Assembly (NCBI GenBank): GCA_039914895.1 | Contig: JBDSOJ010000244.1 | Location: 1-39,527, forward strand | DNA: 39,527 nucleotides | Source of the DNA: Gaiellaceae bacterium | Lineage (GTDB): Bacteria; Actinomycetota; Thermoleophilia; Gaiellales; Gaiellaceae | Reading direction: 5' to 3' | Shown: positions 1 through 39,527 of the stretch, piece by piece | Numbering within the stretch: the stretch's first letter is position 1 | Layout: the number at the start of each line of letters is the position of its first letter | The notes under the pieces: model-generated | Seen by the model: only the letters and a program-made list of their open reading frames with translations | Databases searched by the model: none | Told to the model about the DNA's origin: nothing | Program-made: the position numbers and the translations under genes

Positions 1-57
1 CTCGTTCAGAGGCGTTCGGCGACTAACGTCGTCATGCCCGACTCGGGCTGTCACGCC

Positions 58-87
58 GGAGGTCGCGGATTCGAGTCCCGTCGCTCC
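58..87 (+). repeat. tRNA-like 3' fragment (variable loop, T-arm, acceptor 3' strand), left copy
   Basis: The sequence is GGAGGTCGCGGATTCGAGTCCCGTCGCTCC, and 28 of 30 nt match 26140-26169. The T-stem has an A:C mismatch. I could not pair a clean 5' acceptor strand upstream (the window starts at 1), so I do not call it a functional tRNA. Confidence 0.5.
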
Positions 88-323
88 TTCGGGGGAAGCG
101 ACGACGCGCTCGAGCGTCTCCTGCGGCGTGAACTTGCGACCGAGGGCGTAAAGATTCGTCCACAGCCACCCGTGCAGGGTCTAGTCGAGTAGCCGGAGGG
201 GAAGCGGCCCTGGCGACTTCCCTCCCTCGTCGACCAAGGCAACAATCCACACCTCAACGTGCCCATGAGTCTTGTCTGGTTGCCTATCTAGACGACAACA
301 TATGCGCTTTTGCAGCGGCTTTG

Positions 324-495
324 AGAGCGGATGATGGGACTCGAACCCACGACCTTCTGCATGGCAAATGTGCGCACGCGTTCGCGCCCGTTCGCACCCG
401 TTCGCTCAACAGCCTGTTTGCAGGGGATTGCGTCGGTGCGAGCGAACGTCAACGCACCTGAGCGAACCACGAGTGTGACCATTGTGACCACGCGG
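324..495 (-). repeat. att-like direct repeat, copy 1: 3' part of tRNA-Gly(GCC) (324-367) plus a conserved arm of about 128 nt
   Basis: 324-367 is identical to 39401-39444, which runs from the anticodon stem/loop to the 3' end of the intact tRNA. 368-495 aligns by eye at roughly 85-90% with 26681-26807. Shared elements are three CGTTCGC at exact 10-nt phasing (379, 389, 399), inverted GCGAACG copies, and GTGTGACCATTGTGACCAC at 473-491. Confidence 0.8.
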
Positions 496-509
496 CTTAG
501 GCTGAACTG

Positions 510-815
510 TCACTGAGTTCTCCCGATATTCGGGAGCTCGTTGAAGCTTTGAGGAGTGACGACGCCCGGCCGTGGCCGGACGACCCGCTGTTTCCGACCA
601 GCCGACGGTCGATCCGCCACGCCTGGCTCACCGATCTGATCGGATAGATCCATGCGGCCTCGCGGAGCACTGAGCGCGGCCTCGCCGGCGAGCGCGGCCG
701 CGGCGACTGCCGCGACGCTTGCGGCCGCGGGCCCAACGGGAGGCTCGGCGAAGCGCTGCGCGAGCAGCCAGCCCCAGACGAGGCCGAGCGCGATCCCGCC
801 CGCGAGCGGGATCAC
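510..815 (-). CDS. Hypothetical small protein, possibly membrane-associated
   Basis: A GTG-started ORF begins 29 nt downstream of the 844-1365 gene. The N-terminal half is hydrophobic (IPLAGGIALGLVWGWLLA, AAASVAAVAAAALAG) with GC3-rich codons. The C-terminal half has weak codon bias and runs through a hairpin (CTCCCG-ATATT-CGGGAG, 520-536), so its extent is uncertain. Confidence 0.3.
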   Translation of the reverse strand: MIPLAGGIALGLVWGWLLAQRFAEPPVGPAAASVAAVAAAALAGEAALSAPRGRMDLSDQIGEPGVADRPSAGRKQRVVRPRPGVVTPQSFNELPNIGRTQ

Positions 816-843
816 GCGCCGCGCCTCCGGGGCCTCGCGTCCA

Positions 844-1365
844 CTACTCGGCGAGCGACTTCAGCGCCTCGAGCTCCGCCAGCCACTCCTTTTGGGCCTG
901 CCCGAGCGCCGCGGTGCGCTCCTTCGCCTGCACCTCCTCGTCGGCGACCGCGGCGCGCGCTGCAACGAGATCGGCCCCAAGCGTCTGGTCCCTGTGCGCG
1001 GCCGCCTGCAACTCCTCACCGGCCATTGCCTCCTCGAGCGCCTTGCGCTCCACTGCACGCTCGCGTTCCAGCCGCTTTGCCGAGGTGACCAGCTCACCGA
1101 GCACGTCGGCGGCACCGGCGGCGAGCTGGGCGAAGCCCTGCGTCACGGTCTCACCGAGCGACAGCTCGCCCCGCGTCCGAACACCGCGCACGTCCGGAAC
1201 GGTCAGCACCGTCCCCGGCCGCAGCTTGTCCAGGTCGATGTCCGGGTTCGCGGCCCGCACGGCGGCCGCGACGTCCCGGGCGACGGCGGGCGAGACCCTG
1301 CCCGAGAACAGTCGGGGGCGCAAGGCTGCGAAGTTCTTCTCGGTGCCTACGACGACGACGGGCAT
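844..1365 (-). CDS. Hypothetical protein with a LysM/tail-protein-X-like N-terminus and a coiled-coil C-terminus; last clear gene of the operon
   Basis: Only the last 173 codons of track ORF 844..4344 look real. The ATG is at 1365, preceded by GGAGGA. The N-terminus carries ANPDIDLDKLRPGTVLTVP, and the C-terminal half is Ala/Glu/Leu/Lys heptad-like. The gene starts 24 nt after the stop of the 1047-aa gene. Confidence 0.6.
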   Translation of the reverse strand: MPVVVVGTEKNFAALRPRLFSGRVSPAVARDVAAAVRAANPDIDLDKLRPGTVLTVPDVRGVRTRGELSLGETVTQGFAQLAAGAADVLGELVTSAKRLERERAVERKALEEAMAGEELQAAAHRDQTLGADLVAARAAVADEEVQAKERTAALGQAQKEWLAELEALKSLAE

Positions 1366-1388
1366 CGTTTCCTCCAGTGTCGAGCGGG

Positions 1389-4300
1389 TCAGGGCACGAT
1401 CGGGTTCAGCTCGCTCCACGGTCCGGGCAGCCCGGCGCCCGGCCCGCCGAGGTGGGTGCCGCCGCCGGTCAGGTTGCCGACCGCCGCGAAGCGGTTCTCG
1501 ATGGTCTCCAGGACGAGCATGGCCTTGCCGCCCCGGATCCGGTTCGACGAGGCGATGATCGACGAGCTGCCGAGGACGAAGGCGCTTTGCTCCCCCTGCT
1601 CGCCGTGGGTGCACTGGTTCGCCTCGGCGACGATGTCGCCGCGCACGCGGATCAGGCAGGTGGGCCGGCTGCCGCCGCCGGCCAGCGTGTTGGACGCGAC
1701 CGTCACGTGGTCGCCCCGTGCAGGCGCCGCGAATCCCCAGAGCCCGTTGAGGACGAACGCGTTCTCGCCCACCGGCACGACGGCCTTGCCGGCGGCGACG
1801 CGCACGAGCTCCCGGCCGGCCGAGTGGACGAGGAGCGCGTACCAGTCGCCCTGGGTCGGGAAGGCGTCCCCGGTCGCAAAGCGAACGGAGTTGCCGGTCA
1901 GCGCGACCCGGTCGAACGGCCCGACCACGACCACGCCTGCTGCGACCCCGAGGAAGCCGTCCTGCGGCCCGATCTCGGCCACGACGTTGCCGTCGATGCG
2001 GACGTCGCCGGAGGCGGTCACCAGGATGCCTGCGCGGACGCGGCCCTGGGCGAGCCTGCGGCCGACCCGCTGGACGGTGTTGCCGAGCACGACGGCCGAG
2101 CCCGCCCGGGAGAGCGCGATCCCGATCGCGGAATCGGTGACGTCCTCCGCCATCGCGACGTCGAACAGCTCGTTGTTGTCGACGGCGACCCGCTCGGCCG
2201 CTCCCTGGCCCTCGATCGCGATCCCGTCGCCGACGTCGGTGAGGACGTTCTGCTTGACCATGAACGTCCGCACGGGCGTTCGCAGTGCGATCCCGGTTCC
2301 GGAGCGGTCGTGGACGCGATTGCCCGTGATGCGCACATGCCCGGGCGCCGCCTGGATGCCGCCCGCCGCGACGACGATCCCGTCGGAGCCGCTTCCCCCG
2401 CCGAAGCGGTTGACGACGTTCGACTCGACGGTGGCGTCGGAGCCGACGACGATCCCCGCGCCGGACGTCGCCACCTTGTTGCCGGCGACGTCGAGCGTGC
2501 CGCCCGGCGCGAGCACCCCGGTCGCGACGATCCCGCCGCTGCGGCCGGCGAGCACCTCGTTGCCCGTCACCCGGCACGAATAGAGGTAGGCGGCGCGGCC
2601 GCCGAGGTCGATCCCCCGCTCCAGCCCGAAGACCACGTTGTCCTCGACGCGGAGCCCCGCCGCAAACAGGCCGATCTTGTCGCCCGCACCGGCATCGATG
2701 GCGGTGCGGCCGATCAGGACGTTCCGTCGCAGCGTCACGAGCAGGCCCACGCCGCCCAGCTCGATCGCCGAGCCGCCCGTCTCCGTCGAGCCGTACGAGA
2801 GGACAACGAGGTCGTTCACGCTCGTCTTGACGACGCTGCGCAGGCGGACGGCCGCCGGCGTCCCGACGCCGCTCACGATCGACATGCTCTCCACCGCAAC
2901 GGCGAACGAGCGCGTGACGGTGAGCGCGGTGCCGCGCGCGACGAGGACCGTAGCCGGCCCCTGGCCGCGGAGACGCAGCGAGCGAGCGCCGTCGACCGCG
3001 ATCCCGGCGTCGACGTCGTAGACGCCCGCCGCCAGGCAGACCGTGCCGCCGACCGCTTTGACCTGGTCGACGGCCGCCTGGATCGTCAGCGCGCCGGAGG
3101 CGTGAGTCTCGGGCGTGACGCAGACCGTGCAGTCGCAACCCTCGTCCCCGGTCGCGAGCGGCGGCCAGAGGCGCCGGCAGTCGGTCTCCGCGTCGGGGAA
3201 GGTCACGAGCCCGAGTCGCGCATAGTGGTGGTGCACGCCGAGCGGCGGCTCGGCGTCGAGCAGCTCCACCGACGTGTCCGCCGTGCGGGCGGCGAACACC
3301 CAGTGGTCGCCGGCGCGGAACAGGCCGCCCGTCGACGCGACCGCGAACGACCCGACGATCCCGTGCTCGAGGACGACCTGCGTCGACGCGGCCGAGGGCA
3401 CCGTGATCAGGCCGGTCGTGCCCTGGTCGAGGTCGACGAGCGTCGCTCCGGCACCGCTCTTGACGACGCCCGACTGATCCCAGCGCCGGACGCGCAGGTG
3501 CCGCGCGGCCGCGGCGGCGGCATTCGCCGGCTGGAGATCGGCCGGGAGCGCGCCGGTGAACGCGATCGTGCGGGCCGCATCGTCGACGGTGACCTTGCGC
3601 AGCACGCCCGGCTTGCCGTCGAGCTCGTAATGGTCGTCCAGGATCTCGACCCAGTCGCCGGTCGACACGCGCAGCACATCGTCGCGGCCCACGGAGGCCA
3701 GGCGCAGCAGCGTCGAGGACACCATCTCGACCACCGGCTGCGCCACCGAGCCGTTGTCCCGGGACCACTTGAAGGTTGCCGTGCCCGGCGCGCCGCCCTC
3801 GTGGATCTCGACACGGTAAGCCTGGTTCTCGAGCCCTCGGTAGCCGGCGCTCGGCGGCAGCTCGCAGGGATCCTCGTCGTCCGCGACCTGGACCGTGTCC
3901 GTCGTCAGCCGGCCCGCCGACGGTGCGATCTCGTCGAGCCAGCCGGGGATGTCCTCGTCGTCGGAGGCACAGGTCGCCCCACCCACGTTCGGCAGGAGCC
4001 GCACCTGCCAGGCCGTCTGCAGGCGCGCGGTGGTGTCGACCCCGACTGCGACCTCGACGAGATCCGGAGCCTCGAGGTGCGTGACCTCGCGCTGCCACAC
4101 GTCGAGGTAAACGAGGTGCGGGCCCCCGCCGGGCAGCGATGCGGGCGTCTTCCAGTAGGGCTGCTGGTCGTAGGGGGTGTCGACAGTGCCGGTCTGCTCG
4201 TGGAGCAGCGGGTCGAAGCCGAGCTCGGGGAGCCCGTGGTTCTCCGCGAGCAGCCCGTCGACGTACATGCGCCCGCGGCCGATCGTCAGCTGGCCGCCGG

Positions 4301-4532
4301 AGGCCGAGACGCGAAACGCGTCGGGTGTCTGCCGGGGCACCCACGCGACTCCCTGGTGATCGGGATCGGGGCCTAAGGAGGTCAGGTCGCTGGTCTCGGC
4401 GCGCAGCCGGCGGTCGAGCATCGCCACGTACTCGTTGAAGTCGCCGTCGAGCAGCAACCTGCCCTGCTGCAGGACCACGCCCGCGAAGTCGCGGAGCGGG
4501 TCGAACCTCACCCGGCTGACGTCGGCACCCAT
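1389..4532 (-). CDS. DUF6519-like N-domain fused to a right-handed parallel beta-helix (PbH1 repeats); fibre/tailspike-like distal component
   Basis: The N-terminus MGADVSRVRFDPLRDFAGVVLQQGRLLLDGDFNE matches my memory of the DUF6519 start motif. The C-terminal half has more than 10 repeats of the NxVxG...GIxL type (VEDNVVFG, VTGNEVLAG, VAGNKVATSG, ITGNRVHD, VKQNVLTD, VLGNTVQR, IDGNVVAE, LTGNSVRF). GAAGGAGGA lies upstream of the ATG at 4532. Confidence 0.8.
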   Translation of the reverse strand: MGADVSRVRFDPLRDFAGVVLQQGRLLLDGDFNEYVAMLDRRLRAETSDLTSLGPDPDHQGVAWVPRQTPDAFRVSASGGQLTIGRGRMYVDGLLAENHGLPELGFDPLLHEQTGTVDTPYDQQPYWKTPASLPGGGPHLVYLDVWQREVTHLEAPDLVEVAVGVDTTARLQTAWQVRLLPNVGGATCASDDEDIPGWLDEIAPSAGRLTTDTVQVADDEDPCELPPSAGYRGLENQAYRVEIHEGGAPGTATFKWSRDNGSVAQPVVEMVSSTLLRLASVGRDDVLRVSTGDWVEILDDHYELDGKPGVLRKVTVDDAARTIAFTGALPADLQPANAAAAAARHLRVRRWDQSGVVKSGAGATLVDLDQGTTGLITVPSAASTQVVLEHGIVGSFAVASTGGLFRAGDHWVFAARTADTSVELLDAEPPLGVHHHYARLGLVTFPDAETDCRRLWPPLATGDEGCDCTVCVTPETHASGALTIQAAVDQVKAVGGTVCLAAGVYDVDAGIAVDGARSLRLRGQGPATVLVARGTALTVTRSFAVAVESMSIVSGVGTPAAVRLRSVVKTSVNDLVVLSYGSTETGGSAIELGGVGLLVTLRRNVLIGRTAIDAGAGDKIGLFAAGLRVEDNVVFGLERGIDLGGRAAYLYSCRVTGNEVLAGRSGGIVATGVLAPGGTLDVAGNKVATSGAGIVVGSDATVESNVVNRFGGGSGSDGIVVAAGGIQAAPGHVRITGNRVHDRSGTGIALRTPVRTFMVKQNVLTDVGDGIAIEGQGAAERVAVDNNELFDVAMAEDVTDSAIGIALSRAGSAVVLGNTVQRVGRRLAQGRVRAGILVTASGDVRIDGNVVAEIGPQDGFLGVAAGVVVVGPFDRVALTGNSVRFATGDAFPTQGDWYALLVHSAGRELVRVAAGKAVVPVGENAFVLNGLWGFAAPARGDHVTVASNTLAGGGSRPTCLIRVRGDIVAEANQCTHGEQGEQSAFVLGSSSIIASSNRIRGGKAMLVLETIENRFAAVGNLTGGGTHLGGPGAGLPGPWSELNPIVP

Positions 4533-4554
4533 GTCCGTCCTCCTTCTCGATCCG

Positions 4555-6693
4555 TCATGTGGCGTAGAAGAGCCCGGCTTCGAGCCCGTAGCGGAGGTAT
4601 TCGTCGAGACGCACGCGCAGATTGGTCTCGCGCTGCGGTTGGTGCAGCTCGTGCGTCACGCCCAGCTCGCTCTCGTCGCTCGCCCCCGTGCGAACGGCCG
4701 GGTGGGTCGCGCGCCGCAGTTGCGCGTAGCCCGGATCGCCGTAGCGGAGCGATGTGTGGTGCGGCCGGTGGGCCGGATTCGCCCCCGCGCACTCGAAGCG
4801 CCGCGGCGTTCGGGAGCCCGGCGGCACGAACGAGAAGCGGATGCAGCCGACCTGCCGGCGCTCCGCCCAGACTGGCGCGGGCCACGGGTCGGCGGCCTCC
4901 GCGCGGCGCGCGAGCAGGAGCGAGTCGGTCACGTCGAGGCGCTGGGCGTGCACCTTGCCGATCACCGTGGAGGCGTCGAGCGTGAGGTGGCCCGCCGGAG
5001 TCAGTCCGTCGCCTGTCTTGCGGTCGGCCGCGTTCGAGACGGTGCGCAGTGCGCCTCCGCCCGGCGCCGCCCGGCCGCAGAGCGCGATCTCGTCCACGAC
5101 GCAGGCGTCGAGGACCGAGTCGTTGGCACGCACCTCGGTCCCCTCGACCGCCACGATCGGGCCGACGATGCAGTGGTCGAGGAGCACGGACGCGAACGGG
5201 TGGAGCACGATCAGGCTCGCACTCCCGATCGACGCCGGCTCGCCGGCGGCGGTGCGGGTGAGCCCCGGGACGAGCGTGCAGTGGCGCAGCACCAGCGTGC
5301 GCGGCCGCGCGTCCGCCGCTTCCTCGAGCACGAGCGGCGCGCCCGCAAGCAGGAGCCCGTTCAGAACGACCGTAGTGTCCGGCTCCATGGCCAGCTTGAC
5401 CTCGCCTGACGAGCGCGACAGCAGCGGACGCGCGCGGTTGAGCGAGCGCACCGTCAGCGCGCCGTCAGTCGCGAAGTTCCCGGGAGTGGTGACGGCGATC
5501 GCGGCCGGCGCGCCGTAGTGCCTGTTGTCGAGGATCTCGACGGCGCCCCCGCCGGCAACCGAGCCGAGCAGCGGGCCGAGCGCCTGGCCGCCCGAGGCGG
5601 GAACCACCTTGTCGACCTCGTCCAGCGTGGCCGCGCGGTCGTATCCGCCGCCGCCGACGGCGAGGGCCGAGCCGTAATGGAAGGTCGCGAGCCGCGTCTC
5701 CCCGGCAGCCGGCGCCGCGGCAAAGGCCACGCGTCCGAGCACCGGGTCGACGGCGACATGCGTGTCCCCCGGCTGCGGCTCGTGCGCCCAGGTGCCCGGC
5801 GGCTGGCTCGGGTCGTCGGAGAGGTTGCAGACGCGGATCTTGTTGCCGACGGGGTCGATGCCGGCGCCCGTCTCGAGCTCGAGCAGCAGCGAGCGGCCGT
5901 GGCCGTAGTAGTCGGCGAGATGCGCCTTCAGCCACCGGCGCAGCAGCAGCAGCGGGACGTCGAACGGCTCCGCGACGTGGGTGATCTCCTGCTCGGTGCG
6001 CGGCGCCCCGAACAGCTGCTTGTCGGTGCCGAGCGGGTCGAGCCGGTAGCGCCGTCCGGACGCATCGGCCTCGACGAGCGGAGAGCGGGCGAACCGCAGC
6101 GCCTGCGCCCGCCAGAGGAAGATGCCGACGTTCGGGATGTTGTAGCGGCCCGAGCGGGACGTCACCCGCCGTATCTCGGCCGTGTGGGCGAAGCCGTCGA
6201 AGGCGCCCGCCTGGAAGCCGCCGCCCAGCTCGAGCCGGACCGCGTCTCTGAGCTCGGCGGTCGCGGCAGCGTGGCCCCGGATGTGGTTCATGTACTGGGT
6301 GGTCGCGAGCAGCTCGAAGAACTCGACGGCGCGGGCAGGCCAGCCGGTCACGTCGCGGGCCAACTGCTCGAGCACGGAGACGGTGCCCTTGCGACGCCGG
6401 TAGCGGATCGTGTTCGCGACCTCCGCGCGCGGCGAGGCGACACGCGGCACGACCCCGTGCAGGGTCCGGTAGCCGATCAGGTCGCCGATGTACGGCGCCA
6501 CCCAGTCGGCGCAGGTCTCGATGAACTGGTCGTCGTACTGCTGCTCGAGGCTCTCCGCGAGCGCGTTGACCTGGGCGGCGACGACGTCGAGCAGCTCGCG
6601 CAGGGCGCCGCCCTCCTCCGTGTCCCCGATCCGGTAGACCGCCGGCAGGAGCCGGTAGAGCTCCTCCGTCGTGTAGAGGCCCGAGCTACTCAC
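4555..6693 (-). CDS. Phage tail protein I (P2 gpI)-like baseplate protein
   Basis: The N-terminus LYRLLPAVYRIGDTEEGGALRELLDVVAAQVNALAESLEQQYDDQFIETCADWVAPYIGDLIGY is typical of the gpI-like tail protein family. The GTG start at 6693 overlaps the upstream stop (GTGA). Confidence 0.75.
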   Translation of the reverse strand: MSSSGLYTTEELYRLLPAVYRIGDTEEGGALRELLDVVAAQVNALAESLEQQYDDQFIETCADWVAPYIGDLIGYRTLHGVVPRVASPRAEVANTIRYRRRKGTVSVLEQLARDVTGWPARAVEFFELLATTQYMNHIRGHAAATAELRDAVRLELGGGFQAGAFDGFAHTAEIRRVTSRSGRYNIPNVGIFLWRAQALRFARSPLVEADASGRRYRLDPLGTDKQLFGAPRTEQEITHVAEPFDVPLLLLRRWLKAHLADYYGHGRSLLLELETGAGIDPVGNKIRVCNLSDDPSQPPGTWAHEPQPGDTHVAVDPVLGRVAFAAAPAAGETRLATFHYGSALAVGGGGYDRAATLDEVDKVVPASGGQALGPLLGSVAGGGAVEILDNRHYGAPAAIAVTTPGNFATDGALTVRSLNRARPLLSRSSGEVKLAMEPDTTVVLNGLLLAGAPLVLEEAADARPRTLVLRHCTLVPGLTRTAAGEPASIGSASLIVLHPFASVLLDHCIVGPIVAVEGTEVRANDSVLDACVVDEIALCGRAAPGGGALRTVSNAADRKTGDGLTPAGHLTLDASTVIGKVHAQRLDVTDSLLLARRAEAADPWPAPVWAERRQVGCIRFSFVPPGSRTPRRFECAGANPAHRPHHTSLRYGDPGYAQLRRATHPAVRTGASDESELGVTHELHQPQRETNLRVRLDEYLRYGLEAGLFYAT

Positions 6694-9179
6694 GGCAGCG
6701 CCTCGAGCCAGTCGAGCGGCGCCGGGTCGAGCAGCAGCAGCCCGGCGGGGACGGGGACGCCGCCGGCGCCGACCGCGGGCTGCTGGGCGAGCAGCCTCTC
6801 GGCGAGACCGGGTGTGGCGCCCGCGTAGAGCCGGTCGATGTCCACCGCCAGCACGCCTCGCACGGTGTGCGCCGCCGCCGTCACCTCGGAGCGGAACACG
6901 GGCTCGACGGAGCCGCGCGCCTCGAAGGAATACGCGGCCCGCAGGGCGCCCTCGACGCCGGTCAGCACGACCGCCTGCTCGTAAGCGGGATCGACCGCCA
7001 CCCTGAGCGCGAGCCGGAAGGTCGCGAGCTCAGCCTCGAGCACCGCCACCTGGACGCGAGGATCTCCGTGGGCGCGCAACGTCTCGGCGAGGTCGTCGAG
7101 TCGGTCCGCGGCCGTCTGACCCGATGCGCCGGACAGCGCGACGGTGACGACGACCGTCCTGCCGCCGCGGAGGGGGAGCACGGCGGCGTGCGCCTTCGCC
7201 ACTCCGGCGAAGGCGCGGGCGAAGTCCTCGTAGTCGAGCAGGGACACGGCGCGACCGAGCGTCCGCATCGCCAGCGGGATCGACGCGCGTGCGGACTCCT
7301 CCCCCTCGGGGTCGACGCCGCCGCCGGCCGCCAGCGGGTTGCTCACGCCCTTCGCGCCGAGCGGACGGTCGAGCAGCTGCGCGAGCGCGCCCGCGCCGAC
7401 GTTCCCGGCCGCGCCCAGCCCCTTTCGGTACCGAGCCCTGACGTTGGTGCTCCCGGTCGGCAGCCTGGCGCCCCGCTCCCCGTCGCCGAACTGCACGTAG
7501 GTCGCGCCCTGCTCGTCCGTGCGGACGGCGTAGGCCCGGTCACGAGGGCCGGCGCCGTAGAGCGTCGGCAGCTCGTCCCAGCGGACGTCGTTGACGCGCA
7601 CCTCGAGGGCCGAGTCGGCACCCGACGGATCGGTGGACTGGGTGTACGTGAGCGGGTCGTGGGCGAGCGCGAAGCGCTGGAAGGCCGCCGCGGCGCGGCC
7701 GGAGCCGAGCAGCTGCCGCACCGTCTCGCCGTGCGTGGCCAGAGCCACGTTGCCGTGCACGACGACGGTCGTGCGGTCGTATGCCGTCGCGAGATCGTCA
7801 GCGAGGACAAGGCGCCAGCGGCCGGCGACCTTCTGCACCTGGTCGAGCACGCCGGCCTCGGCGTGCTCCTCGCCCGACGCGGTGAGTCCACGGACGAGCA
7901 GGCGACGACCCGGGCGCATCGCCGAGACGTCGACGTCGACCTCGACGAAGCCGCCCTCGACGTCGCTCTCGTCCGGCGCCTCGGCGAGCGTCAGCGGCTC
8001 GCTGACGGCAAGAACGGTGGTCTCGCGCACCTCGACGTCGAACTCGTCGTAGTTCTCGCCGGCTTCGAGCGTCAGGCGCGTGACCTTGCCGGAGGTCGCA
8101 AACTCGGCCCGGGAGAGCTCGTCGACCAGCCTCACGCGCCAGAGCTCGCGGTAGGCCGGCGTCGACAGCACGATCCAGGAGCCCGGCACGACGTCCGGAT
8201 GCGACCCGTCCAGGTCGACGGTGGCCGCGAGCGGCCCGATCTTGTAGAGCGGCCACTCGTCGTCCTTCAAGTCTCCTTCCGGATAGTTCTCGCGGAAGTC
8301 CTCGGACATCGAGAGCCACATCGGCGCGTTGTGCCCGAAGATGTTGACGCGCTTGCGCAGCACGAACGGCTCCGGCGGGTTGGCGGGCTCGACGTAGGGG
8401 TCGAGCGAACCGAGCGGCTCGGCCCACCGCACCAGGGTTCGCTCGGCGGCGGCGTCGACCTCGACCTCGCTGAGCAGCCGGAGATCCCAGTGCTCGTTCA
8501 GGACGTCGGAGCCGGCGAGCAGGAAGGCGTCGCCGGGCTTCAGGTTGAGCGCCGCGCCCTGGAGGTAGGCGTGGGTGGCGCCGAGGCCCGGCACGAACGG
8601 CTTCGTCAGCGAGGCTGCAAGCGCGTTCCACTCGGGCCGCGCCTCGACCGTCTCCACGGTCTCGAAGGTCTGCGGCTGCTCGCCGGGGCCGGGGATGCTC
8701 TGCACGCGCAGCCCCGGCTCCAGTACGACCTCGGCCGGGGTCACCGGCGGAGCGGTACCCGGGTCTCGCGACAATCCAGGAGGAACCCCGGGCGGCGGCT
8801 CGAGAGCGAAGGCCAGGTGCGTCTCGGCCGCGACTCCCGGCCGCAGCTGGTAGCCGATCAGCCGTCCGAGCTCCTGGAGCGAGATCCGTTCTCGAGCGGT
8901 GCGCAGGTAGGACTCCTGCGCGAGGCGCTCGCTGTAGAAGGTGAGCACGTCGGCCGTGACCGCCCAGGAATCGAGCAGCGCGATCGAGAAGTCGTCGCGC
9001 TCGCGGGTGCCGAGTCCGGCGAGCCGCGGCCGGGCCGAGTGGGTCAGCCCGGCGAGCAGGGACGCGAGGAAGTCCGGGTGCGTCCCGATCCGGTAGCCGA
9101 TCGCCGAGAGCCCCGGGCGGTTCCGCACCTCGAGCGGGGTGCGCTCCGTGACGCCCGAGCAGCAGCCGCAGGCGCTCAC
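6690..9179 (-). CDS. Baseplate J-like (putative baseplate assembly) protein, paralog 2
   Basis: The real start is the GTG at 9179, overlapping the upstream TGA; the track ORF extends to 9677. The N-terminus is SACGCCSGVTERTPLEVRNRPGLSAIGYRIGTHPDF. The C-terminal part carries the baseplate-J signature GNVGAGALAQLL...NPLAAGGGVDPEGEESAR...GRAVSLLDYEDFA. Confidence 0.8.
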   Translation of the reverse strand: MSACGCCSGVTERTPLEVRNRPGLSAIGYRIGTHPDFLASLLAGLTHSARPRLAGLGTRERDDFSIALLDSWAVTADVLTFYSERLAQESYLRTARERISLQELGRLIGYQLRPGVAAETHLAFALEPPPGVPPGLSRDPGTAPPVTPAEVVLEPGLRVQSIPGPGEQPQTFETVETVEARPEWNALAASLTKPFVPGLGATHAYLQGAALNLKPGDAFLLAGSDVLNEHWDLRLLSEVEVDAAAERTLVRWAEPLGSLDPYVEPANPPEPFVLRKRVNIFGHNAPMWLSMSEDFRENYPEGDLKDDEWPLYKIGPLAATVDLDGSHPDVVPGSWIVLSTPAYRELWRVRLVDELSRAEFATSGKVTRLTLEAGENYDEFDVEVRETTVLAVSEPLTLAEAPDESDVEGGFVEVDVDVSAMRPGRRLLVRGLTASGEEHAEAGVLDQVQKVAGRWRLVLADDLATAYDRTTVVVHGNVALATHGETVRQLLGSGRAAAAFQRFALAHDPLTYTQSTDPSGADSALEVRVNDVRWDELPTLYGAGPRDRAYAVRTDEQGATYVQFGDGERGARLPTGSTNVRARYRKGLGAAGNVGAGALAQLLDRPLGAKGVSNPLAAGGGVDPEGEESARASIPLAMRTLGRAVSLLDYEDFARAFAGVAKAHAAVLPLRGGRTVVVTVALSGASGQTAADRLDDLAETLRAHGDPRVQVAVLEAELATFRLALRVAVDPAYEQAVVLTGVEGALRAAYSFEARGSVEPVFRSEVTAAAHTVRGVLAVDIDRLYAGATPGLAERLLAQQPAVGAGGVPVPAGLLLLDPAPLDWLEALP

Positions 9180-11923
9180 TTGCCGCCTCCCGCGCTCAGC
9201 ACGAGCACGCCGTGCTCGGGGAAGCTCGGATCGTCGTCGAGCCTCGCGATCTCGAGCCCGTCCAGCGTCAGCACGCCGGTGTCGAGGGCCGACGACGCGT
9301 CGTCGCGCTGGCGCTGGAAAGCGGTCGCGGTCACCGACTGCACTCCCGGGACGGCCTGCGCGGCGGCCACGATCACCGAGAGGTAAACGGGCTGGCCGAA
9401 CGTGAACCGGTCGGGGTGGAAGAACCCGAGCGTCCCGTCCGGGCGGACCCGGCTCGAGAGGACGTCGAGCACCGCCGCCTTCACGTGTGAGCGGAAGTAG
9501 TCGGGCTCGACGCACACGTGGAGCCCGACCTCGAGCGGCACGAACCGCGGGCCGTCGACCTCGAGGTCGTAGCCTGCCATCCGGAACGGCTCCAGGTGAC
9601 GCCGGATCCCGCGCTCGAACGTCTCGTCGACGGCGCTGCCGCCCGCGCGGTCGGCCGTGACGAAGACCGTGTGCCACGAGCCGGTCCAGCGGAACCGCGC
9701 CGCAGCCCGCTGGACCAGCGGGCTGCGCTCGGTGACCAGCGCATAGTCGTCGGCGGTCACGGCGCGCTGCTGGACGAGGAACGCCTCGGGGGCGTCGCGA
9801 CGCACGGCCTCCGCGGGCTCGGCGTCGACGCCCCCGGTGGCCGCGAGCGCGTTGTCGACGCCGAGCAGGCCGGGCTGGGCGGTGACGACGTGAGCGATCG
9901 CACTCGCGCCGACGTTGCCGGCCGTCCCGTTGCCGACCCGATATGTGGCCTCGAAGACCGTACCCTGCTCGGGTCGGCGGCCGTGCGCGCCGTCCCCGAA
10001 GCGCAGCGTCGCGGCTCCGTCGTGCTCGACCTCGACGACGAACTCGGCCGCGCCACCGTCGCTGGCGAGCAGGTCGGCCTGCGGTTGCCAGGGCTCAGTT
10101 GCGGCGAGGAGCGTCCCCTCGAGCTCGATCGCCGGCCTCGCAGCCCGAGCGTCGGCGGCGTCGGCGGCGGCGGCGACGGTCGCCGCGGCCGAAGCGGGCC
10201 GCTCGAGCACGTTGAGGATCCCCGTCACGGCGTCCAGGCGCAGGAGGGCGACCGTGACCCCGTCGCTCACCGACCACACGTCGTCGTCGCCGCGCACGAC
10301 GGCTGGCCCGACCTCGAACGAGAACCCTCGCTCCTCCAGCCAGTCGTGCAATGCCGCGTCGAACGTCAATCCCTGCAGGGCGATCGTGAGCGCCGGCGTG
10401 ATCGCGCCCTCCGCGACCACCCGCGTCGGTGCGGGTCGGGCGTGCGTGAGCGGGGCGCTCGCAAGCGTCGGGCGGAAACGCGCCGGCACCGGCTGAACCT
10501 CGGGCCGCTCGCAAGGGTCGCAGGCGGGCTCGCCGACGGAGCTGAGCACCGGCTCCGGCACCTCGCCGAGAAACTCGCCGGCGATCGTGCGCCCGTGATC
10601 GGCGAGCACGACGTTCCCCCACGCCTCGCCCACGACCAGCCCGGGCTGATCCTCGACGGAGATGCAGAGCGGGAACGGCAGCGCGTCCGCCTTGTCCCAC
10701 GCGATCTCCGTGACCACGACCGAGGCGTTCGTGGGCGGGTCGGCGAAGAGGCCGCCCGACGGGTCGAGCGACGGCACGACGTGGGTCAGGCGGACCGCCG
10801 CCCGCCTGGCCGGATCGGCGTCCTCGGGCTGGCCGGTGATCGGTCCGACCACCTCAGCGAGCACGAGGACGTCGCCCGCCCTCAGCGCGGGGTGGTCGCC
10901 GACGAGCGTGGCCGAGGTCGCCCCGCGCGGCAGGCAGCAGCCAGCGTCGCCCCATGTCCAGAAGTCGAAGCGCACGTGGGACTCGTAGAGCACCGCGTCG
11001 TCCATGATCTCGAAGGTTTCGGCGCCCGCGGCCAGCGCTGCGCGGTGGGCCGGCCCACCCGGCTCGACGACGGCCGGCACGTCCGGAACGCGGGTCAGGA
11101 GCGGGGTGCGCCGGTCGAGCGAGACGCCCTCAGCCTCCACCACGACCCGCATCCAGGCCCGTGCGTTCGAGCCCTCGTGCACGAGATAGTCGACCAACCG
11201 CGCGTGGCGGCGTAGCGAGGCGCGCCGGCGGGCGGTGGCAAGGTAGGCCTCGGTGGCGACGGCGTCCTGGCAGTACGACAGCTCGTCGGCGACGTAGGCG
11301 AGTGTCTCGACGAGGGCGACGCCGACGTCCGCCGGGCTGCGCTCGGCCCACCCGGGCGCGAGCAGGCTCAGCCGGTCGAGCATGAGCGCGCGGAAGGTGC
11401 CGTAGTCCTTCGCGAGATAGTCGATCGCCGGCCCCTCGGCCGACTCGCGTCCGCACTGGCACTGCGGCCCGCAGTCGAAGCCGGACGGGCATTCGACCTT
11501 GAACGAGAACTCGACCGCCGCGAGCAGCGGATCGAAGCCGGCGGGCACGGCGTCGCTCCCGGCGCCGGCAACGAGTCGCAGCGTGTAGCGCGAGAAGTCG
11601 CCCCGCGAGCTCGTCCGGACGAGCAGGACGGTGGCCGGGTCCTCGAGCCCGGCGACGAGCGACGGGGCCTCGCCGGCCGGCAGCGTCGTCGCCGGCGCGA
11701 CCCAGTCGACCCCGACCGTCGCGATCCGCTCGCCGCCGGCGACGACTACGTTGGCCGGCCCGAACGCAGGCGGAGGCTGCAGCAGCCGCACGAACAACGT
11801 CCGCTGCTGCAGGGCGTCGCTCGGCGCCTCGGAGTCGGACACCTCGAGGTACTCGATGCCGTTCAGCGCGCCGGCCTCCTTCACGGCCTGGAGCCGCCGC
11901 TCGTCGCAGCAGGCGTACTTCAC
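9176..11923 (-). CDS. Baseplate J-like (gp6/Afp11-like) protein, paralog 1
   Basis: The real start is the GTG at 11923, overlapping the gp25-like stop; the track ORF extends to 12055. The N-terminus is KYACCDERRLQAVK. The baseplate-J signature is GNVGASAIAHVV...NALAATGGVDAEPAEAVRRDAPEAF...RAVTADDYA. Confidence 0.8.
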   Translation of the reverse strand: MKYACCDERRLQAVKEAGALNGIEYLEVSDSEAPSDALQQRTLFVRLLQPPPAFGPANVVVAGGERIATVGVDWVAPATTLPAGEAPSLVAGLEDPATVLLVRTSSRGDFSRYTLRLVAGAGSDAVPAGFDPLLAAVEFSFKVECPSGFDCGPQCQCGRESAEGPAIDYLAKDYGTFRALMLDRLSLLAPGWAERSPADVGVALVETLAYVADELSYCQDAVATEAYLATARRRASLRRHARLVDYLVHEGSNARAWMRVVVEAEGVSLDRRTPLLTRVPDVPAVVEPGGPAHRAALAAGAETFEIMDDAVLYESHVRFDFWTWGDAGCCLPRGATSATLVGDHPALRAGDVLVLAEVVGPITGQPEDADPARRAAVRLTHVVPSLDPSGGLFADPPTNASVVVTEIAWDKADALPFPLCISVEDQPGLVVGEAWGNVVLADHGRTIAGEFLGEVPEPVLSSVGEPACDPCERPEVQPVPARFRPTLASAPLTHARPAPTRVVAEGAITPALTIALQGLTFDAALHDWLEERGFSFEVGPAVVRGDDDVWSVSDGVTVALLRLDAVTGILNVLERPASAAATVAAAADAADARAARPAIELEGTLLAATEPWQPQADLLASDGGAAEFVVEVEHDGAATLRFGDGAHGRRPEQGTVFEATYRVGNGTAGNVGASAIAHVVTAQPGLLGVDNALAATGGVDAEPAEAVRRDAPEAFLVQQRAVTADDYALVTERSPLVQRAAARFRWTGSWHTVFVTADRAGGSAVDETFERGIRRHLEPFRMAGYDLEVDGPRFVPLEVGLHVCVEPDYFRSHVKAAVLDVLSSRVRPDGTLGFFHPDRFTFGQPVYLSVIVAAAQAVPGVQSVTATAFQRQRDDASSALDTGVLTLDGLEIARLDDDPSFPEHGVLVLSAGGGK

Positions 11924-12279
11924 GGCGTCCCCCGCGAGAACGACGCCGAGCCTTGCTCCCGTGTGCGCAGGTCGACGTACGCCACGGTGACCGAGAGCTC
12001 GCCCTCGACCTGCCGGACCTCGACCGAGTCGACGGCGATGAGGTGCCCGAGCCATTGCTGGAGCGCGCCCTGCACGAGGTGCTGGGTCGTGGCGACGAGC
12101 TCCGGGCCGCCGGGCTCGAAGACGAGGTCGAGCAGCCCGCTGCCGAAGTCCGGCCTCATCACCCGCTCGCCCGGGGTGGTGAAGAGCACCTGCTCGATCA
12201 GGTCGCGCAGGTGGCCGTCCGCGCCGGTGTCGGCCGTTCGGCCGCGCCCGTCGACGTGGTAGGGGAAGTCGACGGTCAC
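11920..12279 (-). CDS. gp25/GPW-like baseplate wedge protein
   Basis: These are the last 119 codons of track ORF 11920..13155. The GTG at 12279 overlaps the PAAR-like stop (GTGA). The motif LIEQVLFTTPGERVMRPDFGSGLLDLVFEP is the gp25-family hallmark. Confidence 0.85.
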   Translation of the reverse strand: MTVDFPYHVDGRGRTADTGADGHLRDLIEQVLFTTPGERVMRPDFGSGLLDLVFEPGGPELVATTQHLVQGALQQWLGHLIAVDSVEVRQVEGELSVTVAYVDLRTREQGSASFSRGTP

Positions 12280-12593
12280 GTGACGAGCACCCGCGGTTGG
12301 GCGGACAGGGGCAGCATCGGCGTCCCGGTGGGGATGCACGTAGAGGCGCCGGCCATCGTCGCGACCGGCACTCCGCCCGCCAGCACGCGCACCGCGCCGG
12401 CCAGCCACTGTCCCGTGACGCAGGGAGGCGTGGGCGTGCCGGTGAGCGCGCAGCCGGTGACGGCGTAGGGAGAGGAGATCGTCACGAGTGGCTGCCCCGA
12501 GAGGAGCACGCGCGGGAACGGCGAGAGCGGCTGGGCCGGTCCCGCGTGGGAGCACGTGACCACGGCGCCGAGATGGAGGGCGGGAACGGGCAT
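12276..12593 (-). CDS. PAAR-like (DUF4280-type) spike tip protein
   Basis: The protein is 105 aa and Cys/Gly/Pro-rich (TCSHAG, TGCALTG, PPCVTGQW, ASTCIPTG). It sits between the spike and the gp25-like gene, as in other CIS loci. There is no literal PAAR motif, so I call it PAAR-like only. Confidence 0.6.
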   Translation of the reverse strand: MPVPALHLGAVVTCSHAGPAQPLSPFPRVLLSGQPLVTISSPYAVTGCALTGTPTPPCVTGQWLAGAVRVLAGGVPVATMAGASTCIPTGTPMLPLSAQPRVLVT

Positions 12594-12594
12594 T

Positions 12595-12758
12595 AGTGCT
12601 CCCCGCCGTAAATACGGTCGTGATTCGCCGGCGAGAACCGAGCAGGCCTAGGACGCAGGGAGCCCCGATATGCAGGCATATCGGGGCGACCGAGGACGAC
12701 TGCATGCGAAGCGTTCGCGGCCCCGCGAAGCGTGTGCGTATTTGCGGCGGGGAGCACT
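12595..12758 (-). promoter_or_regulatory. Structured 164-nt intergenic element closed by a 22-nt inverted repeat that includes the ribosome-binding site of the PAAR-like gene
   Basis: AGTGCTCCCCGCCGTAAATACG (12595-12616) and CGTATTTGCGGCGGGGAGCACT (12737-12758) are complementary at 21 of 22 positions. An internal perfect hairpin lies at 12662-12687 (GCCCCGATATGC / GCATATCGGGGC). Smaller GC hairpins lie at about 12706-12732. Confidence 0.6.
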
Positions 12759-12761
12759 TGG

Positions 12762-13286
12762 TCACACCACCGTCAGCGCGCCCAGGTTGATGTCGACGCT
12801 TGGCCCGACCATGTTGATCGTCGCGCCCTTGCCGTTCGAGATCACGATCCCGACGTCGCTGACGGAGAGCATCGCCCCCGTCGTCGTCTGGATCATGATC
12901 CCGCCGGTGGGACCCGGAACGTCGCTGACGACGATCCCGTTCTTGAGCGTCGTCTGGATCGTGATCCCGTTGACGGCGGGCGGCACCGAGCGCGCCAACA
13001 CCGGCACCTCGGCAGCGGTGCCCCAGTACCCGCCCACCCAGATCGGCCGGTCGGGGTCGCCCTGCTCGAACTCCATCCAGACGCCGGACCCGATCTGCGG
13101 CACGGTGAAGACGCCGGTGTTGATCCCGGCCACGGGCACGCACGGCATCGCCCACGAGGTCGGCGCCACACCCGAGACGTCGGGCACGATCGCCATGATC
13201 CGCCCGATCTGCAGCGGGTCGACGTTGTTGACGACCGTGCCGCGGAACTTGCCGTAGTAGCGCTGCTGAACCGCGACCTCGCTCAT
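12762..13286 (-). CDS. gp5/gpV-like spike (OB-fold plus beta-helical needle)
   Basis: YGKFRGTVVNNVDPLQIGRIMAIVPDV...GVWMEFEQGDPDRPIWVGGYW is the classic gp5/VgrG OB-fold motif. The C-terminal part has short repetitive beta-strand units. The ATG at 13286 overlaps the upstream stop (ATGA). Confidence 0.9.
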   Translation of the reverse strand: MSEVAVQQRYYGKFRGTVVNNVDPLQIGRIMAIVPDVSGVAPTSWAMPCVPVAGINTGVFTVPQIGSGVWMEFEQGDPDRPIWVGGYWGTAAEVPVLARSVPPAVNGITIQTTLKNGIVVSDVPGPTGGIMIQTTTGAMLSVSDVGIVISNGKGATINMVGPSVDINLGALTVV

Positions 13287-14410
13287 TGAGGCACCACCGG
13301 GACGGTCGAGAGCAGGCCGTCGCGCGCCAGCGAGAACGACTGCGTGAACTCGCCCCGCTTCAGCGTCGAGGTGACCGACGTGACGTAGTGCAGGCCGTCG
13401 AACGCCTCGCCCGCGCCGCGGACGCCGACCAGCGCGCGCGACCTGAGCACGTGCCCGTAGCGCGCCACCTCGAGCGTCCCGGAGCCGAACACCGCGTCGG
13501 CGTGCTGCCCGGCGTAGGCGAGCCCCTTCATCGCCGCCGCGAGCGGGTTGAGCTTTGCCGTGTCGTTCAAGAACGTGATCTTCGGCGGGATCGGCGGCAC
13601 GAGGCCGAGCGGCGGGCTCAGCGGGGTGCCCGGGATTGGAATCGGGATCGGCGCCTTGCTCGCCGGCTCCTGGATGTAGACCACCGGCAGCTCCTTGCGC
13701 TCCTTGTCGAATCGGAACTGGATGTTCGTAACCCTGGCGTGCGGGCCGTCCAGCCCCGCGTCGAGCGAGTGCTGCGGTACGCCGAGCCGGATCTCCGGGC
13801 CCCAGTAGGCCTTGCTCACCCCCGGCACGGGTCCCGGGTCGATGTAGAAGACGTAGCCGACCTCCTGGGCCAGAGACCGGATGTAGCCGTAGTCGGTGCC
13901 CTGGTGGCGCGGGATCCGCTCGATCGGAATCGGGATGTCCTCGAACACGCTCGGGATCACGAGCGGCACCACGCCGAAGGGCGCGTACTTCGCCAACGCC
14001 ACGAGCACCCGCAACGCAGGCGGCATCGCGGGATAGGGCAAACCGTCGAGCGGCACGATGTCCATCAGCGCCGTCAGGTCCTTCCCCTTGACCACGAGCG
14101 TCGAAGTCGGCCCGGCCTCGGAGCGCACCTCGTGATGGGTCATCACCCCGTCCATCAGCACGGTCGTCGTGCCGCGAAGGGTGACTGCGATCACGACCCG
14201 CAGGATCGGGATGCCGGACCCTCCGGTGAGGAGGAAGAGGGTGTGCAGCGGCGAGCGGTTCGAGAGCCGGAACGTCACCTCGAAGCCGCTCTGCGTCTCA
14301 CCGGAGCCGGCCTCGACCGTCACATCCTGCACGGCCTCGAGCACCTCGCGCGGCGCCGGCAGCGCGATCACCGGCCCGACCAAGAGCTGCAGCCGTACGG
14401 GCTCAGGCAT
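13283..14410 (-). CDS. Late control gene D (gpD/gp27)-like baseplate hub protein
   Basis: The protein is 375 aa, and its start region LLVGPVIALPAPREVLEAVQDVTVEAGSGETQSGFEVTF is gpD-like. It sits immediately upstream of the gp5-like spike. It overlaps the LysM-like gene by 8 nt. Confidence 0.75.
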   Translation of the reverse strand: MPEPVRLQLLVGPVIALPAPREVLEAVQDVTVEAGSGETQSGFEVTFRLSNRSPLHTLFLLTGGSGIPILRVVIAVTLRGTTTVLMDGVMTHHEVRSEAGPTSTLVVKGKDLTALMDIVPLDGLPYPAMPPALRVLVALAKYAPFGVVPLVIPSVFEDIPIPIERIPRHQGTDYGYIRSLAQEVGYVFYIDPGPVPGVSKAYWGPEIRLGVPQHSLDAGLDGPHARVTNIQFRFDKERKELPVVYIQEPASKAPIPIPIPGTPLSPPLGLVPPIPPKITFLNDTAKLNPLAAAMKGLAYAGQHADAVFGSGTLEVARYGHVLRSRALVGVRGAGEAFDGLHYVTSVTSTLKRGEFTQSFSLARDGLLSTVPVVPQ

Positions 14411-14771
14411 CGGGGTTCCCGGGGACGTTTTCGGCGAGCGTGACGCGGACGGTGCGGCCGACGGGATCCGTCAGCCCGCGCGGATCGACGACGCCGTTCG
14501 CGTCGGCGAGCCGCCACCACAACTCGGGGTCGCCGAGGTGCCGCGACGCGAGCAGGTCGCGGCGGTCGCCCTCGGCGATCCGCAACTCGTAGAGGAGAGC
14601 GAAGCGGTCGGGGCGCGGGCACAACCGGCGACGCAGGAAGGGGAGCGGCGGCGCGTCCCCGCCCGGCTCCCAGGTGTCGACGCCCACGCCGGCGTAGCGG
14701 CTCGTCGGCGGGAACGTCGTCGTCGGGACGGCGCCGGCCTCGAGCAGCGCGCGCAGAGGATCGGACGCCAC
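14403..14771 (-). CDS. LysM-like / tail protein X-like protein
   Basis: SRYAGVGV...RIAEGDRRDLLASRHLGDPELWWRLADANGVVDPRGLTDPVGRTVRV follows the pattern GDRLD..A...LGDP..WW.I.DAN.....L..PG..L.IP seen in CIS LysM components. The gene has a GTG start. Confidence 0.7.
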   Translation of the reverse strand: MASDPLRALLEAGAVPTTTFPPTSRYAGVGVDTWEPGGDAPPLPFLRRRLCPRPDRFALLYELRIAEGDRRDLLASRHLGDPELWWRLADANGVVDPRGLTDPVGRTVRVTLAENVPGNPDA

Positions 14772-14774
14772 GAC

Positions 14775-15425
14775 CTAGATCCCCTCCAGCCCGAGCGAGG
14801 AGAGCTCAACCGACCGGGCGCGGCCCGCCAGGCTCTCCTTCGTCCGCAGGTAGCCCATGAAGAGCGTTCCGCCGCGGTGCCGGAAACCCAGGTCGTCGAC
14901 CGAGAGCACGCGCAGGTCGAGGTCGACCCTGGCTCGGATCGGGTTGAGCGCCGCGTCGAAGGCCTCCTCAGTGACCGACAGGCCCGTGACGCGCACCGGC
15001 ACGACCCGCTGCTTGCTCCAGACGAAGAGCGTGAGCGGCGCCTCCAGCGGCAGCACCTCGAGAACGCCGGAGGCCGCGAGCCCGTCGTTTCTCTGCAGGT
15101 CGTCGGCGCGCGGATGGACGAGAGTCTCGAGCACGGCCAGCTGCGGATGGATCCCGAGCCCGACCGCATCCGGATTGCCGGTCGGATCGGCCAGACGATC
15201 GGTCGCGTCAATCTCGGCCGCGAGCTTGATCGTCTCGACGGCCGCGCCCTTGAGGCGCAGCGCCTGCGAGCGGTCGCCTCCGTCGCTTCCGCTCGCCTGC
15301 ACCTGGAGCGTCCGCGTCAGCGTGTCCGGGTTGTACTGGAGCGCGATCACGCCGAGCACGCGCGCCGTGTCGGGATCGACCTGCACGAGGCCGGCCTTCA
15401 GGAGGCGGGGCGAGAACGGGGTCAC
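14775..15425 (-). CDS. CIS tube-like protein (tube initiator, Afp5/Afp7-position)
   Basis: The protein is 216 aa. The segment LTLFVWSKQRVVPVRVTGLSVTEEAFDAALNPIRARVDLDLRVL matches the conserved F.WG....PV.I.S.SI.E..F...L.P.RA.V.L motif of CIS tube/initiator proteins. The GTG at 15425 overlaps the upstream stop. Confidence 0.7.
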   Translation of the reverse strand: MTPFSPRLLKAGLVQVDPDTARVLGVIALQYNPDTLTRTLQVQASGSDGGDRSQALRLKGAAVETIKLAAEIDATDRLADPTGNPDAVGLGIHPQLAVLETLVHPRADDLQRNDGLAASGVLEVLPLEAPLTLFVWSKQRVVPVRVTGLSVTEEAFDAALNPIRARVDLDLRVLSVDDLGFRHRGGTLFMGYLRTKESLAGRARSVELSSLGLEGI

Positions 15426-17785
15426 GGCTTACCCTTCGCCGACTCGAGCGGCCGCTCGACGACGTAGAGCTTGGACTGATCGCACGGATCCTTGAGCCCG
15501 ACGACCTCGTCCGACCTGATCTCGCGCAGCTTCTCGTTGAGGGTGACGCGGGTGCAGAGCCCCGCTAGACCGACGATGCGCCACTCGGCCCCGACGCGTG
15601 CGATCTTGGGGAACCTGCCGCTGAGATCCGCCTGGGCTTTGGCCGCGATCTTTGGATCCTTGGAGGTGACCTTCCTGGTCAGGCCGATCGCGATCTTGGC
15701 GACGTCGTTGAACTCCTCGGCAAGCTTGGCGTGCATCTGCGGTTCCGACTTGCGCCCCGAGCCATGCCCGAGGAAGACGTCGCCGCCCTTCGGCTCGCGG
15801 CGGACGAGCACTGCATTCTCGAGCCGCCAGGCGTTGCCGATCCGCTCGTTGATCAGGTCGTACCCGAGGTGGTTGAAGAACACCACGTGGTCGCCGACGA
15901 TCAGATCGCGTACCGAGCTCGGAGCCACACGCTGGGTGCTCCGAAGCCCGGGCTTCGCCACGGTTCCCTTGCCGACGATCGCCTCGTAGACGATCGGGTG
16001 GAGGTCGGTGAAGGCGTCATACCGCAGCCGGATCTTGTCCGCCCCAAATGCGGCGATTCGCTTATTGAACTCGGCCTTGCCAACCGAGTCGGCGAGCGAC
16101 ATGAAGTGGACAATCGAGATCAGGTAGTCGCAGTGCAGCAGGGTGCGGCGGTGCGGCTGCTCCGGCACGAACAGGAAGGCGATCGCGCTGTACGGGTCCG
16201 CCTTGCCCTTGTCGGTCAGCAGCCACGAGTAGTCGCCCATGTCGCCGTAGACACGGAAGCGCTCGTGACGCGGCAGGTCGAGCAGCGCCTTGTTCTTCGC
16301 CTTGTCCTTGCGCAGCGCGTAGTCGTCCGGCGGGAGGGGCTTCCAGAAATCACGGGCCGCGTAGTTCACCCTCGGGCCGTAGAGCACGGCCGGCCCCGAG
16401 AAGGGGTAGCCGAACGCGCTCCGCTTGTCACCGGGCACCTTCTCGACGGTCTGCTGCGACTCGACCGTGTGCTCGGCCGTCGCCACCCGCTTCACCAGCT
16501 CGGACGTCAGCTCCCCCTCGTCCGTGAAGTCAAACGTGTCGCCGGCGTCGGCCATGTCGTCGAGCACCGACCGGGCAAGCGCCTTGCTTGCCCACTTGCG
16601 CGCCGCCAGGAAGGCCCCGCGCTGTTTCGGCGGCATCTCAACGCCCTTCACGACCACCTTTCGCTGGATGGGAGACGCGTGCCCGTCGCGGCCGCGCAGT
16701 GGCGACGCGGACTGCTGCGCCACGTGTGCTAGCTCATGCGCGAGCAGGTGATGGCCGGCGTGGCTCGCGGGCGCGTATCGACCTGCGCCGAAGACGACGT
16801 CCTCGCCGACCGTGAACGCGGCCGCGTCGAGGCGAGCTGCCCCTGCGGCCGCTCGCGCGTCGTCGTGCACACGGACGCGCGCGAAGTCGTAGCCGAAGCG
16901 CGCCTCCATCGCGCGGCGCGTGGAGGGGTCGAGCGGGCGGCCGGGCGTCGCGAGCGCGTCGTCGACGTTCGCGTAAGCGGGAGGCGCCGCCGAGGGCGAC
17001 GCCGGAGCGGGCTGGGCGGGCGCCTTCTCCTCGTCCTGCTTCGGCGCGTCCGTCTTCAGCGGGATCGTGAAGCCGGGTAGGCCCTTCTGTCGCGCGAGCC
17101 ACGCAGCCACGGCCTCGTCCTCCTGCTGCTTCTGCGCGGCCTTCTCGCTCGCCGGGCGAAACATCTCCTCCTGCGCCTTGAGCCGCGCGATGTCGGCGGC
17201 GATCGGGTCGGTCTTCTTCGCGCCCTTGCCCTTCTGGCCCTGCTCCCTGACGGTGATCGTGAGGCCGACGAACGTGGGCTTGTTGACCGGCCCCTCGTAG
17301 GTGACCTGGGCCGAGACGCCCGCCAGCTTCGGCCAGAGCTTCTCGAGCGGGAGCTCCGGCGGCTGGATCGGCAGCTCCTTGCCGGTCGCAGCGAGTGCGG
17401 CCACGCCGCCGGCCAGCGCCGTCCCCGTCACCGCGAGACCCACGGGCGAGGTGATCGCGTCCGTGACCGTCTTCACGAGGGGGTCGGCGAGCACCTTCTC
17501 CTTCACCGCCTGGCCCTGCGGCGTCTTCAACGCCGCCTCGCCGGCCTTCTTCAACGCCTCCTTCTTCTTCTCGTCGTCGGTCTTCTCCTTGACCGCCTCC
17601 TGGCGCTGCACCGGCTCGGGCGCGGAGGCGGGCATGGTGGCGAACGACCAGCCGGCCACGCTGCCGCCGCGCGTAACGACGTCCGCGGCGTGCTCGGCCT
17701 CGCGCTCGTCCCGGTCGTGCGGCCTCGAGACGGGCCGCGCAGCCGCCTTCCCGGCGCGCGCGGCCTGGGCGGGCGTCCTCGTCAC
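15422..17785 (-). CDS. DUF4157 (PVC-type metallopeptidase-like) domain protein with a C-terminal domain of unknown family; putative CIS cargo/effector
   Basis: The likely start is the GTG at 17785, overlapping the stop of the 93-aa gene; the track ORF extends to 17932. The leader is PHDRDEREAEHAADVV. The DUF4157 core is RRAMEARFGYDFARVRVHDDARAAAGAARLDAAAFTVGEDVVFGAGRYAPASHAGHHLLAHELAHVAQQ, which contains HExxH. The last 400 aa or so are Lys-rich and encoded by visibly less GC-rich DNA. Confidence 0.85.
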   Translation of the reverse strand: MTRTPAQAARAGKAAARPVSRPHDRDEREAEHAADVVTRGGSVAGWSFATMPASAPEPVQRQEAVKEKTDDEKKKEALKKAGEAALKTPQGQAVKEKVLADPLVKTVTDAITSPVGLAVTGTALAGGVAALAATGKELPIQPPELPLEKLWPKLAGVSAQVTYEGPVNKPTFVGLTITVREQGQKGKGAKKTDPIAADIARLKAQEEMFRPASEKAAQKQQEDEAVAAWLARQKGLPGFTIPLKTDAPKQDEEKAPAQPAPASPSAAPPAYANVDDALATPGRPLDPSTRRAMEARFGYDFARVRVHDDARAAAGAARLDAAAFTVGEDVVFGAGRYAPASHAGHHLLAHELAHVAQQSASPLRGRDGHASPIQRKVVVKGVEMPPKQRGAFLAARKWASKALARSVLDDMADAGDTFDFTDEGELTSELVKRVATAEHTVESQQTVEKVPGDKRSAFGYPFSGPAVLYGPRVNYAARDFWKPLPPDDYALRKDKAKNKALLDLPRHERFRVYGDMGDYSWLLTDKGKADPYSAIAFLFVPEQPHRRTLLHCDYLISIVHFMSLADSVGKAEFNKRIAAFGADKIRLRYDAFTDLHPIVYEAIVGKGTVAKPGLRSTQRVAPSSVRDLIVGDHVVFFNHLGYDLINERIGNAWRLENAVLVRREPKGGDVFLGHGSGRKSEPQMHAKLAEEFNDVAKIAIGLTRKVTSKDPKIAAKAQADLSGRFPKIARVGAEWRIVGLAGLCTRVTLNEKLREIRSDEVVGLKDPCDQSKLYVVERPLESAKGKP

Positions 17786-18063
17786 CGCTCGGCCCTCCCG
17801 GAGAGCGCGCCCCAGACGGCGCCGGCCACGGCCCCGCCGAGCGCCGCCGGCGACGCGGCCGGCGCGTCGACGGCCGGGAGCCGGCGGAACGCCTCCGCGC
17901 GCGGAGCGAGCGTGGCGCCGGAGCGCACCCACTGCTCGGCGAGCAAGGCCAGCTGCGCCTCGAGCGCGGCCACCGCTGCACGGGCCTGCTCCGGCGGGAC
18001 GCCGCGGAGCACCACTTCGTCCACCACGAGCTCGAGCCGCCCAGGGATCATGTCCGCGCTCAC
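17782..18063 (-). CDS. Small hypothetical protein (93 aa) coupled to both the ATPase and the DUF4157 gene
   Basis: GTGA overlaps occur at both ends (18063/18060 and 17785/17782), with an alternative ATG at 18051. The sequence contains GRLELVVDEVVLRGVPPEQARAAVAALEAQLALL. I recognise no family. Confidence 0.55.
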   Translation of the reverse strand: MSADMIPGRLELVVDEVVLRGVPPEQARAAVAALEAQLALLAEQWVRSGATLAPRAEAFRRLPAVDAPAASPAALGGAVAGAVWGALSGRAER

Positions 18064-19988
18064 GTCAGGCCCGCCGTCTCCGCCGCGGTCAGCGGCCGCT
18101 CCGACTTGGCGTACTCGACCTGCGCGGCGCGAAGCACGTGCGCCGGGGTCACCGGCGTCCCCTGCTCGGCGGCCCCGAACGCGGCCGAGAGGGCGATCGC
18201 CCGAATCGACCCGCCGGGTAGGGTCAGCCGCGCCAGCCGGTCTGGGTCGACGCCCTCGAGCGGCGTCGCCGCGGGGAAGACGCGCCGCCAGATCTCGGCG
18301 CGCTGTCCGGCGTCCGGGAAGGGGAACTGAACGACGAAGCGCAACCGCCGCAGGAACGCTCGGTCGAGGTTGCTGCGCAGGTTCGAGGTCAGGATCGCAA
18401 GCCCGCGATACGACTCCATCCGCTGGAGGAGATAGGCGACCTCGAGGTTCGCGTAGCGGTCGTGCCCGTCCCTCACCTCGCCGCGCTTGCCGAACAGCGC
18501 GTCCGCCTCGTCGAAGAGGAGGACGGCCCCGCCGGCCTCGGCGGCGTCGAACAGGCGACGCAGGTTCTTCTCGGTCTCGCCGATGTACTTGCTGACGGTC
18601 GCCGAGAGGTCGATCCGGTAGAGATCGAGCTCGAGGTCGGCTGCGAGCACCTCCGCGGCCATCGTCTTGCCTGTGCCGCTCTCACCCGTGAAGAGCGCCG
18701 TGACGCCGAGCCCGCGGGCGCTGCGCTCGCCGAAGCCCCAGCGCTCGTAGACCTGGGTGCGGTGGCGGACGTGGCGGGCGACCTCGCGCAGCAGCTCCGT
18801 CTGGCCGGCGGGCAGAACGAGCTCGTCCCAATTCGCCGTCGGCTCGATGCGCTCGGCGAGGCCGTCCAGGCGGACGCGGGCGCGCTCACGGCAGAGGCGC
18901 CTGAAGGTCACAGGGAGGTCGACTCCGTCGGCCGACGACGACAGCTCCCGCACGACGGCGTCGACGGCCGCGGCACCGAGCCGATAATGCTGCGCAGCCT
19001 GCTCCACCTCGGCTTCGAGGGTCTTCGAGAGGTCTGCTCCGAGGCTGCGGCGCCAGAGCGCGCGCTGCTCGGCCGGCGAGGGCAGCGCCACAGAGCGGCG
19101 GAGCTCGACCCGGCCCGGGATGCGCTCGTCGTGCTCGCCGACGAGGACGACGAGCGGGCTCTCGAGCAGATCGAGCAGGGCAGCGACCGCGGGTTCGCTC
19201 CCGCGTTCCGCGTCCACGACCGGGAGTCCGTTGAGCAGCAATGCCTCGCGGTCGACGAGCCGAGCCAGCTCCGCGAGCTCGGGTCCGGGCGGCGGCAGCG
19301 CCTCGGCGCGAACGAGGAGCGTCAGGCGCTCGAGCTGGGCGGCGAGCTGCTGTGCGACGCCCAGACGCGCCTCGGCGTCATCGCCCTCGAGGCGCACGAC
19401 GACCGGGGCGCCGGTGCCGGCCGCGGTCCGGGCGAGCTCCTCCCCCAGCTGTCGTTGTGACGGCGTCAGCGATGGCGACCCGAAGGCGGTCCGCAGCAGC
19501 CCGTCGAGGCGCGGGTCGGGCGAGGGCATCCCCGTCAGCTGCTGGAGCACGCGCTCGTCGAGCTGCAACCGGCGGCTCGCCAGCGTCGGCCCCGGCCCCA
19601 ACTCGAGCAGCCGCCAGCGACGGAGGGGCGAGCGGAGAGACAGAGCGCTCCAGTGCGGGTCCGGCAGGGCGGTCAGCGCCAGCCCGAAGGTCGGCCGCGG
19701 ATCTGCGGCACCGAGCAGCTCGGCGGCAAGCAACGCGACCTCCCCGTCGAGCTCGACGGCAGCGCAGAGGAGGAGGAGCTGCCGCTCGAACGGCGACAGC
19801 CCGAGCAGCCGAGCGAGCCGGTCGGCGGCCGGTTCGATTGCCGGCGGCTCGCCTGGGTCGCGCCGCGGCGGTGCTTCTCCGTCGCGGTAGGCGAGAAGCA
19901 GCGCGCGCGCGTGCGCGATCTCGCCGGACAGCCACTCCTGTTCGAGCTCGACGTACGTGAGCTCGAGCCGCTCGGCCACGGCGGTCAT
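18060..19988 (-). CDS. AAA+ ATPase (Afp15-like CIS assembly ATPase)
   Basis: The real start is the ATG at 19988, overlapping the cap-gene stop (ATGA); the track ORF runs on to 21308. The protein has Walker A GESGTGKT and Walker B LLFDEADALF, followed by SNLRSNLDRAFLRRLRF. Confidence 0.9.
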   Translation of the reverse strand: MTAVAERLELTYVELEQEWLSGEIAHARALLLAYRDGEAPPRRDPGEPPAIEPAADRLARLLGLSPFERQLLLLCAAVELDGEVALLAAELLGAADPRPTFGLALTALPDPHWSALSLRSPLRRWRLLELGPGPTLASRRLQLDERVLQQLTGMPSPDPRLDGLLRTAFGSPSLTPSQRQLGEELARTAAGTGAPVVVRLEGDDAEARLGVAQQLAAQLERLTLLVRAEALPPPGPELAELARLVDREALLLNGLPVVDAERGSEPAVAALLDLLESPLVVLVGEHDERIPGRVELRRSVALPSPAEQRALWRRSLGADLSKTLEAEVEQAAQHYRLGAAAVDAVVRELSSSADGVDLPVTFRRLCRERARVRLDGLAERIEPTANWDELVLPAGQTELLREVARHVRHRTQVYERWGFGERSARGLGVTALFTGESGTGKTMAAEVLAADLELDLYRIDLSATVSKYIGETEKNLRRLFDAAEAGGAVLLFDEADALFGKRGEVRDGHDRYANLEVAYLLQRMESYRGLAILTSNLRSNLDRAFLRRLRFVVQFPFPDAGQRAEIWRRVFPAATPLEGVDPDRLARLTLPGGSIRAIALSAAFGAAEQGTPVTPAHVLRAAQVEYAKSERPLTAAETAGLT

Positions 19989-21298
19989 GCCGGCACCGTC
20001 ACGGACTGCGCCGGATCGAAGGCAGGCGGCTCCGCCGTCCGGTCGACGAGGAGGCTCTCGACTCCGTCCACGGTCAGCCGCACCCACTGCGCGCCCGGTG
20101 GGACGACGCCCAGCTCGAAGGTCAGCGTCGAGGCTGCCGCCGGGTGGGGCTCGGCGAGGGCGGTGTCGCCGCCGAGGGTGAGGCGTGCCTCCTGCGCGGG
20201 CCGCACCTGGGGTGCGACGTCGAGCGTGACGGTCACGCGCCCGGTTCCGGCATCGCGGGTGACGGTTGTGGGCGGCAGGTCGGGCTCGGGCGCGAGCAGC
20301 AGCGCGGCCACGTTCGACTCGCGAGGGTCGATCTCGCCGGGCCGGACGAGTGAGACCGTGACCGTGTACAGGCCGGGCGGCAAGGCCTGCTCGGCGGCTG
20401 CTCCGGACGGGAGAGTCACGTCGATGCCGGTGCGGTCGGCGTTCGCGCCCACTACGAGCTCGTGCGACTGGTCGAGCAGGCGGTGGGCGAGCCGCACCAC
20501 GGTCGACGTGCCGTCGAGATGGTGGCCCGCGAGCCGCACCGTCTCGCCGAGACGGGCGGCGGGCTGGCCGGCCGACGGAACTGCGCGCTCGACAGTCGGG
20601 TACGGCGGCACGAGGCTCGGCTCGACGACGACGCCGCGATCGCGACCGGTGGGGAGGTCGACCGGGCCGCGCGACATGACGGGGAGCGGCGTCCGCGACG
20701 GTTTGCGCGCCTCGATCAGCACGACCGACACGAGATAGGCCGCGGTCGGCCGGTAGTGGGCCTGCATCGCCGACCACAGCCGCGACAGCTCCTCCGTGTC
20801 CATCGGCTCGAGCGTCACGGTGAGCGCCTCCAGCTGGTCGGCGAGGTCGGAGGCCGTGAGCGCCTGGAACGCCGGCGGTAGGATCGACGGGCCGAGCGGG
20901 CTCGGCTCGAGCGCCGTACGGATCGCCGCGCGGTCGAGCACGGGGCGCTCGTGGAGCAAGTGCATCGCGTAGCCGAGCAGGATCTCGGCCTGGAAGTCGG
21001 CTGCGCCGTAGGCCGTGAGCAGGTAGTGCAGGTCGAGCGCCAGCGGCGGGTTGGTCAGCCTCGCGCCGTTGCCGTCGTACGCGGGGAGCTCGGCGTTCCG
21101 CCAGCCCTGGTTCGGGCTGGTGCGGTAGAGGAAGAGGTTGAGCGAGGGGGGCGCATCCGGCTCGTCGAGCTTGATCGTGTCCGGGGCGACGGCGGTAACA
21201 GCGACGGAGCCCAGCGGCGCGCCGACGTCGACGAGGCCGTTGTCGAGCAGGTTCCGGAGCACCGCGCTCACAGCACCGATCGCCAATGGGCTGCTCAC
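19985..21298 (-). CDS. DUF4255 (Pvc16/Afp16-like) tail terminator/cap protein
   Basis: The N-domain carries AVSAVLRNLLDNGL...PPSLNLFLYRTSPNQGWRN...PPLALDLHYLLTAYG, the hallmark of DUF4255. The GTG at 21298 overlaps the upstream stop. Confidence 0.85.
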   Translation of the reverse strand: MSSPLAIGAVSAVLRNLLDNGLVDVGAPLGSVAVTAVAPDTIKLDEPDAPPSLNLFLYRTSPNQGWRNAELPAYDGNGARLTNPPLALDLHYLLTAYGAADFQAEILLGYAMHLLHERPVLDRAAIRTALEPSPLGPSILPPAFQALTASDLADQLEALTVTLEPMDTEELSRLWSAMQAHYRPTAAYLVSVVLIEARKPSRTPLPVMSRGPVDLPTGRDRGVVVEPSLVPPYPTVERAVPSAGQPAARLGETVRLAGHHLDGTSTVVRLAHRLLDQSHELVVGANADRTGIDVTLPSGAAAEQALPPGLYTVTVSLVRPGEIDPRESNVAALLLAPEPDLPPTTVTRDAGTGRVTVTLDVAPQVRPAQEARLTLGGDTALAEPHPAAASTLTFELGVVPPGAQWVRLTVDGVESLLVDRTAEPPAFDPAQSVTVPA

Positions 21299-21987
21299 GG
21301 GCCACCACGCTCGCCGCGCAGGTAGTCCGACAGGGACAGAGCGTCCTCGCCCGCGGGTTCGCGCTGCTGCGGCCGAGCCGGCGCCTCGTCGTGGAGATTC
21401 GCTCGGACTTCGAGCCGGCCGATCCGAATGTGCACCGTCGGCTGATCCGGAGCGGGCGCGCTCCGGGAGGAGCGAATGGCGGCGGCCGTGAGGATGGCCG
21501 GAGCGGCCGGCGCCGGCGACGCCGCGGCGGCAGCGACCGCGGGATTGGGTGGATCGAGAACCTCGATCAACCCCTCCACGGGGTTGGCGACGGTCGGTTG
21601 CGGCTGCTCGCCCACCTCGCCTCCGACGTCGACCGACGCGTCGAGCACCGGCGTCTGTGGCTTCGCGGCCCGCCGCGGTTCCGGCGCGGGCTGAGCCACG
21701 CTGCGCGCTTGGCGTCGAGGTGGGAGACGCACCGGGTTTGCCGCTACCGCGCTCCCGTCCACGACCGGACCGTAAGTAGCCGTCGGCTCGAAAAGCGGCA
21801 TTCGCACCGGCCGGCCGGATTCGCCGGGCGCGCTGCGGGGAGCCGGTGCCACGACCTCGTCCTCCGCGACCGCCAGCGCGGACGTCGAGTCCGAGCCGGG
21901 ATCCTCGAACAGGGCGGGCAGCCGAGGTTGGGCCACAGGGGCCTCGCCGACGGCGCGGGCGGCCATCCGTGCGATGAAGTCAGTCAC
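21295..21987 (-). CDS. Hypothetical Pro/Ala-rich protein; candidate (short) tape-measure/assembly protein
   Basis: The protein is 230 aa. Its N-terminus is TDFIARMAARAVGEAPVAQPRLPALFE and its C-terminus is TVHIRIGRLEVRANL. It has a low-complexity middle, and GTGA overlaps at both ends. The functional call rests only on position and on remembered end motifs. Confidence 0.5.
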   Translation of the reverse strand: MTDFIARMAARAVGEAPVAQPRLPALFEDPGSDSTSALAVAEDEVVAPAPRSAPGESGRPVRMPLFEPTATYGPVVDGSAVAANPVRLPPRRQARSVAQPAPEPRRAAKPQTPVLDASVDVGGEVGEQPQPTVANPVEGLIEVLDPPNPAVAAAAASPAPAAPAILTAAAIRSSRSAPAPDQPTVHIRIGRLEVRANLHDEAPARPQQREPAGEDALSLSDYLRGERGGP

Positions 21988-22724
21988 GCTCCGCCCTCAT
22001 GCGCGAGCCGGAGATACGCAGCCCGCCGCTCGTCGCCGAGGCCGAGGGTCTCCGACTCGGTCCAGCCGAAGGCCCCGGCGAGAACTGCGACCTCGCGCAG
22101 GAGCCGCTCGGCGCTGGCGCACACCTCCGCCCAGACGAAGCCGGCGAGGTCGAGGTCGGCCACGAACGAGGCGCTGCAGGCGGGGCACGTGACGTCCACG
22201 AGCACCTCCGCGAGCGGGTCGCCGGCAGCCATGGCTCGCGCGACCGCGGCGCGCGCGGCCGCCGGGAGCGGATCGACCGCGTCCTCGCCGTCCGGCGCCG
22301 TCACGGAGAGCACGCAGCGCGCGAGCAGGATCCGCTCGGCGCCGGCCGTGTCGTTCGCCGCGGAGGCCGCTGCGAGATCGCGGCTATCAGGTGCGCGCCA
22401 GCGGATGAGGTAGCCGTCCACCTCGACCGGCCCCTGCTCCGACCGGCCGGCGTCTGCCGCGAGGATCTCGTCGGCGTCGGCGGCGAACTCGACCCAGCCG
22501 CCGCAGCCGGGGCAGGCGGCGGTCCCGACGAGACTGCGGCCGGCCAGCTCGGTGCGGAGCCGGAGGAGCCTGGCGTCGCGAGCTCCGAGCGGCAGGCTCG
22601 CAAGCTCGTCCACTTCCACCGGCGGGCCGCCGGCCGCCGCGAGCGCCAACGTGCGCTCGACGAGATCCAGGTGCTCAGCCCGTTCCCAGAGATCGAGCAC
22701 GGCGGCTGCCTGGAGCCCTGCCAT
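21984..22724 (-). CDS. Hypothetical protein with two CxxC pairs (zinc-ribbon-like), CIS-associated
   Basis: The protein is 246 aa. CPGCGG and CPACSAS lie about 120 aa apart. GAGGA precedes the ATG at 22724, 11 nt after the tube stop. Confidence 0.6.
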   Translation of the reverse strand: MAGLQAAAVLDLWERAEHLDLVERTLALAAAGGPPVEVDELASLPLGARDARLLRLRTELAGRSLVGTAACPGCGGWVEFAADADEILAADAGRSEQGPVEVDGYLIRWRAPDSRDLAAASAANDTAGAERILLARCVLSVTAPDGEDAVDPLPAAARAAVARAMAAGDPLAEVLVDVTCPACSASFVADLDLAGFVWAEVCASAERLLREVAVLAGAFGWTESETLGLGDERRAAYLRLAHEGGA

Positions 22725-22735
22725 CGTCCTCGCGC

Positions 22736-23257
22736 CTACGGCTCGGAGAACTGCGGCTCGGTGGGCTCGGGCACTTCGTAATCGCGCTCCCAGCCCTCAT
22801 GCTCGAGCTTGAGGGTCTGGATCGCCACGGCGTTCGCGTTCGCGTCCAGGTCGGGCAGGCCCTGGTACTCCGAGACCCAGGCCCGGTAGACCTTGTACGC
22901 GACGACGAGCTGCCCCGCCTCGTTGTAGACGTCGATGATCATGTCCTTGCGGAAGTCCTTCAGCGAGACCTCCGCCCCGAGCCCCGACCCGAAGTTCCAG
23001 ACCTTGTTGGCCCACGACTCGAACTCCGTGTCGTGCGTGACGCCGCGCTCGAGGGTGATCGCCTCGTACTTCGTCCGACCGGGCGACTTCCGGCTGGTCG
23101 ACGGGTCGCCGCCCTCACGATGCTCGACCACCTCGGTCGTGCGCTTCAGCGCGCCCACCTTGCTCACGCCGGCGACGTACCGGCCGTCCCACTTGACCCG
23201 GAACTTGAAGTTCTTGTAGGGGTCGAAGCGCTGTGCGTTGACACTGAACTGGGCCAT
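22736..23257 (-). CDS. Tail tube protein (T4 gp19 / Afp1-like)
   Basis: These are the last 173 codons of track ORF 22736..24820. The protein starts MAQFSVNAQRFDPYKNFKFRVKWDGRYVAGVSKVGALKRTTEVVEHREGGDPSTSRKSPGRTKYEAITLERGVTHD, the classic gp19-like tube signature. The ATG shares one base with the sheath TGA at 23257. Confidence 0.9.
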   Translation of the reverse strand: MAQFSVNAQRFDPYKNFKFRVKWDGRYVAGVSKVGALKRTTEVVEHREGGDPSTSRKSPGRTKYEAITLERGVTHDTEFESWANKVWNFGSGLGAEVSLKDFRKDMIIDVYNEAGQLVVAYKVYRAWVSEYQGLPDLDANANAVAIQTLKLEHEGWERDYEVPEPTEPQFSEP

Positions 23258-24786
23258 CATGCGCTCCCCGTTTGGCCAGCCATCTGCTGGAGCTTGAGCA
23301 CGACGAACTCCGCCGGCTTCAACGGCGCGAAGCCGACGATGATGTTGACGATGCCGAGGTTGACGTCGTCCTGCGTGGTCGACTCGGCGTCGCACTTGAC
23401 GAAGTACGCCTCCCGCGGCGTGGTCCCCGCGAACGCGCCCTGCCGGAAGAGGTTGTTCATGAAGGCGCCGACGTTGAGCCGGATCTGCGCCCAGAGAGGC
23501 GCGTCGTTCGGCTCGAACACGACCCACTGCGTGCCGCGATAGAGCGACTCCTCGAGGAAGAGCGCGGTGCGGCGCACCGGTAGGTACTTCCATTCCGAGG
23601 TCAGTCGATCCGACCCCTCCCGCGTCCGCGCACCCCAGACGACGTGACCCGCTGCGGGCGCTGCGCGCAGGCAGTTGACGCCGAGCGGGTTGAGCCGGCC
23701 GATCTCGAGATCGGTGAGCGGCACGGCGAGCTCTGCGACGCCGCTCAGCGTCGCCTCGAGGCCGGCGGGTGCCTTCCACACGCCGCGGGTGGCGTCGGTG
23801 CGCGCGATCACCCCCGCGATCGCCCCCGCCGGCGAGAACGTGCCGAGCTGGTCGTCCCGGAGCGGGTCGAGCTGGCGGATGCGCGGGAAGTACACGGCCG
23901 CGTTCTTGCTGCTCGTGAAGGAGGCCGCAGTGGCGCCCGTCTCCGCGTCGCCGATCGTCAGCCACGCGGCGGGCGGACCCATGACGACCACCGCGCGACG
24001 CTCGGTCGCGTACGAGATCGTGTCCGCGAGCACGTCCGAGTCGACGTCGTTGCCCGCCGTGTACGGCGGCACGACGACGAGGTTGACGAGGTCGACCTTC
24101 TCGAGCGCATACAGGCCCTTCTTGTTCGCGCGCAGGTTCGCGCCGGTCGTGTAGAGCAGCTTGTCCAGCGGGTTGCCGTCGTTCCCGTTCGCGGCTGCCT
24201 GGGTGACGGGGAAGGACGACTGCGGTTGCGTCGGCAGCGCGCCGGTCATGCGGACGAGCGTCGACTCCGCGGCGAGCACGAGGTCGACGCGGCGCGGGCT
24301 CCCGACGGCGAAGGACACGTTCCGGAAGACCTCGGTCTTGCCCATCACGGGATCGCTGTCCGTCACGGTGAGGTTGAACAGCGTCGCGTCCGAGGTGTCC
24401 TTGACCTGATCGTCGATCGTCGCGTCCAGCTTCAAGCCCCAGGCGCCGGGCGATGCGGCCTCGAGGGCCACCTGACGGGTGCCGGCCCCAAGCGAGATCG
24501 ACGCGGTGTCGTTCGCCTTCGGCTTGTGCACCCGCACGACGATCGCCATCGAGCCGCCGTGGCGGTAGAAGTCGCGGACGGCGTAACCCAGGGTGCTCTC
24601 GACCCAGAGCCCCCCGAAGATCCGTTCGAAGTCGGCGTACGACGTGATCGTCACCGGCTCGTCGATGCGACCTCGCAAGGCGCTTCCGACGAAGGCTGTG
24701 ATCGAGGTCGCAACCCCGGTGATGGTGCGGACGCCGCTCGGGAGTTCCTCGACGTAGACACCTGGATAGGTCAGCGTGCTCGGCAT
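23257..24786 (-). CDS. Contractile tail sheath protein
   Basis: I prefer the start at ATG 24786 (MPSTLTYPGVYVEELPSG) because GAGGAGGAGG lies 4-13 nt upstream; the track ORF starts at 24813. TYPGVYVEE is the sheath N-terminal hallmark, and the C-terminal region is GLNPLGVNCLR...GHVVWGARTR. Confidence 0.92.
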   Translation of the reverse strand: MPSTLTYPGVYVEELPSGVRTITGVATSITAFVGSALRGRIDEPVTITSYADFERIFGGLWVESTLGYAVRDFYRHGGSMAIVVRVHKPKANDTASISLGAGTRQVALEAASPGAWGLKLDATIDDQVKDTSDATLFNLTVTDSDPVMGKTEVFRNVSFAVGSPRRVDLVLAAESTLVRMTGALPTQPQSSFPVTQAAANGNDGNPLDKLLYTTGANLRANKKGLYALEKVDLVNLVVVPPYTAGNDVDSDVLADTISYATERRAVVVMGPPAAWLTIGDAETGATAASFTSSKNAAVYFPRIRQLDPLRDDQLGTFSPAGAIAGVIARTDATRGVWKAPAGLEATLSGVAELAVPLTDLEIGRLNPLGVNCLRAAPAAGHVVWGARTREGSDRLTSEWKYLPVRRTALFLEESLYRGTQWVVFEPNDAPLWAQIRLNVGAFMNNLFRQGAFAGTTPREAYFVKCDAESTTQDDVNLGIVNIIVGFAPLKPAEFVVLKLQQMAGQTGSA

Positions 24787-24813
24787 GCAGCCTCCTCCTC
24801 GTGTGCCCGGCAA

Positions 24814-24855
24814 GCGTCACACCCGCGCGTCACGACGGCGTCACCCACCCGTCAC
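24814..24855 (-). promoter_or_regulatory. Four phased heptamer repeats (GTGACGC/G on the coding strand) upstream of the sheath gene; candidate SARP operator
   Basis: On the plus strand, GCGTCAC occurs at 24814, 24827 and 24838, and CCGTCAC at 24849. The spacings are 13, 11 and 11 nt. The last repeat ends 27 nt from the sheath ATG. A SARP gene is adjacent. Confidence 0.35.
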
Positions 24856-25054
24856 CAGCGCGGGCCAGCTCGTCGAGCCAGCGCCGTACCTCCGCCGCGA
24901 TCTCCTCCGCGCCCGCGGCCGCGACGCTGACGCGGTTTGGCCGGGTGACGTCGAGTGTGGACGTGATGCGCGCAGCGACGCACGGCGGCGTGCCGTGCAA
25001 CCAGGCGTGCACGACGAGCAGGGCCGCCGAATCGGGAACCGCAACCCTTGGCAT
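24830..25054 (-). CDS. Hypothetical small ORF (74 aa) between the regulator and the sheath
   Basis: The ORF has an ATG start and GC3-rich codons, and the C-terminal part looks plausible (AEEIAAEVRRWLDELARAGDGW). I recognise no family and see no clear ribosome-binding site. Confidence 0.3.
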   Translation of the reverse strand: MPRVAVPDSAALLVVHAWLHGTPPCVAARITSTLDVTRPNRVSVAAAGAEEIAAEVRRWLDELARAGDGWVTPS

Positions 25055-25092
25055 CAGACGAATGGTGCTAGGTCGCCGTCACCGGATCGTCT

Positions 25093-25839
25093 TCAGCGCG
25101 TCAACGGCCTGACGAGCTCCTCGAGCTGCGGTGTCGGCTCGAGGCCGAGGCGATCGCGCAGCAGGCGTCGGCAGAGCTCGTACTGGCGGAGCGCCTCGCA
25201 GGCGTTGCCCTCGGAGAGGTGAACCCGGATGAGCACGCGGTGCGCGCTTTCGCGCAGCGGCTCACCCGCCACCGCCGCCAGCGCAGCCTCGAGCGCCGGT
25301 CCGAGACGTCCCGCCGCGATGAGCCGGTCGGCGAGCCCCTCGAGCGCGTGGAGACTCACCTGCCGGAACCGCTCGCGCTCGAACAGCACCCAGTCGTCGT
25401 ACCAGCCGGGCAGCAGCTCGCCGCGCAGCACGGGGTCGGGGCCTGAGAGATCCTCGCCGCGAGCAGAACCGGCCAGCAGCCGGTGGGCGAGCCGGAAGGC
25501 GGACCGAAGATCCACGTCCACGTCGGGAGCCAGGCGCAGATGCGTGCTCGTGCTCTCGACGAGCCGGAAGCCGGGCCGGTGCAGGCGCCAGAGCGACGAG
25601 CGCAGGCTCGCCGCCGCCCGCTCGTCCGAGGCATCCGTCCAGAGCGTGCCGGCCACGTAGACGCGCAGGAGCGGGTGCTCGTGGAGCGCCACGAACGCGA
25701 GCAGCCGCTGCGCGCTCAGCGGCAGGCCGACCGTCTCGCCGCCGCAACGAAGCTTGAAGGCATTGAGCAGCGAGAGCGAGGTTCGACCGTGCCGCCGGAG
25801 CCTGTCCGCGCGCTCGCGAGTGGGCGCGGCGGAGGTCAC
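25093..25839 (-). CDS. SARP-family (AfsR/DnrI/RedD-type) transcriptional regulator: OmpR-like winged helix plus BTAD
   Basis: The winged helix is LSAQRLLAFVALHEHPLLRVYVAGTLWTDASDERAAASLRSSLWRLHR. The BTAD is GELLPGWYDDWVLFERERFRQVSLHALEGLADRLIAAGRLGPALEAALAAVAGEPLRESAHRVLIRVHLSEGNACEALRQYELCRRLLRDRLGLEPTPQ. Confidence 0.88.
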   Translation of the reverse strand: MTSAAPTRERADRLRRHGRTSLSLLNAFKLRCGGETVGLPLSAQRLLAFVALHEHPLLRVYVAGTLWTDASDERAAASLRSSLWRLHRPGFRLVESTSTHLRLAPDVDVDLRSAFRLAHRLLAGSARGEDLSGPDPVLRGELLPGWYDDWVLFERERFRQVSLHALEGLADRLIAAGRLGPALEAALAAVAGEPLRESAHRVLIRVHLSEGNACEALRQYELCRRLLRDRLGLEPTPQLEELVRPLTR

Positions 25840-25941
25840 GAGGACGGGCTCGGCAACTCAGCGAGCCGGCGGCGCCGCAGAAACGAGTTGGTGGAGCACA
25901 TGGGCGACAGGCCCCTCGGTCAGCTCTCGTTCCTGTAGGCC

Positions 25942-25971
25942 ACCCTACGGCAGGCTCACGCCACGAGTCAA
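25942..25971 (-). promoter_or_regulatory. Candidate sigma-70-type promoter for the SARP gene
   Basis: On the minus strand, TTGACT (25971-25966) is separated by an 18-nt spacer from TAGGGT (25947-25942). This lies about 100 nt upstream of the GTG at 25839. Confidence 0.35.
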
Positions 25972-26112
25972 GCGCCGTTCCTCGGGTCTCGGATCGGCCA
26001 ATCTCGGCTAGAGCCGCTCGCGGCACGTCGCCTTCCGTGAGGGCGCCGCCGAACAGCGTCACGGTCCTCGTGATGCACCGGTGTGCACGGACACCGTTTC
26101 TATGCCAGCAAC

Positions 26113-26169
26113 GCGGCAGGTGGCTCAGCAAGAGCTGCAGGAGGTCGCGGGTTCGAGCCCCGTCGCTCC
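26113..26169 (+). repeat. Degenerate/chimeric tRNA-like fragment (D-arm-like plus T-arm plus acceptor 3' strand; anticodon arm missing)
   Basis: The sequence is GCGGCAGGTGGCTCAGCAAGAGCTGCAGGAGGTCGCGGGTTCGAGCCCCGTCGCTCC. Its last 30 nt match 58-87. The 5' and 3' acceptor strands are not complementary. Confidence 0.5.
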
Positions 26170-26277
26170 GGCCTCTTATAGTGCCTGGAAATGGCGATCT
26201 GTTGAACGCGAGGGCACCCGGCACGGGCGCCAATATCGGTGCGCCTCTCCATGGCGCGAGGGCTGGGAGATCGGCGG

Positions 26278-26480
26278 CATGGCCTTCTCGTTGCTCTACG
26301 TCGCCGTGCGGGCTCTGCTCAGCGCGCTTGTTCGTAGCCGTCGGGGCTCTGTTGGCGGCCGCAGCATGCCATCTGCCGCGCTCGTCGCGTGGCGTGCTTC
26401 TGGTGACTCCACGGACCTTCTGCGCTGGTCCGATCGCGCCCAAGCTGTCGGGTTTGACTCTGGCCACGTCGCAACAGGCC
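26278..26480 (+). pseudogene. Remnant of an IS481-type transposase N-terminus (frameshifted)
   Basis: MAFSLLYVAVRALLSALVRSRRG is followed, in shifted frames, by LLVTPRT and LLRW. This resembles the usual actinobacterial start M..LLYL....L..LL.RS...(LRHQ)...LVTP.TLL.WHR. No catalytic domain follows. Confidence 0.35.
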
Positions 26481-26637
26481 AATCCGGCAGGTGGTCGCTG
26501 ACCCGCTGCCGCTGATCACCTCGCTCAAGCCCCCGTTGCTGCTGGCTTGTAACAGGCGAATCCGCCAGGTGTGACCATGTGCTTGCGCCTGTTTCCTGTG
26601 AAGACGACAAAAACACCGATCTAGCAGGGATGTTCGA

Positions 26638-26807
26638 AGCGGATGATGGGACTCGAACCCACGACCTTCTGCATGGCAAGTGAGCGCAAGCGTTCGCGCC
26701 CGTTCACGCCCGTTCGCTCAACCGCTCTTTTGCAGGTGATTGCGTCGGTGCGAGCGAACGGGCGCGAACCCGAGCAAACCACGAGTGTGACCATTGTGAC
26801 CACGCGG
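26638..26807 (-). repeat. att-like direct repeat, copy 2: tRNA-Gly 3' part (26638-26680) plus a conserved arm abutting the integrase stop
   Basis: The core is identical to the tRNA 3' part. The arm carries CGTTCGC/CGTTCAC/CGTTCGC at 26691, 26701 and 26711, and GTGTGACCATTGTGACCAC at 26785-26803. It ends 2 nt before the integrase stop codon (26809). Confidence 0.8.
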
Positions 26808-26808
26808 T

Positions 26809-27480
26809 TCACGCCTCAAATGCCTTCGCGAGCTTGCTGGCGAGCTGGCCCCGCCCCGCATCTGTGAGGCCGGCGTAGGCGGCTGCCGTGATCTTCGAGT
26901 TGGCGTGACGGGCGAGCGCCGAGGCTTCGGGCGACGTCAGGCCGGAAGCGAGCGCTATGGCAACGAAGCTATGGCGTAGGTCGTGGAGGCCCACGCGTTC
27001 GCGCCGGTCCTCGTTTAGCCCAGCTCGGTCTCCTGCCACGTGCACCGCTCGAAGCGCGTTGCGAACGCTTTGAGGCTTTCCCGTGGCCGTCGTAAAGACG
27101 TAGGCGTCTCGGTGAACACGCGAGAGATCCACGGACGCAACGCGCTGCCTTTGAGACAGGAGCTCCACGGCCAGCGCCGGCAAGAGCGGAACGGACGAAG
27201 CACTAGCCAGCGTCTTGAGCGGAACTCGCTCGCCAAACGTGCCCTCGAAGATCGCGAGGCCGACATGGGTCGCGAGCCCCGCCCCGAGCCAGAGCGCGTG
27301 CACCTCCTCGCGGCTGAGGCTCTCGTGCCGCAACCGGAGCTCGACCACGTCCGCGAGCAGCTTCGGGATCGAGAGCGCCTCGACGAGCTCGACCTGACGG
27401 CCGATGAACTCGGCGAGCGCTTCGCGGTCGACTCGGTACTCCATCCTCTTCGTCCTCCTTCGTCTGTTGATTTGAGACAA
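26809..27480 (-). pseudogene. Tyrosine recombinase/integrase, short and probably inactive
   Basis: The C-terminal catalytic motifs are present (KTLASASSVPL, HDLRHSF, ARHANSKITAAAYAG). The protein is only 223 aa, and the box I region reads HVGLAIFEG, where the catalytic Arg is expected. An N-terminal core-binding domain seems to be missing. Confidence 0.55.
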
Positions 27481-27551
27481 CGGCGACCGCGTGTAAACCC
27501 GCTGTCTGGCCCGCTCGCTCCCACCGTCCCGGTGGATCTGCGTCTACTGGG

Positions 27552-27758
27552 TTACGCCGTGTCCGCGGGCAGGCGATCGGTGTCGAGCGCCCACCGCTCG
27601 ATCGAGCTCCAGCGCCAGACCGTGGAGCGACCGAGCTTCCCTATCGGTTTCGGGAAACCGGGTCCGGCCGCGAGGACGTTCACCCGCTGCGGCGAAATTC
27701 CGAGCCGCTTCGCGATGTCAACCGCGATCACAAGCTCTGTTCGCGCGTCAAGCCGCAT
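27552..27758 (-). CDS. AlpA/excisionase-family helix-turn-helix protein
   Basis: VDIAKRLGISPQRVNVLAAGPGFPKPIGKLGRSTVWRWSSIERW fits the Xis/AlpA pattern. The gene sits immediately upstream of the integrase. Confidence 0.7.
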   Translation of the reverse strand: MRLDARTELVIAVDIAKRLGISPQRVNVLAAGPGFPKPIGKLGRSTVWRWSSIERWALDTDRLPADTA

Positions 27759-27816
27759 GCATCGAGGATAGCGATGCCCTTGTTTTGAATCAACCGACCG
27801 TGGTGGACGCGCAGCT

Positions 27817-28668
27817 CTATGCGGCCGGTTCGACAGGAGCGCGCCGGAGGCGTGCGCGGTCGAGTGCTGCGGCCTCGAGCGCCTCGACGAGCGGATGGCC
27901 GGTCGTTGCGACCACGAGGAGCTGCTCGATCGCCCGCGTCATCCCCACGTACACGGTGCGACGCAGCTCGTCGAGATCCTGATCCTGACCTGGGTCGCAA
28001 CAGAGCACGACGTGACGAAACTCAAGCCCCTTGGCACTGTGAACAGTCGAGAGGATCACGGGCTCAGCGGCCTGCGCCACTACGTTCTTGTTGTCCGGAG
28101 CTGCAGGGTCGGTCACCCAGAAGTGATCGACGTTTGCCGCAGCGAGCGCGTCTCTTAGAGGCTGCCCATCCCATCTATTCAGGTAGAGGACGGCAATGCC
28201 GCGTGGAGCCTGAGCTCGTTGCAGCAGCGCTTCAACCTGCCTGACAACTAACTGGATGGACTCTTCGTCGACGACGATCGAGACGGTCGGCAAGGGACCA
28301 TTACGCACAGCCTTCTCAGGGGGCACTATGGTGTTCTCATCCTCCAGATCCGGCGTCGCGGCGGTGCTCAGCTTCGCATCCTGGAGAAGGAAGGCGGCCG
28401 CAAGCTCCACGGTTTCCTTCGTGTTCCGGTAGTTGACATCGAGCGTCCTCGTGCGCCGGCCCACCGCGTTGATGCCGGCCGCCTCCCACGTGAACTTGCG
28501 TCGGAAGATGTTCTGGGCAGCATCCGCGACCACCATCAGATCGTCGTAGCGCTCGTCGAGCAGACCCACGGCGAACCGCAGTGCGGAAGTCGAGAAGTCC
28601 TGCGCCTCGCCTATGAAAACACCGCGATAGCGGGTAAGAGCACCTCGACCGAGTGCTTCCAGCGCCAC
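27817..28668 (-). pseudogene. UvrD/Rep-like superfamily 1 helicase, C-terminal fragment (Walker A region missing)
   Basis: The fragment starts at motif II (VFIGEAQDF). It contains VNYRNTKE and the C-terminal motifs STVHSAKGLEFRHVVL and VYVGMTRAIEQLLV. No P-loop-encoding sequence lies upstream. Confidence 0.6.
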
Positions 28669-28700
28669 TTACGCCCGAAGTAGGCGAAGAGCTCGTGCGC

Positions 28701-29656
28701 ATGTGTTTCGGCGAGGACGTTGGGCCGATGGAGGACGTGCGCGTAACGACCCAGCATGGCGTCGTGAGCGGGCGGCTCGATGCCTTCTTGGCCGGACCAG
28801 CTTTGAGCTAATCGTCGAGAGCAAGCTGAACTCGGCCTACGGCGACAACCAGATTCGCAAGTACCTCGATTGGCTGATGGGCAGGCCATACGGCCCGCGC
28901 CGGGGCCTCATGACCTTGACCGCAAAGCGTGCCGACTGGAACGATGAAGATCTTGATCACGCCCGGAAGAACGCAATCACCGCGGCCCCACGTCGGTGGG
29001 AGGACCTGCACTCCGCTCTCGCCCCTTTTCTACAGCAGTCCGAGGATGACTCGCTCGCGGCACGACTTGTCCGCGAGTTTCTGGAGATGCTCGCCAAGGA
29101 GAAACTAGTTCCCATGCCAGCGCTTGCCAACAGCGAACTCGAGACTCGTGGGCCAAAAGCGCTGAGGTCGAGCGCCGCTTCCTCGAGTACTTCCGCGCCT
29201 GCGTGCCAGTGATCGGCGAAAGGCTCGATATCGCGCCGCATCCGAATCGCTGGTCGAGCAAGGTTGGACTTGCCTACCAGGACTTCGAAACATCTGATGG
29301 CGAGTCGATCATGGTTGCGTTTCAGAGTTCAGACGAGGGGCTTGACATGAGGCCCAAGATCTACAGAAAGGTTCCGATCATCTGGCTCGGAATTCTCGCC
29401 CAGGCACGAGGCGATTGGGAGGCTGCGTGCGATGCCCTCGAAGCCCGCGCCTCCGTCGGGATGGCGACTGAACCCGAAGCGGTATTACCGGCGTCCTCGG
29501 ATCTGGCGCTATCTCGACGAGCTCGTACTCCCAGCAGAGACCTTTGAGGAACAGGCCGCTGCGATCGCCACCGCCTGCAAGGACGGCCTCTCGTGGTTGG
29601 CTACCGCACCGTCCTTGATCGATACGGCCGGCCCCAAGCACCTCGCGGAACAATAA
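28701..29656 (+). pseudogene. PD-(D/E)xK nuclease-family gene broken by about three frameshifts
   Basis: The reading continues across frames: GRLDAFLAGP | ELIVESKLNSAYGDNQIRKYLDWL ... ELETR | WAKSAEVERRFLEYFRACVPVIGERLD ... EAACDALEAR | GWRLNPKRYYRRPRIWRYLDELVLPAETFEEQ. The D...ExK...QxxxY arrangement is typical of PD-(D/E)xK proteins. Confidence 0.5.
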
Positions 29657-29671
29657 AATGGCGGCGCTATC

Positions 29672-30148
29672 GTGAGAATCAACAGCGCCGAGAACGTGGC
29701 GGTCTTTAGCCGCAACCACCGCGACTACCTCGAAGAGGCGAAGACGATCGGGGCGCGGGACCCAAGCGAGCGCGTTGTCTTTCGTGCGAAAGCGAAATGG
29801 GCGACCGCAGAGCGGGCGATCGGGAGGCTCGGACCGATCCCGATCTACCTGGCGGCCATTGGTGCGGCGGGGCAGGTCGAATATGAGGCCAAGCTCTGCG
29901 AGGTGCTGCTCGATCCGGTCGCGGGAAGCCCGGAGGCGGACGAATGGCTTGACCACGTTCTCGAAGCTACTGCTTCGGAGGGGTTGTGGGATCCGCCCGT
30001 GAGCACGCTGTACGCGATTTGCGCCTGCCGGACGCTGAAGCAGCCGCTTCCGATCACGCGGCTGGTAAAGCTGTCGGACGGGGAGCCGATCAGCGCCGAC
30101 TACGGGTACAGCTACGCGATCGTTCGCGCGATAGACGACCTCGAGTGA
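29672..30148 (+). CDS. Hypothetical protein (158 aa)
   Basis: This is an intact ORF with a GTG start and protein-like composition. I recognise no family. Confidence 0.45.
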   Translation: MRINSAENVAVFSRNHRDYLEEAKTIGARDPSERVVFRAKAKWATAERAIGRLGPIPIYLAAIGAAGQVEYEAKLCEVLLDPVAGSPEADEWLDHVLEATASEGLWDPPVSTLYAICACRTLKQPLPITRLVKLSDGEPISADYGYSYAIVRAIDDLE

Positions 30149-30621
30149 CTGCAGCCCGCGGCACCAACGGGGACGCGCAGTTCATGCGTGACGGCTACCC
30201 GGTGGTGGTGAGCCCGAAGGACGAGACGCATGAGATCCAGAGCGTCGAGGAGTGGCTCGAGTAGGCGGGGCCGCTCCGCGGGACTACCAGTGGGCCGGCG
30301 AGCGGAGCGCGAAGGAGGTCGCAAGCGCGTGGGTCGGTACGCGCGTGCCGGAGCGAGTTGCAGGCGCTGCTCGAGGGCAACGATGAGCTGGGCGTGATCG
30401 GGTCGTGACGGCGATCCCGGAGCTGCCGCGCCGTTGGTGCCGTCCCGAGCGGGAACCGCCGCCAAGACCTCATCCTTCTTGCGACCGCGGCTCGGATACC
30501 GGAATTTCTGCCTCGAGTGCGCCCAGCCGATCCTCGAGGTCGCTCAGATCGACCTGGACCGGCTGCGCGTCGACTTGAAGATCCAGGCGCAGGAACCGTG
30601 AGCGTGAAGCAGTCAGGCGGG

Positions 30622-31366
30622 ATGTCACAGAAAGAGATCATGCGCCTCGTCAACCTGCTACATCGGGGTCAAGGAGGGCTACCTCGGCGACTTCACCTAC
30701 CGGACTCACGCCGAGTTCTATCCCATCCACTGCGACCTAGAGATCAACCCGAACGAATACGAGGGCACGACGCGAGAGCGGTTCATCGAGATCCTCTCGA
30801 CGTGCTCGCCGCACGAGCAGGCGAAGATCGTCCGCGGCATCCTCGAGAAGTACCCCGCCGGTGGCTCTGGGCTGCAGACCCAGGCAATGCACGACGAGTA
30901 CGTTGCGCTCGCCGATCGTCTCGAGCGGGGCGGGATGGTCGCCGGCGACCCACCGGCTGCCACTACGGAGGTGGTTCGGCGCGCGATTGACGACGTCGAT
31001 TCACTGCTGGCGAAGGGCGGCCCGACGAGCGCCGTCGACCGGGTGCACACGACACTCCACGGCCATCTCCGCTACCTCTGCGACGAGGCAGGCATCGAGT
31101 ACGACCGGGATGACTCGACGACCGCGCTCCTCAAGAAGATCCGGCGCGAGCACTCGGCCCTTCAGAACCTCGGTACTCGCGCTGACGACATCACGAAGAT
31201 CCTGAACGCCTCGGCCAGCATCCTCGACGCCCTTAACCCGGTGCGAAACAAGGCGAGCGTCGCGCACCCGAACAAGGATCTTCTCGGACGCGATGAAGCT
31301 CAGCTTGTCGTGAACGCAGGTCGGACGCTGTTGACTTACCTTGATGCGAAGCTGAATGCCGAGTAG
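30622..31366 (+). pseudogene. Abortive-infection protein (AbiJ-like N-domain plus Abi_C C-terminal domain), one frameshift near 30655
   Basis: MSQKEIMRLVN from the ATG at 30622 continues in the next frame as YIGVKEGYLGDFTYRTHAEFYPIHCDLEINPNEYEGTTRERFIEIL...QAMHDEY, running into track ORF 30887..31366. The C-terminus LNPVRNKASVAHPN...EAQLVVNAGRTLLTYL is the Abi_C signature. Confidence 0.6.
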
Positions 31367-31614
31367 CCAGCTCGAAGCTGCTCGGGTCGAGGCTTGGGCC
31401 GTGGGGCCAAGCGCCGATGTTCGCTAGCAAGCCCGCTTCGCTTCTAGGTTGCGGCTCTGAGATTGCCGAGATGGCCGTGCTCAGCATTGCGGCCTCGGCT
31501 TCGGGTTCTGGGATGCGGCCGCCTCGCCTCGCGCAAACGAGGTCAACCGAAAAATACCAATGAGTGTGACCATTTTGTGACCACAGAGCCGCAGGCGTTT
31601 TCTCCTGAGACGAC

Positions 31615-31639
31615 AAAACCCCGCTCTAGCGGGGGTTTT
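31615..31639. terminator. Rho-independent-terminator-like hairpin next to tRNA-Gly 3' copy 3
   Basis: AAAACCCCGC-TCTA-GCGGGGGTTTT forms a GC stem flanked by A4/T4, so it could act in either direction. Degenerate versions of the same sequence precede tRNA-3' copies 1 and 2. Confidence 0.55.
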
Positions 31640-31645
31640 ACGAGG

Positions 31646-31688
31646 AGCGGATGATGGGACTCGAACCCACGACCTTCTGCATGGCAAG
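31646..31688 (-). repeat. att-like direct repeat, copy 3: tRNA-Gly 3' part only
   Basis: AGCGGATGATGGGACTCGAACCCACGACCTTCTGCATGGCAAG is identical to the tRNA 3' part. The flanking arm (31689 onward) is unrelated to the arm of copies 1 and 2. Confidence 0.8.
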
Positions 31689-31791
31689 GACAACCTGCCC
31701 GGTGACAGCAGCCGACAGGAGCGGCCAACCCGCCTGTTCAAGCCGAAGGCCGCACAGCCGTGGCGTCACCGGACGCCAGCAGCCGACGGCC

Positions 31792-31815
31792 AAACCTGAC
31801 TAGAAACCTGACTAG
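31792..31815 (+). repeat. Perfect tandem duplication AAACCTGACTAG x2
   Basis: The duplication was read directly. A similar doublet, GCTGACTA-AAA-GCTGACTA, lies at 39314-39332. Confidence 0.7.
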
Positions 31816-31910
31816 CCGGTTTCGGTCACGTCGCGGCCGTCGCGCTCGTACGCCTCGAGCGTGACCCGGCGTCGGCGTGCCGGCGAGACGGGCGAGCCAG
31901 TGCTTTAAAG

Positions 31911-32689
31911 TCAACGGCCAGTCGACGAGAGGATCAGGTTCACAGTCTTTGCAGGGACGTCCCAGTGCGGAAAGTGCCCGCACCGCTCGAACCAGTGGAG
32001 TTTCGCCTGCGGGAACCGCTCCTGGGCGAGTTTCGCCTGCGACGGAAAGCAGACTCGGTCCTGCCGGCCCCAGCCAATCGTGATCGTCCCCGGCGTCGAA
32101 TCCGCGCGTGCCTGCGTCGGGCCTTCGACGAGCTCGCGCAGAACGCGATCGAAGTGCTTCGCTGTCGCGAGGCTCTGGAGCTCGGCGGTCGCGGCGCTCG
32201 CAGGCACCGCCCACGGGCGGGCGGAGAACTGCGCGAGAAGCGCCGTTCGTCCGGCCGCGCTACGCATCAACGTCCTGAGCGCAGGCCTCAGAAAGCGAAC
32301 GAGCCGGACCGAGACGGCCAGCGACGCGCTGGAAATACGCACATGGTGGGGGCTCCAGAAGCCGCCTGGGTCGAGCGAGACCGTCGATCCGGTGGCGCCG
32401 CGACGGGCGAGCTCGAGCACGATGCGCGCGCCCATCGAGCTACCAACGACATCGGCGCCCTCAAGGTTATGCACAGACTGGAATTCTGCAAGGGCGGGCT
32501 AAACGCCGCGATCGTCGGCCTCCCCGTAAGCGGCGGAGACGCACCAAAACCGGGCAAGTCGAGCGCGATCACCTCACGCTGCGCGGAGAGCGGCTCGATG
32601 ATCGTCGACCACGTCCCGAGATTAGACCCCAGACCGTGCACGAGGAGCAGTGGCCGGCCGGAGCCTCGTCGGATGTGATTCAGCACCAC
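31911..32689 (-). pseudogene. Alpha/beta hydrolase, frameshifted near 32495-32505
   Basis: The N-part is in one frame (GRPLLLVHGLGSNLGTWSTIIEPLSAQREVIALDLPGFGAS...PTIAAF). The C-part is in another (PALAEFQSVHNLEGADVVGSSMGARIVLELA...HWFERCGHFPHWD). The GxSxG nucleophile elbow and the C-terminal His are present. Confidence 0.65.
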
Positions 32690-33030
32690 GCGGCCACAGT
32701 AGCCACTGTTTCCTGGACGGCTCTCGAGCTGGCCCCACTTTTTGTCAGGCAGACATAAAGGCTCCTCGCGGCCAAGACGCCCCCAGGGACGTCGCACTGG
32801 CAGAGGCGGGCCTTAACGGCCTCCGAGGCGAGCTTGACGGTCTCTGCGAGACCGCTCATCCGCGAAAGACAACCTCAACCGGGGCGTACACCACCAGCGG
32901 GACGCTACTGACGCCGGCTGCCGCTACTGGTCTGACGGGGTCGGTTGACATGTGAGGCATGGAGTGAAATGCTCGGCTCGTTGCCGAGGTAGTCAGCTCG
33001 GAGGAAGGTTGTTGTTGTGCGAGCACTTCG

Positions 33031-36000
33031 GTGCCTGTGATCCCGCTGAAGACAGCGATCGCGTGCGCGGTGATCCTGCTCGTCCCGCTCCTCGCAGCCG
33101 AGGCATCCTCGAAGCCGTCGGCGGCGGCAGCCGGCGCGCTCACCGGATTCGTCACGCGTGAAGGCGCGCAGCTCGTCCTCGACGTGCAGCCCTACCGGTT
33201 CGCCGGGCTGAACGTCTACAACGCCAACAGTGCCGACAACTGCTGGTACGACATGGCGCACGGCTCGACGCTGGACGACTCGCTGACGGCGATCGGGCCG
33301 GGCAAGAACGCGATCCGTGCCTGGTTCTTCCAGTTCCTCGCGACCACCAACGGAGCGCGCGACTGGTCGGCCTTCGACCACACGCTGGCCGTGGCGCGCG
33401 CCAACGGCGTCAAGGTCGTCGCGACGCTTGCGAACCAGTGGGCAGACTGCGAGCCGGCCGCCGGCTACAAGAAGGACGCGTGGTACACCGACGGCTACAA
33501 GCAGCCCGACCCGGGCGGCACGGTCTCGTACCGCGACTGGGTTGGCGAGATCGCCGCGCGCTACCAAAACGATCCCACGATCCTCGCCTGGCAGCTCGTC
33601 AACGAGCCCGAGGTGAAGCCGGCCGTCGACGCGACGAGTTGCAGCTCAAACGCGACTGCGATCCTGAAGTCGTTCGCCGCCGACGTCTCCGGCGTGATCA
33701 AGTCAGCCGACCCAAACCACCTCGTCAGCCTGGGGACGATCGGCAGCGGCCAGTGCGGCGCGCAGGGGGACGACTACCAGGACGTCATGAGCGTGCCGAC
33801 GCTCGACCTCTGCGAGTACCACGACTACCAGTACGACGCGCCGATCCCCGGCGACCAGTGGAACGGCCTGCAGCGCCGGCTCGACCAATGCAACGCGCTC
33901 CAAAAGCCCCTGGTGGTGGGCGAGCTCGGGATCAGACCGAGTGACGTAGGCGGTTCCCTCCGCGATCGTGCGAACGCCCTCGAGGCGAAGCTCTGCGCGC
34001 AGTTCGGGGTGGGCATCGCAGGCGTACTCGTGTGGAACTGGCGGAAGGACGGTTCGACACTCGACAATTACGACGTCGGCGCCGCGGATCCCGTGCTCGC
34101 GTCGCTCGCGCCGTGGTCGGATCTCGGGCACGCGTGCGCGCCGACCGCCACCACGATCACGGCTCTCCCGCCACAGCCAACGGAAGTCGAGCTGAACGCC
34201 GCGACGCAACGGATCTACGCGGTGCATTTCAACGAAGCCACGCTCTCGGTCGTCGACGCGACGGACGGCGCCCTGCTAAACACAATCGCGCTCGGGGCGA
34301 GCCCGTACGACGTGGCCGTGAACGAGAGCACGAACCGCGTCTACGTCGCCAACCGGTACGCCGACTCGGTCAGCGTGATCGACGGGGCGACGAACGAGAT
34401 CCTCGCGACGATCCGCATCACCAGTCCAAGCTCGAACGCCTGCCGATGCAACCAGCCCGTCGCCCTGGCCGTCGACGAGCGGCGAAACCTCGTGTACGTC
34501 GCGAACGTGACGGGCTACACCGTCAGCGTCATCGACGGCAGCTCGAACGAGGTCGTCGGCACGGTCGAGCTCGGCTTCAACACGCAGCCCGACGGGGTCG
34601 CGGTCGATTCGGCGCGGAACCGCGTCTACGTGGCCGAGGGCAACAACAGCAAGATCGCGGTGATCGACGGCGCCTCACGAACGGTCGCCGCCGAGATTCC
34701 CGTCGGCCTGTACCCCGCGGGAGTCGCGGTCGATTCTAAAGCGAACCGGATCTACGTGGCCAACTACGGCAGCAACACGATCTCGATCCTCGACGGGCTG
34801 ACGAACTCCAACATCGGGTCGATACCCGCGGGTACGGGCCCGCGCAACCTCGCGGTCGTCCCGGCCACCAACCGCCTCTACGTGCCCCACACACAGCAGA
34901 GCTTCCTGACGATCGTCGACACCCGGAGCGGGGACGCGGTGGCGAACGTCCCAGTGCCGGGAGGGCCCTATGGGATCGCAGCTGATCCGGCCTTGGGGCG
35001 CGTCTTCCTCACACAGGTGTATGCCCACACGCTCGCCCTCGTCCCGGACGAGTCTCCGCCGCTCGATGTCGACCCGCCGACGGTCTCGTGTGGATCCGCG
35101 GACGGCAATTGGCACACGGACGACGTCTCGATCGCGTGCACCGCGAGCGACGACATCTCCGGCCTCCGCGACCCAGCGGATGCGAGCTTCTCGCTCTCGA
35201 CGGGCGTCCCGGACGGAATGGAGACGGCGGATGCCATCACGGGAACGCGAGACGTCTGCGACGTCGCCGGCAACTGCGCCACCGCCGCGCCGATCGGCGG
35301 CAACAGAGTAGACAAGAAAGCACCCGGCGTGACGTGCGGCTCGCCGGACGGGATCTGGCACCCGGTGAATGTCACGATCGGCTGTGCGGCGACGGACGGC
35401 GGCGCCGGACTCGCGTCTACCGGCGACGCCTCGTTCACGCTCGTCACGGCCGTCTCCGTCGGGGCCGAGACGGCGGCCGCCCCGACGAACAATCGCATTG
35501 TCTGCGACGGCGTCGCTCGGTGCATGACGGCCGGGCCGATCGGCGGAAACAAGATCGACAGGAAGGCGCCGTCGATCACCGTCACCGCTCCGCCTGAGGG
35601 TGCGGTCTATCTCCTCAACCAGCCGGCGCCGGCGAGCTATTTGTGCACCGACGGAGGCTCCGGGGTGCGCACGTGTGCGGGCACCGCCGCGAACGACTCC
35701 AACCTCTCGACGTCGAGCGGTGGCGCGAAGACATTCGGCGTCTCTGCGAGCGACAATGTGGGGAACATGGCTCCCTCTGTCATACGCGACTATGGCGTCC
35801 GCTTCACGTTCAAGGGATTTTTCTATCCGCAGAACCAGCCGGTGCTGAACGTCGTCCAGATAGGCCGGACGGTACCCGTCCGGTTCGATCTGCTCGATTA
35901 CTTTGGCGTCACTGCCAACAAGACGCTCGGGCTGGGGATCTTTGTGCCCGGCTCACCGTCGTCAGTGCGGATTACGTGCCCTTCGGCGTCGACGTTCAAC

Positions 36001-36159
36001 GTGACGCAGACGACCGCGGCTGGCCTCCGCTACGACCTTGCGAACAACCGGTACGAGTGGGGCTTCGCCACGAGCTCGGCGTGGGCCGGGACGTGCCGAC
36101 AGCTCACGCTCAAGTTCAGGGACGGCACGAGTCAGAAGCTCAACTTTCGCTTCAAGTAG
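33031..36159 (+). CDS. Secreted multidomain protein: GH5-type glycoside hydrolase plus YVTN beta-propeller repeats plus repeated Ig/HYR-like modules plus a C-terminal beta-sandwich-like domain
   Basis: A signal-peptide-like N-terminus is followed by GH5 hallmarks: WQLVNEPE (acid/base) and VVGELGI (nucleophile). There are about seven repeats of the type RVYVAN..S.TVSVIDG.TN.V. Three repeated modules begin D(K/R)KAP.(V/I)(T/S)C. The ORF is intact at 1042 aa. Confidence 0.8.
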   Translation: MPVIPLKTAIACAVILLVPLLAAEASSKPSAAAAGALTGFVTREGAQLVLDVQPYRFAGLNVYNANSADNCWYDMAHGSTLDDSLTAIGPGKNAIRAWFFQFLATTNGARDWSAFDHTLAVARANGVKVVATLANQWADCEPAAGYKKDAWYTDGYKQPDPGGTVSYRDWVGEIAARYQNDPTILAWQLVNEPEVKPAVDATSCSSNATAILKSFAADVSGVIKSADPNHLVSLGTIGSGQCGAQGDDYQDVMSVPTLDLCEYHDYQYDAPIPGDQWNGLQRRLDQCNALQKPLVVGELGIRPSDVGGSLRDRANALEAKLCAQFGVGIAGVLVWNWRKDGSTLDNYDVGAADPVLASLAPWSDLGHACAPTATTITALPPQPTEVELNAATQRIYAVHFNEATLSVVDATDGALLNTIALGASPYDVAVNESTNRVYVANRYADSVSVIDGATNEILATIRITSPSSNACRCNQPVALAVDERRNLVYVANVTGYTVSVIDGSSNEVVGTVELGFNTQPDGVAVDSARNRVYVAEGNNSKIAVIDGASRTVAAEIPVGLYPAGVAVDSKANRIYVANYGSNTISILDGLTNSNIGSIPAGTGPRNLAVVPATNRLYVPHTQQSFLTIVDTRSGDAVANVPVPGGPYGIAADPALGRVFLTQVYAHTLALVPDESPPLDVDPPTVSCGSADGNWHTDDVSIACTASDDISGLRDPADASFSLSTGVPDGMETADAITGTRDVCDVAGNCATAAPIGGNRVDKKAPGVTCGSPDGIWHPVNVTIGCAATDGGAGLASTGDASFTLVTAVSVGAETAAAPTNNRIVCDGVARCMTAGPIGGNKIDRKAPSITVTAPPEGAVYLLNQPAPASYLCTDGGSGVRTCAGTAANDSNLSTSSGGAKTFGVSASDNVGNMAPSVIRDYGVRFTFKGFFYPQNQPVLNVVQIGRTVPVRFDLLDYFGVTANKTLGLGIFVPGSPSSVRITCPSASTFNVTQTTAAGLRYDLANNRYEWGFATSSAWAGTCRQLTLKFRDGTSQKLNFRFK

Positions 36160-36350
36160 CCTTCTGTTCCGGCACCCGCCTAGACGGAATCGCGCCTCTC
36201 GCGACGGTGCGGTAGCGATCACAGCGCGTACCCTCATGGAGCGCCCGTTCGAGCGTTACGGTCGCGGTTTCGGCGTCGGGATGGGTCGTCTCGAGCCAGG
36301 TTCGGCGGCAGTGTCTGGAATGCCACGTCGGACCGCGATAGCGTTGATCC

Positions 36351-38862
36351 ATGATGGTTTGCCCTGCTTGCGGCCAGGAGAACCCGGATGGCTTCCGGCT
36401 GTGTGGCATGTGCGGGACCTCTCTGCTCGCCAAGACCGGGCAGGAGCAGGAGGAACGGAAGTTCGTGACGATCCTGTTCACCGACCTCGTCGGCTTCACG
36501 AGCCGCTCGGAGCGACTCGACCCCGAAGACGTTCGCGCGACGCTTGCGCCGTACTACGCCCGCCTGCGCGAGCAGATCGAGCAGCGGGGCGGCACCGTCG
36601 AGAAGTTCATAGGCGACGCGGTGATGGCGGTGTTCGGCGCGCCGATCGCGCACGAAGACGATCCGGAGCGCGCGGTCCGCACGGCGCTCGCGATTCGGGA
36701 GGCGATCCGCGAGCTGAACGAACAGAACTTGGCGCTCGAGCTCCAGATCCGCACGGCCGTCAACAGCGGCGAGGCGCTCGTTGCGCTCCAGGCGCGCACG
36801 TCGACCGGCGAGGGAATCGCTTCCGGCGACGTCGTCAACACCACCGCGCGTCTGCAGACCGCCGCGCCGGTTGACGGCATCCTGGTCGGCGAGGCGACCT
36901 ACCGGGCGACGAGTCACATGATCGACTACCGCGAAGCCGAGCCGGTGATCGCGAAGGGAAAGGCACAGCCGATTCCCGTGTGGGAAGTCCTCGGCGCATG
37001 TTCGCGCCTGGGCGTCGACGTCGACCAGCGCGCGGCGTCATCACTGGTCGGTCGCGATCGCGAGCTCGGGTTCCTCACGGATGCGTTCTCGCGCTGCCGC
37101 ACTGAGCAGACTGTGCAGCTCGTGACGCTGGTCGGCGTACCCGGGATCGGCAAGAGCCGTCTTGTCTCGGAGTTCTCCCGGGTGATCGACGCCGATCCGG
37201 AGATCTTCTGACGGCGCCAGGGGCGCTCGCTCCCGTACGGCGAGACGCAGAGCTTCTGGGCGCTGGGCGAGATCGTCAAGGCGCAGGCCGGCATCCTCGA
37301 AACAAATCCCGCGGAGACCGTCGAGCGCAAGCTCCAGGAGATGCTTGCCGAGTTGTTTGACGAAGACGACGAGCGTCCGTGGATCGAGCGGCACCTGCGA
37401 CCGCTCGTCGGTGCGTTCGTCGATAGCGACGCGACGAGGGATCGCCGCGACGAGGCTTTCGCCGTCTGGCGCCGCCTGTTCGAAGCGCTTGCCGAGCGGC
37501 GTCCGCTGGTGCTCGTCTTCGAGGACGCGCACTGGGCTGACGAGGGCCTCCTCGACTTCGTCGACAACCTCGCCGATCGCGCGACTGCGGTGCCGCTGCT
37601 GATCGTCGTCACCGCGCGACCGGAGCTACTCGGGAGGCGGCCCGGATGGGGCGGCGGCAAGCGGAATGCCTCGACGGTCTCGCTCGCCTCGCTCTCGCAC
37701 GAGGAGACGGCGCAGCTGCTCGGCTCCCTGCTCGAGCAGATCCTCTTGCCGGCCGAGGTGCAGTCAGAGGTGCTGAGCCGGGCCGAGGGCAACCCGCTCT
37801 ACGCCGAGCAATACGTGCGGATGCTCCAGGAGCGGCAGCTGCTCGTGCGCGGGCCGGGCGGCTGGCAGCTCGAGCAGCGTGGTGACCTGCCGCTGCCCGA
37901 GACCGTGCAGGGGATGATCGCGGCACGGCTCGATGCGCTCTCCGCGGAGGAAAAGGAGCTGCTGCAGAACGCGGCCGTCGTCGGCAAGGTGTTCTGGCGC
38001 GCGGCGCTCGTGGGTATCGGCAGTCGTATCGCCCGCGAGCTCGAGGAACCGCTGCATACGCTCGAGCGGAAGGAGTTCATCCGTCGCGACCGCCGGTCGT
38101 CGCCGGTGAGACGCAGTACGCCTTTTTGCACCTGCTCGTGCGCGATGTCGCCTACGGCCAGATCCCGCTCGTCGCGCGGAGAAGCACCGGCGTGCGGCTG
38201 AGTGGATCGAGTCGCTTGCACCGGATCGCAGTGACGACCGCGCCGAGATGCTCGCCCATCACTACCGAGAAGCACTTGCCTTCGCCGAGGCGGCGGGGAT
38301 CGACGCAGACGCGATCCGCGGTCCGGCACGCGCGGCGCTGACGGCCGCCTCCGAGCGTGCTCAGGCGCTCCATGCCTGGATCGCGGCCCGCAGCCATACA
38401 CAGGCCGCGCTCGCGCTGACGCCCGAGGGAGATCCGACAGTGCCGTGGCTTCAGCTGCGGCTCGCGCGGGCCGCCTGGTACGAGGGAGATCTCGAGACCG
38501 AGCTCGTGGTCGCCGCCCGGGATGCCTTCGTCGCCCGGGGCGATCGTGTTGCTGCCGCGGAAGCGGAGGCTTTCTACTCGCTCGTGCTCTGGTACCGCGG
38601 AGAGGGAGCGGCTGCGAGGTCACAGGCCCGTCGTTCACTAGCTCGACCTCCATCTGCGCACGACTGCCGTCACCCCGCCCAAGCCGCCGACGCAAGCAGA
38701 CCGGGACTACTGGCTCGAGCGGTTCACCCTGAAGGAGATGAGGCGGTGGCCGCGTGCATGTCGCCCAAACAGCTAAGCCTTAGAATCCCCGCCAGCATTT
38801 GTCCCGTAGCACCTCGCATACGCTTGCGCTGCGTTGGGATCCATAACCCCCGCGTGGACTAG
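36351..38862 (+). pseudogene. Zinc-ribbon plus class III adenylate/guanylate cyclase plus AAA/STAND ATPase plus TPR-like regulator, disrupted by an in-frame TGA and at least 2 frameshifts
   Basis: The protein has CPACGQENPDGFRLCGMCG, then FTDLVGFT and GDAVMAVFG (cyclase), then the P-loop GVPGIGKS. A TGA at 37209-37211 is followed in the same frame by RRQGRSLPYGETQSFWALGEIVKAQAGILE. The frame changes near 38100 and 38175 (VAGETQYAFLHLLVRDVAYGQIP, then AEKHRRAAEWIESLAPDRSDDRAEMLAHHYREAL). Confidence 0.7.
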
Positions 38863-39135
38863 CCGCGCCTGACAGAACTTGCAGGTGACCCTCGGCGCCA
38901 CCTCTTCCGGCGTCCCCTCGGTCAGACTCTCAGCGTTGGTCCAAGGCCCAGTCATGCAGAGGGCTTTATTGTCGCCGCTCGGAATCGCGTGGGATCCGCT
39001 GTTCTGCGGCTGCATGACGATCATGCGCTCAGCCAGCTTGTAGCGGTAGCGCTTCCATTCGTCGGGAGCGTCCGCGTACAAGAGGCCCGGCGGAGCGTCG
39101 ATTGACTTCGGGAGCCAGATGTAACTCCATTCCAT
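38773..39135 (-). CDS. Hypothetical protein (120 aa)
   Basis: This is an intact ATG-started ORF with lower GC than its surroundings. I recognise no family, and the only notable motif is a CKFC pair. Confidence 0.4.
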   Translation of the reverse strand: MEWSYIWLPKSIDAPPGLLYADAPDEWKRYRYKLAERMIVMQPQNSGSHAIPSGDNKALCMTGPWTNAESLTEGTPEEVAPRVTCKFCQARLVHAGVMDPNAAQAYARCYGTNAGGDSKA

Positions 39136-39402
39136 GATCAGCCTCCAGCGTCGCTGCCGATTTCAACATCTTCCCACGACCCCCCGAGCTCGCGCACGAT
39201 CGGCGGGACGATCCGTCGCGCCGGCCGAAGATGTGCCCGATAGGAAGCTGCGGAACTTCGAAGACTGAGGCGCTAGTACGGACGAAGCGCACGGGCCGGA
39301 AGAGATGCCGAAGGCTGACTAAAAGCTGACTATCTCGCCGTGCAACTTGGCGTGGACGCCCCAAGGCAAACAAAAAACCTGCCTTAGCGGGGCTTCTGAG
39401 AG

Positions 39403-39476
39403 AGCGGATGATGGGACTCGAACCCACGACCTTCTGCATGGCAAGCAGACGCTCTAGCCAACTGAGCTACATCCGC
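39403..39476 (-). tRNA. tRNA-Gly (anticodon GCC)
   Basis: The reverse complement is GCGGATGTAGCTCAGTTGGCTAGAGCGTCTGCTTGCCATGCAGAAGGTCGTGGGTTCGAGTCCCATCATCCGCT. It folds as a canonical cloverleaf: acceptor GCGGATG/CATCCGC, D-arm GCTC/GAGC, anticodon stem TCTGC/GCAGA with loop TTGCCAT, and T-arm GTGGG/CCCAT. The discriminator is U, and CCA is not encoded. Confidence 0.92.
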
Positions 39477-39527
39477 GTGGTCGGCAAGTATAGCGGCGGT
39501 CAGCCGGCGGCTTCGGCGTCGAGCGCC

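Follow-up and report, generated by a model that had tools for sequence, protein, structure and literature searches.

How does an injection-system (eCIS) operon come to lie between two direct repeats of about 170 nt that each carry the 3′ part of a tRNA-Gly gene, and could it leave that place again? The window, by which we mean the whole stretch of DNA analysed (39,527 nt), is an entire metagenome contig assigned to a Gaiellaceae bacterium. Its preliminary description took the operon to be cargo of an integrase-less island that a neighbouring recombinase might mobilise or that recombination between the repeats might remove. The account that we favour, and consider probable, is that elements integrated repeatedly and site-specifically at the 3′ end of a single tRNA-Gly(GCC) gene and then decayed, so that the contig is now a fossil, with the eCIS operon on a CIME-like island that has no integrase.

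The repeat pair

Alignment places the two repeats that bracket the operon at 326-495 and 26638-26807, where they had been described. Each consists of a core and an arm. The core is exact over 42 nt (326-367 = 26638-26679), copy 1 matches the 3′ part of the tRNA-Gly(GCC) gene across 45 nt (323-367 = 39400-39444), and the identity begins at tRNA position 32, in the anticodon loop, so that both the composition of the core and its start in the anticodon region stand as first reported. Directly after the 42-nt core comes a 128-nt arm (368-495 and 26680-26807) in which 113 of 129 aligned columns are identical (87.6%, two gap columns); the estimate by eye had been 85-90%. Without gaps the repeat can be followed over 259-502 and 26571-26814 at 80% identity. 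A resemblance had also been claimed between the right ends of the two segments: 259-322 and 26571-26634 are 66.7% identical, against 53.4 ± 3.9% (maximum 63.2%) for random 64-mers of the window, a likeness that is weak yet above chance.

In copy 2 the arm runs to 26807, 2 nt from the stop codon of an integrase-like ORF (26809-26811), again as noticed before; past the arm of copy 1 comes an ORF with its stop codon at 510-512. The motif GTGTGACCAT occurs exactly four times in the window (473, 26569, 26785 and 31564), every time at an att arm, and allowing one mismatch gives five matches where 1.19 are expected. Inverted GTTCGC/GCGAAC units lie inside the repeat unit of about 170 nt. The arm was also considered as a structured element or terminator, an idea rejected on its inconsistent folding: energies were not consistently better than those of shuffled sequence (z = -0.08, -3.2, -0.6 and -0.7).

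A tandem array behind one tRNA-Gly gene

The picture of two repeats proved real and incomplete: a further core copy at 31643-31687 had been missed, and the contig is thus a tandem array of three islands, A (368-26634), B (26680-31642) and C (31688-39399). There are four direct copies of the core (42-45 nt exact), in the orientation of the tRNA and downstream of an intact tRNA-Gly(GCC) gene (39402/3-39476, -, the minus sign here and below marking the reverse strand; ARAGORN, and 72.4 bits in Rfam), the presumed integration target. Read from that gene the order is tRNA - C - core - B - core - A - core, with island A outermost. The contig ends 50 nt past the tRNA-Gly gene.

Core copy 4 is the 3′ part of the intact gene itself (39400-39444, -). 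Beside it, the tRNA-proximal arm of island C (39313-39401, -) holds a terminator-like hairpin and two direct CTGACTA repeats (39315-39332). Repeats of this type recur on the island's other, core-adjacent arm (31688-31814, with two CTGACTA units at 31796-31814) and in another contig (L034). By Pfam, the cargo of island C (GC 0.67) comprises a split alpha/beta hydrolase, a GH5-NHL beta-propeller protein and a zinc-ribbon/cyclase/AAA_16 gene in fragments. Core copy 3 (31643-31687, -; 43-44 nt exact), a pseudo-tRNA-Gly 3′ part, marks the C/B junction. Island B follows with a tRNA-proximal arm (31563-31642, -) made of a terminator-like hairpin and GTGTGACCATTTTGTGACCAC, which contains two TGGTCAC units. 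Its interior (26808-31562, GC 0.64) carries an Abi_C gene (30608-31366, +), a UvrD_C helicase fragment (27817-28668, -), a 68-aa ORF with a sub-threshold HTH match (27552-27758, -) and an ORF that contains a 5′-truncated tyrosine-integrase remnant (26809-27480, -; Pfam PF00589, tblastn and family HMM). Alignment delimits the integrase-proximal arm (26680-26807, -), which reads, in the tRNA sense, two TGGTCAC units, three GTTCGC-type units, a spacer, three GCGAAC-type units and the core.

Core copy 2 (26635-26679, -; 42 nt exact at 26638-26679) forms the B/A junction. The tRNA-proximal arm of island A (26568-26634, -) is 67% identical to that of island B and consists of a degenerate terminator-like sequence, TTGTCGTCT and a single TGGTCAC unit, which lies in GTGTGACCAT at 26569-26578. 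Between this arm and the regulator gene are about 730 nt (25840-26567) with no coding signal by GC3 periodicity or Pfam, and tblastx of 25800-26640 against everything returned only high-GC noise. The conserved eCIS operon and its BTAD regulator occupy 846-25839 (-). A spacer (496-845) with a non-conserved ORF (510-815, -) and no integrase remnant then leads to the integrase-type arm of island A (368-495, -), which has both TGGTCAC units intact, a mutated middle GTTCGC unit and no adjoining integrase. Core copy 1 (323-367, -; weak tRNA match at 326-385) closes the array at its distal end. The flank beyond it (259-322, -) weakly resembles the tRNA-proximal arms (TTGTCGTCT, CATGGGCAC) and is either the native region downstream of the tRNA or the remainder of a fourth island. 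Window positions 1-90 are a tRNA-Asp 3′ fragment; an RNA-family search of these positions gave no recognised family.

The eCIS operon and its relatives

The eCIS operon nearly fills island A, and sheath, tube, spike, baseplate and AAA ATPase genes are all present in it. Pfam assigned the sheath (23257-24813, -), the tube (~22736-23250, -), the AAA ATPase (18060-21308, -), an eCIS_core protein (15422-17932, -), a tube-like protein (14775-15425, -), the spike (12762-13286, -), two baseplate-J proteins (-) and a DUF6519/beta-helix fibre (1389-4532, -), the domains being PF04984/PF17482, PF06841, PF04717, PF04865 (twice), PF00004 with PF22977, PF13699 and PF19266. The conserved last gene lies at 846-1365 (-).

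A search for the injection-system island at other locations in relatives, as the preliminary description had suggested, did find related operons elsewhere. The operon is syntenic with those at L001, L008, L020 and L050, synteny with L001, L002, L008 and L020 supports the extent of the conserved block, related operons are about 72-83% identical in nucleotide sequence, and synteny with the closest relative ends at 25779 (blastn). The related operons sit in mutually different contexts, and at six of these loci no tRNA or att site was found in the flank read, which was the sheath side for L001, L002, L050 and L052 and the fibre side for L008 and L020. The sheath is 63-68% identical to Streptomyces proteins, and the protein collection searched held no relative above 85% sheath identity.

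Composition, which had been proposed as a check, would at most fit a foreign origin for part of the array. Islands B and C (GC 0.642 and 0.672) look foreign; island A does not, with a GC of 0.723 close to the 0.706-0.72 of flanks in related MAGs and a tetranucleotide correlation of 0.96-0.99 with chromosomal flanks of those MAGs, which served as the host reference for a contig that has no host core genes.

The integrase remnant

The gene beside copy 2 had been called an integrase gene; its sequence is indeed that of a tyrosine integrase, but of a 5′-truncated remnant rather than a whole gene. Within the ORF at 26809-27480 only 26815-27243 match, to residues ~245-386 of 387-aa homologues by tblastn (covering 64% of the ORF as query), to positions 82-169 of 172 in PF00589 and to positions 239-380 of 383 in the family HMM. 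The HxxR motif and the tyrosine are kept; the Arg-I box and the N-terminal domains are absent, while full-length homologues (365-391 aa) have both Phage_int_M/SAM and catalytic domains. Because only the C-terminal ~142 of ~387 residues are left, the remnant is predicted to be unable to mobilise anything, and the suggestion that this neighbouring recombinase might move the operon is not supported. Pfam scans of candidate ORFs found no other recombinase in the window. None of the three islands encodes an integrase of its own: A and C have none, and B has the C-terminal remnant only. The view that the injection-system operon lies inside an att-bounded segment lacking a recombinase thus holds for island A by both Pfam and integrase-HMM scans; no trace of int, xis or other element genes was seen inside it. 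An integrase remnant beside arm 1 was sought with full-length homologues (tblastn) and the family HMM and rejected, as nothing was there. The ORF at 27552-27758, earlier called excisionase-like, was likewise rejected as Xis: it has a sub-threshold HTH_23 match only and is not homologous to the HTH_17 genes found upstream of related integrases (L003, L004 and L006).

The closest integrase (L005) is 87% identical, and no arm lies downstream of it; a full-length integrase at a tRNA-Val gene (L003) has no distal core within its locus. The integrases of this family are ~26-27% identical to those of pMLP1, Ms6 and MooMoo. A phage origin was considered and rejected: IMG/VR does not contain the arm motif, this core is not the attP of any phage in the collection, and the nearest phage integrases are at that same distance.

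An arm shared with other elements

Contigs unrelated to this one also show this arm architecture, next to tRNA-Gly, tRNA-Ala and tRNA-Val cores. In two of them, att-junction sequences match the arm at 74-76% identity over 159-178 nt. L004 is a tRNA-Gly island of ~11 kb with a frameshifted int gene ~300 nt upstream of the arm and a 73-aa ORF between; in L006, at a tRNA-Ala gene, a truncated int gene lies ~650 nt upstream with an acetyltransferase gene between. Among metagenome contigs, 26 match the arm motif, and a tRNA-Gly or tRNA-Val 3′ core follows directly in 22 of the 26 (degenerate in one). L032, L033, L039 and L043 match the motif and show no arm architecture, and L044 has an arm with no core after it. 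Where the architecture is visible, then, a tRNA-Gly/Val/Ala 3′ core comes directly after the arm in all but one contig, always in the same orientation. The arm is thus a conserved attachment-site arm of a tyrosine-integrase family and not a dispersed repeat.

Heptamer direct repeats lie on both arms of an element and differ from one element to the next (TGGTCAC in island B, TGGCAAC in L004, TGCCCAC in L006, TAGTCAG in island C), and such paired heptamers look as arm-type integrase binding sites would, so we treat them as putative sites of this kind. Arms of the TGGTCAC type also occur at L026 and L035. Integrase-less segments in tandem arrays are also found in L006 (a 391-kb contig), L025, L037 and L048; L024 contains a single segment of this kind, bounded by cores.

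Origin of the array

The probable history, integration followed by decay, would run as follows. Elements of one tyrosine-integrase family, and an element C with a different arm type, would each have brought a three-part attP: an integrase-side arm, a core of 42-45 bp identical to the tRNA 3′ part from position 32 on, and an arm with a terminator. Every integration would rebuild the tRNA and leave a pseudo-tRNA core on the distal side, and because successive integrations each leave such a core, they would yield the order tRNA - C - core - B - core - A - core. The recombination modules would then have decayed, leaving the last ~142 codons of int in island B, nothing of it in island C, and in island A the arms and cores with no int or xis around essentially one eCIS operon and its regulator. 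What speaks for this is the way the repeats are built, the homology they show to att sites in related elements, the truncated int gene and the lack of any other recombinase, together with broken genes in B and C (the UvrD_C fragment, the split hydrolase and the split cyclase-AAA_16 gene). From these we infer integration and mobility, past or present, including the entry of island A as one unit. Against it, the arms of island A have partly degenerated (the tRNA-proximal one has a single TGGTCAC unit where two would be expected, and one GTTCGC unit is lost), neither an empty site nor a circular junction turned up, and island A was seen in no second copy. The chromosome-like composition of island A and the lack of int, xis or other element genes inside it also count against this history, as does a related array (L048) with a segment of mismatched arms. 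As for leaving, island A could exit only if a cognate integrase for the TGGTCAC arm sites came from elsewhere in the genome; homologous recombination across the ~170-nt repeats could also delete it, at low frequency.

Island A may instead never have been one mobile element. Deletion or homologous recombination in a longer array could have fused arms of different elements, with the eCIS operon being cargo of a larger element or having been inserted into the array by some other route. Array segments can indeed be hybrids made by deletion, since one segment of L048 has mismatched arms (GAGTCCC-type and TGGCTGC-type); 5′-truncated integrase remnants recur (in the window, L046, L006 and L005), the tRNA-proximal arm of island A is degenerate, related eCIS operons have sharp boundaries independent of context, and the composition of island A is lineage-like. 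We nevertheless hold this origin to be unlikely: both arms of island A carry the same TGGTCAC unit type, and just ~350 and ~730 nt of non-coding sequence separate the operon from the arms, with no other gene remnants. Nor need the absence of an integrase mean decay, if arm-plus-core units were under selection and segments like A were routinely moved by a family integrase encoded elsewhere. On that reading, soil Actinobacteria would harbour a widespread class of integrase-less, non-autonomous cassettes that a dedicated tyrosine-integrase family would move around in trans at tRNA-Gly/Val/Ala genes; the tRNA would act as an integron-like capture platform exchanging whole operons up to a 25-kb injection system, and co-varying heptamer pairs would set the match between integrase and cassette. 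A full-length family integrase is missing from all 26 arm-bearing metagenome loci, of which just one has a remnant (~13 real arms among them have at least 1.5 kb of upstream sequence), arm architecture and paired heptamers are well conserved between contigs, and the cargo is diverse. This search was seeded with arms of decayed elements, however, and so carries an ascertainment bias; among the metagenome loci the same cassette never turned up in two different contexts, the only duplicates being collinear ones from different samples; an intact cognate integrase was not identified; and the pseudogenes in B and C and the degenerate arms of A point to decay. The array also differs from an integron in having no intI gene and no integrase at its head, its junctions being tRNA cores with long arms. 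Both the routine movement of A-like segments and the broader cassette class strike us as quite doubtful.

The joins at the repeats are those of a metagenome assembly, and different genomes might have been joined through the shared 42-45-nt tRNA-Gly sequence. The window is a whole contig with an end close to the tRNA, and its segments differ in GC (0.72, 0.64 and 0.67), as a chimera's might; yet each junction has a full arm/core/arm, the real tRNA 5′ half never appears at the internal cores, and the same tandem structure occurs in independent assemblies (L006, L025, L037 and L048). Assemblers usually finish with k-mers longer than 42-45 nt, and because the exact repeats are shorter than that, an artefact of this kind is disfavoured and seems very improbable. 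Finally, the preliminary description itself named the case in which the repeats would be a dispersed multi-copy element, REP- or MITE-like and unrelated to integration. Nothing suggests this except the inverted units inside the repeat, and it is effectively refuted by three results: within the window the arm occurs beside tRNA cores and nowhere else, in all but one of the other contigs with visible architecture a core follows it in the same orientation, and its folding is not consistently better than that of shuffled sequence.

Comparison with known systems

CIMEs and tandem accretion of islands are established in the ICESt1/ICESt3 family of Streptococcus and in Streptomyces pathogenicity islands (PMC5704250). 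As in those CIMEs (PMC5704250), island A has attL- and attR-type sites related to the sites of integrase-bearing elements (TGGTCAC on both arms, and homologous int-associated arms in island B, L004 and L006), is free of genes for integration and transfer by Pfam and integrase-HMM scans, and stands in tandem with other, decayed elements behind the 3′ end of a single target gene; it fits the definition of a CIME because it is att-bounded cargo that lacks recombination and transfer genes. Unlike them (PMC5704250), it has no functional partner in the array, no conjugation genes on the contig and a ~25-kb eCIS cargo, and it is known from sequence only. Nor does the array look like an ICE, an AICE or a prophage: the ORFs scanned with Pfam (small ones not exhaustively) include no conjugation (FtsK/Tra-type, relaxase), replication, capsid or terminase genes. 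The tandem ssrA islands of Dehalococcoides, many of which lack an integration module and were read as possible CIMEs or fixed islands (PMC3146451), share multiple direct repeats of the target 3′ end downstream of the gene and extra conserved sequence beside the repeats; there, a serine recombinase and a 20-bp ssrA repeat are involved (PMC3146451), whereas here the integrases form a tyrosine family, the tRNA core measures 42-45 bp and the arms are long and carry paired heptamers.

The island accretion and the decay into CIME-like elements were thus already known; what is unusual here is the cargo, and the value of the locus is descriptive rather than conceptual. Among actinobacterial phages and integrative elements, some tyrosine integrases depend on arm sites and target tRNA 3′ ends; comparable cases are lambda-type attP arms, mycobacteriophages L5 and Ms6, pSAM2 and pMLP1. 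With such systems the array shares a core that is the tRNA 3′ part from the anticodon loop, short direct repeats on the arms and the order HTH gene, int, attP. It differs from them in its distant integrase and in a core that no phage in the collection has as attP, and no phage structural or replication genes are present in the window. The integrase and att-site family is so far uncharacterised, and it has unusually legible arms and paired heptamers that differ between elements; in soil metagenomes its tandem arrays stand at three different tRNA genes.

Actinobacterial eCIS loci are known from the Streptomyces CIS and belong to the Afp/PVC-type superfamily. The operon here has the same sheath, tube, spike, baseplate J, AAA ATPase, eCIS_core (DUF4157) and fibre-like DUF6519/beta-helix proteins. 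Unlike its six relatives, with neither tRNA nor att site in the flank read, it lies within an att-bounded segment of a tRNA island array, which may reveal one route by which eCIS operons have passed from one actinobacterium to another, carried by an integrative element of tRNA-Gly whose integrase was lost afterwards.

The tRNA-Gly core and its copies

The window takes in the whole of a metagenome contig, in which ARAGORN and Rfam call a single tRNA, a minus-strand tRNA-Gly(GCC) at 39402/3-39476. A repeat search finds its 3′ part (the core) in four direct copies: cores 1, 2 and 3 at 323-367, 26635-26679 and 31643-31687, and copy 4, the tRNA-Gly gene itself, at 39400-39444. The copies listed in the preliminary description are real, though the set was one short, lacking that at 31643. 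Cores 1 and 2 are identical over 42 nt, and core 1 and the tRNA over 45 nt; as had been proposed, identity begins in the anticodon region, at tRNA position 32 in the anticodon loop. To the right of cores 1 and 2 lie arms of 128 nt (368-495 and 26680-26807) with 113 of 129 aligned columns identical (87.6%), so that exact alignment confirms the core-plus-arm repeat described around the eCIS operon. Similarity to the left of the cores (259-322 against 26571-26634) is weaker than in the arms, at 66.7%, where random 64-mers give 53.4 ± 3.9%. All four exact occurrences of the decamer GTGTGACCAT in the window fall inside att arms.

Architecture of the array

Read in the sense of the tRNA, the array begins with tRNA-Gly and island C (31688-39399); core 3 separates this from island B (26680-31642), core 2 separates B from island A (368-26634), and core 1 closes the series ahead of 322 nt of flank. 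Every island has a terminator-like hairpin with paired short direct repeats right after a core, and at its other end a longer arm immediately before the next core. In islands A and B the long arm opens with a heptamer pair and three GTTCGC-type units; a spacer that includes CTGCAAA separates these from three inverted GCGAAC-type units, and about 10 nt follow before the core. The heptamer TGGTCAC occurs twice on both arms of island B, and in island A twice on the core-adjacent arm and once on the other. Island C, unlike A and B, carries TAGTCAG twice on both arms (39315-39332 and 31796-31814).

The island C arms (31688-31814 and 39313-39401) form a separate family, with two copies of TAGTCAGG and GTCGGCTG-type units, which also precedes a tRNA-Gly core in L034 (250-424), an arm-bearing contig. 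A third tRNA-proximal type, with GAGTCCC twice, is found in L025, L034 and L048. Three arm types at tRNA-Gly cores point to at least three putative arm specificities using one core.

At the far end of the contig, positions 44-88 (plus strand) resemble the 3′ part of a tRNA-Asp(GTC) from anticodon loop to acceptor end, with G53 changed to A; the 5′ half is missing, a hairpin follows, and neither ARAGORN nor Rfam makes a call. The stretch is probably what is left of an att site from a second array of islands, convergent with the one at tRNA-Gly; in that case the contig's only ancestral DNA would be 89-322.

Contents of the islands

By Pfam, the eCIS gene set of island A is complete, and a BTAD regulator accompanies it. 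Relatives delimit the conserved operon to 846-25839, its last conserved gene being 846-1365: synteny with L002 (sheath 85% identical) ends at 25779, and that with L020 and L008 (72-83% nucleotide identity) at about 1160-1205. The operon is separated from the arms by only ~350 nt and ~730 nt, apparently non-coding and with no integrase trace. Two features lie inside the operon. A MITE-like insertion of ~165 nt (12594-12761), which separates the spike gene from the baseplate gene that follows, has imperfect terminal inverted repeats (TAGTGCTCCCCGCCG...CGGCGGGGAGCACT), is missing at the equivalent spot in L020, L008, L017 and L011, and has no second copy in the window or the other loci examined. 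A single 1082-aa ORF (18060-21308, minus strand) spans what in L001, L050 and L051 are separate genes for Pvc16_N (~437 aa) and WHD-AAA (~640 aa) proteins, either a gene fusion or a missed start/stop.

Island B had been credited with an integrase gene and an excisionase-like partner. The integrase homology is genuine, but the gene is a truncated remnant: full-length family members have 365-391 aa with central/SAM-like and catalytic domains, and only 26815-27243 aligns to them (residues ~245-386; family HMM 239-380 of 383). The ORF opens with ~80 unrelated codons. Homologues have the Arg-I box AGLRxSEALGLRW; it is absent here, along with the whole region N-terminal to it. The upstream ORF (27552-27758) is AlpA/Xis-like by eye, reaches no more than a sub-threshold score for HTH_23 and is unrelated to the HTH_17 genes that precede related integrases. 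Island B also carries an Abi_C gene and a UvrD_C fragment. Besides a GH5-NHL protein, island C has a hydrolase that is split and a zinc-ribbon/cyclase/AAA_16 gene that is broken. No further recombinase appears in any ORF scanned.

C-terminal-only remnants on the arm-facing side recur in L046 (67-495), L006 (9821-10564) and L005 (2906-3589, with no arm downstream); together with the window's, they span the HMM from about 166-246 to about 380. Because remnants repeatedly keep only this part, decay by deletions from the island interior is suggested.

In composition, island A is not foreign to the lineage (GC 0.723; tetranucleotide correlation 0.96-0.99 with chromosomal flanks of related MAGs, whose GC is 0.706-0.72). 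Islands B (GC 0.642, r 0.90-0.95) and C (GC 0.672) are more foreign.

Arms and arrays in other loci

Related islands were located through homologues of the integrase fragment. L004, where the island is ~11 kb, has tRNA-Gly(GCC), an HTH_17 gene and an integrase, with an arm and a 51-nt tRNA repeat ~300 nt downstream, past a 73-aa ORF. L006 has tRNA-Ala(CGC) with four core copies and a truncated integrase ~650 nt upstream of the arm at the first internal core. The window arms are 74-76% identical to both over 159-178 nt, despite the different core in L006; this homology to arms at tRNA cores of integrase islands upholds the earlier view of the repeats as attachment-site sequence. The heptamer is TGGCAAC in L004 and TGCCCAC in L006, identical on both arms within each element: such element-specific pairing is the pattern expected of putative arm-type binding sites co-evolving with their integrase.

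A degenerate arm pattern search yielded 26 metagenome contigs and no match in IMG/VR. A core directly follows the arm in 22 of the 26: tRNA-Gly in 16 (badly degenerate in one, L030) and tRNA-Val(GAC) in 6. L044 has the arm architecture with no core after it; L032, L033, L039 and L043 lack the architecture and are probably chance matches. One metagenome arm, in L024 (oriented ~4200-4260), shows expansion of the arm-type unit, with AATGGCTGC seven times in tandem.

Integrase-less segments in tandem arrays are seen again in L025 (three Gly cores; segments of 4.7 and 2.4 kb), L048 (tRNA and two cores), L024 (two cores), L037 (four Val cores) and L006 (four Ala cores). Cargo is varied: cyclase-AAA_16-TPR proteins, a PD40 protein, ACT plus M55 peptidase, LuxR regulators, YkuD, PGA_cap and an aquaporin. 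A full-length family integrase is present in none of the 26 motif-seeded loci and a C-terminal remnant in one, proportions that are biased because the search was seeded from decayed elements.

Relatives of the eCIS operon were read for up to 10 kb of flank, contig permitting, on the sheath side (L001, L002, L050, L052) or fibre side (L008, L020). Different ordinary genes flank each of the six, L020 and L008 lose synteny with each other just beyond the operon end, and the flank read contains neither a tRNA nor a core or arm. The att-bounded setting is thus peculiar to this contig among the eCIS loci compared. With the best related sheath at 85% identity, the collections hold no genome near enough to reveal an empty site. 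Two roughly operon-sized contigs, L050 and L051 (26.5 and 25.0 kb), start 160-620 nt upstream of the regulator gene, with no att sequence in the available ends; assemblies may be prone to stop where the operon begins or ends, which would fit repeats or strain variation at that point.

Origin of the array

The best-supported reading is that islands accreted site-specifically at tRNA-Gly and later decayed, which would have left the eCIS operon on an island resembling a cis-mobilizable element (CIME), att-bounded cargo without recombination or transfer genes. It was weighed against a hybrid origin, an actively mobilised cassette system, an assembly chimera and a dispersed repeat. On the first of these, one L048 segment bears arms of two different types, which shows that deletions can give rise to hybrid segments. 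A dispersed repeat unrelated to integration is rejected because arm matches, as in L004, L006 and most pattern-matching contigs, directly precede tRNA cores.

The suggested mobilisation of the eCIS island in trans by the neighbouring recombinase fails, given the truncation of this integrase. A cognate integrase from another locus might still mobilise the island, and homologous recombination across the repeats might delete it. The preliminary description thus spotted a real feature correctly and interpreted it mostly, not wholly, correctly. Decayed tandem island arrays are a known kind of structure and the significance is modest; what is uncommon is the cargo, and the att-site family is clearly legible. 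Island A, to which the CIME definition (PMC5704250) is applied here, is likened both to CIMEs and to the integrase-less ssrA islands for which CIME-like status has been proposed (PMC3146451).

What the first reader, a model, noticed from the sequence alone, without database searches (positions are those of the whole stretch)
12591..12764. Long-range anti-Shine-Dalgarno helix linking spike termination to PAAR-tip initiation
This 168-nt spacer is the only long one inside the operon; all other junctions are overlaps or shorter than 25 nt. It is closed by a 22-nt inverted repeat that pairs at 21 of 22 positions. In the mRNA sense, the 5' arm (AGUGCUCCCCGCCGCAAAUACG) starts 3 nt after the spike stop codon. 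The 3' arm (CGUAUUUACGGCGGGGAGCACU) ends 1 nt before the PAAR-like AUG. The 3' arm contains the only SD-like sequence for that gene (GGGGAG, 12604-12599), paired to CUCCCC in the 5' arm. Inside the loop are a perfect 12-nt-arm hairpin (12662-12687) and further GC hairpins. A ribosome terminating on the spike gene would cover and melt the 5' arm and free the SD. That would make tip synthesis conditional on spike synthesis and plausibly lower its yield (one tip per trimeric spike). The alternative reading is a MITE-like insertion with 22-bp terminal inverted repeats.
Basis: partly seen in the sequence, partly recalled or inferred. Interest (0 to 1): 0.65.

Follow-up and report, generated by a model that had tools for sequence, protein, structure and literature searches.

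The report
Mini-transposon copy between spike and tip genes
The long hairpin between the spike and tip genes of this injection-machine operon is one copy of a small mobile repeat scattered through soil Gaiellaceae genomes; it is not a switch built for this operon, although it does bury the tip gene's ribosome-binding site.

Summary
A 168-nt spacer separates the spike stop from the PAAR-like ATG. It is closed by 22-nt arms pairing 21/22, and the only SD-like motif (GGGGAG) lies in the 3' arm. The interpretation does not hold as a locus-specific device. The spacer is a 162-bp palindromic MITE (12596-12757), and the "anti-SD helix" is its terminal inverted repeats. This MAG has 12 copies, four of them inside the ribosomal-protein cluster. 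Relatives carry 0-33 copies within the genus and up to 91 in another family of the order. The only congener with this CIS has the empty site (spike stop and PAAR start overlap as TGATG). In 27 of 32 homologous CIS loci across phyla the junction is an overlap or at most 26 nt. A TA target duplication is shown by an empty/filled pair at rpsK|rpsD. No Rfam family and no resident IS630-type transposase were found. The subfamily is unusual. It sits exactly in TA(A/G)TG stop/start overlaps, its TIR supplies a replacement SD, and its core is on the mRNA strand in 57/60 copies. It is 54 codons long with an open frame, yet it folds better on the antisense strand. Any translational coupling of tip to spike synthesis is a plausible by-product and is untested.

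The parts
12596..12757 (-). Body of the MITE copy, GTGCTCCCC...GGGGAGCAC, 162 nt (short subfamily)
   Evidence: Sequence. End definition GTG...CAC and the 162-nt length match 24 of 32 clean copies. Member of the family by nhmmer (E = 4.6e-16) and by covariance model R1 (E = 2.0e-16, 88.6 bits).
12594..12595 (-). Right-hand TA of the target-site duplication; with the next A it forms TAA overlapping the PAAR ATG (TAATG)
   Evidence: The right flank is TA in 14 and TG in 11 of 32 copies. TA duplication is shown by the empty/filled pair at rpsK|rpsD.
12758..12759 (-). Left-hand flank AA, read as a decayed copy of the TA duplication (inferred)
   Evidence: The left flank is TA in 14, AA in 7 and AG in 6 of 32 copies.
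12737..12758 (-).
12595..12616 (-).
12599..12604 (-). SD-like GGGGAG for the PAAR-like gene, carried by the right inverted repeat
   Evidence: Unpaired probability 0.000 in the free mRNA. GGAG or GAGG occurs in the last 17 nt of 17 of 32 copies.
12650..12698 (-). Conserved family core CGTCCTCGGTCG-hairpin-CTCCCTGCGTCCT
   Evidence: Regex and nhmmer census; invariant columns in alignments A1 and A3.
12662..12687 (-). Apical hairpin with perfect 12-nt arms; its sequence covaries among copies
   Evidence: I10; compensatory changes.
12593..12757 (-). Open frame f0: GTG + 53 codons + TAA, ending in TAATG on the PAAR start (possible relay frame; no evidence that it is translated)
   Evidence: Listed (54 aa, GTG). 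Family statistics.
12762..13286 (-). Spike gene (gp5/gpV-type OB fold), stop TGA at 12762-12764
   Evidence: Pfam PF04717, E = 2.2e-19.
12276..12593 (-). PAAR-like tip gene, 105 aa
   Evidence: Weak PF05488 hit, E = 0.04. 32 homologues follow a spike gene directly.
11920..12282 (-). gp25-like baseplate gene overlapping the PAAR stop (shows that the next junction is an overlap)
   Evidence: PF04965, E = 2.8e-15.

Best explanation
The spacer is a 162-bp non-autonomous palindromic transposon (MITE). It belongs to a family spread through Gaiellaceae and related families of the same order (I read this order as Gaiellales; that name is my assignment). The copy is inserted at a TA next to the PAAR start, in what used to be a tight stop/start junction. 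The GGGGAG is part of the right repeat and now stands in for the original SD, which would have lain in the 3' end of the spike gene.

Shown here: family membership, the inverted repeats, the TA duplication, empty sites, and full in-silico sequestration of the SD.

Inferred: in the mRNA the hairpin puts the spike stop and the PAAR start side by side. PAAR translation would then most likely depend on ribosomes arriving from the spike gene. They could act by unzipping the foot of the helix at termination or by reading the 54-codon open frame through the element to the TAATG. RNase III cleavage of the long stem is a further possible route. This coupling is a side effect of the insertion that the cell tolerates. 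It is not a device evolved to set tip:spike stoichiometry.
For: Copy census:
- 12 full copies in the own genome (E <= 2e-11; the next hit has E = 0.09). Four lie in the ribosomal-protein cluster: secY|adk, rpsK|rpsD, before rplQ, and before a HAD-like gene.
- Covariance model R1 finds the family in 22 of 24 congeners (0-33 copies each) and in three other families of the order (up to 91 copies).
- In soil metagenomes the depth over the element is 100-1000 times that of its flanks.

Empty sites:
- G012 (a Gaiellaceae MAG) reads ...GTCGTCTGATGCCGGCT... with no spacer.
- Three metagenome contigs skip 167-169 nt at exactly this place.
- 27 of 32 homologous spike|PAAR junctions are overlaps or at most 26 nt.

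TA duplication:
- The empty rpsK|rpsD site gtcTAGTGgcc (G014) compares with the filled site gtcTA|GTGGCC...AACCAC|TA|GTGgcc (G017). This junction was empty in all 18 newly fetched relatives in which it could be read.
- TA flanks 14 of 32 copies on each side, against a genome-wide TA dinucleotide frequency of 0.96%.

Placement and structure:
- In 24 of 30 copies the downstream start begins exactly 2 nt after the element. In 22 of 31 the upstream stop ends at its first base.
- The hairpin is kept across 23 copies: 94.5% of cells paired against 78.1% in shuffles, and 29 pairs with double changes.
- The SD is fully paired in the free mRNA.
- An RNase III gene is present in this genome.
- No Rfam family matches.
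Against: - No IS630-type transposase (PF13358) is present in this genome or in 38 of 40 relatives, and no IS with matching ends was found. The mobilising enzyme is therefore unknown.
- In this particular copy only the right TA is intact; the left flank reads AA.
- This copy is only about 64% identical to any other sampled copy, yet its arms still pair 21/22. Something keeps the pairing: either selection or palindrome-templated repair. Function of the helix therefore cannot be excluded.
- A second Gaiellaceae MAG (L070) carries a family member at the same junction. This could mean inheritance and retention at this site and not chance.
- No transcript or translation data exist for this organism.
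Confidence: 0.87

Rival explanations
1. One reading: a dedicated cis-regulatory helix, evolved for this operon, that makes PAAR synthesis conditional on spike termination and lowers its yield to one tip per trimeric spike.
For: The SD is fully sequestered in silico. The 5' arm begins 3 nt after the stop and the 3' arm ends 1 nt before the AUG. The arms pair 21/22 although the copy is strongly diverged from all others. A related Gaiellaceae CIS locus (L070) also has a family member at this junction.
Against: The same element, with the same stop-to-start fit, sits in unrelated operons such as rpsK|rpsD, secY|adk and ybeY. 27 of 32 homologous junctions have no spacer, including the only congener with this CIS. 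The anti-SD and SD motifs are generic features of the family's inverted repeats. With a ribosome parked on the stop, the SD is freed only to 0.07-0.15.
Confidence: 0.04
2. Operon-compatible (exapted) MITE. The short subfamily persists in essential operons because it rebuilds what it breaks. Its first G restores a TAG stop. Its right repeat supplies an SD at the original spacing. Its 54-codon open frame runs from the terminal GTG, which overlaps the upstream stop, to a TSD-derived stop that overlaps the downstream start. Ribosomes would be relayed through the hairpin by this frame, and translational coupling would be kept.
For: The length is 162 nt (54 codons) in 24 of 32 copies. Frame f0 is open in 26 of 32, against 10 and 13 for the other forward frames and 3 for reverse f0. 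Among aligned copies 19 of 20 are open, against 13.3 expected from substitution shuffles (P about 0.003). The right flank keeps T[AG][AG] in about 25 of 32 copies. At rpsK|rpsD the original GGAGG lies 8 nt before the ATG, and the repeat's GGAG replaces it at 7-8 nt. Placement in TA[AG]TG is about 57-fold enriched over the available TA sites. The core is on the sense strand in 57 of 60 copies at 46 distinct sites.
Against: GC3 of f0 is about 0.69, counted by hand on one copy, against 0.85-0.95 for host genes. The window copy reads the core in another frame, so the peptide is not conserved. The five secY|adk orthologues carry a stop in f0. The start, the stop and the SD all follow automatically from the repeat sequence plus the TA target. 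The shuffle test ignores shared ancestry.
Confidence: 0.2
3. RNase III processing site. The 22-bp stem formed by the inverted repeats is cut in the polycistronic mRNA. This separates the spike and PAAR cistrons and strips the anti-SD arm from the SD, as reported for Correia elements in Neisseria.
For: The outer stem is 22 bp and near-perfect. An RNase III gene is present at G000:C41:18390-18746. RNase III cleaves Correia-containing transcripts at the TIRs (review PMC10969869, read; PMC2649163, abstract).
Against: No transcript-end data exist. The family folds more weakly on the mRNA strand than on the antisense strand in 23 of 23 copies. This looks like avoidance of strong mRNA structure, not selection for it.
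Confidence: 0.15
4. The functional strand is the other one. The family's conserved core and hairpin would serve as a structured antisense RNA or as single-stranded DNA, for instance a transposition or replication intermediate. The mRNA-sense hairpin seen by the reader would then be only its complement.
For: The antisense strand folds better in 23 of 23 copies (mean -114.9 against -91.8 kcal/mol; -95.8 against -84.8 for the window copy). On the sense strand, C-A mismatches (40) outnumber G-U pairs (14); in the outer helix the count is 13 against 0. A 49-nt core is near-invariant across subfamilies with unrelated terminal repeats.
Against: No promoter-like motif was found on either strand around the element. 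No Rfam family matches. Almost all changes are double, with very few wobble intermediates. That pattern fits DNA palindrome maintenance as well as any RNA function.
Confidence: 0.12

Closest known systems
Correia repeat-enclosed elements (CREE/NEMIS) of Neisseria
   Same: Small (about 100-155 bp) non-autonomous elements with terminal inverted repeats and a TA target duplication. They are co-transcribed with neighbouring genes. Their paired repeats form an RNA stem that RNase III can cut (PMC2649163; PMC10969869).
   Different: The sequences are unrelated and the phyla differ. Correia elements are not reported to sit precisely in stop/start overlaps, to carry an SD in the repeat, or to show near-absolute sense orientation. 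RNase III cutting is untested here.
RUP of Streptococcus pneumoniae and other IS630/Tc1-type MITEs
   Same: TA duplication, palindromic build, and size of 100-200 bp (PMC3049150; the rest from my own knowledge).
   Different: RUP has a recognised IS630-type partner. Here PF13358 is absent from the genome and from 38 of 40 relatives, and no IS with matching ends was found.
MIRUs (mycobacterial interspersed repetitive units)
   Same: They lie between genes of operons, in one orientation relative to transcription. They carry small frames whose start and stop overlap the neighbouring genes' stop and start (my own knowledge: Supply et al. 1997).
   Different: MIRUs are 46-101-bp tandem direct repeats, not a single long hairpin with inverted repeats and a TA duplication.
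ERIC/IRU elements of enterobacteria
   Same: Imperfect palindromes of about 127 bp in transcribed intergenic regions, with orientation-dependent effects on mRNA fate in Yersinia (cited in PMC10969869).
   Different: The sequences are unrelated, the placement is less precise, and the reported mechanism is RNase E based.
Long-range anti-SD pairing in translational coupling (e.g. MS2 coat/replicase, ribosomal-protein operons)
   Same: The downstream SD is masked by pairing with an upstream segment that translating ribosomes open (my own knowledge).
   Different: Those pairings are locus-specific and conserved among orthologues. This one is the terminal repeat pair of a dispersed mobile element and is absent from most orthologous loci.

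Membership tests
Bacterial MITE with TA duplication (Tc1/IS630-like class) | Many dispersed copies of a short element without a transposase gene | tested here: met
   12 copies in the own genome; 0-33 per congener and up to 91 in another family of the order. The element is 162 nt, and its only frame is 54 codons with no conserved peptide.
Bacterial MITE with TA duplication (Tc1/IS630-like class) | Terminal inverted repeats | tested here: met
   The window copy pairs 21/22. Family ends are GTGG(C/G)C..CC(C/T)GG / CC(A/G)GG..CCAC.
Bacterial MITE with TA duplication (Tc1/IS630-like class) | Target-site duplication (TA) | tested here: met
   Empty gtcTAGTGgcc (G014) against filled gtcTA|GTGGCC...CCAC|TA|GTGgcc (G017). 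TA flanks 14 of 32 copies on each side, against a 0.96% background. In the window copy the right TA is intact and the left reads AA.
Bacterial MITE with TA duplication (Tc1/IS630-like class) | Presence/absence polymorphism at orthologous sites | tested here: met
   spike|PAAR: empty in G012 and in three metagenome contigs. rpsK|rpsD: empty in all 18 newly fetched relatives in which the junction could be read, and filled in G000, G017 and G036.
Bacterial MITE with TA duplication (Tc1/IS630-like class) | An autonomous IS with the same ends (IS630 family) | tested here: not met
   PF13358 is absent from G000 and from 38 of 40 relatives. The three hits have no matching termini. Other transposase families were not searched.
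   27 of 32 homologous junctions are overlaps or at most 26 nt. Only L070 has the same family. L071, L072 and L076 carry unrelated inserts.
   P(unpaired) of the SD is 0.000 in the free mRNA. It is 0.01-0.15 with the 9-18 nt after the stop blocked, because the SD re-pairs downstream. This is in silico only.
Any Rfam RNA family | Match to a curated covariance model | tested here: not met
   The best hit is F6 sRNA at 23.7 bits against a gathering score of 46 (E = 0.07), on the apical hairpin only. Nothing was found for eight other copies.
MIRU | Tandem direct repeats of 46-101 bp in operon spacers | tested here: not met
   This is a single hairpin element with no tandem array. Only the operon-junction position and the overlapping stop/start frame resemble MIRUs.
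REP/REPIN (RAYT-mobilised) | 20-40-nt palindromes with a conserved 5' tetranucleotide, no duplication, and a RAYT gene | not tested
   No RAYT search was made. The TA duplication and the 162-nt unit argue against this family.

The most novel reading that the evidence does not exclude
The short subfamily is an 'operon-compatible' mobile element that lives specifically in TA(A/G)TG stop/start overlaps. It restores the upstream stop and brings its own SD. It also keeps ribosomes flowing to the next gene, either through a 54-codon relay frame or by holding stop and start together at the foot of its hairpin. It survives only in the orientation whose mRNA folds more weakly. In this operon it would make tip synthesis strictly dependent on spike synthesis.
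Probability: 0.2. Interest if true: 0.7.

Novelty: new member of a known kind. Interest (0 to 1): 0.33.

Why it matters
For this operon the finding removes a tempting regulatory story. The spacer is an insertion, and most related injection systems do without it. More broadly, the family is uncatalogued: it has no Rfam entry, and full-text searches returned no paper describing it. It shows how a mobile repeat can settle inside essential, translationally coupled operons, including the ribosomal-protein cluster, without breaking them. It lands on the TA of a stop codon, regenerates the stop and supplies a new ribosome-binding site. The strict sense orientation, the better-folding antisense strand and the invariant core are unexplained and can be tested. 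Annotators of Thermoleophilia genomes should expect these spacers of about 165 nt at gene junctions.

Tried and rejected
- **Known RNA family.** Rfam at permissive thresholds was run on the window region and on eight other copies. Nothing meaningful was found.
- **Small protein gene.** The 54-codon frame is open, but the window copy reads the core in a different frame from the ribosomal-operon copies, the secY|adk orthologues have a stop, and GC3 is low. I rejected it as a conserved peptide and kept it only as a possible relay frame.
- **IS630 partner.** PF13358 was searched in 41 genomes and the three hits were inspected. No matching ends were found.
- **Promoter or intrinsic terminator in the spacer.** None was found on either strand.
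- **Expression evidence.** Only soil metagenome contigs hold the stretch. The one run labelled RNA is kept as contigs and cannot show processing. It was useful only for repeat depth and empty alleles.
- **Orthology of the window copy and the L070 copy.** Identity is 64%, no higher than to any other copy, although the apical hairpin is shared. This is unresolved.
- **Covariation as proof of RNA function.** I rejected this because nearly all changes are double with few wobble intermediates, and the wobble signature lies on the antisense strand. That pattern is what palindromic DNA maintenance would also give.
Full report
**Observation**

Read on the minus strand, the spike gene (Phage_base_V, E = 2e-19) ends with TGA at 12764-12762. 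The PAAR-like gene starts with ATG at 12593-12591. The 168 nt between them begin, after CCA, with AGTGCTCCCCGCCGCAAATACG. They end with CGTATTTACGGCGGGGAGCACT followed by one A. The two 22-mers pair at 21 positions, and the single mismatch is C-A. GGGGAG (12604-12599) is the only SD-like motif before the ATG. The perfect 12-nt-arm hairpin at 12662-12687 is present. The RNA folds at -92.7 kcal/mol, z = -4.15 against dinucleotide shuffles. In the partition function the SD is never unpaired. The neighbouring junctions I checked are overlaps or 3 nt, including gp25 overlapping the PAAR stop.

**The spacer is a dispersed repeat**

A search of the window's own genome (a 2.56-Mb, 70% GC, 82%-complete MAG) with the spacer found partial matches on many contigs.
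- All matches share a core: CGTCCTCAGTCG, a variable hairpin, then CTCCCTGCGTCCT.
- A regex and an nhmmer profile give 12 full copies (E <= 2e-11) and then a gap to E = 0.09.
- Four copies lie in one ribosomal-protein contig: secY|adk, rpsK|rpsD, before rplQ, and before a HAD-like gene. Others precede ybeY-, ubiX- and gltX-like genes.
- Nine of the twelve fold as one long hairpin. Its 5' foot starts 0-5 nt after the upstream stop. Its 3' foot carries GGAG or GAGG and ends at the downstream start.
- Rfam has no such family.

A covariance model of the core finds the family in 22 of 24 congeneric genomes, with 0-33 copies each. It also finds it in three other families of the order, with up to 91 copies. 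One relative's contig is a public record titled Gaiellaceae bacterium, which places the genus in Gaiellaceae (Thermoleophilia). In soil metagenomes the depth over the element is 100-1000 times that of its flanks.

**Empty sites**

The PAAR-like protein has a homologue in only one of 56 other congeners. There the spike stop and the PAAR start overlap as ...GTCGTCTGATGCCG..., and the alignment to the window shows a clean gap in place of the spacer. Three metagenome contigs from relatives skip 167-169 nt at exactly this place.

Across 32 homologous spike|PAAR loci from several phyla:
- 27 junctions are overlaps or at most 26 nt;
- one other Gaiellaceae MAG (L070) has a member of the same family there, with different arm sequences;
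- three loci carry unrelated palindromic inserts, and one has a 55-nt spacer.

**Ends, target and placement**

Copies from relatives show clean ends: TA|GTGG(C/G)C..CC(C/T)GG ... CC(A/G)GG..CCAC|TA. The rpsK|rpsD junction was fetched from 20 more relatives. It was empty in all 18 in which it could be read (gtcTAATGgcc, gtcTGATGgcc, gtcTAGTGgcc). It is filled only in G000, G017 and G036. G014 (gtcTAGTGgcc) against G017 (gtcTA|GTGGCC...AACCAC|TA|GTGgcc) is a textbook empty/filled pair with a TA duplication.

Among 32 copies with clean ends:
- 24 are exactly 162 nt long;
- TA flanks 14 on each side, against a genome-wide TA dinucleotide frequency of 0.96%;
- the upstream stop ends at the first base of the element in 22 of 31;
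- the downstream start begins exactly 2 nt after its last base in 24 of 30.

TA(A/G)TG makes up 681 of 49,426 oriented TA sites, so this placement is about 57-fold enriched.

The mechanics of insertion follow from these ends. The element lands on the TA of a TAA or TAG stop that overlaps the next start. Its first G rebuilds TAG. The orphaned right-hand TA(A/G) stays fused to the start. The GGAG of the right repeat replaces the original SD at the same spacing; at rpsK|rpsD the original is GGAGG, 8 nt before the ATG.

In the window copy the body is 12596-12757 and the right TA is 12595-12594. The left flank reads AA, which I take to be a decayed TA. The spike stop TGA lies 4 nt further upstream.

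**What the helix is**

The helix is the pair of terminal inverted repeats. The CUCCCC/GGGGAG pairing is generic to the family.

Pairing along the whole hairpin is strongly maintained across 23 copies of 162 nt:
- 94.5% of cells are paired, against 78.1% in shuffles (0 of 500 shuffles reach the observed value);
- slid controls give 26-41%;
- 29 of 47 pairs show double changes.

Orthologous secY|adk copies in five genomes also differ by fully compensated changes in the arms.

This is not good evidence for an mRNA structure, for three reasons.
- Almost all changes are double, and only 14 cells are G-U.
- On the sense strand C-A mismatches outnumber G-U pairs 40 to 14. In the outer helix the count is 13 to 0.
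- The antisense strand folds better in 23 of 23 copies. The mean is -114.9 against -91.8 kcal/mol, and -95.8 against -84.8 for the window copy.

Palindrome-templated repair, or generation of subfamilies by foldback copying, would give the same pattern. That alternative is inference on my part.

**Unusual traits of the subfamily**

The roughly 162-nt subfamily has its pyrimidine-rich core on the strand of the downstream gene in 57 of 60 copies, at 46 distinct sites, and 51 of these copies lie between co-directional genes. A roughly 200-nt subfamily in another family of the order has the same core but different ends (TA|GATGATTGAT...). Its orientation relative to genes is random.

Because the terminal repeats read alike in both orientations, the bias must come from the asymmetric interior. 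The simplest reading is that only the orientation with the weaker mRNA hairpin, which also lacks SD-like purine runs, is tolerated inside coupled operons. This is inferred.

The frame that starts at the terminal GTG is open in 26 of 32 copies, against 10 and 13 for the other forward frames and 3 for reverse f0. It ends at the TSD-derived stop. Among aligned copies 19 of 20 are open, against 13.3 expected from substitution shuffles (P about 0.003, not corrected for shared ancestry). The peptide is not conserved, because the window copy reads the core in another frame. GC3 is low, and the secY|adk orthologues carry a stop. At most this is a relay frame.

**Mobilising enzyme**

PF13358 (IS630-type DDE) is absent from this genome and from 38 of 40 relatives, and the three hits have no matching ends. 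The TA duplication places the element in the Tc1/IS630-like class by analogy only.

**Consequences for the operon**

These are inferred. The PAAR SD is locked in a 22-bp stem. A ribosome terminating on the spike stop would open only the first bases of the arm. CUCCCC lies 10-15 nt past the first base of the stop. When blocking is simulated up to +15, the SD re-pairs with CCCUCC inside the PAAR gene, so its unpaired probability reaches only 0.07-0.15.

Three routes are therefore all open and untested:
- unzipping at termination;
- relay through the 54-codon frame to TAATG;
- RNase III cleavage. The gene is present in this genome, and there is a precedent in Correia elements (PMC10969869; PMC2649163).

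No promoter or terminator motif lies in the spacer. No usable transcript data exist.

**Earlier notes of this scan**

I consulted these after I had reached the repeat and empty-site result. They describe the same family in other Gaiellaceae and Thermoleophilia genomes as a MITE of about 168 bp with TA duplication that lands on stop codons.
- My tests agree on the kind of element and on the better-conserved purine-rich strand.
- They do not confirm an IS630 partner.
- They add that the short subfamily, unlike the long one, is strictly sense-oriented and sits in stop/start overlaps.
- Other notes place the CIS operon on a tRNA-Gly island. I did not test this.

**Verdict**

The locus-specific regulatory reading is not supported. 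The element is a new member of a known kind, with some unexplained family-level traits.

Noticed in passing
G000 contig C31: cores at 18972-19021, 12787-12835, 10996-11044, 7616-7664 (all minus strand): There are four copies of the element inside one ribosomal-protein/adk/rpoA gene cluster. Each fits exactly between a stop and the next start (secY|adk, rpsK|rpsD, before rplQ, before a HAD-like gene).
   Followed up: partly
G000 C38:8469-8517, C170:10697-10744, C178:5761-5809: Three copies share the core but have different, longer outer arms (e.g. GAGCTCCTAACGCAGTGAAGCT...). They do not abut gene ends in the same way, so they may be a third subfamily.
   Followed up: no
L095-L114 (genome G036, another family of the order): A subfamily of about 200 nt has the same 49-nt core but unrelated ends, TA|GATGATTGATC...GATCAATCATC|TA. 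There are up to 91 core matches in that genome (all subfamilies together), and orientation relative to genes is random.
   Followed up: partly
L071, L072, L076 (spike|PAAR junctions in Alphaproteobacteria, Actinomycetes and Gammaproteobacteria MAGs): The same gene junction carries unrelated palindromic inserts of about 100, 170 and 310 nt in other phyla. This junction seems to tolerate or attract repeat insertions repeatedly.
   Followed up: no
alignment A3 (23 copies), window 12596-12757: The strand antisense to the genes folds about 23 kcal/mol better in every copy. On the sense strand C-A mismatches outnumber G-U pairs 40 to 14. This is unexplained.
   Followed up: partly
G000 C41:18390-18746: An RNase III gene (PF14622, E = 1.5e-23) is present in the genome, so long stems in mRNAs could be processed.
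   Followed up: no
window 12276-12593: The tip protein reaches only E = 0.04 against PAAR_motif, below the cut-off. It is PAAR-like by position, not by a clear motif match. Homologues at 43-87% identity follow spike genes in Actinomycetota, Proteobacteria, Acidobacteriota and Chloroflexota MAGs.
   Followed up: partly

Follow-up and report, generated by a model that had tools for sequence, protein, structure and literature searches.

Genes at the locus

The window, by which we mean the whole stretch of 39,527 nucleotides analysed here, carries the operon of a phage-tail-like contractile injection system (CIS). Its Pfam assignments include a BTAD regulator, a sheath, a gp19 tube protein, Pvc16_N, an AAA+ ATPase and a Phage_base_V spike, together with two Baseplate_J-like proteins and one DUF6519/beta-helix protein. 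The original prediction placed a 93-aa and a 787-aa gene between the assembly ATPase and the tube initiator, and both reading frames were confirmed in that position:

18060..19988, minus strand: Pvc15/Cis15-like AAA+ ATPase, 642 aa (PF00004, 1.8e-23; PF22977 WHD, 5.6e-16)
17782..18063, minus strand: g93, 93 aa, small protein conserved in the CIS lineage
15422..17785, minus strand: g787, 787 aa plus stop, GTG start at 17785, DUF4157/eCIS_core protein and candidate cargo
14775..15425, minus strand: g216, 216 aa, tube-initiator-like (Afp5/Cis5-like), weak match to PF19266 CIS_tube

The ATPase, probably the cargo loader, is 70-73% identical in amino acid sequence to the ATPases of the sister loci, and g216 is 81-82% identical to its counterparts there. 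GTGA start/stop overlaps link the ATPase to g93, g93 to g787, and g787 to g216, whose GTG start overlaps the g787 stop. Four such junctions had been claimed; two genes have three, and the next ones outward differ, an ATGA overlap joining the end of the Pvc16_N cap gene to the ATG start of the ATPase and a 3-nt spacer separating g216 from g122. The same 4-nt couplings are found in the sister loci L085 and L089.

This gene order is common to 80 loci from many phyla, in which the slot holds 0-4 DUF4157 genes encoding proteins of 300-2366 aa; g787 is the sole DUF4157 gene of the window. Among the 80 are Streptomyces loci encoding DUF4157 proteins of 2088-2366 aa, the size of Tme (2247 aa). The CIS of g787 is of the Tme type (Streptomyces davawensis-like), and its high-GC actinobacterial host is probably Gaiellales-like.

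The small gene had been paired with g787 as a two-gene cargo module, and this does not hold. A g93-like reading frame follows the ATPase in 59 of the 80 related loci whatever cargo is present, with 58 of 60 local matches ending 150-480 nt past the ATPase stop. In seven loci (L009, L011, L038, L042, L046, L052 and L087) the tube initiator comes next, with no cargo gene between. Since it occurs in so many loci, cargo-less slots included, g93 is not a cargo-specific chaperone or adaptor. Judged by its distribution and sequence conservation, it is a conserved core protein, accessory or structural, of this CIS lineage; as a guess, it could assist the ATPase in assembly or loading. None of 28 homologues carries a Pfam domain, and residues D15, E16, G21, R55, E57 and R60 are invariant. 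The AF2 model (pLDDT 83.8) consists of two helices, for which no fold match was found in the PDB.

Carrier part of g787

The g787 protein consists of a 283-aa region rich in Lys, Ala, Pro and Glu, the DUF4157/eCIS_core domain and a 412-aa C-terminal domain. The features of the first two parts are as follows:

16937..17785, minus strand: N-terminal region, aa 1-283, with leader motif, Lys/Ala/Pro/Glu-rich spacer and hydrophobic segment
17678-17722 (codons 22-36), minus strand: EREAE leader motif, aa 27-34
17381-17449, minus strand: hydrophobic Ala/Gly segment, aa 113-135 (Kyte-Doolittle 19-residue mean 1.77)
16706..16936, minus strand: DUF4157/eCIS_core, aa 284-360 (PF13699, E 1.3e-29)
16724-16738, minus strand: H350-E351-x-x-H354, the HELAH motif of the DUF4157 core

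The N-terminal region is a putative loading or docking region, and its spacer is probably disordered or helical. The leader reads DRDEREAEHAADVV, not DREREAEHAADVV as had been written. It contains a motif, E[RQK]EA[DEH]..A, found in 38 of 83 DUF4157 reading frames of the related loci vs 2 of 929 background frames. The region is homologous to the N-termini of slotB in L085 (69% identity) and of proteins in L089 (62%), L032 (E 3e-36) and L024, all four of which continue into other C-termini. The single hydrophobic stretch predicted for the spacer was found at aa 113-135. The textbook DUF4157 core was likewise borne out, scoring 102.6 bits against a cut-off of 22, with HELAHVAQQ at aa 350-358 (codon 358, 16712-16714). 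The family PF13699 is now named eCIS_core. Many eCIS toxins carry DUF4157 N-terminally (PMC8213781), and the carrier domain together with the CIS operon context supports the earlier view of g787 as a DUF4157-type PVC/eCIS cargo.

The C-terminal domain resembles transglutaminase Tgl

The C-terminal domain had been considered unassignable, but profile and structure searches all place it as Tgl-like. The domain and its principal residues are:

15425..16660, minus strand: Tgl-like (PF20085) cysteine transglutaminase/amidase-fold domain, aa 376-787 (Pfam, hhalign, Foldseek)
16133-16135, minus strand: H551, invariant
16130-16132, minus strand: C552, putative catalytic residue
15887-15892, minus strand: D632-H633, invariant
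15818-15820, minus strand: E656, putative catalytic residue
15764-15766, minus strand: H674, putative catalytic residue

The isolated domain matches Pfam TGL with 25.1 bits (GA 23.7), and 33 of 36 of its homologues match as well (best E 1.9e-10); on full-length g787 the score is 21.8 bits, below threshold. Tgl ranks first in a profile search of PDB sequences, with three collinear segments, and hhalign aligns the domain to Tgl residues 16-216 (probability 95.5%, E 1.4e-8). The AF2 model (pLDDT 94.3, pTM 0.91) has Tgl (4p8i_A) as its sole significant Foldseek match in the PDB (E 3.3e-6, TM 0.72 normalised to the target). As judged from these profile and model comparisons, the domain is a homologue of the B. 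subtilis spore-coat transglutaminase Tgl. Homologues had already been labelled 'DUF4157/Protein-glutamine gamma-glutamyltransferase' by JGI. Domains from other phyla share 57-65% identity with that of g787. The domain is not exclusive to CIS, because some homologues without DUF4157 are encoded away from CIS loci (e.g. P0083).

All three motifs pointed out earlier are present, TLLHCDYLISIVHF at 548-561, GDHVVFFNH at 631-639 and WRLENAVLV at 653-661, and they carry the invariant residues of the family, H551-C552-D553, D632-H633 and E656-N657; the spacing from TLLHC to GDH is 83 residues rather than about 95. In the alignment to Tgl, C552 corresponds to C116, E656 to E187 and H674 to H200. These three residues are invariant in sets of 36 and of 20 homologues and are kept in a 32%-identical paralogue. 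In the model, C552 is placed at the N-terminal end of helix 177-193, as expected of a papain-like fold. The catalytic partner of Cys116 in B. subtilis Tgl is said, from the 2015 work of Fernandes et al., to be Glu187 or Glu115. The enzyme type foreseen, a papain/transglutaminase-like Cys-His-Asn/Asp hydrolase, therefore stands as Cys-based and Tgl-like (PF20085), but the triad is not established, because the partner of the Tgl cysteine is reportedly a Glu. Invariant His551 occupies the place of Glu115 in Tgl, and relative to Tgl the domain has an insertion of ~60 aa, a C-terminal extension of ~100 aa and an identity of 15%. Substrate and reaction type could therefore differ from those of Tgl.

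It is conceivable, though unlikely, that the domain is instead an NlpC/P60-type peptidoglycan amidase or endopeptidase effector, like T6SS Tae, that lyses target bacteria or aids the particle in crossing the wall, leaving proteins unmodified. Fernandes et al. reportedly ascribed an NlpC/P60 catalytic core to Tgl in 2015, the NlpC/P60 arrangement likewise has a conserved Cys where a helix starts and His residues in strands, and the cell wall is the target of many CIS and T6SS effectors. The TGL family (PF20085) is moreover listed under 'NlpC/P60, CHAP, and amidases', among papain-like cysteine peptidases (PMC10318531). However, the NLPC_P60, CHAP and amidase Pfam families gave no match at E <= 0.01, Foldseek against the PDB returned Tgl but no NlpC/P60 hydrolase below E = 1, and the WRxEN motif, which includes the catalytic Glu of Tgl, is conserved without exception.

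Exchange of the C-terminal cassette

The structural proteins of the sister loci are 70-92% identical, and the slot content differs. Comparison with L085 delimits the exchanged segment:

15424..16711, minus strand: exchangeable C-terminal cassette, without nucleotide similarity (blastn) to the L085 carrier gene; flanks 76-81% identical

Nucleotide similarity to L085 ends at 16712, the last base of the Q358 codon that closes HELAHVAQQ, and resumes at 15423, at the start of the next gene. In agreement, blastp matches L085 slotB only to g787 aa 14-358 (69% identity), its C-terminus being unrelated. In L087 the slot is empty and the whole g787-type gene is missing, and in the L089 slot the carrier is accompanied by another DUF4157 repeat and by a Tgl-like domain that has diverged (32% identical). 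The g787 C-terminal domain itself was not found in any of the 80 ATPase-related loci. Between g93 and the tube initiator lies a hypervariable slot, in which the domain, and even the gene in its entirety, acts as an exchangeable cassette.

The original prediction of a swapped-in toxin module thus gains from the L085 breakpoints and the absence of the gene in L087, but not from composition. The DNA of the domain is less GC-rich and Lys-rich as predicted, with the operon minimum of GC (0.660; other genes 0.675-0.80) and 8.2% Lys (0-3% in most operon genes), although the N-terminal region is richer still in Lys (9.5%). Its GC3 of 0.91 is, however, the operon norm (0.81-0.96), and 32 of its 34 Lys codons are AAG. 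The GC dip is confined to codon positions 1 and 2 and therefore reflects amino-acid composition, not foreign codon usage; with native GC3, composition does not indicate a recent foreign origin.

The variability of the slot also bears on whether g787 is primarily a structural tape measure or tube-lumen scaffold, like Tme, with the enzymatic domain secondary, which we consider quite improbable. Like Tme in S. davawensis, the gene directly precedes those for tube initiator, hub, spike and PAAR, its product combines a hydrophobic segment with a spacer that is charged and probably helical, and the operon annotation shows no obvious tape-measure gene elsewhere. But a slot that L087 and six further loci leave empty, and that takes 0-4 proteins of 300-2366 aa in otherwise collinear ones, does not suit an essential length ruler. 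Neither Pfam nor PHROGs yielded a tape-measure match to g787, which is not the largest reading frame of the cluster, and another candidate for the ruler is g230, which varies in length and occupies the Afp14 position.

Least probable is a maturation enzyme, rather than a toxin, that acts on the producer and cross-links CIS particle or envelope proteins. In its favor, Tgl, the only characterised relative, is a structural cross-linker inside its producer (PMC10318531), related Streptomyces CISs do their work in or on the cell that makes them, and no immunity-like gene lies adjacent to g787, which is unusual for an antibacterial toxin. Against it, the domain is present, absent or replaced by unrelated ones from one sister locus to the next while the structural genes are nearly identical, and none of the 80 related loci has it, a pattern of accessory cargo rather than of a maturation factor; it is also fused to a carrier architecture typical of ejected cargo.

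Proposed mechanism

We favor, with a probability of roughly 0.68, the reading of g787 as a mosaic CIS cargo or effector, composed of an N-terminal loading region, DUF4157 and a Tgl-like enzyme on an exchangeable cassette, with g93 as a conserved accessory or structural protein. For loading, docking, delivery, chemistry and toxicity we infer the following steps. The N-terminal region, comprising the EREAE leader and the spacer, would be the sequence by which the protein is loaded, and the neighbouring AAA+ ATPase would assist in its recognition. DUF4157/eCIS_core may dock g787 to the tube-initiator/spike complex encoded just downstream, g216 being, by analogy, the probable docking partner. This docking role is uncertain, because DUF4157 is dispensable for cargo loading in AlgoCIS (PMC8894135; bioRxiv 10.64898/2026.05.27.728243). 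After injection, the C552 thiolate, aided by E656 (and H551 or H674), would attack a side-chain or peptide amide of a target protein to form a thioester. Resolution by a lysine amine would give a cross-link, and resolution by water deamidation or hydrolysis; either could inactivate or immobilise proteins of the target cell.

Comparison with known systems

On this reading, g787 would add an example to a known kind of effector, here with a carrier and a Tgl-type enzyme on an exchangeable cassette. Cgo1 and Cgo2 of AlgoCIS (Algoriphagus machipongonensis) share the layout of N-terminal domain, DUF4157 and variable C-terminal effector domain, are likewise encoded alongside a Cis15-type AAA+ ATPase in a CIS operon and are located in the tube lumen (PMC8894135; bioRxiv 10.64898/2026.05.27.728243). 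Lumen loading has been shown for these two and is what we infer for g787. CIS lineage and gene position differ, however, the N-terminal sequences are unrelated, and the Cgo1 C-terminus is metalloprotease-like.

Tme of S. davawensis is closer in operon type and slot (ATPase, small gene, DUF4157 protein, tube initiator, hub, spike, PAAR) and likewise combines DUF4157, a hydrophobic segment and a C-terminal enzyme. It co-purifies with the spike and tube initiator, and exchange of its C-terminal domain was proposed by its authors (PMC11126660). In Tme, of 2247 aa, DUF4157 is N-terminal, and the protein also comprises a long tape-measure-like region as well as an EndA-like nuclease (PMC11126660), whereas in the 787 aa of g787 DUF4157 follows a 283-aa region, tape-measure homology was not detected and the C-terminus is Tgl-like.

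In the SLP of S. lividans, the small DUF4157 protein Sle2 binds the Afp5-like tube initiator SlpT2 (PMC13277306), a physical association that parallels the translational coupling of g787 to its tube-initiator gene. Sle2, however, is a separate adaptor for the DUF4157-less cargo Sle1 in a different CIS class, while g787 has carrier and putative effector in one polypeptide.

EAT14 of Chitinophaga rupis is also an eCIS-associated DUF4157 protein with a C-terminal transglutaminase-like cysteine enzyme, and its toxicity requires Cys, Asp and His (PMC11297309). Besides LysM, EAT14 carries a domain of the MTG type (PF09017; fold as in 5m6q) whose triad is Cys-Asp-His (PMC11297309) and which is unrelated to the Tgl-type domain of g787 (PF20085, fold of 4p8i), for which Pfam gave no PF09017 match. 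With B. subtilis Tgl (4P8I; PF20085) the g787 domain shares the fold, equivalents of Cys116, Glu187 and His200, and the GD and WRxEN motifs. In contrast to the 245-aa Tgl, this putative enzyme of 412 aa is only 15% identical and forms a fusion with a CIS cargo carrier, and domains of its type also occur in non-sporulating phyla and an archaeon.

Operon Organization and Gene Junctions

The window carries a contractile injection system (CIS) operon, and all genes of the CIS region lie on the minus strand. The genes assigned by Pfam are listed below, together with g93 and g787, which, like the other ORFs, are named by their length in amino acids.

Genes of the CIS region
25093-25839, minus: BTAD regulator (Pfam)
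23257-24813, minus: sheath (Pfam)
22736-23200, minus: gp19-type tube (Pfam)
19985-21298, minus: Pvc16_N cap (Pfam)
18060-19988, minus: WHD + AAA ATPase (Pfam), 642 aa
17782-18063, minus: g93, 93 aa, between the AAA+ ATPase and g787
15422-17785, minus: g787, 787 aa, GTG start, between g93 and the 216-aa tube-like gene g216
12762-13286, minus: Phage_base_V spike (Pfam)
9176-12055, minus: first of two Baseplate_J-like proteins (Pfam)
6690-9677, minus: second of two Baseplate_J-like proteins (Pfam)
1389-4532, minus: DUF6519/beta-helix protein (Pfam)

The only DUF4157 gene of the operon is g787. It is located among sheath, tube, cap, spike and baseplate genes, directly upstream of the tube-initiator/baseplate genes, and this synteny is conserved. 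A GTGA start/stop overlap is present at the ATPase/g93, g93/g787 and g787/g216 junctions; the original prediction recognized these overlaps but counted four instead of three. The Pvc16/ATPase overlap is ATGA, which places the ATPase at 18060-19988, and g216 and g122 are separated by a 3-nt spacer.

Several other features of the window deserve mention. The Ala-rich g230 (21295-21987, minus; 230 aa) occupies the Afp14 position, with g246 on one side and the Pvc16_N cap gene on the other. It has no match in Pfam or PHROGs, its conservation with sister loci is limited to the first ~50 aa, and the length of the homologous ORF ranges from ~145 to ~1050 aa across 80 related loci. We regard g230 as a candidate for the length-determining (tape-measure) protein of this CIS lineage. 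The 1047-aa protein with DUF6519 and a right-handed beta-helix (1389-4532, minus), at the distal operon end, is probably a tail-fibre or receptor-binding protein. Just upstream of the BTAD regulator (26809-28668, minus), a partial Phage_integrase ORF (223 aa) and a UvrD_C helicase C-terminal fragment (283 aa) may be mobile-element remnants flanking the CIS island. On the plus strand (33031-38201), a 1042-aa protein combines a GH5 cellulase with NHL/beta-propeller repeats. It is followed by ORFs 36351-37211 and 37341-38201 (zinc ribbon, adenylate/guanylate cyclase domain, split AAA_16 domain), which may be one gene broken by a frameshift.

The C-Terminal Domain of g787

The layout of g787 fits that of a DUF4157 CIS cargo, with an N-terminal region (aa 1-283), DUF4157 (aa 284-360) and a C-terminal domain (aa 376-787). 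The C-terminal domain had been considered unassignable. Sequence profiles and a predicted structure nevertheless place it in the family of Tgl, the Bacillus subtilis spore-coat transglutaminase (PDB ID: 4p8i; PF20085). Its 412 residues define a clear family of at least 193 clusters at 90% identity, mostly PF13699 + PF20085, from Burkholderiales, Acidobacteriota, Thermoanaerobaculia, Anaerolineales, Solirubrobacteraceae and Methanothrix. Among 1.84 billion representatives, 318 clusters at 50% identity were found, in which the domain nearly always forms the C-terminal part of a 400-1226-aa protein. Some homologues already carry the JGI label "DUF4157/Protein-glutamine gamma-glutamyltransferase".

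With Pfam TGL (cut-off 23.7 bits), the isolated domain scores 25.1 bits and full-length g787 21.8 bits, and 33 of 36 homologues match at E < 0.01 (best 1.9e-10). The NCBIfam match of g787 is the Tgl equivalog, sub-threshold only. Searched as a single sequence, g787 had no match among PDB sequences; Tgl was reached only with the family profile, which returned it first, in three collinear segments. The hhalign comparison gave 95.5% probability (E 1.4e-8) over Tgl residues 16-216. It used a Tgl sequence whose numbering agrees with the segments from the PDB-sequence profile search. The AlphaFold2 model of the domain (pLDDT 94.3, pTM 0.91) has a sole significant Foldseek match in the PDB, Tgl (4p8i_A), at E 3.3e-6, TM 0.72 (Tgl-normalised) and 15% identity.

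Residues of g787 aligned with Tgl
H551-C552: Tgl E115-C116
G631-D632-H633: Tgl G167-D168-C169
W653-R-L-E656-N: Tgl W184-R-G-E187-N
G673-H674-G: Tgl A199-H200-G

The aligned residues are invariant in two homologue alignments and are kept in a 32%-identical paralogue. The equivalents of the catalytic Cys116 and Glu187, C552 and E656, are invariant across homologues, and in the model C552 caps helix 177-193. Tgl Glu115, the partly redundant second catalytic acid, is replaced by an invariant His, H551. Relative to Tgl, the domain has a ~60-aa insertion and a ~100-aa C-terminal extension.

Fernandes et al. reportedly described Tgl in 2015 as a Cys116-Glu187/Glu115 dyad on an NlpC/P60 core. PF20085 is filed under NlpC/P60, CHAP and amidases, although this is a classification only (PMC10318531). 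The domain could accordingly be viewed as an NlpC/P60-type cell-wall amidase. We consider this less likely: Pfam gave no NLPC_P60 or CHAP match, and Tgl is the only Foldseek match in the PDB below E = 1.

Several proteins (P0083, P0100, P0161, P0172 and the product of 10001-11446 in locus L083/L084) carry the Tgl-like domain without DUF4157, following a short N-terminal "LQ..AGN.AVQRLL" leader. At least one of them, P0083, is encoded away from any CIS locus, beside molybdopterin oxidoreductase genes, which shows that the Tgl-like domain also occurs outside CIS operons. In BFVD, the Tgl-like model matches uncharacterised giant-virus proteins of Yasminevirus (A0A5K0U7G4) and Terrestrivirus (A0A3G4ZPB9) at E about 1.5e-4. 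These two matches explain nothing about the domain.

The N-Terminal Region, DUF4157 and Base Composition

PF13699, formerly DUF4157 and now the "eCIS core domain", matches g787 at aa 284-360 with 102.6 bits against a cut-off of 22. Its HExxH motif is HELAH (aa 350-354). The motifs read from the sequence in the original prediction were recovered, namely HELAHVAQQ (350-358), TLLHCDYLISIVHF (548-561), GDHVVFFNH (631-639) and WRLENAVLV (653-661), as was the hydrophobic stretch (aa 113-135, Kyte-Doolittle mean 1.77). The leader motif is also present and reads DRDEREAEHAADVV, having been slightly mis-transcribed. Of 83 DUF4157 ORFs in related loci, 38 contain the leader pattern E[RQK]EA[DEH]..A, compared with 2 of 929 background ORFs.

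A spacer of ~200 aa is common to g787, the sister loci, a Methylococcaceae protein (L032, E 3e-36) and a Verrucomicrobiota protein (L024). The carrier of g787 is found in the sister loci L085 and L089 and in L032 and L024, each time with another C-terminus, and the spacer was not found in the closest homologues of the C-terminal domain. On this distribution, g787 is a mosaic that combines a leader, a lineage-specific spacer, DUF4157 and a Tgl-like cassette.

A shift in base composition had been taken as a sign of a swapped-in module. The low GC and high Lys content are real: the DNA of the C-terminal domain has the operon minimum of GC (0.660; other genes 0.675-0.80), and Lys accounts for 8.2% of this domain and 9.5% of the N-terminal region versus 0-3% in most operon genes. 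GC3, however, is native (0.91; operon range 0.81-0.96), and AAG serves as 32 of the 34 Lys codons. Since GC3 and Lys codon choice are both native, recent foreign DNA is not indicated, and recent acquisition from a low-GC donor is ruled out. The GC dip reflects amino-acid composition under native codon usage.

Cassette Exchange in the Cargo Slot

Scanning contigs with the window ATPase gave 80 loci, archaeal ones included, that span many phyla and share 41-54% identity with it, none above 54%; g93 homologues led to the closer sister loci. Local HMM analysis of the 80 loci gave the conserved order g246, g230, Pvc16, ATPase, g93, cargo slot, g216, g122, g375, g174. The slot holds 0-4 DUF4157 proteins of 300-2366 aa, those of Streptomyces loci being 2088-2366 aa long. 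The Tgl-like domain was found in none of these 80 ATPase-related loci. In the sister loci the structural proteins are 70-92% identical to those of the window, while the slot content differs.

Slot content of the sister loci
L087: empty; g216 lies 106 nt after g93
L085/L086 (Gaiellaceae MAG GCA_036507055.1): two DUF4157 genes
L089/L090: a single 1068-aa protein that shares 62% identity with g787 aa 1-392

In L085/L086, the second DUF4157 gene matches g787 aa 14-358 at 69% identity, after which its product runs on into an unrelated C-terminus with an HEVVH motif. At the DNA level, the similarity to L085 (76-77%) stops at 16712, where the Q358 codon of HELAHVAQQ ends, and is back at 15423, the g216 start, at 81%. 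Compared with L087, the entire interval 17780-15419 is missing there. The slot differences among sister loci and the sharp breakpoints demonstrate, by sequence comparison, cassette exchange in the g787 slot. The proposal of a swapped-in module is thus supported on better grounds than composition.

The DUF4157 domain is repeated in the 1068-aa protein of L089/L090 (L089 10273-13479), which also carries a Tgl-like domain sharing only 32% identity with that of the window, whereas the window domain is 57-65% identical to domains from distant phyla, with similarity that extends back through DUF4157. This suggests that Tgl-like cassettes were acquired twice independently in one clade.

In a metagenomic CIS locus (L081 10001-15975), a DUF4157-Tgl-like gene heads a DUF4157 cargo array downstream of the baseplate genes. 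It is followed by DUF4157-Aspzincin_M35, another DUF4157 protein and a Peptidase_M10-like gene. Small ORFs of 58-83 aa lie between the cargo genes and could be immunity or adaptor genes.

The Small Protein g93

The product of g93 has 28 database homologues with the conserved pattern lElvvDEvvLRGvpPe...RaEa.RR...lG.avA.AVW, but no Pfam domain and no PHROGs match. Its AlphaFold2 model (pLDDT 83.8) comprises two helices and an extended N-terminal segment, and has no PDB fold match. Across the 80 loci, 58 of the 60 profile matches (59 loci) end 150-480 nt past the ATPase stop on the same strand. The gene is present also where the tube initiator is the next gene, and in L087. It follows the ATPase whatever the cargo, which makes it a conserved component of this CIS lineage. 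The suggestion that g93 acts as chaperone or adaptor of this particular cargo is rejected in view of its presence in 59 loci and in L087, which has no cargo. This cargo-independent conservation also rules out a cargo-specific immunity protein.

Possible Function and Comparison with Known Systems

DUF4157 marks eCIS toxins, in which it is N-terminal to variable toxin domains (PMC8213781). [quoted passage not shown] Their loading needs the disordered N-terminal domain, not DUF4157, and is proposed by the authors to occur by the Alg15 ATPase (PMC8894135; bioRxiv 10.64898/2026.05.27.728243). Tme, a DUF4157 CIS effector of Streptomyces davawensis, co-purifies with the spike and tube initiator (PMC11126660), and Sle2, another DUF4157 protein, binds the tube initiator SlpT2 (PMC13277306). 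By analogy, we propose that the N-terminal region of g787 may mediate its loading, assisted by the ATPase, and that the protein would be held close to the g216 product, whose gene is translationally coupled to g787, and be ejected on contraction. It would then modify target proteins via a C552 thioester, by cross-linking, deamidation or hydrolysis.

Tme (2247 aa) has the same slot position as g787, and its size matches that of the Streptomyces slot proteins (PMC11126660). In g787, DUF4157 begins at aa 284, behind a 283-aa region, and the EREAE leader motif is the only one of these features to be N-terminal. A structural tape-measure role for g787 is less likely than that of a cargo. In contrast to Tme, g787 is not the largest ORF, its 787 aa being fewer than those of cluster ORFs of 1047, 995 and 959 aa. 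Neither Pfam nor PHROGs gave g787 a tape-measure match; in PHROGs, g246, g216 and g375 also had no match and no tape-measure signal. Also less likely is that the Tgl-like domain works on the producer's own proteins as a maturation enzyme, occurring as it does in a cargo slot that near-identical machines can have empty, single or multiple.

It is possible, with a probability of roughly 0.3, that the Tgl-like domain of ~410 aa represents an uncharacterised class of CIS-delivered cross-linking or deamidating toxins with a Cys-Glu (+ His) centre, spread as cassettes across bacterial phyla into archaea and carrying the Tgl family well beyond spore-formers, and that g93 is an unrecognised universal component of Tme-type CISs linking the AAA+ loader to any slot cargo. 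CIS effectors fused to DUF4157 are recognised as a source of new toxins, and most of their C-terminal domains are unannotated. One such domain can now be assigned to the Tgl fold, with C552, E656, H551 and H674 as candidate catalytic residues.

Current understanding is not overturned by these findings. Two useful by-products are the natural cassette junction, defined at nucleotide resolution right after HExxHVxQQ and of value for programmable cargo in Tme-type CISs, and g93, a conserved small protein absent from published descriptions of this CIS lineage. A Tgl-type domain as CIS cargo is not described in the literature searched, although automated annotation already labels homologues; in the supplements of Danov et al., gamma-glutamyltransferase refers only to an unrelated protein. 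PF09017 gave no match at E <= 0.01, and no MTG structure is among the Foldseek matches. The kind of protein, an exchangeable CIS effector carried by DUF4157, is already known, and a transglutaminase-like eCIS toxin of a different family (PF09017) is already characterised. This is EAT14, in which DUF4157 is joined to an MTG-type transglutaminase-like domain with Cys/Asp/His-dependent toxicity (PMC11297309). In contrast to EAT14, the g787 domain appears to be of the Tgl type (PF20085).
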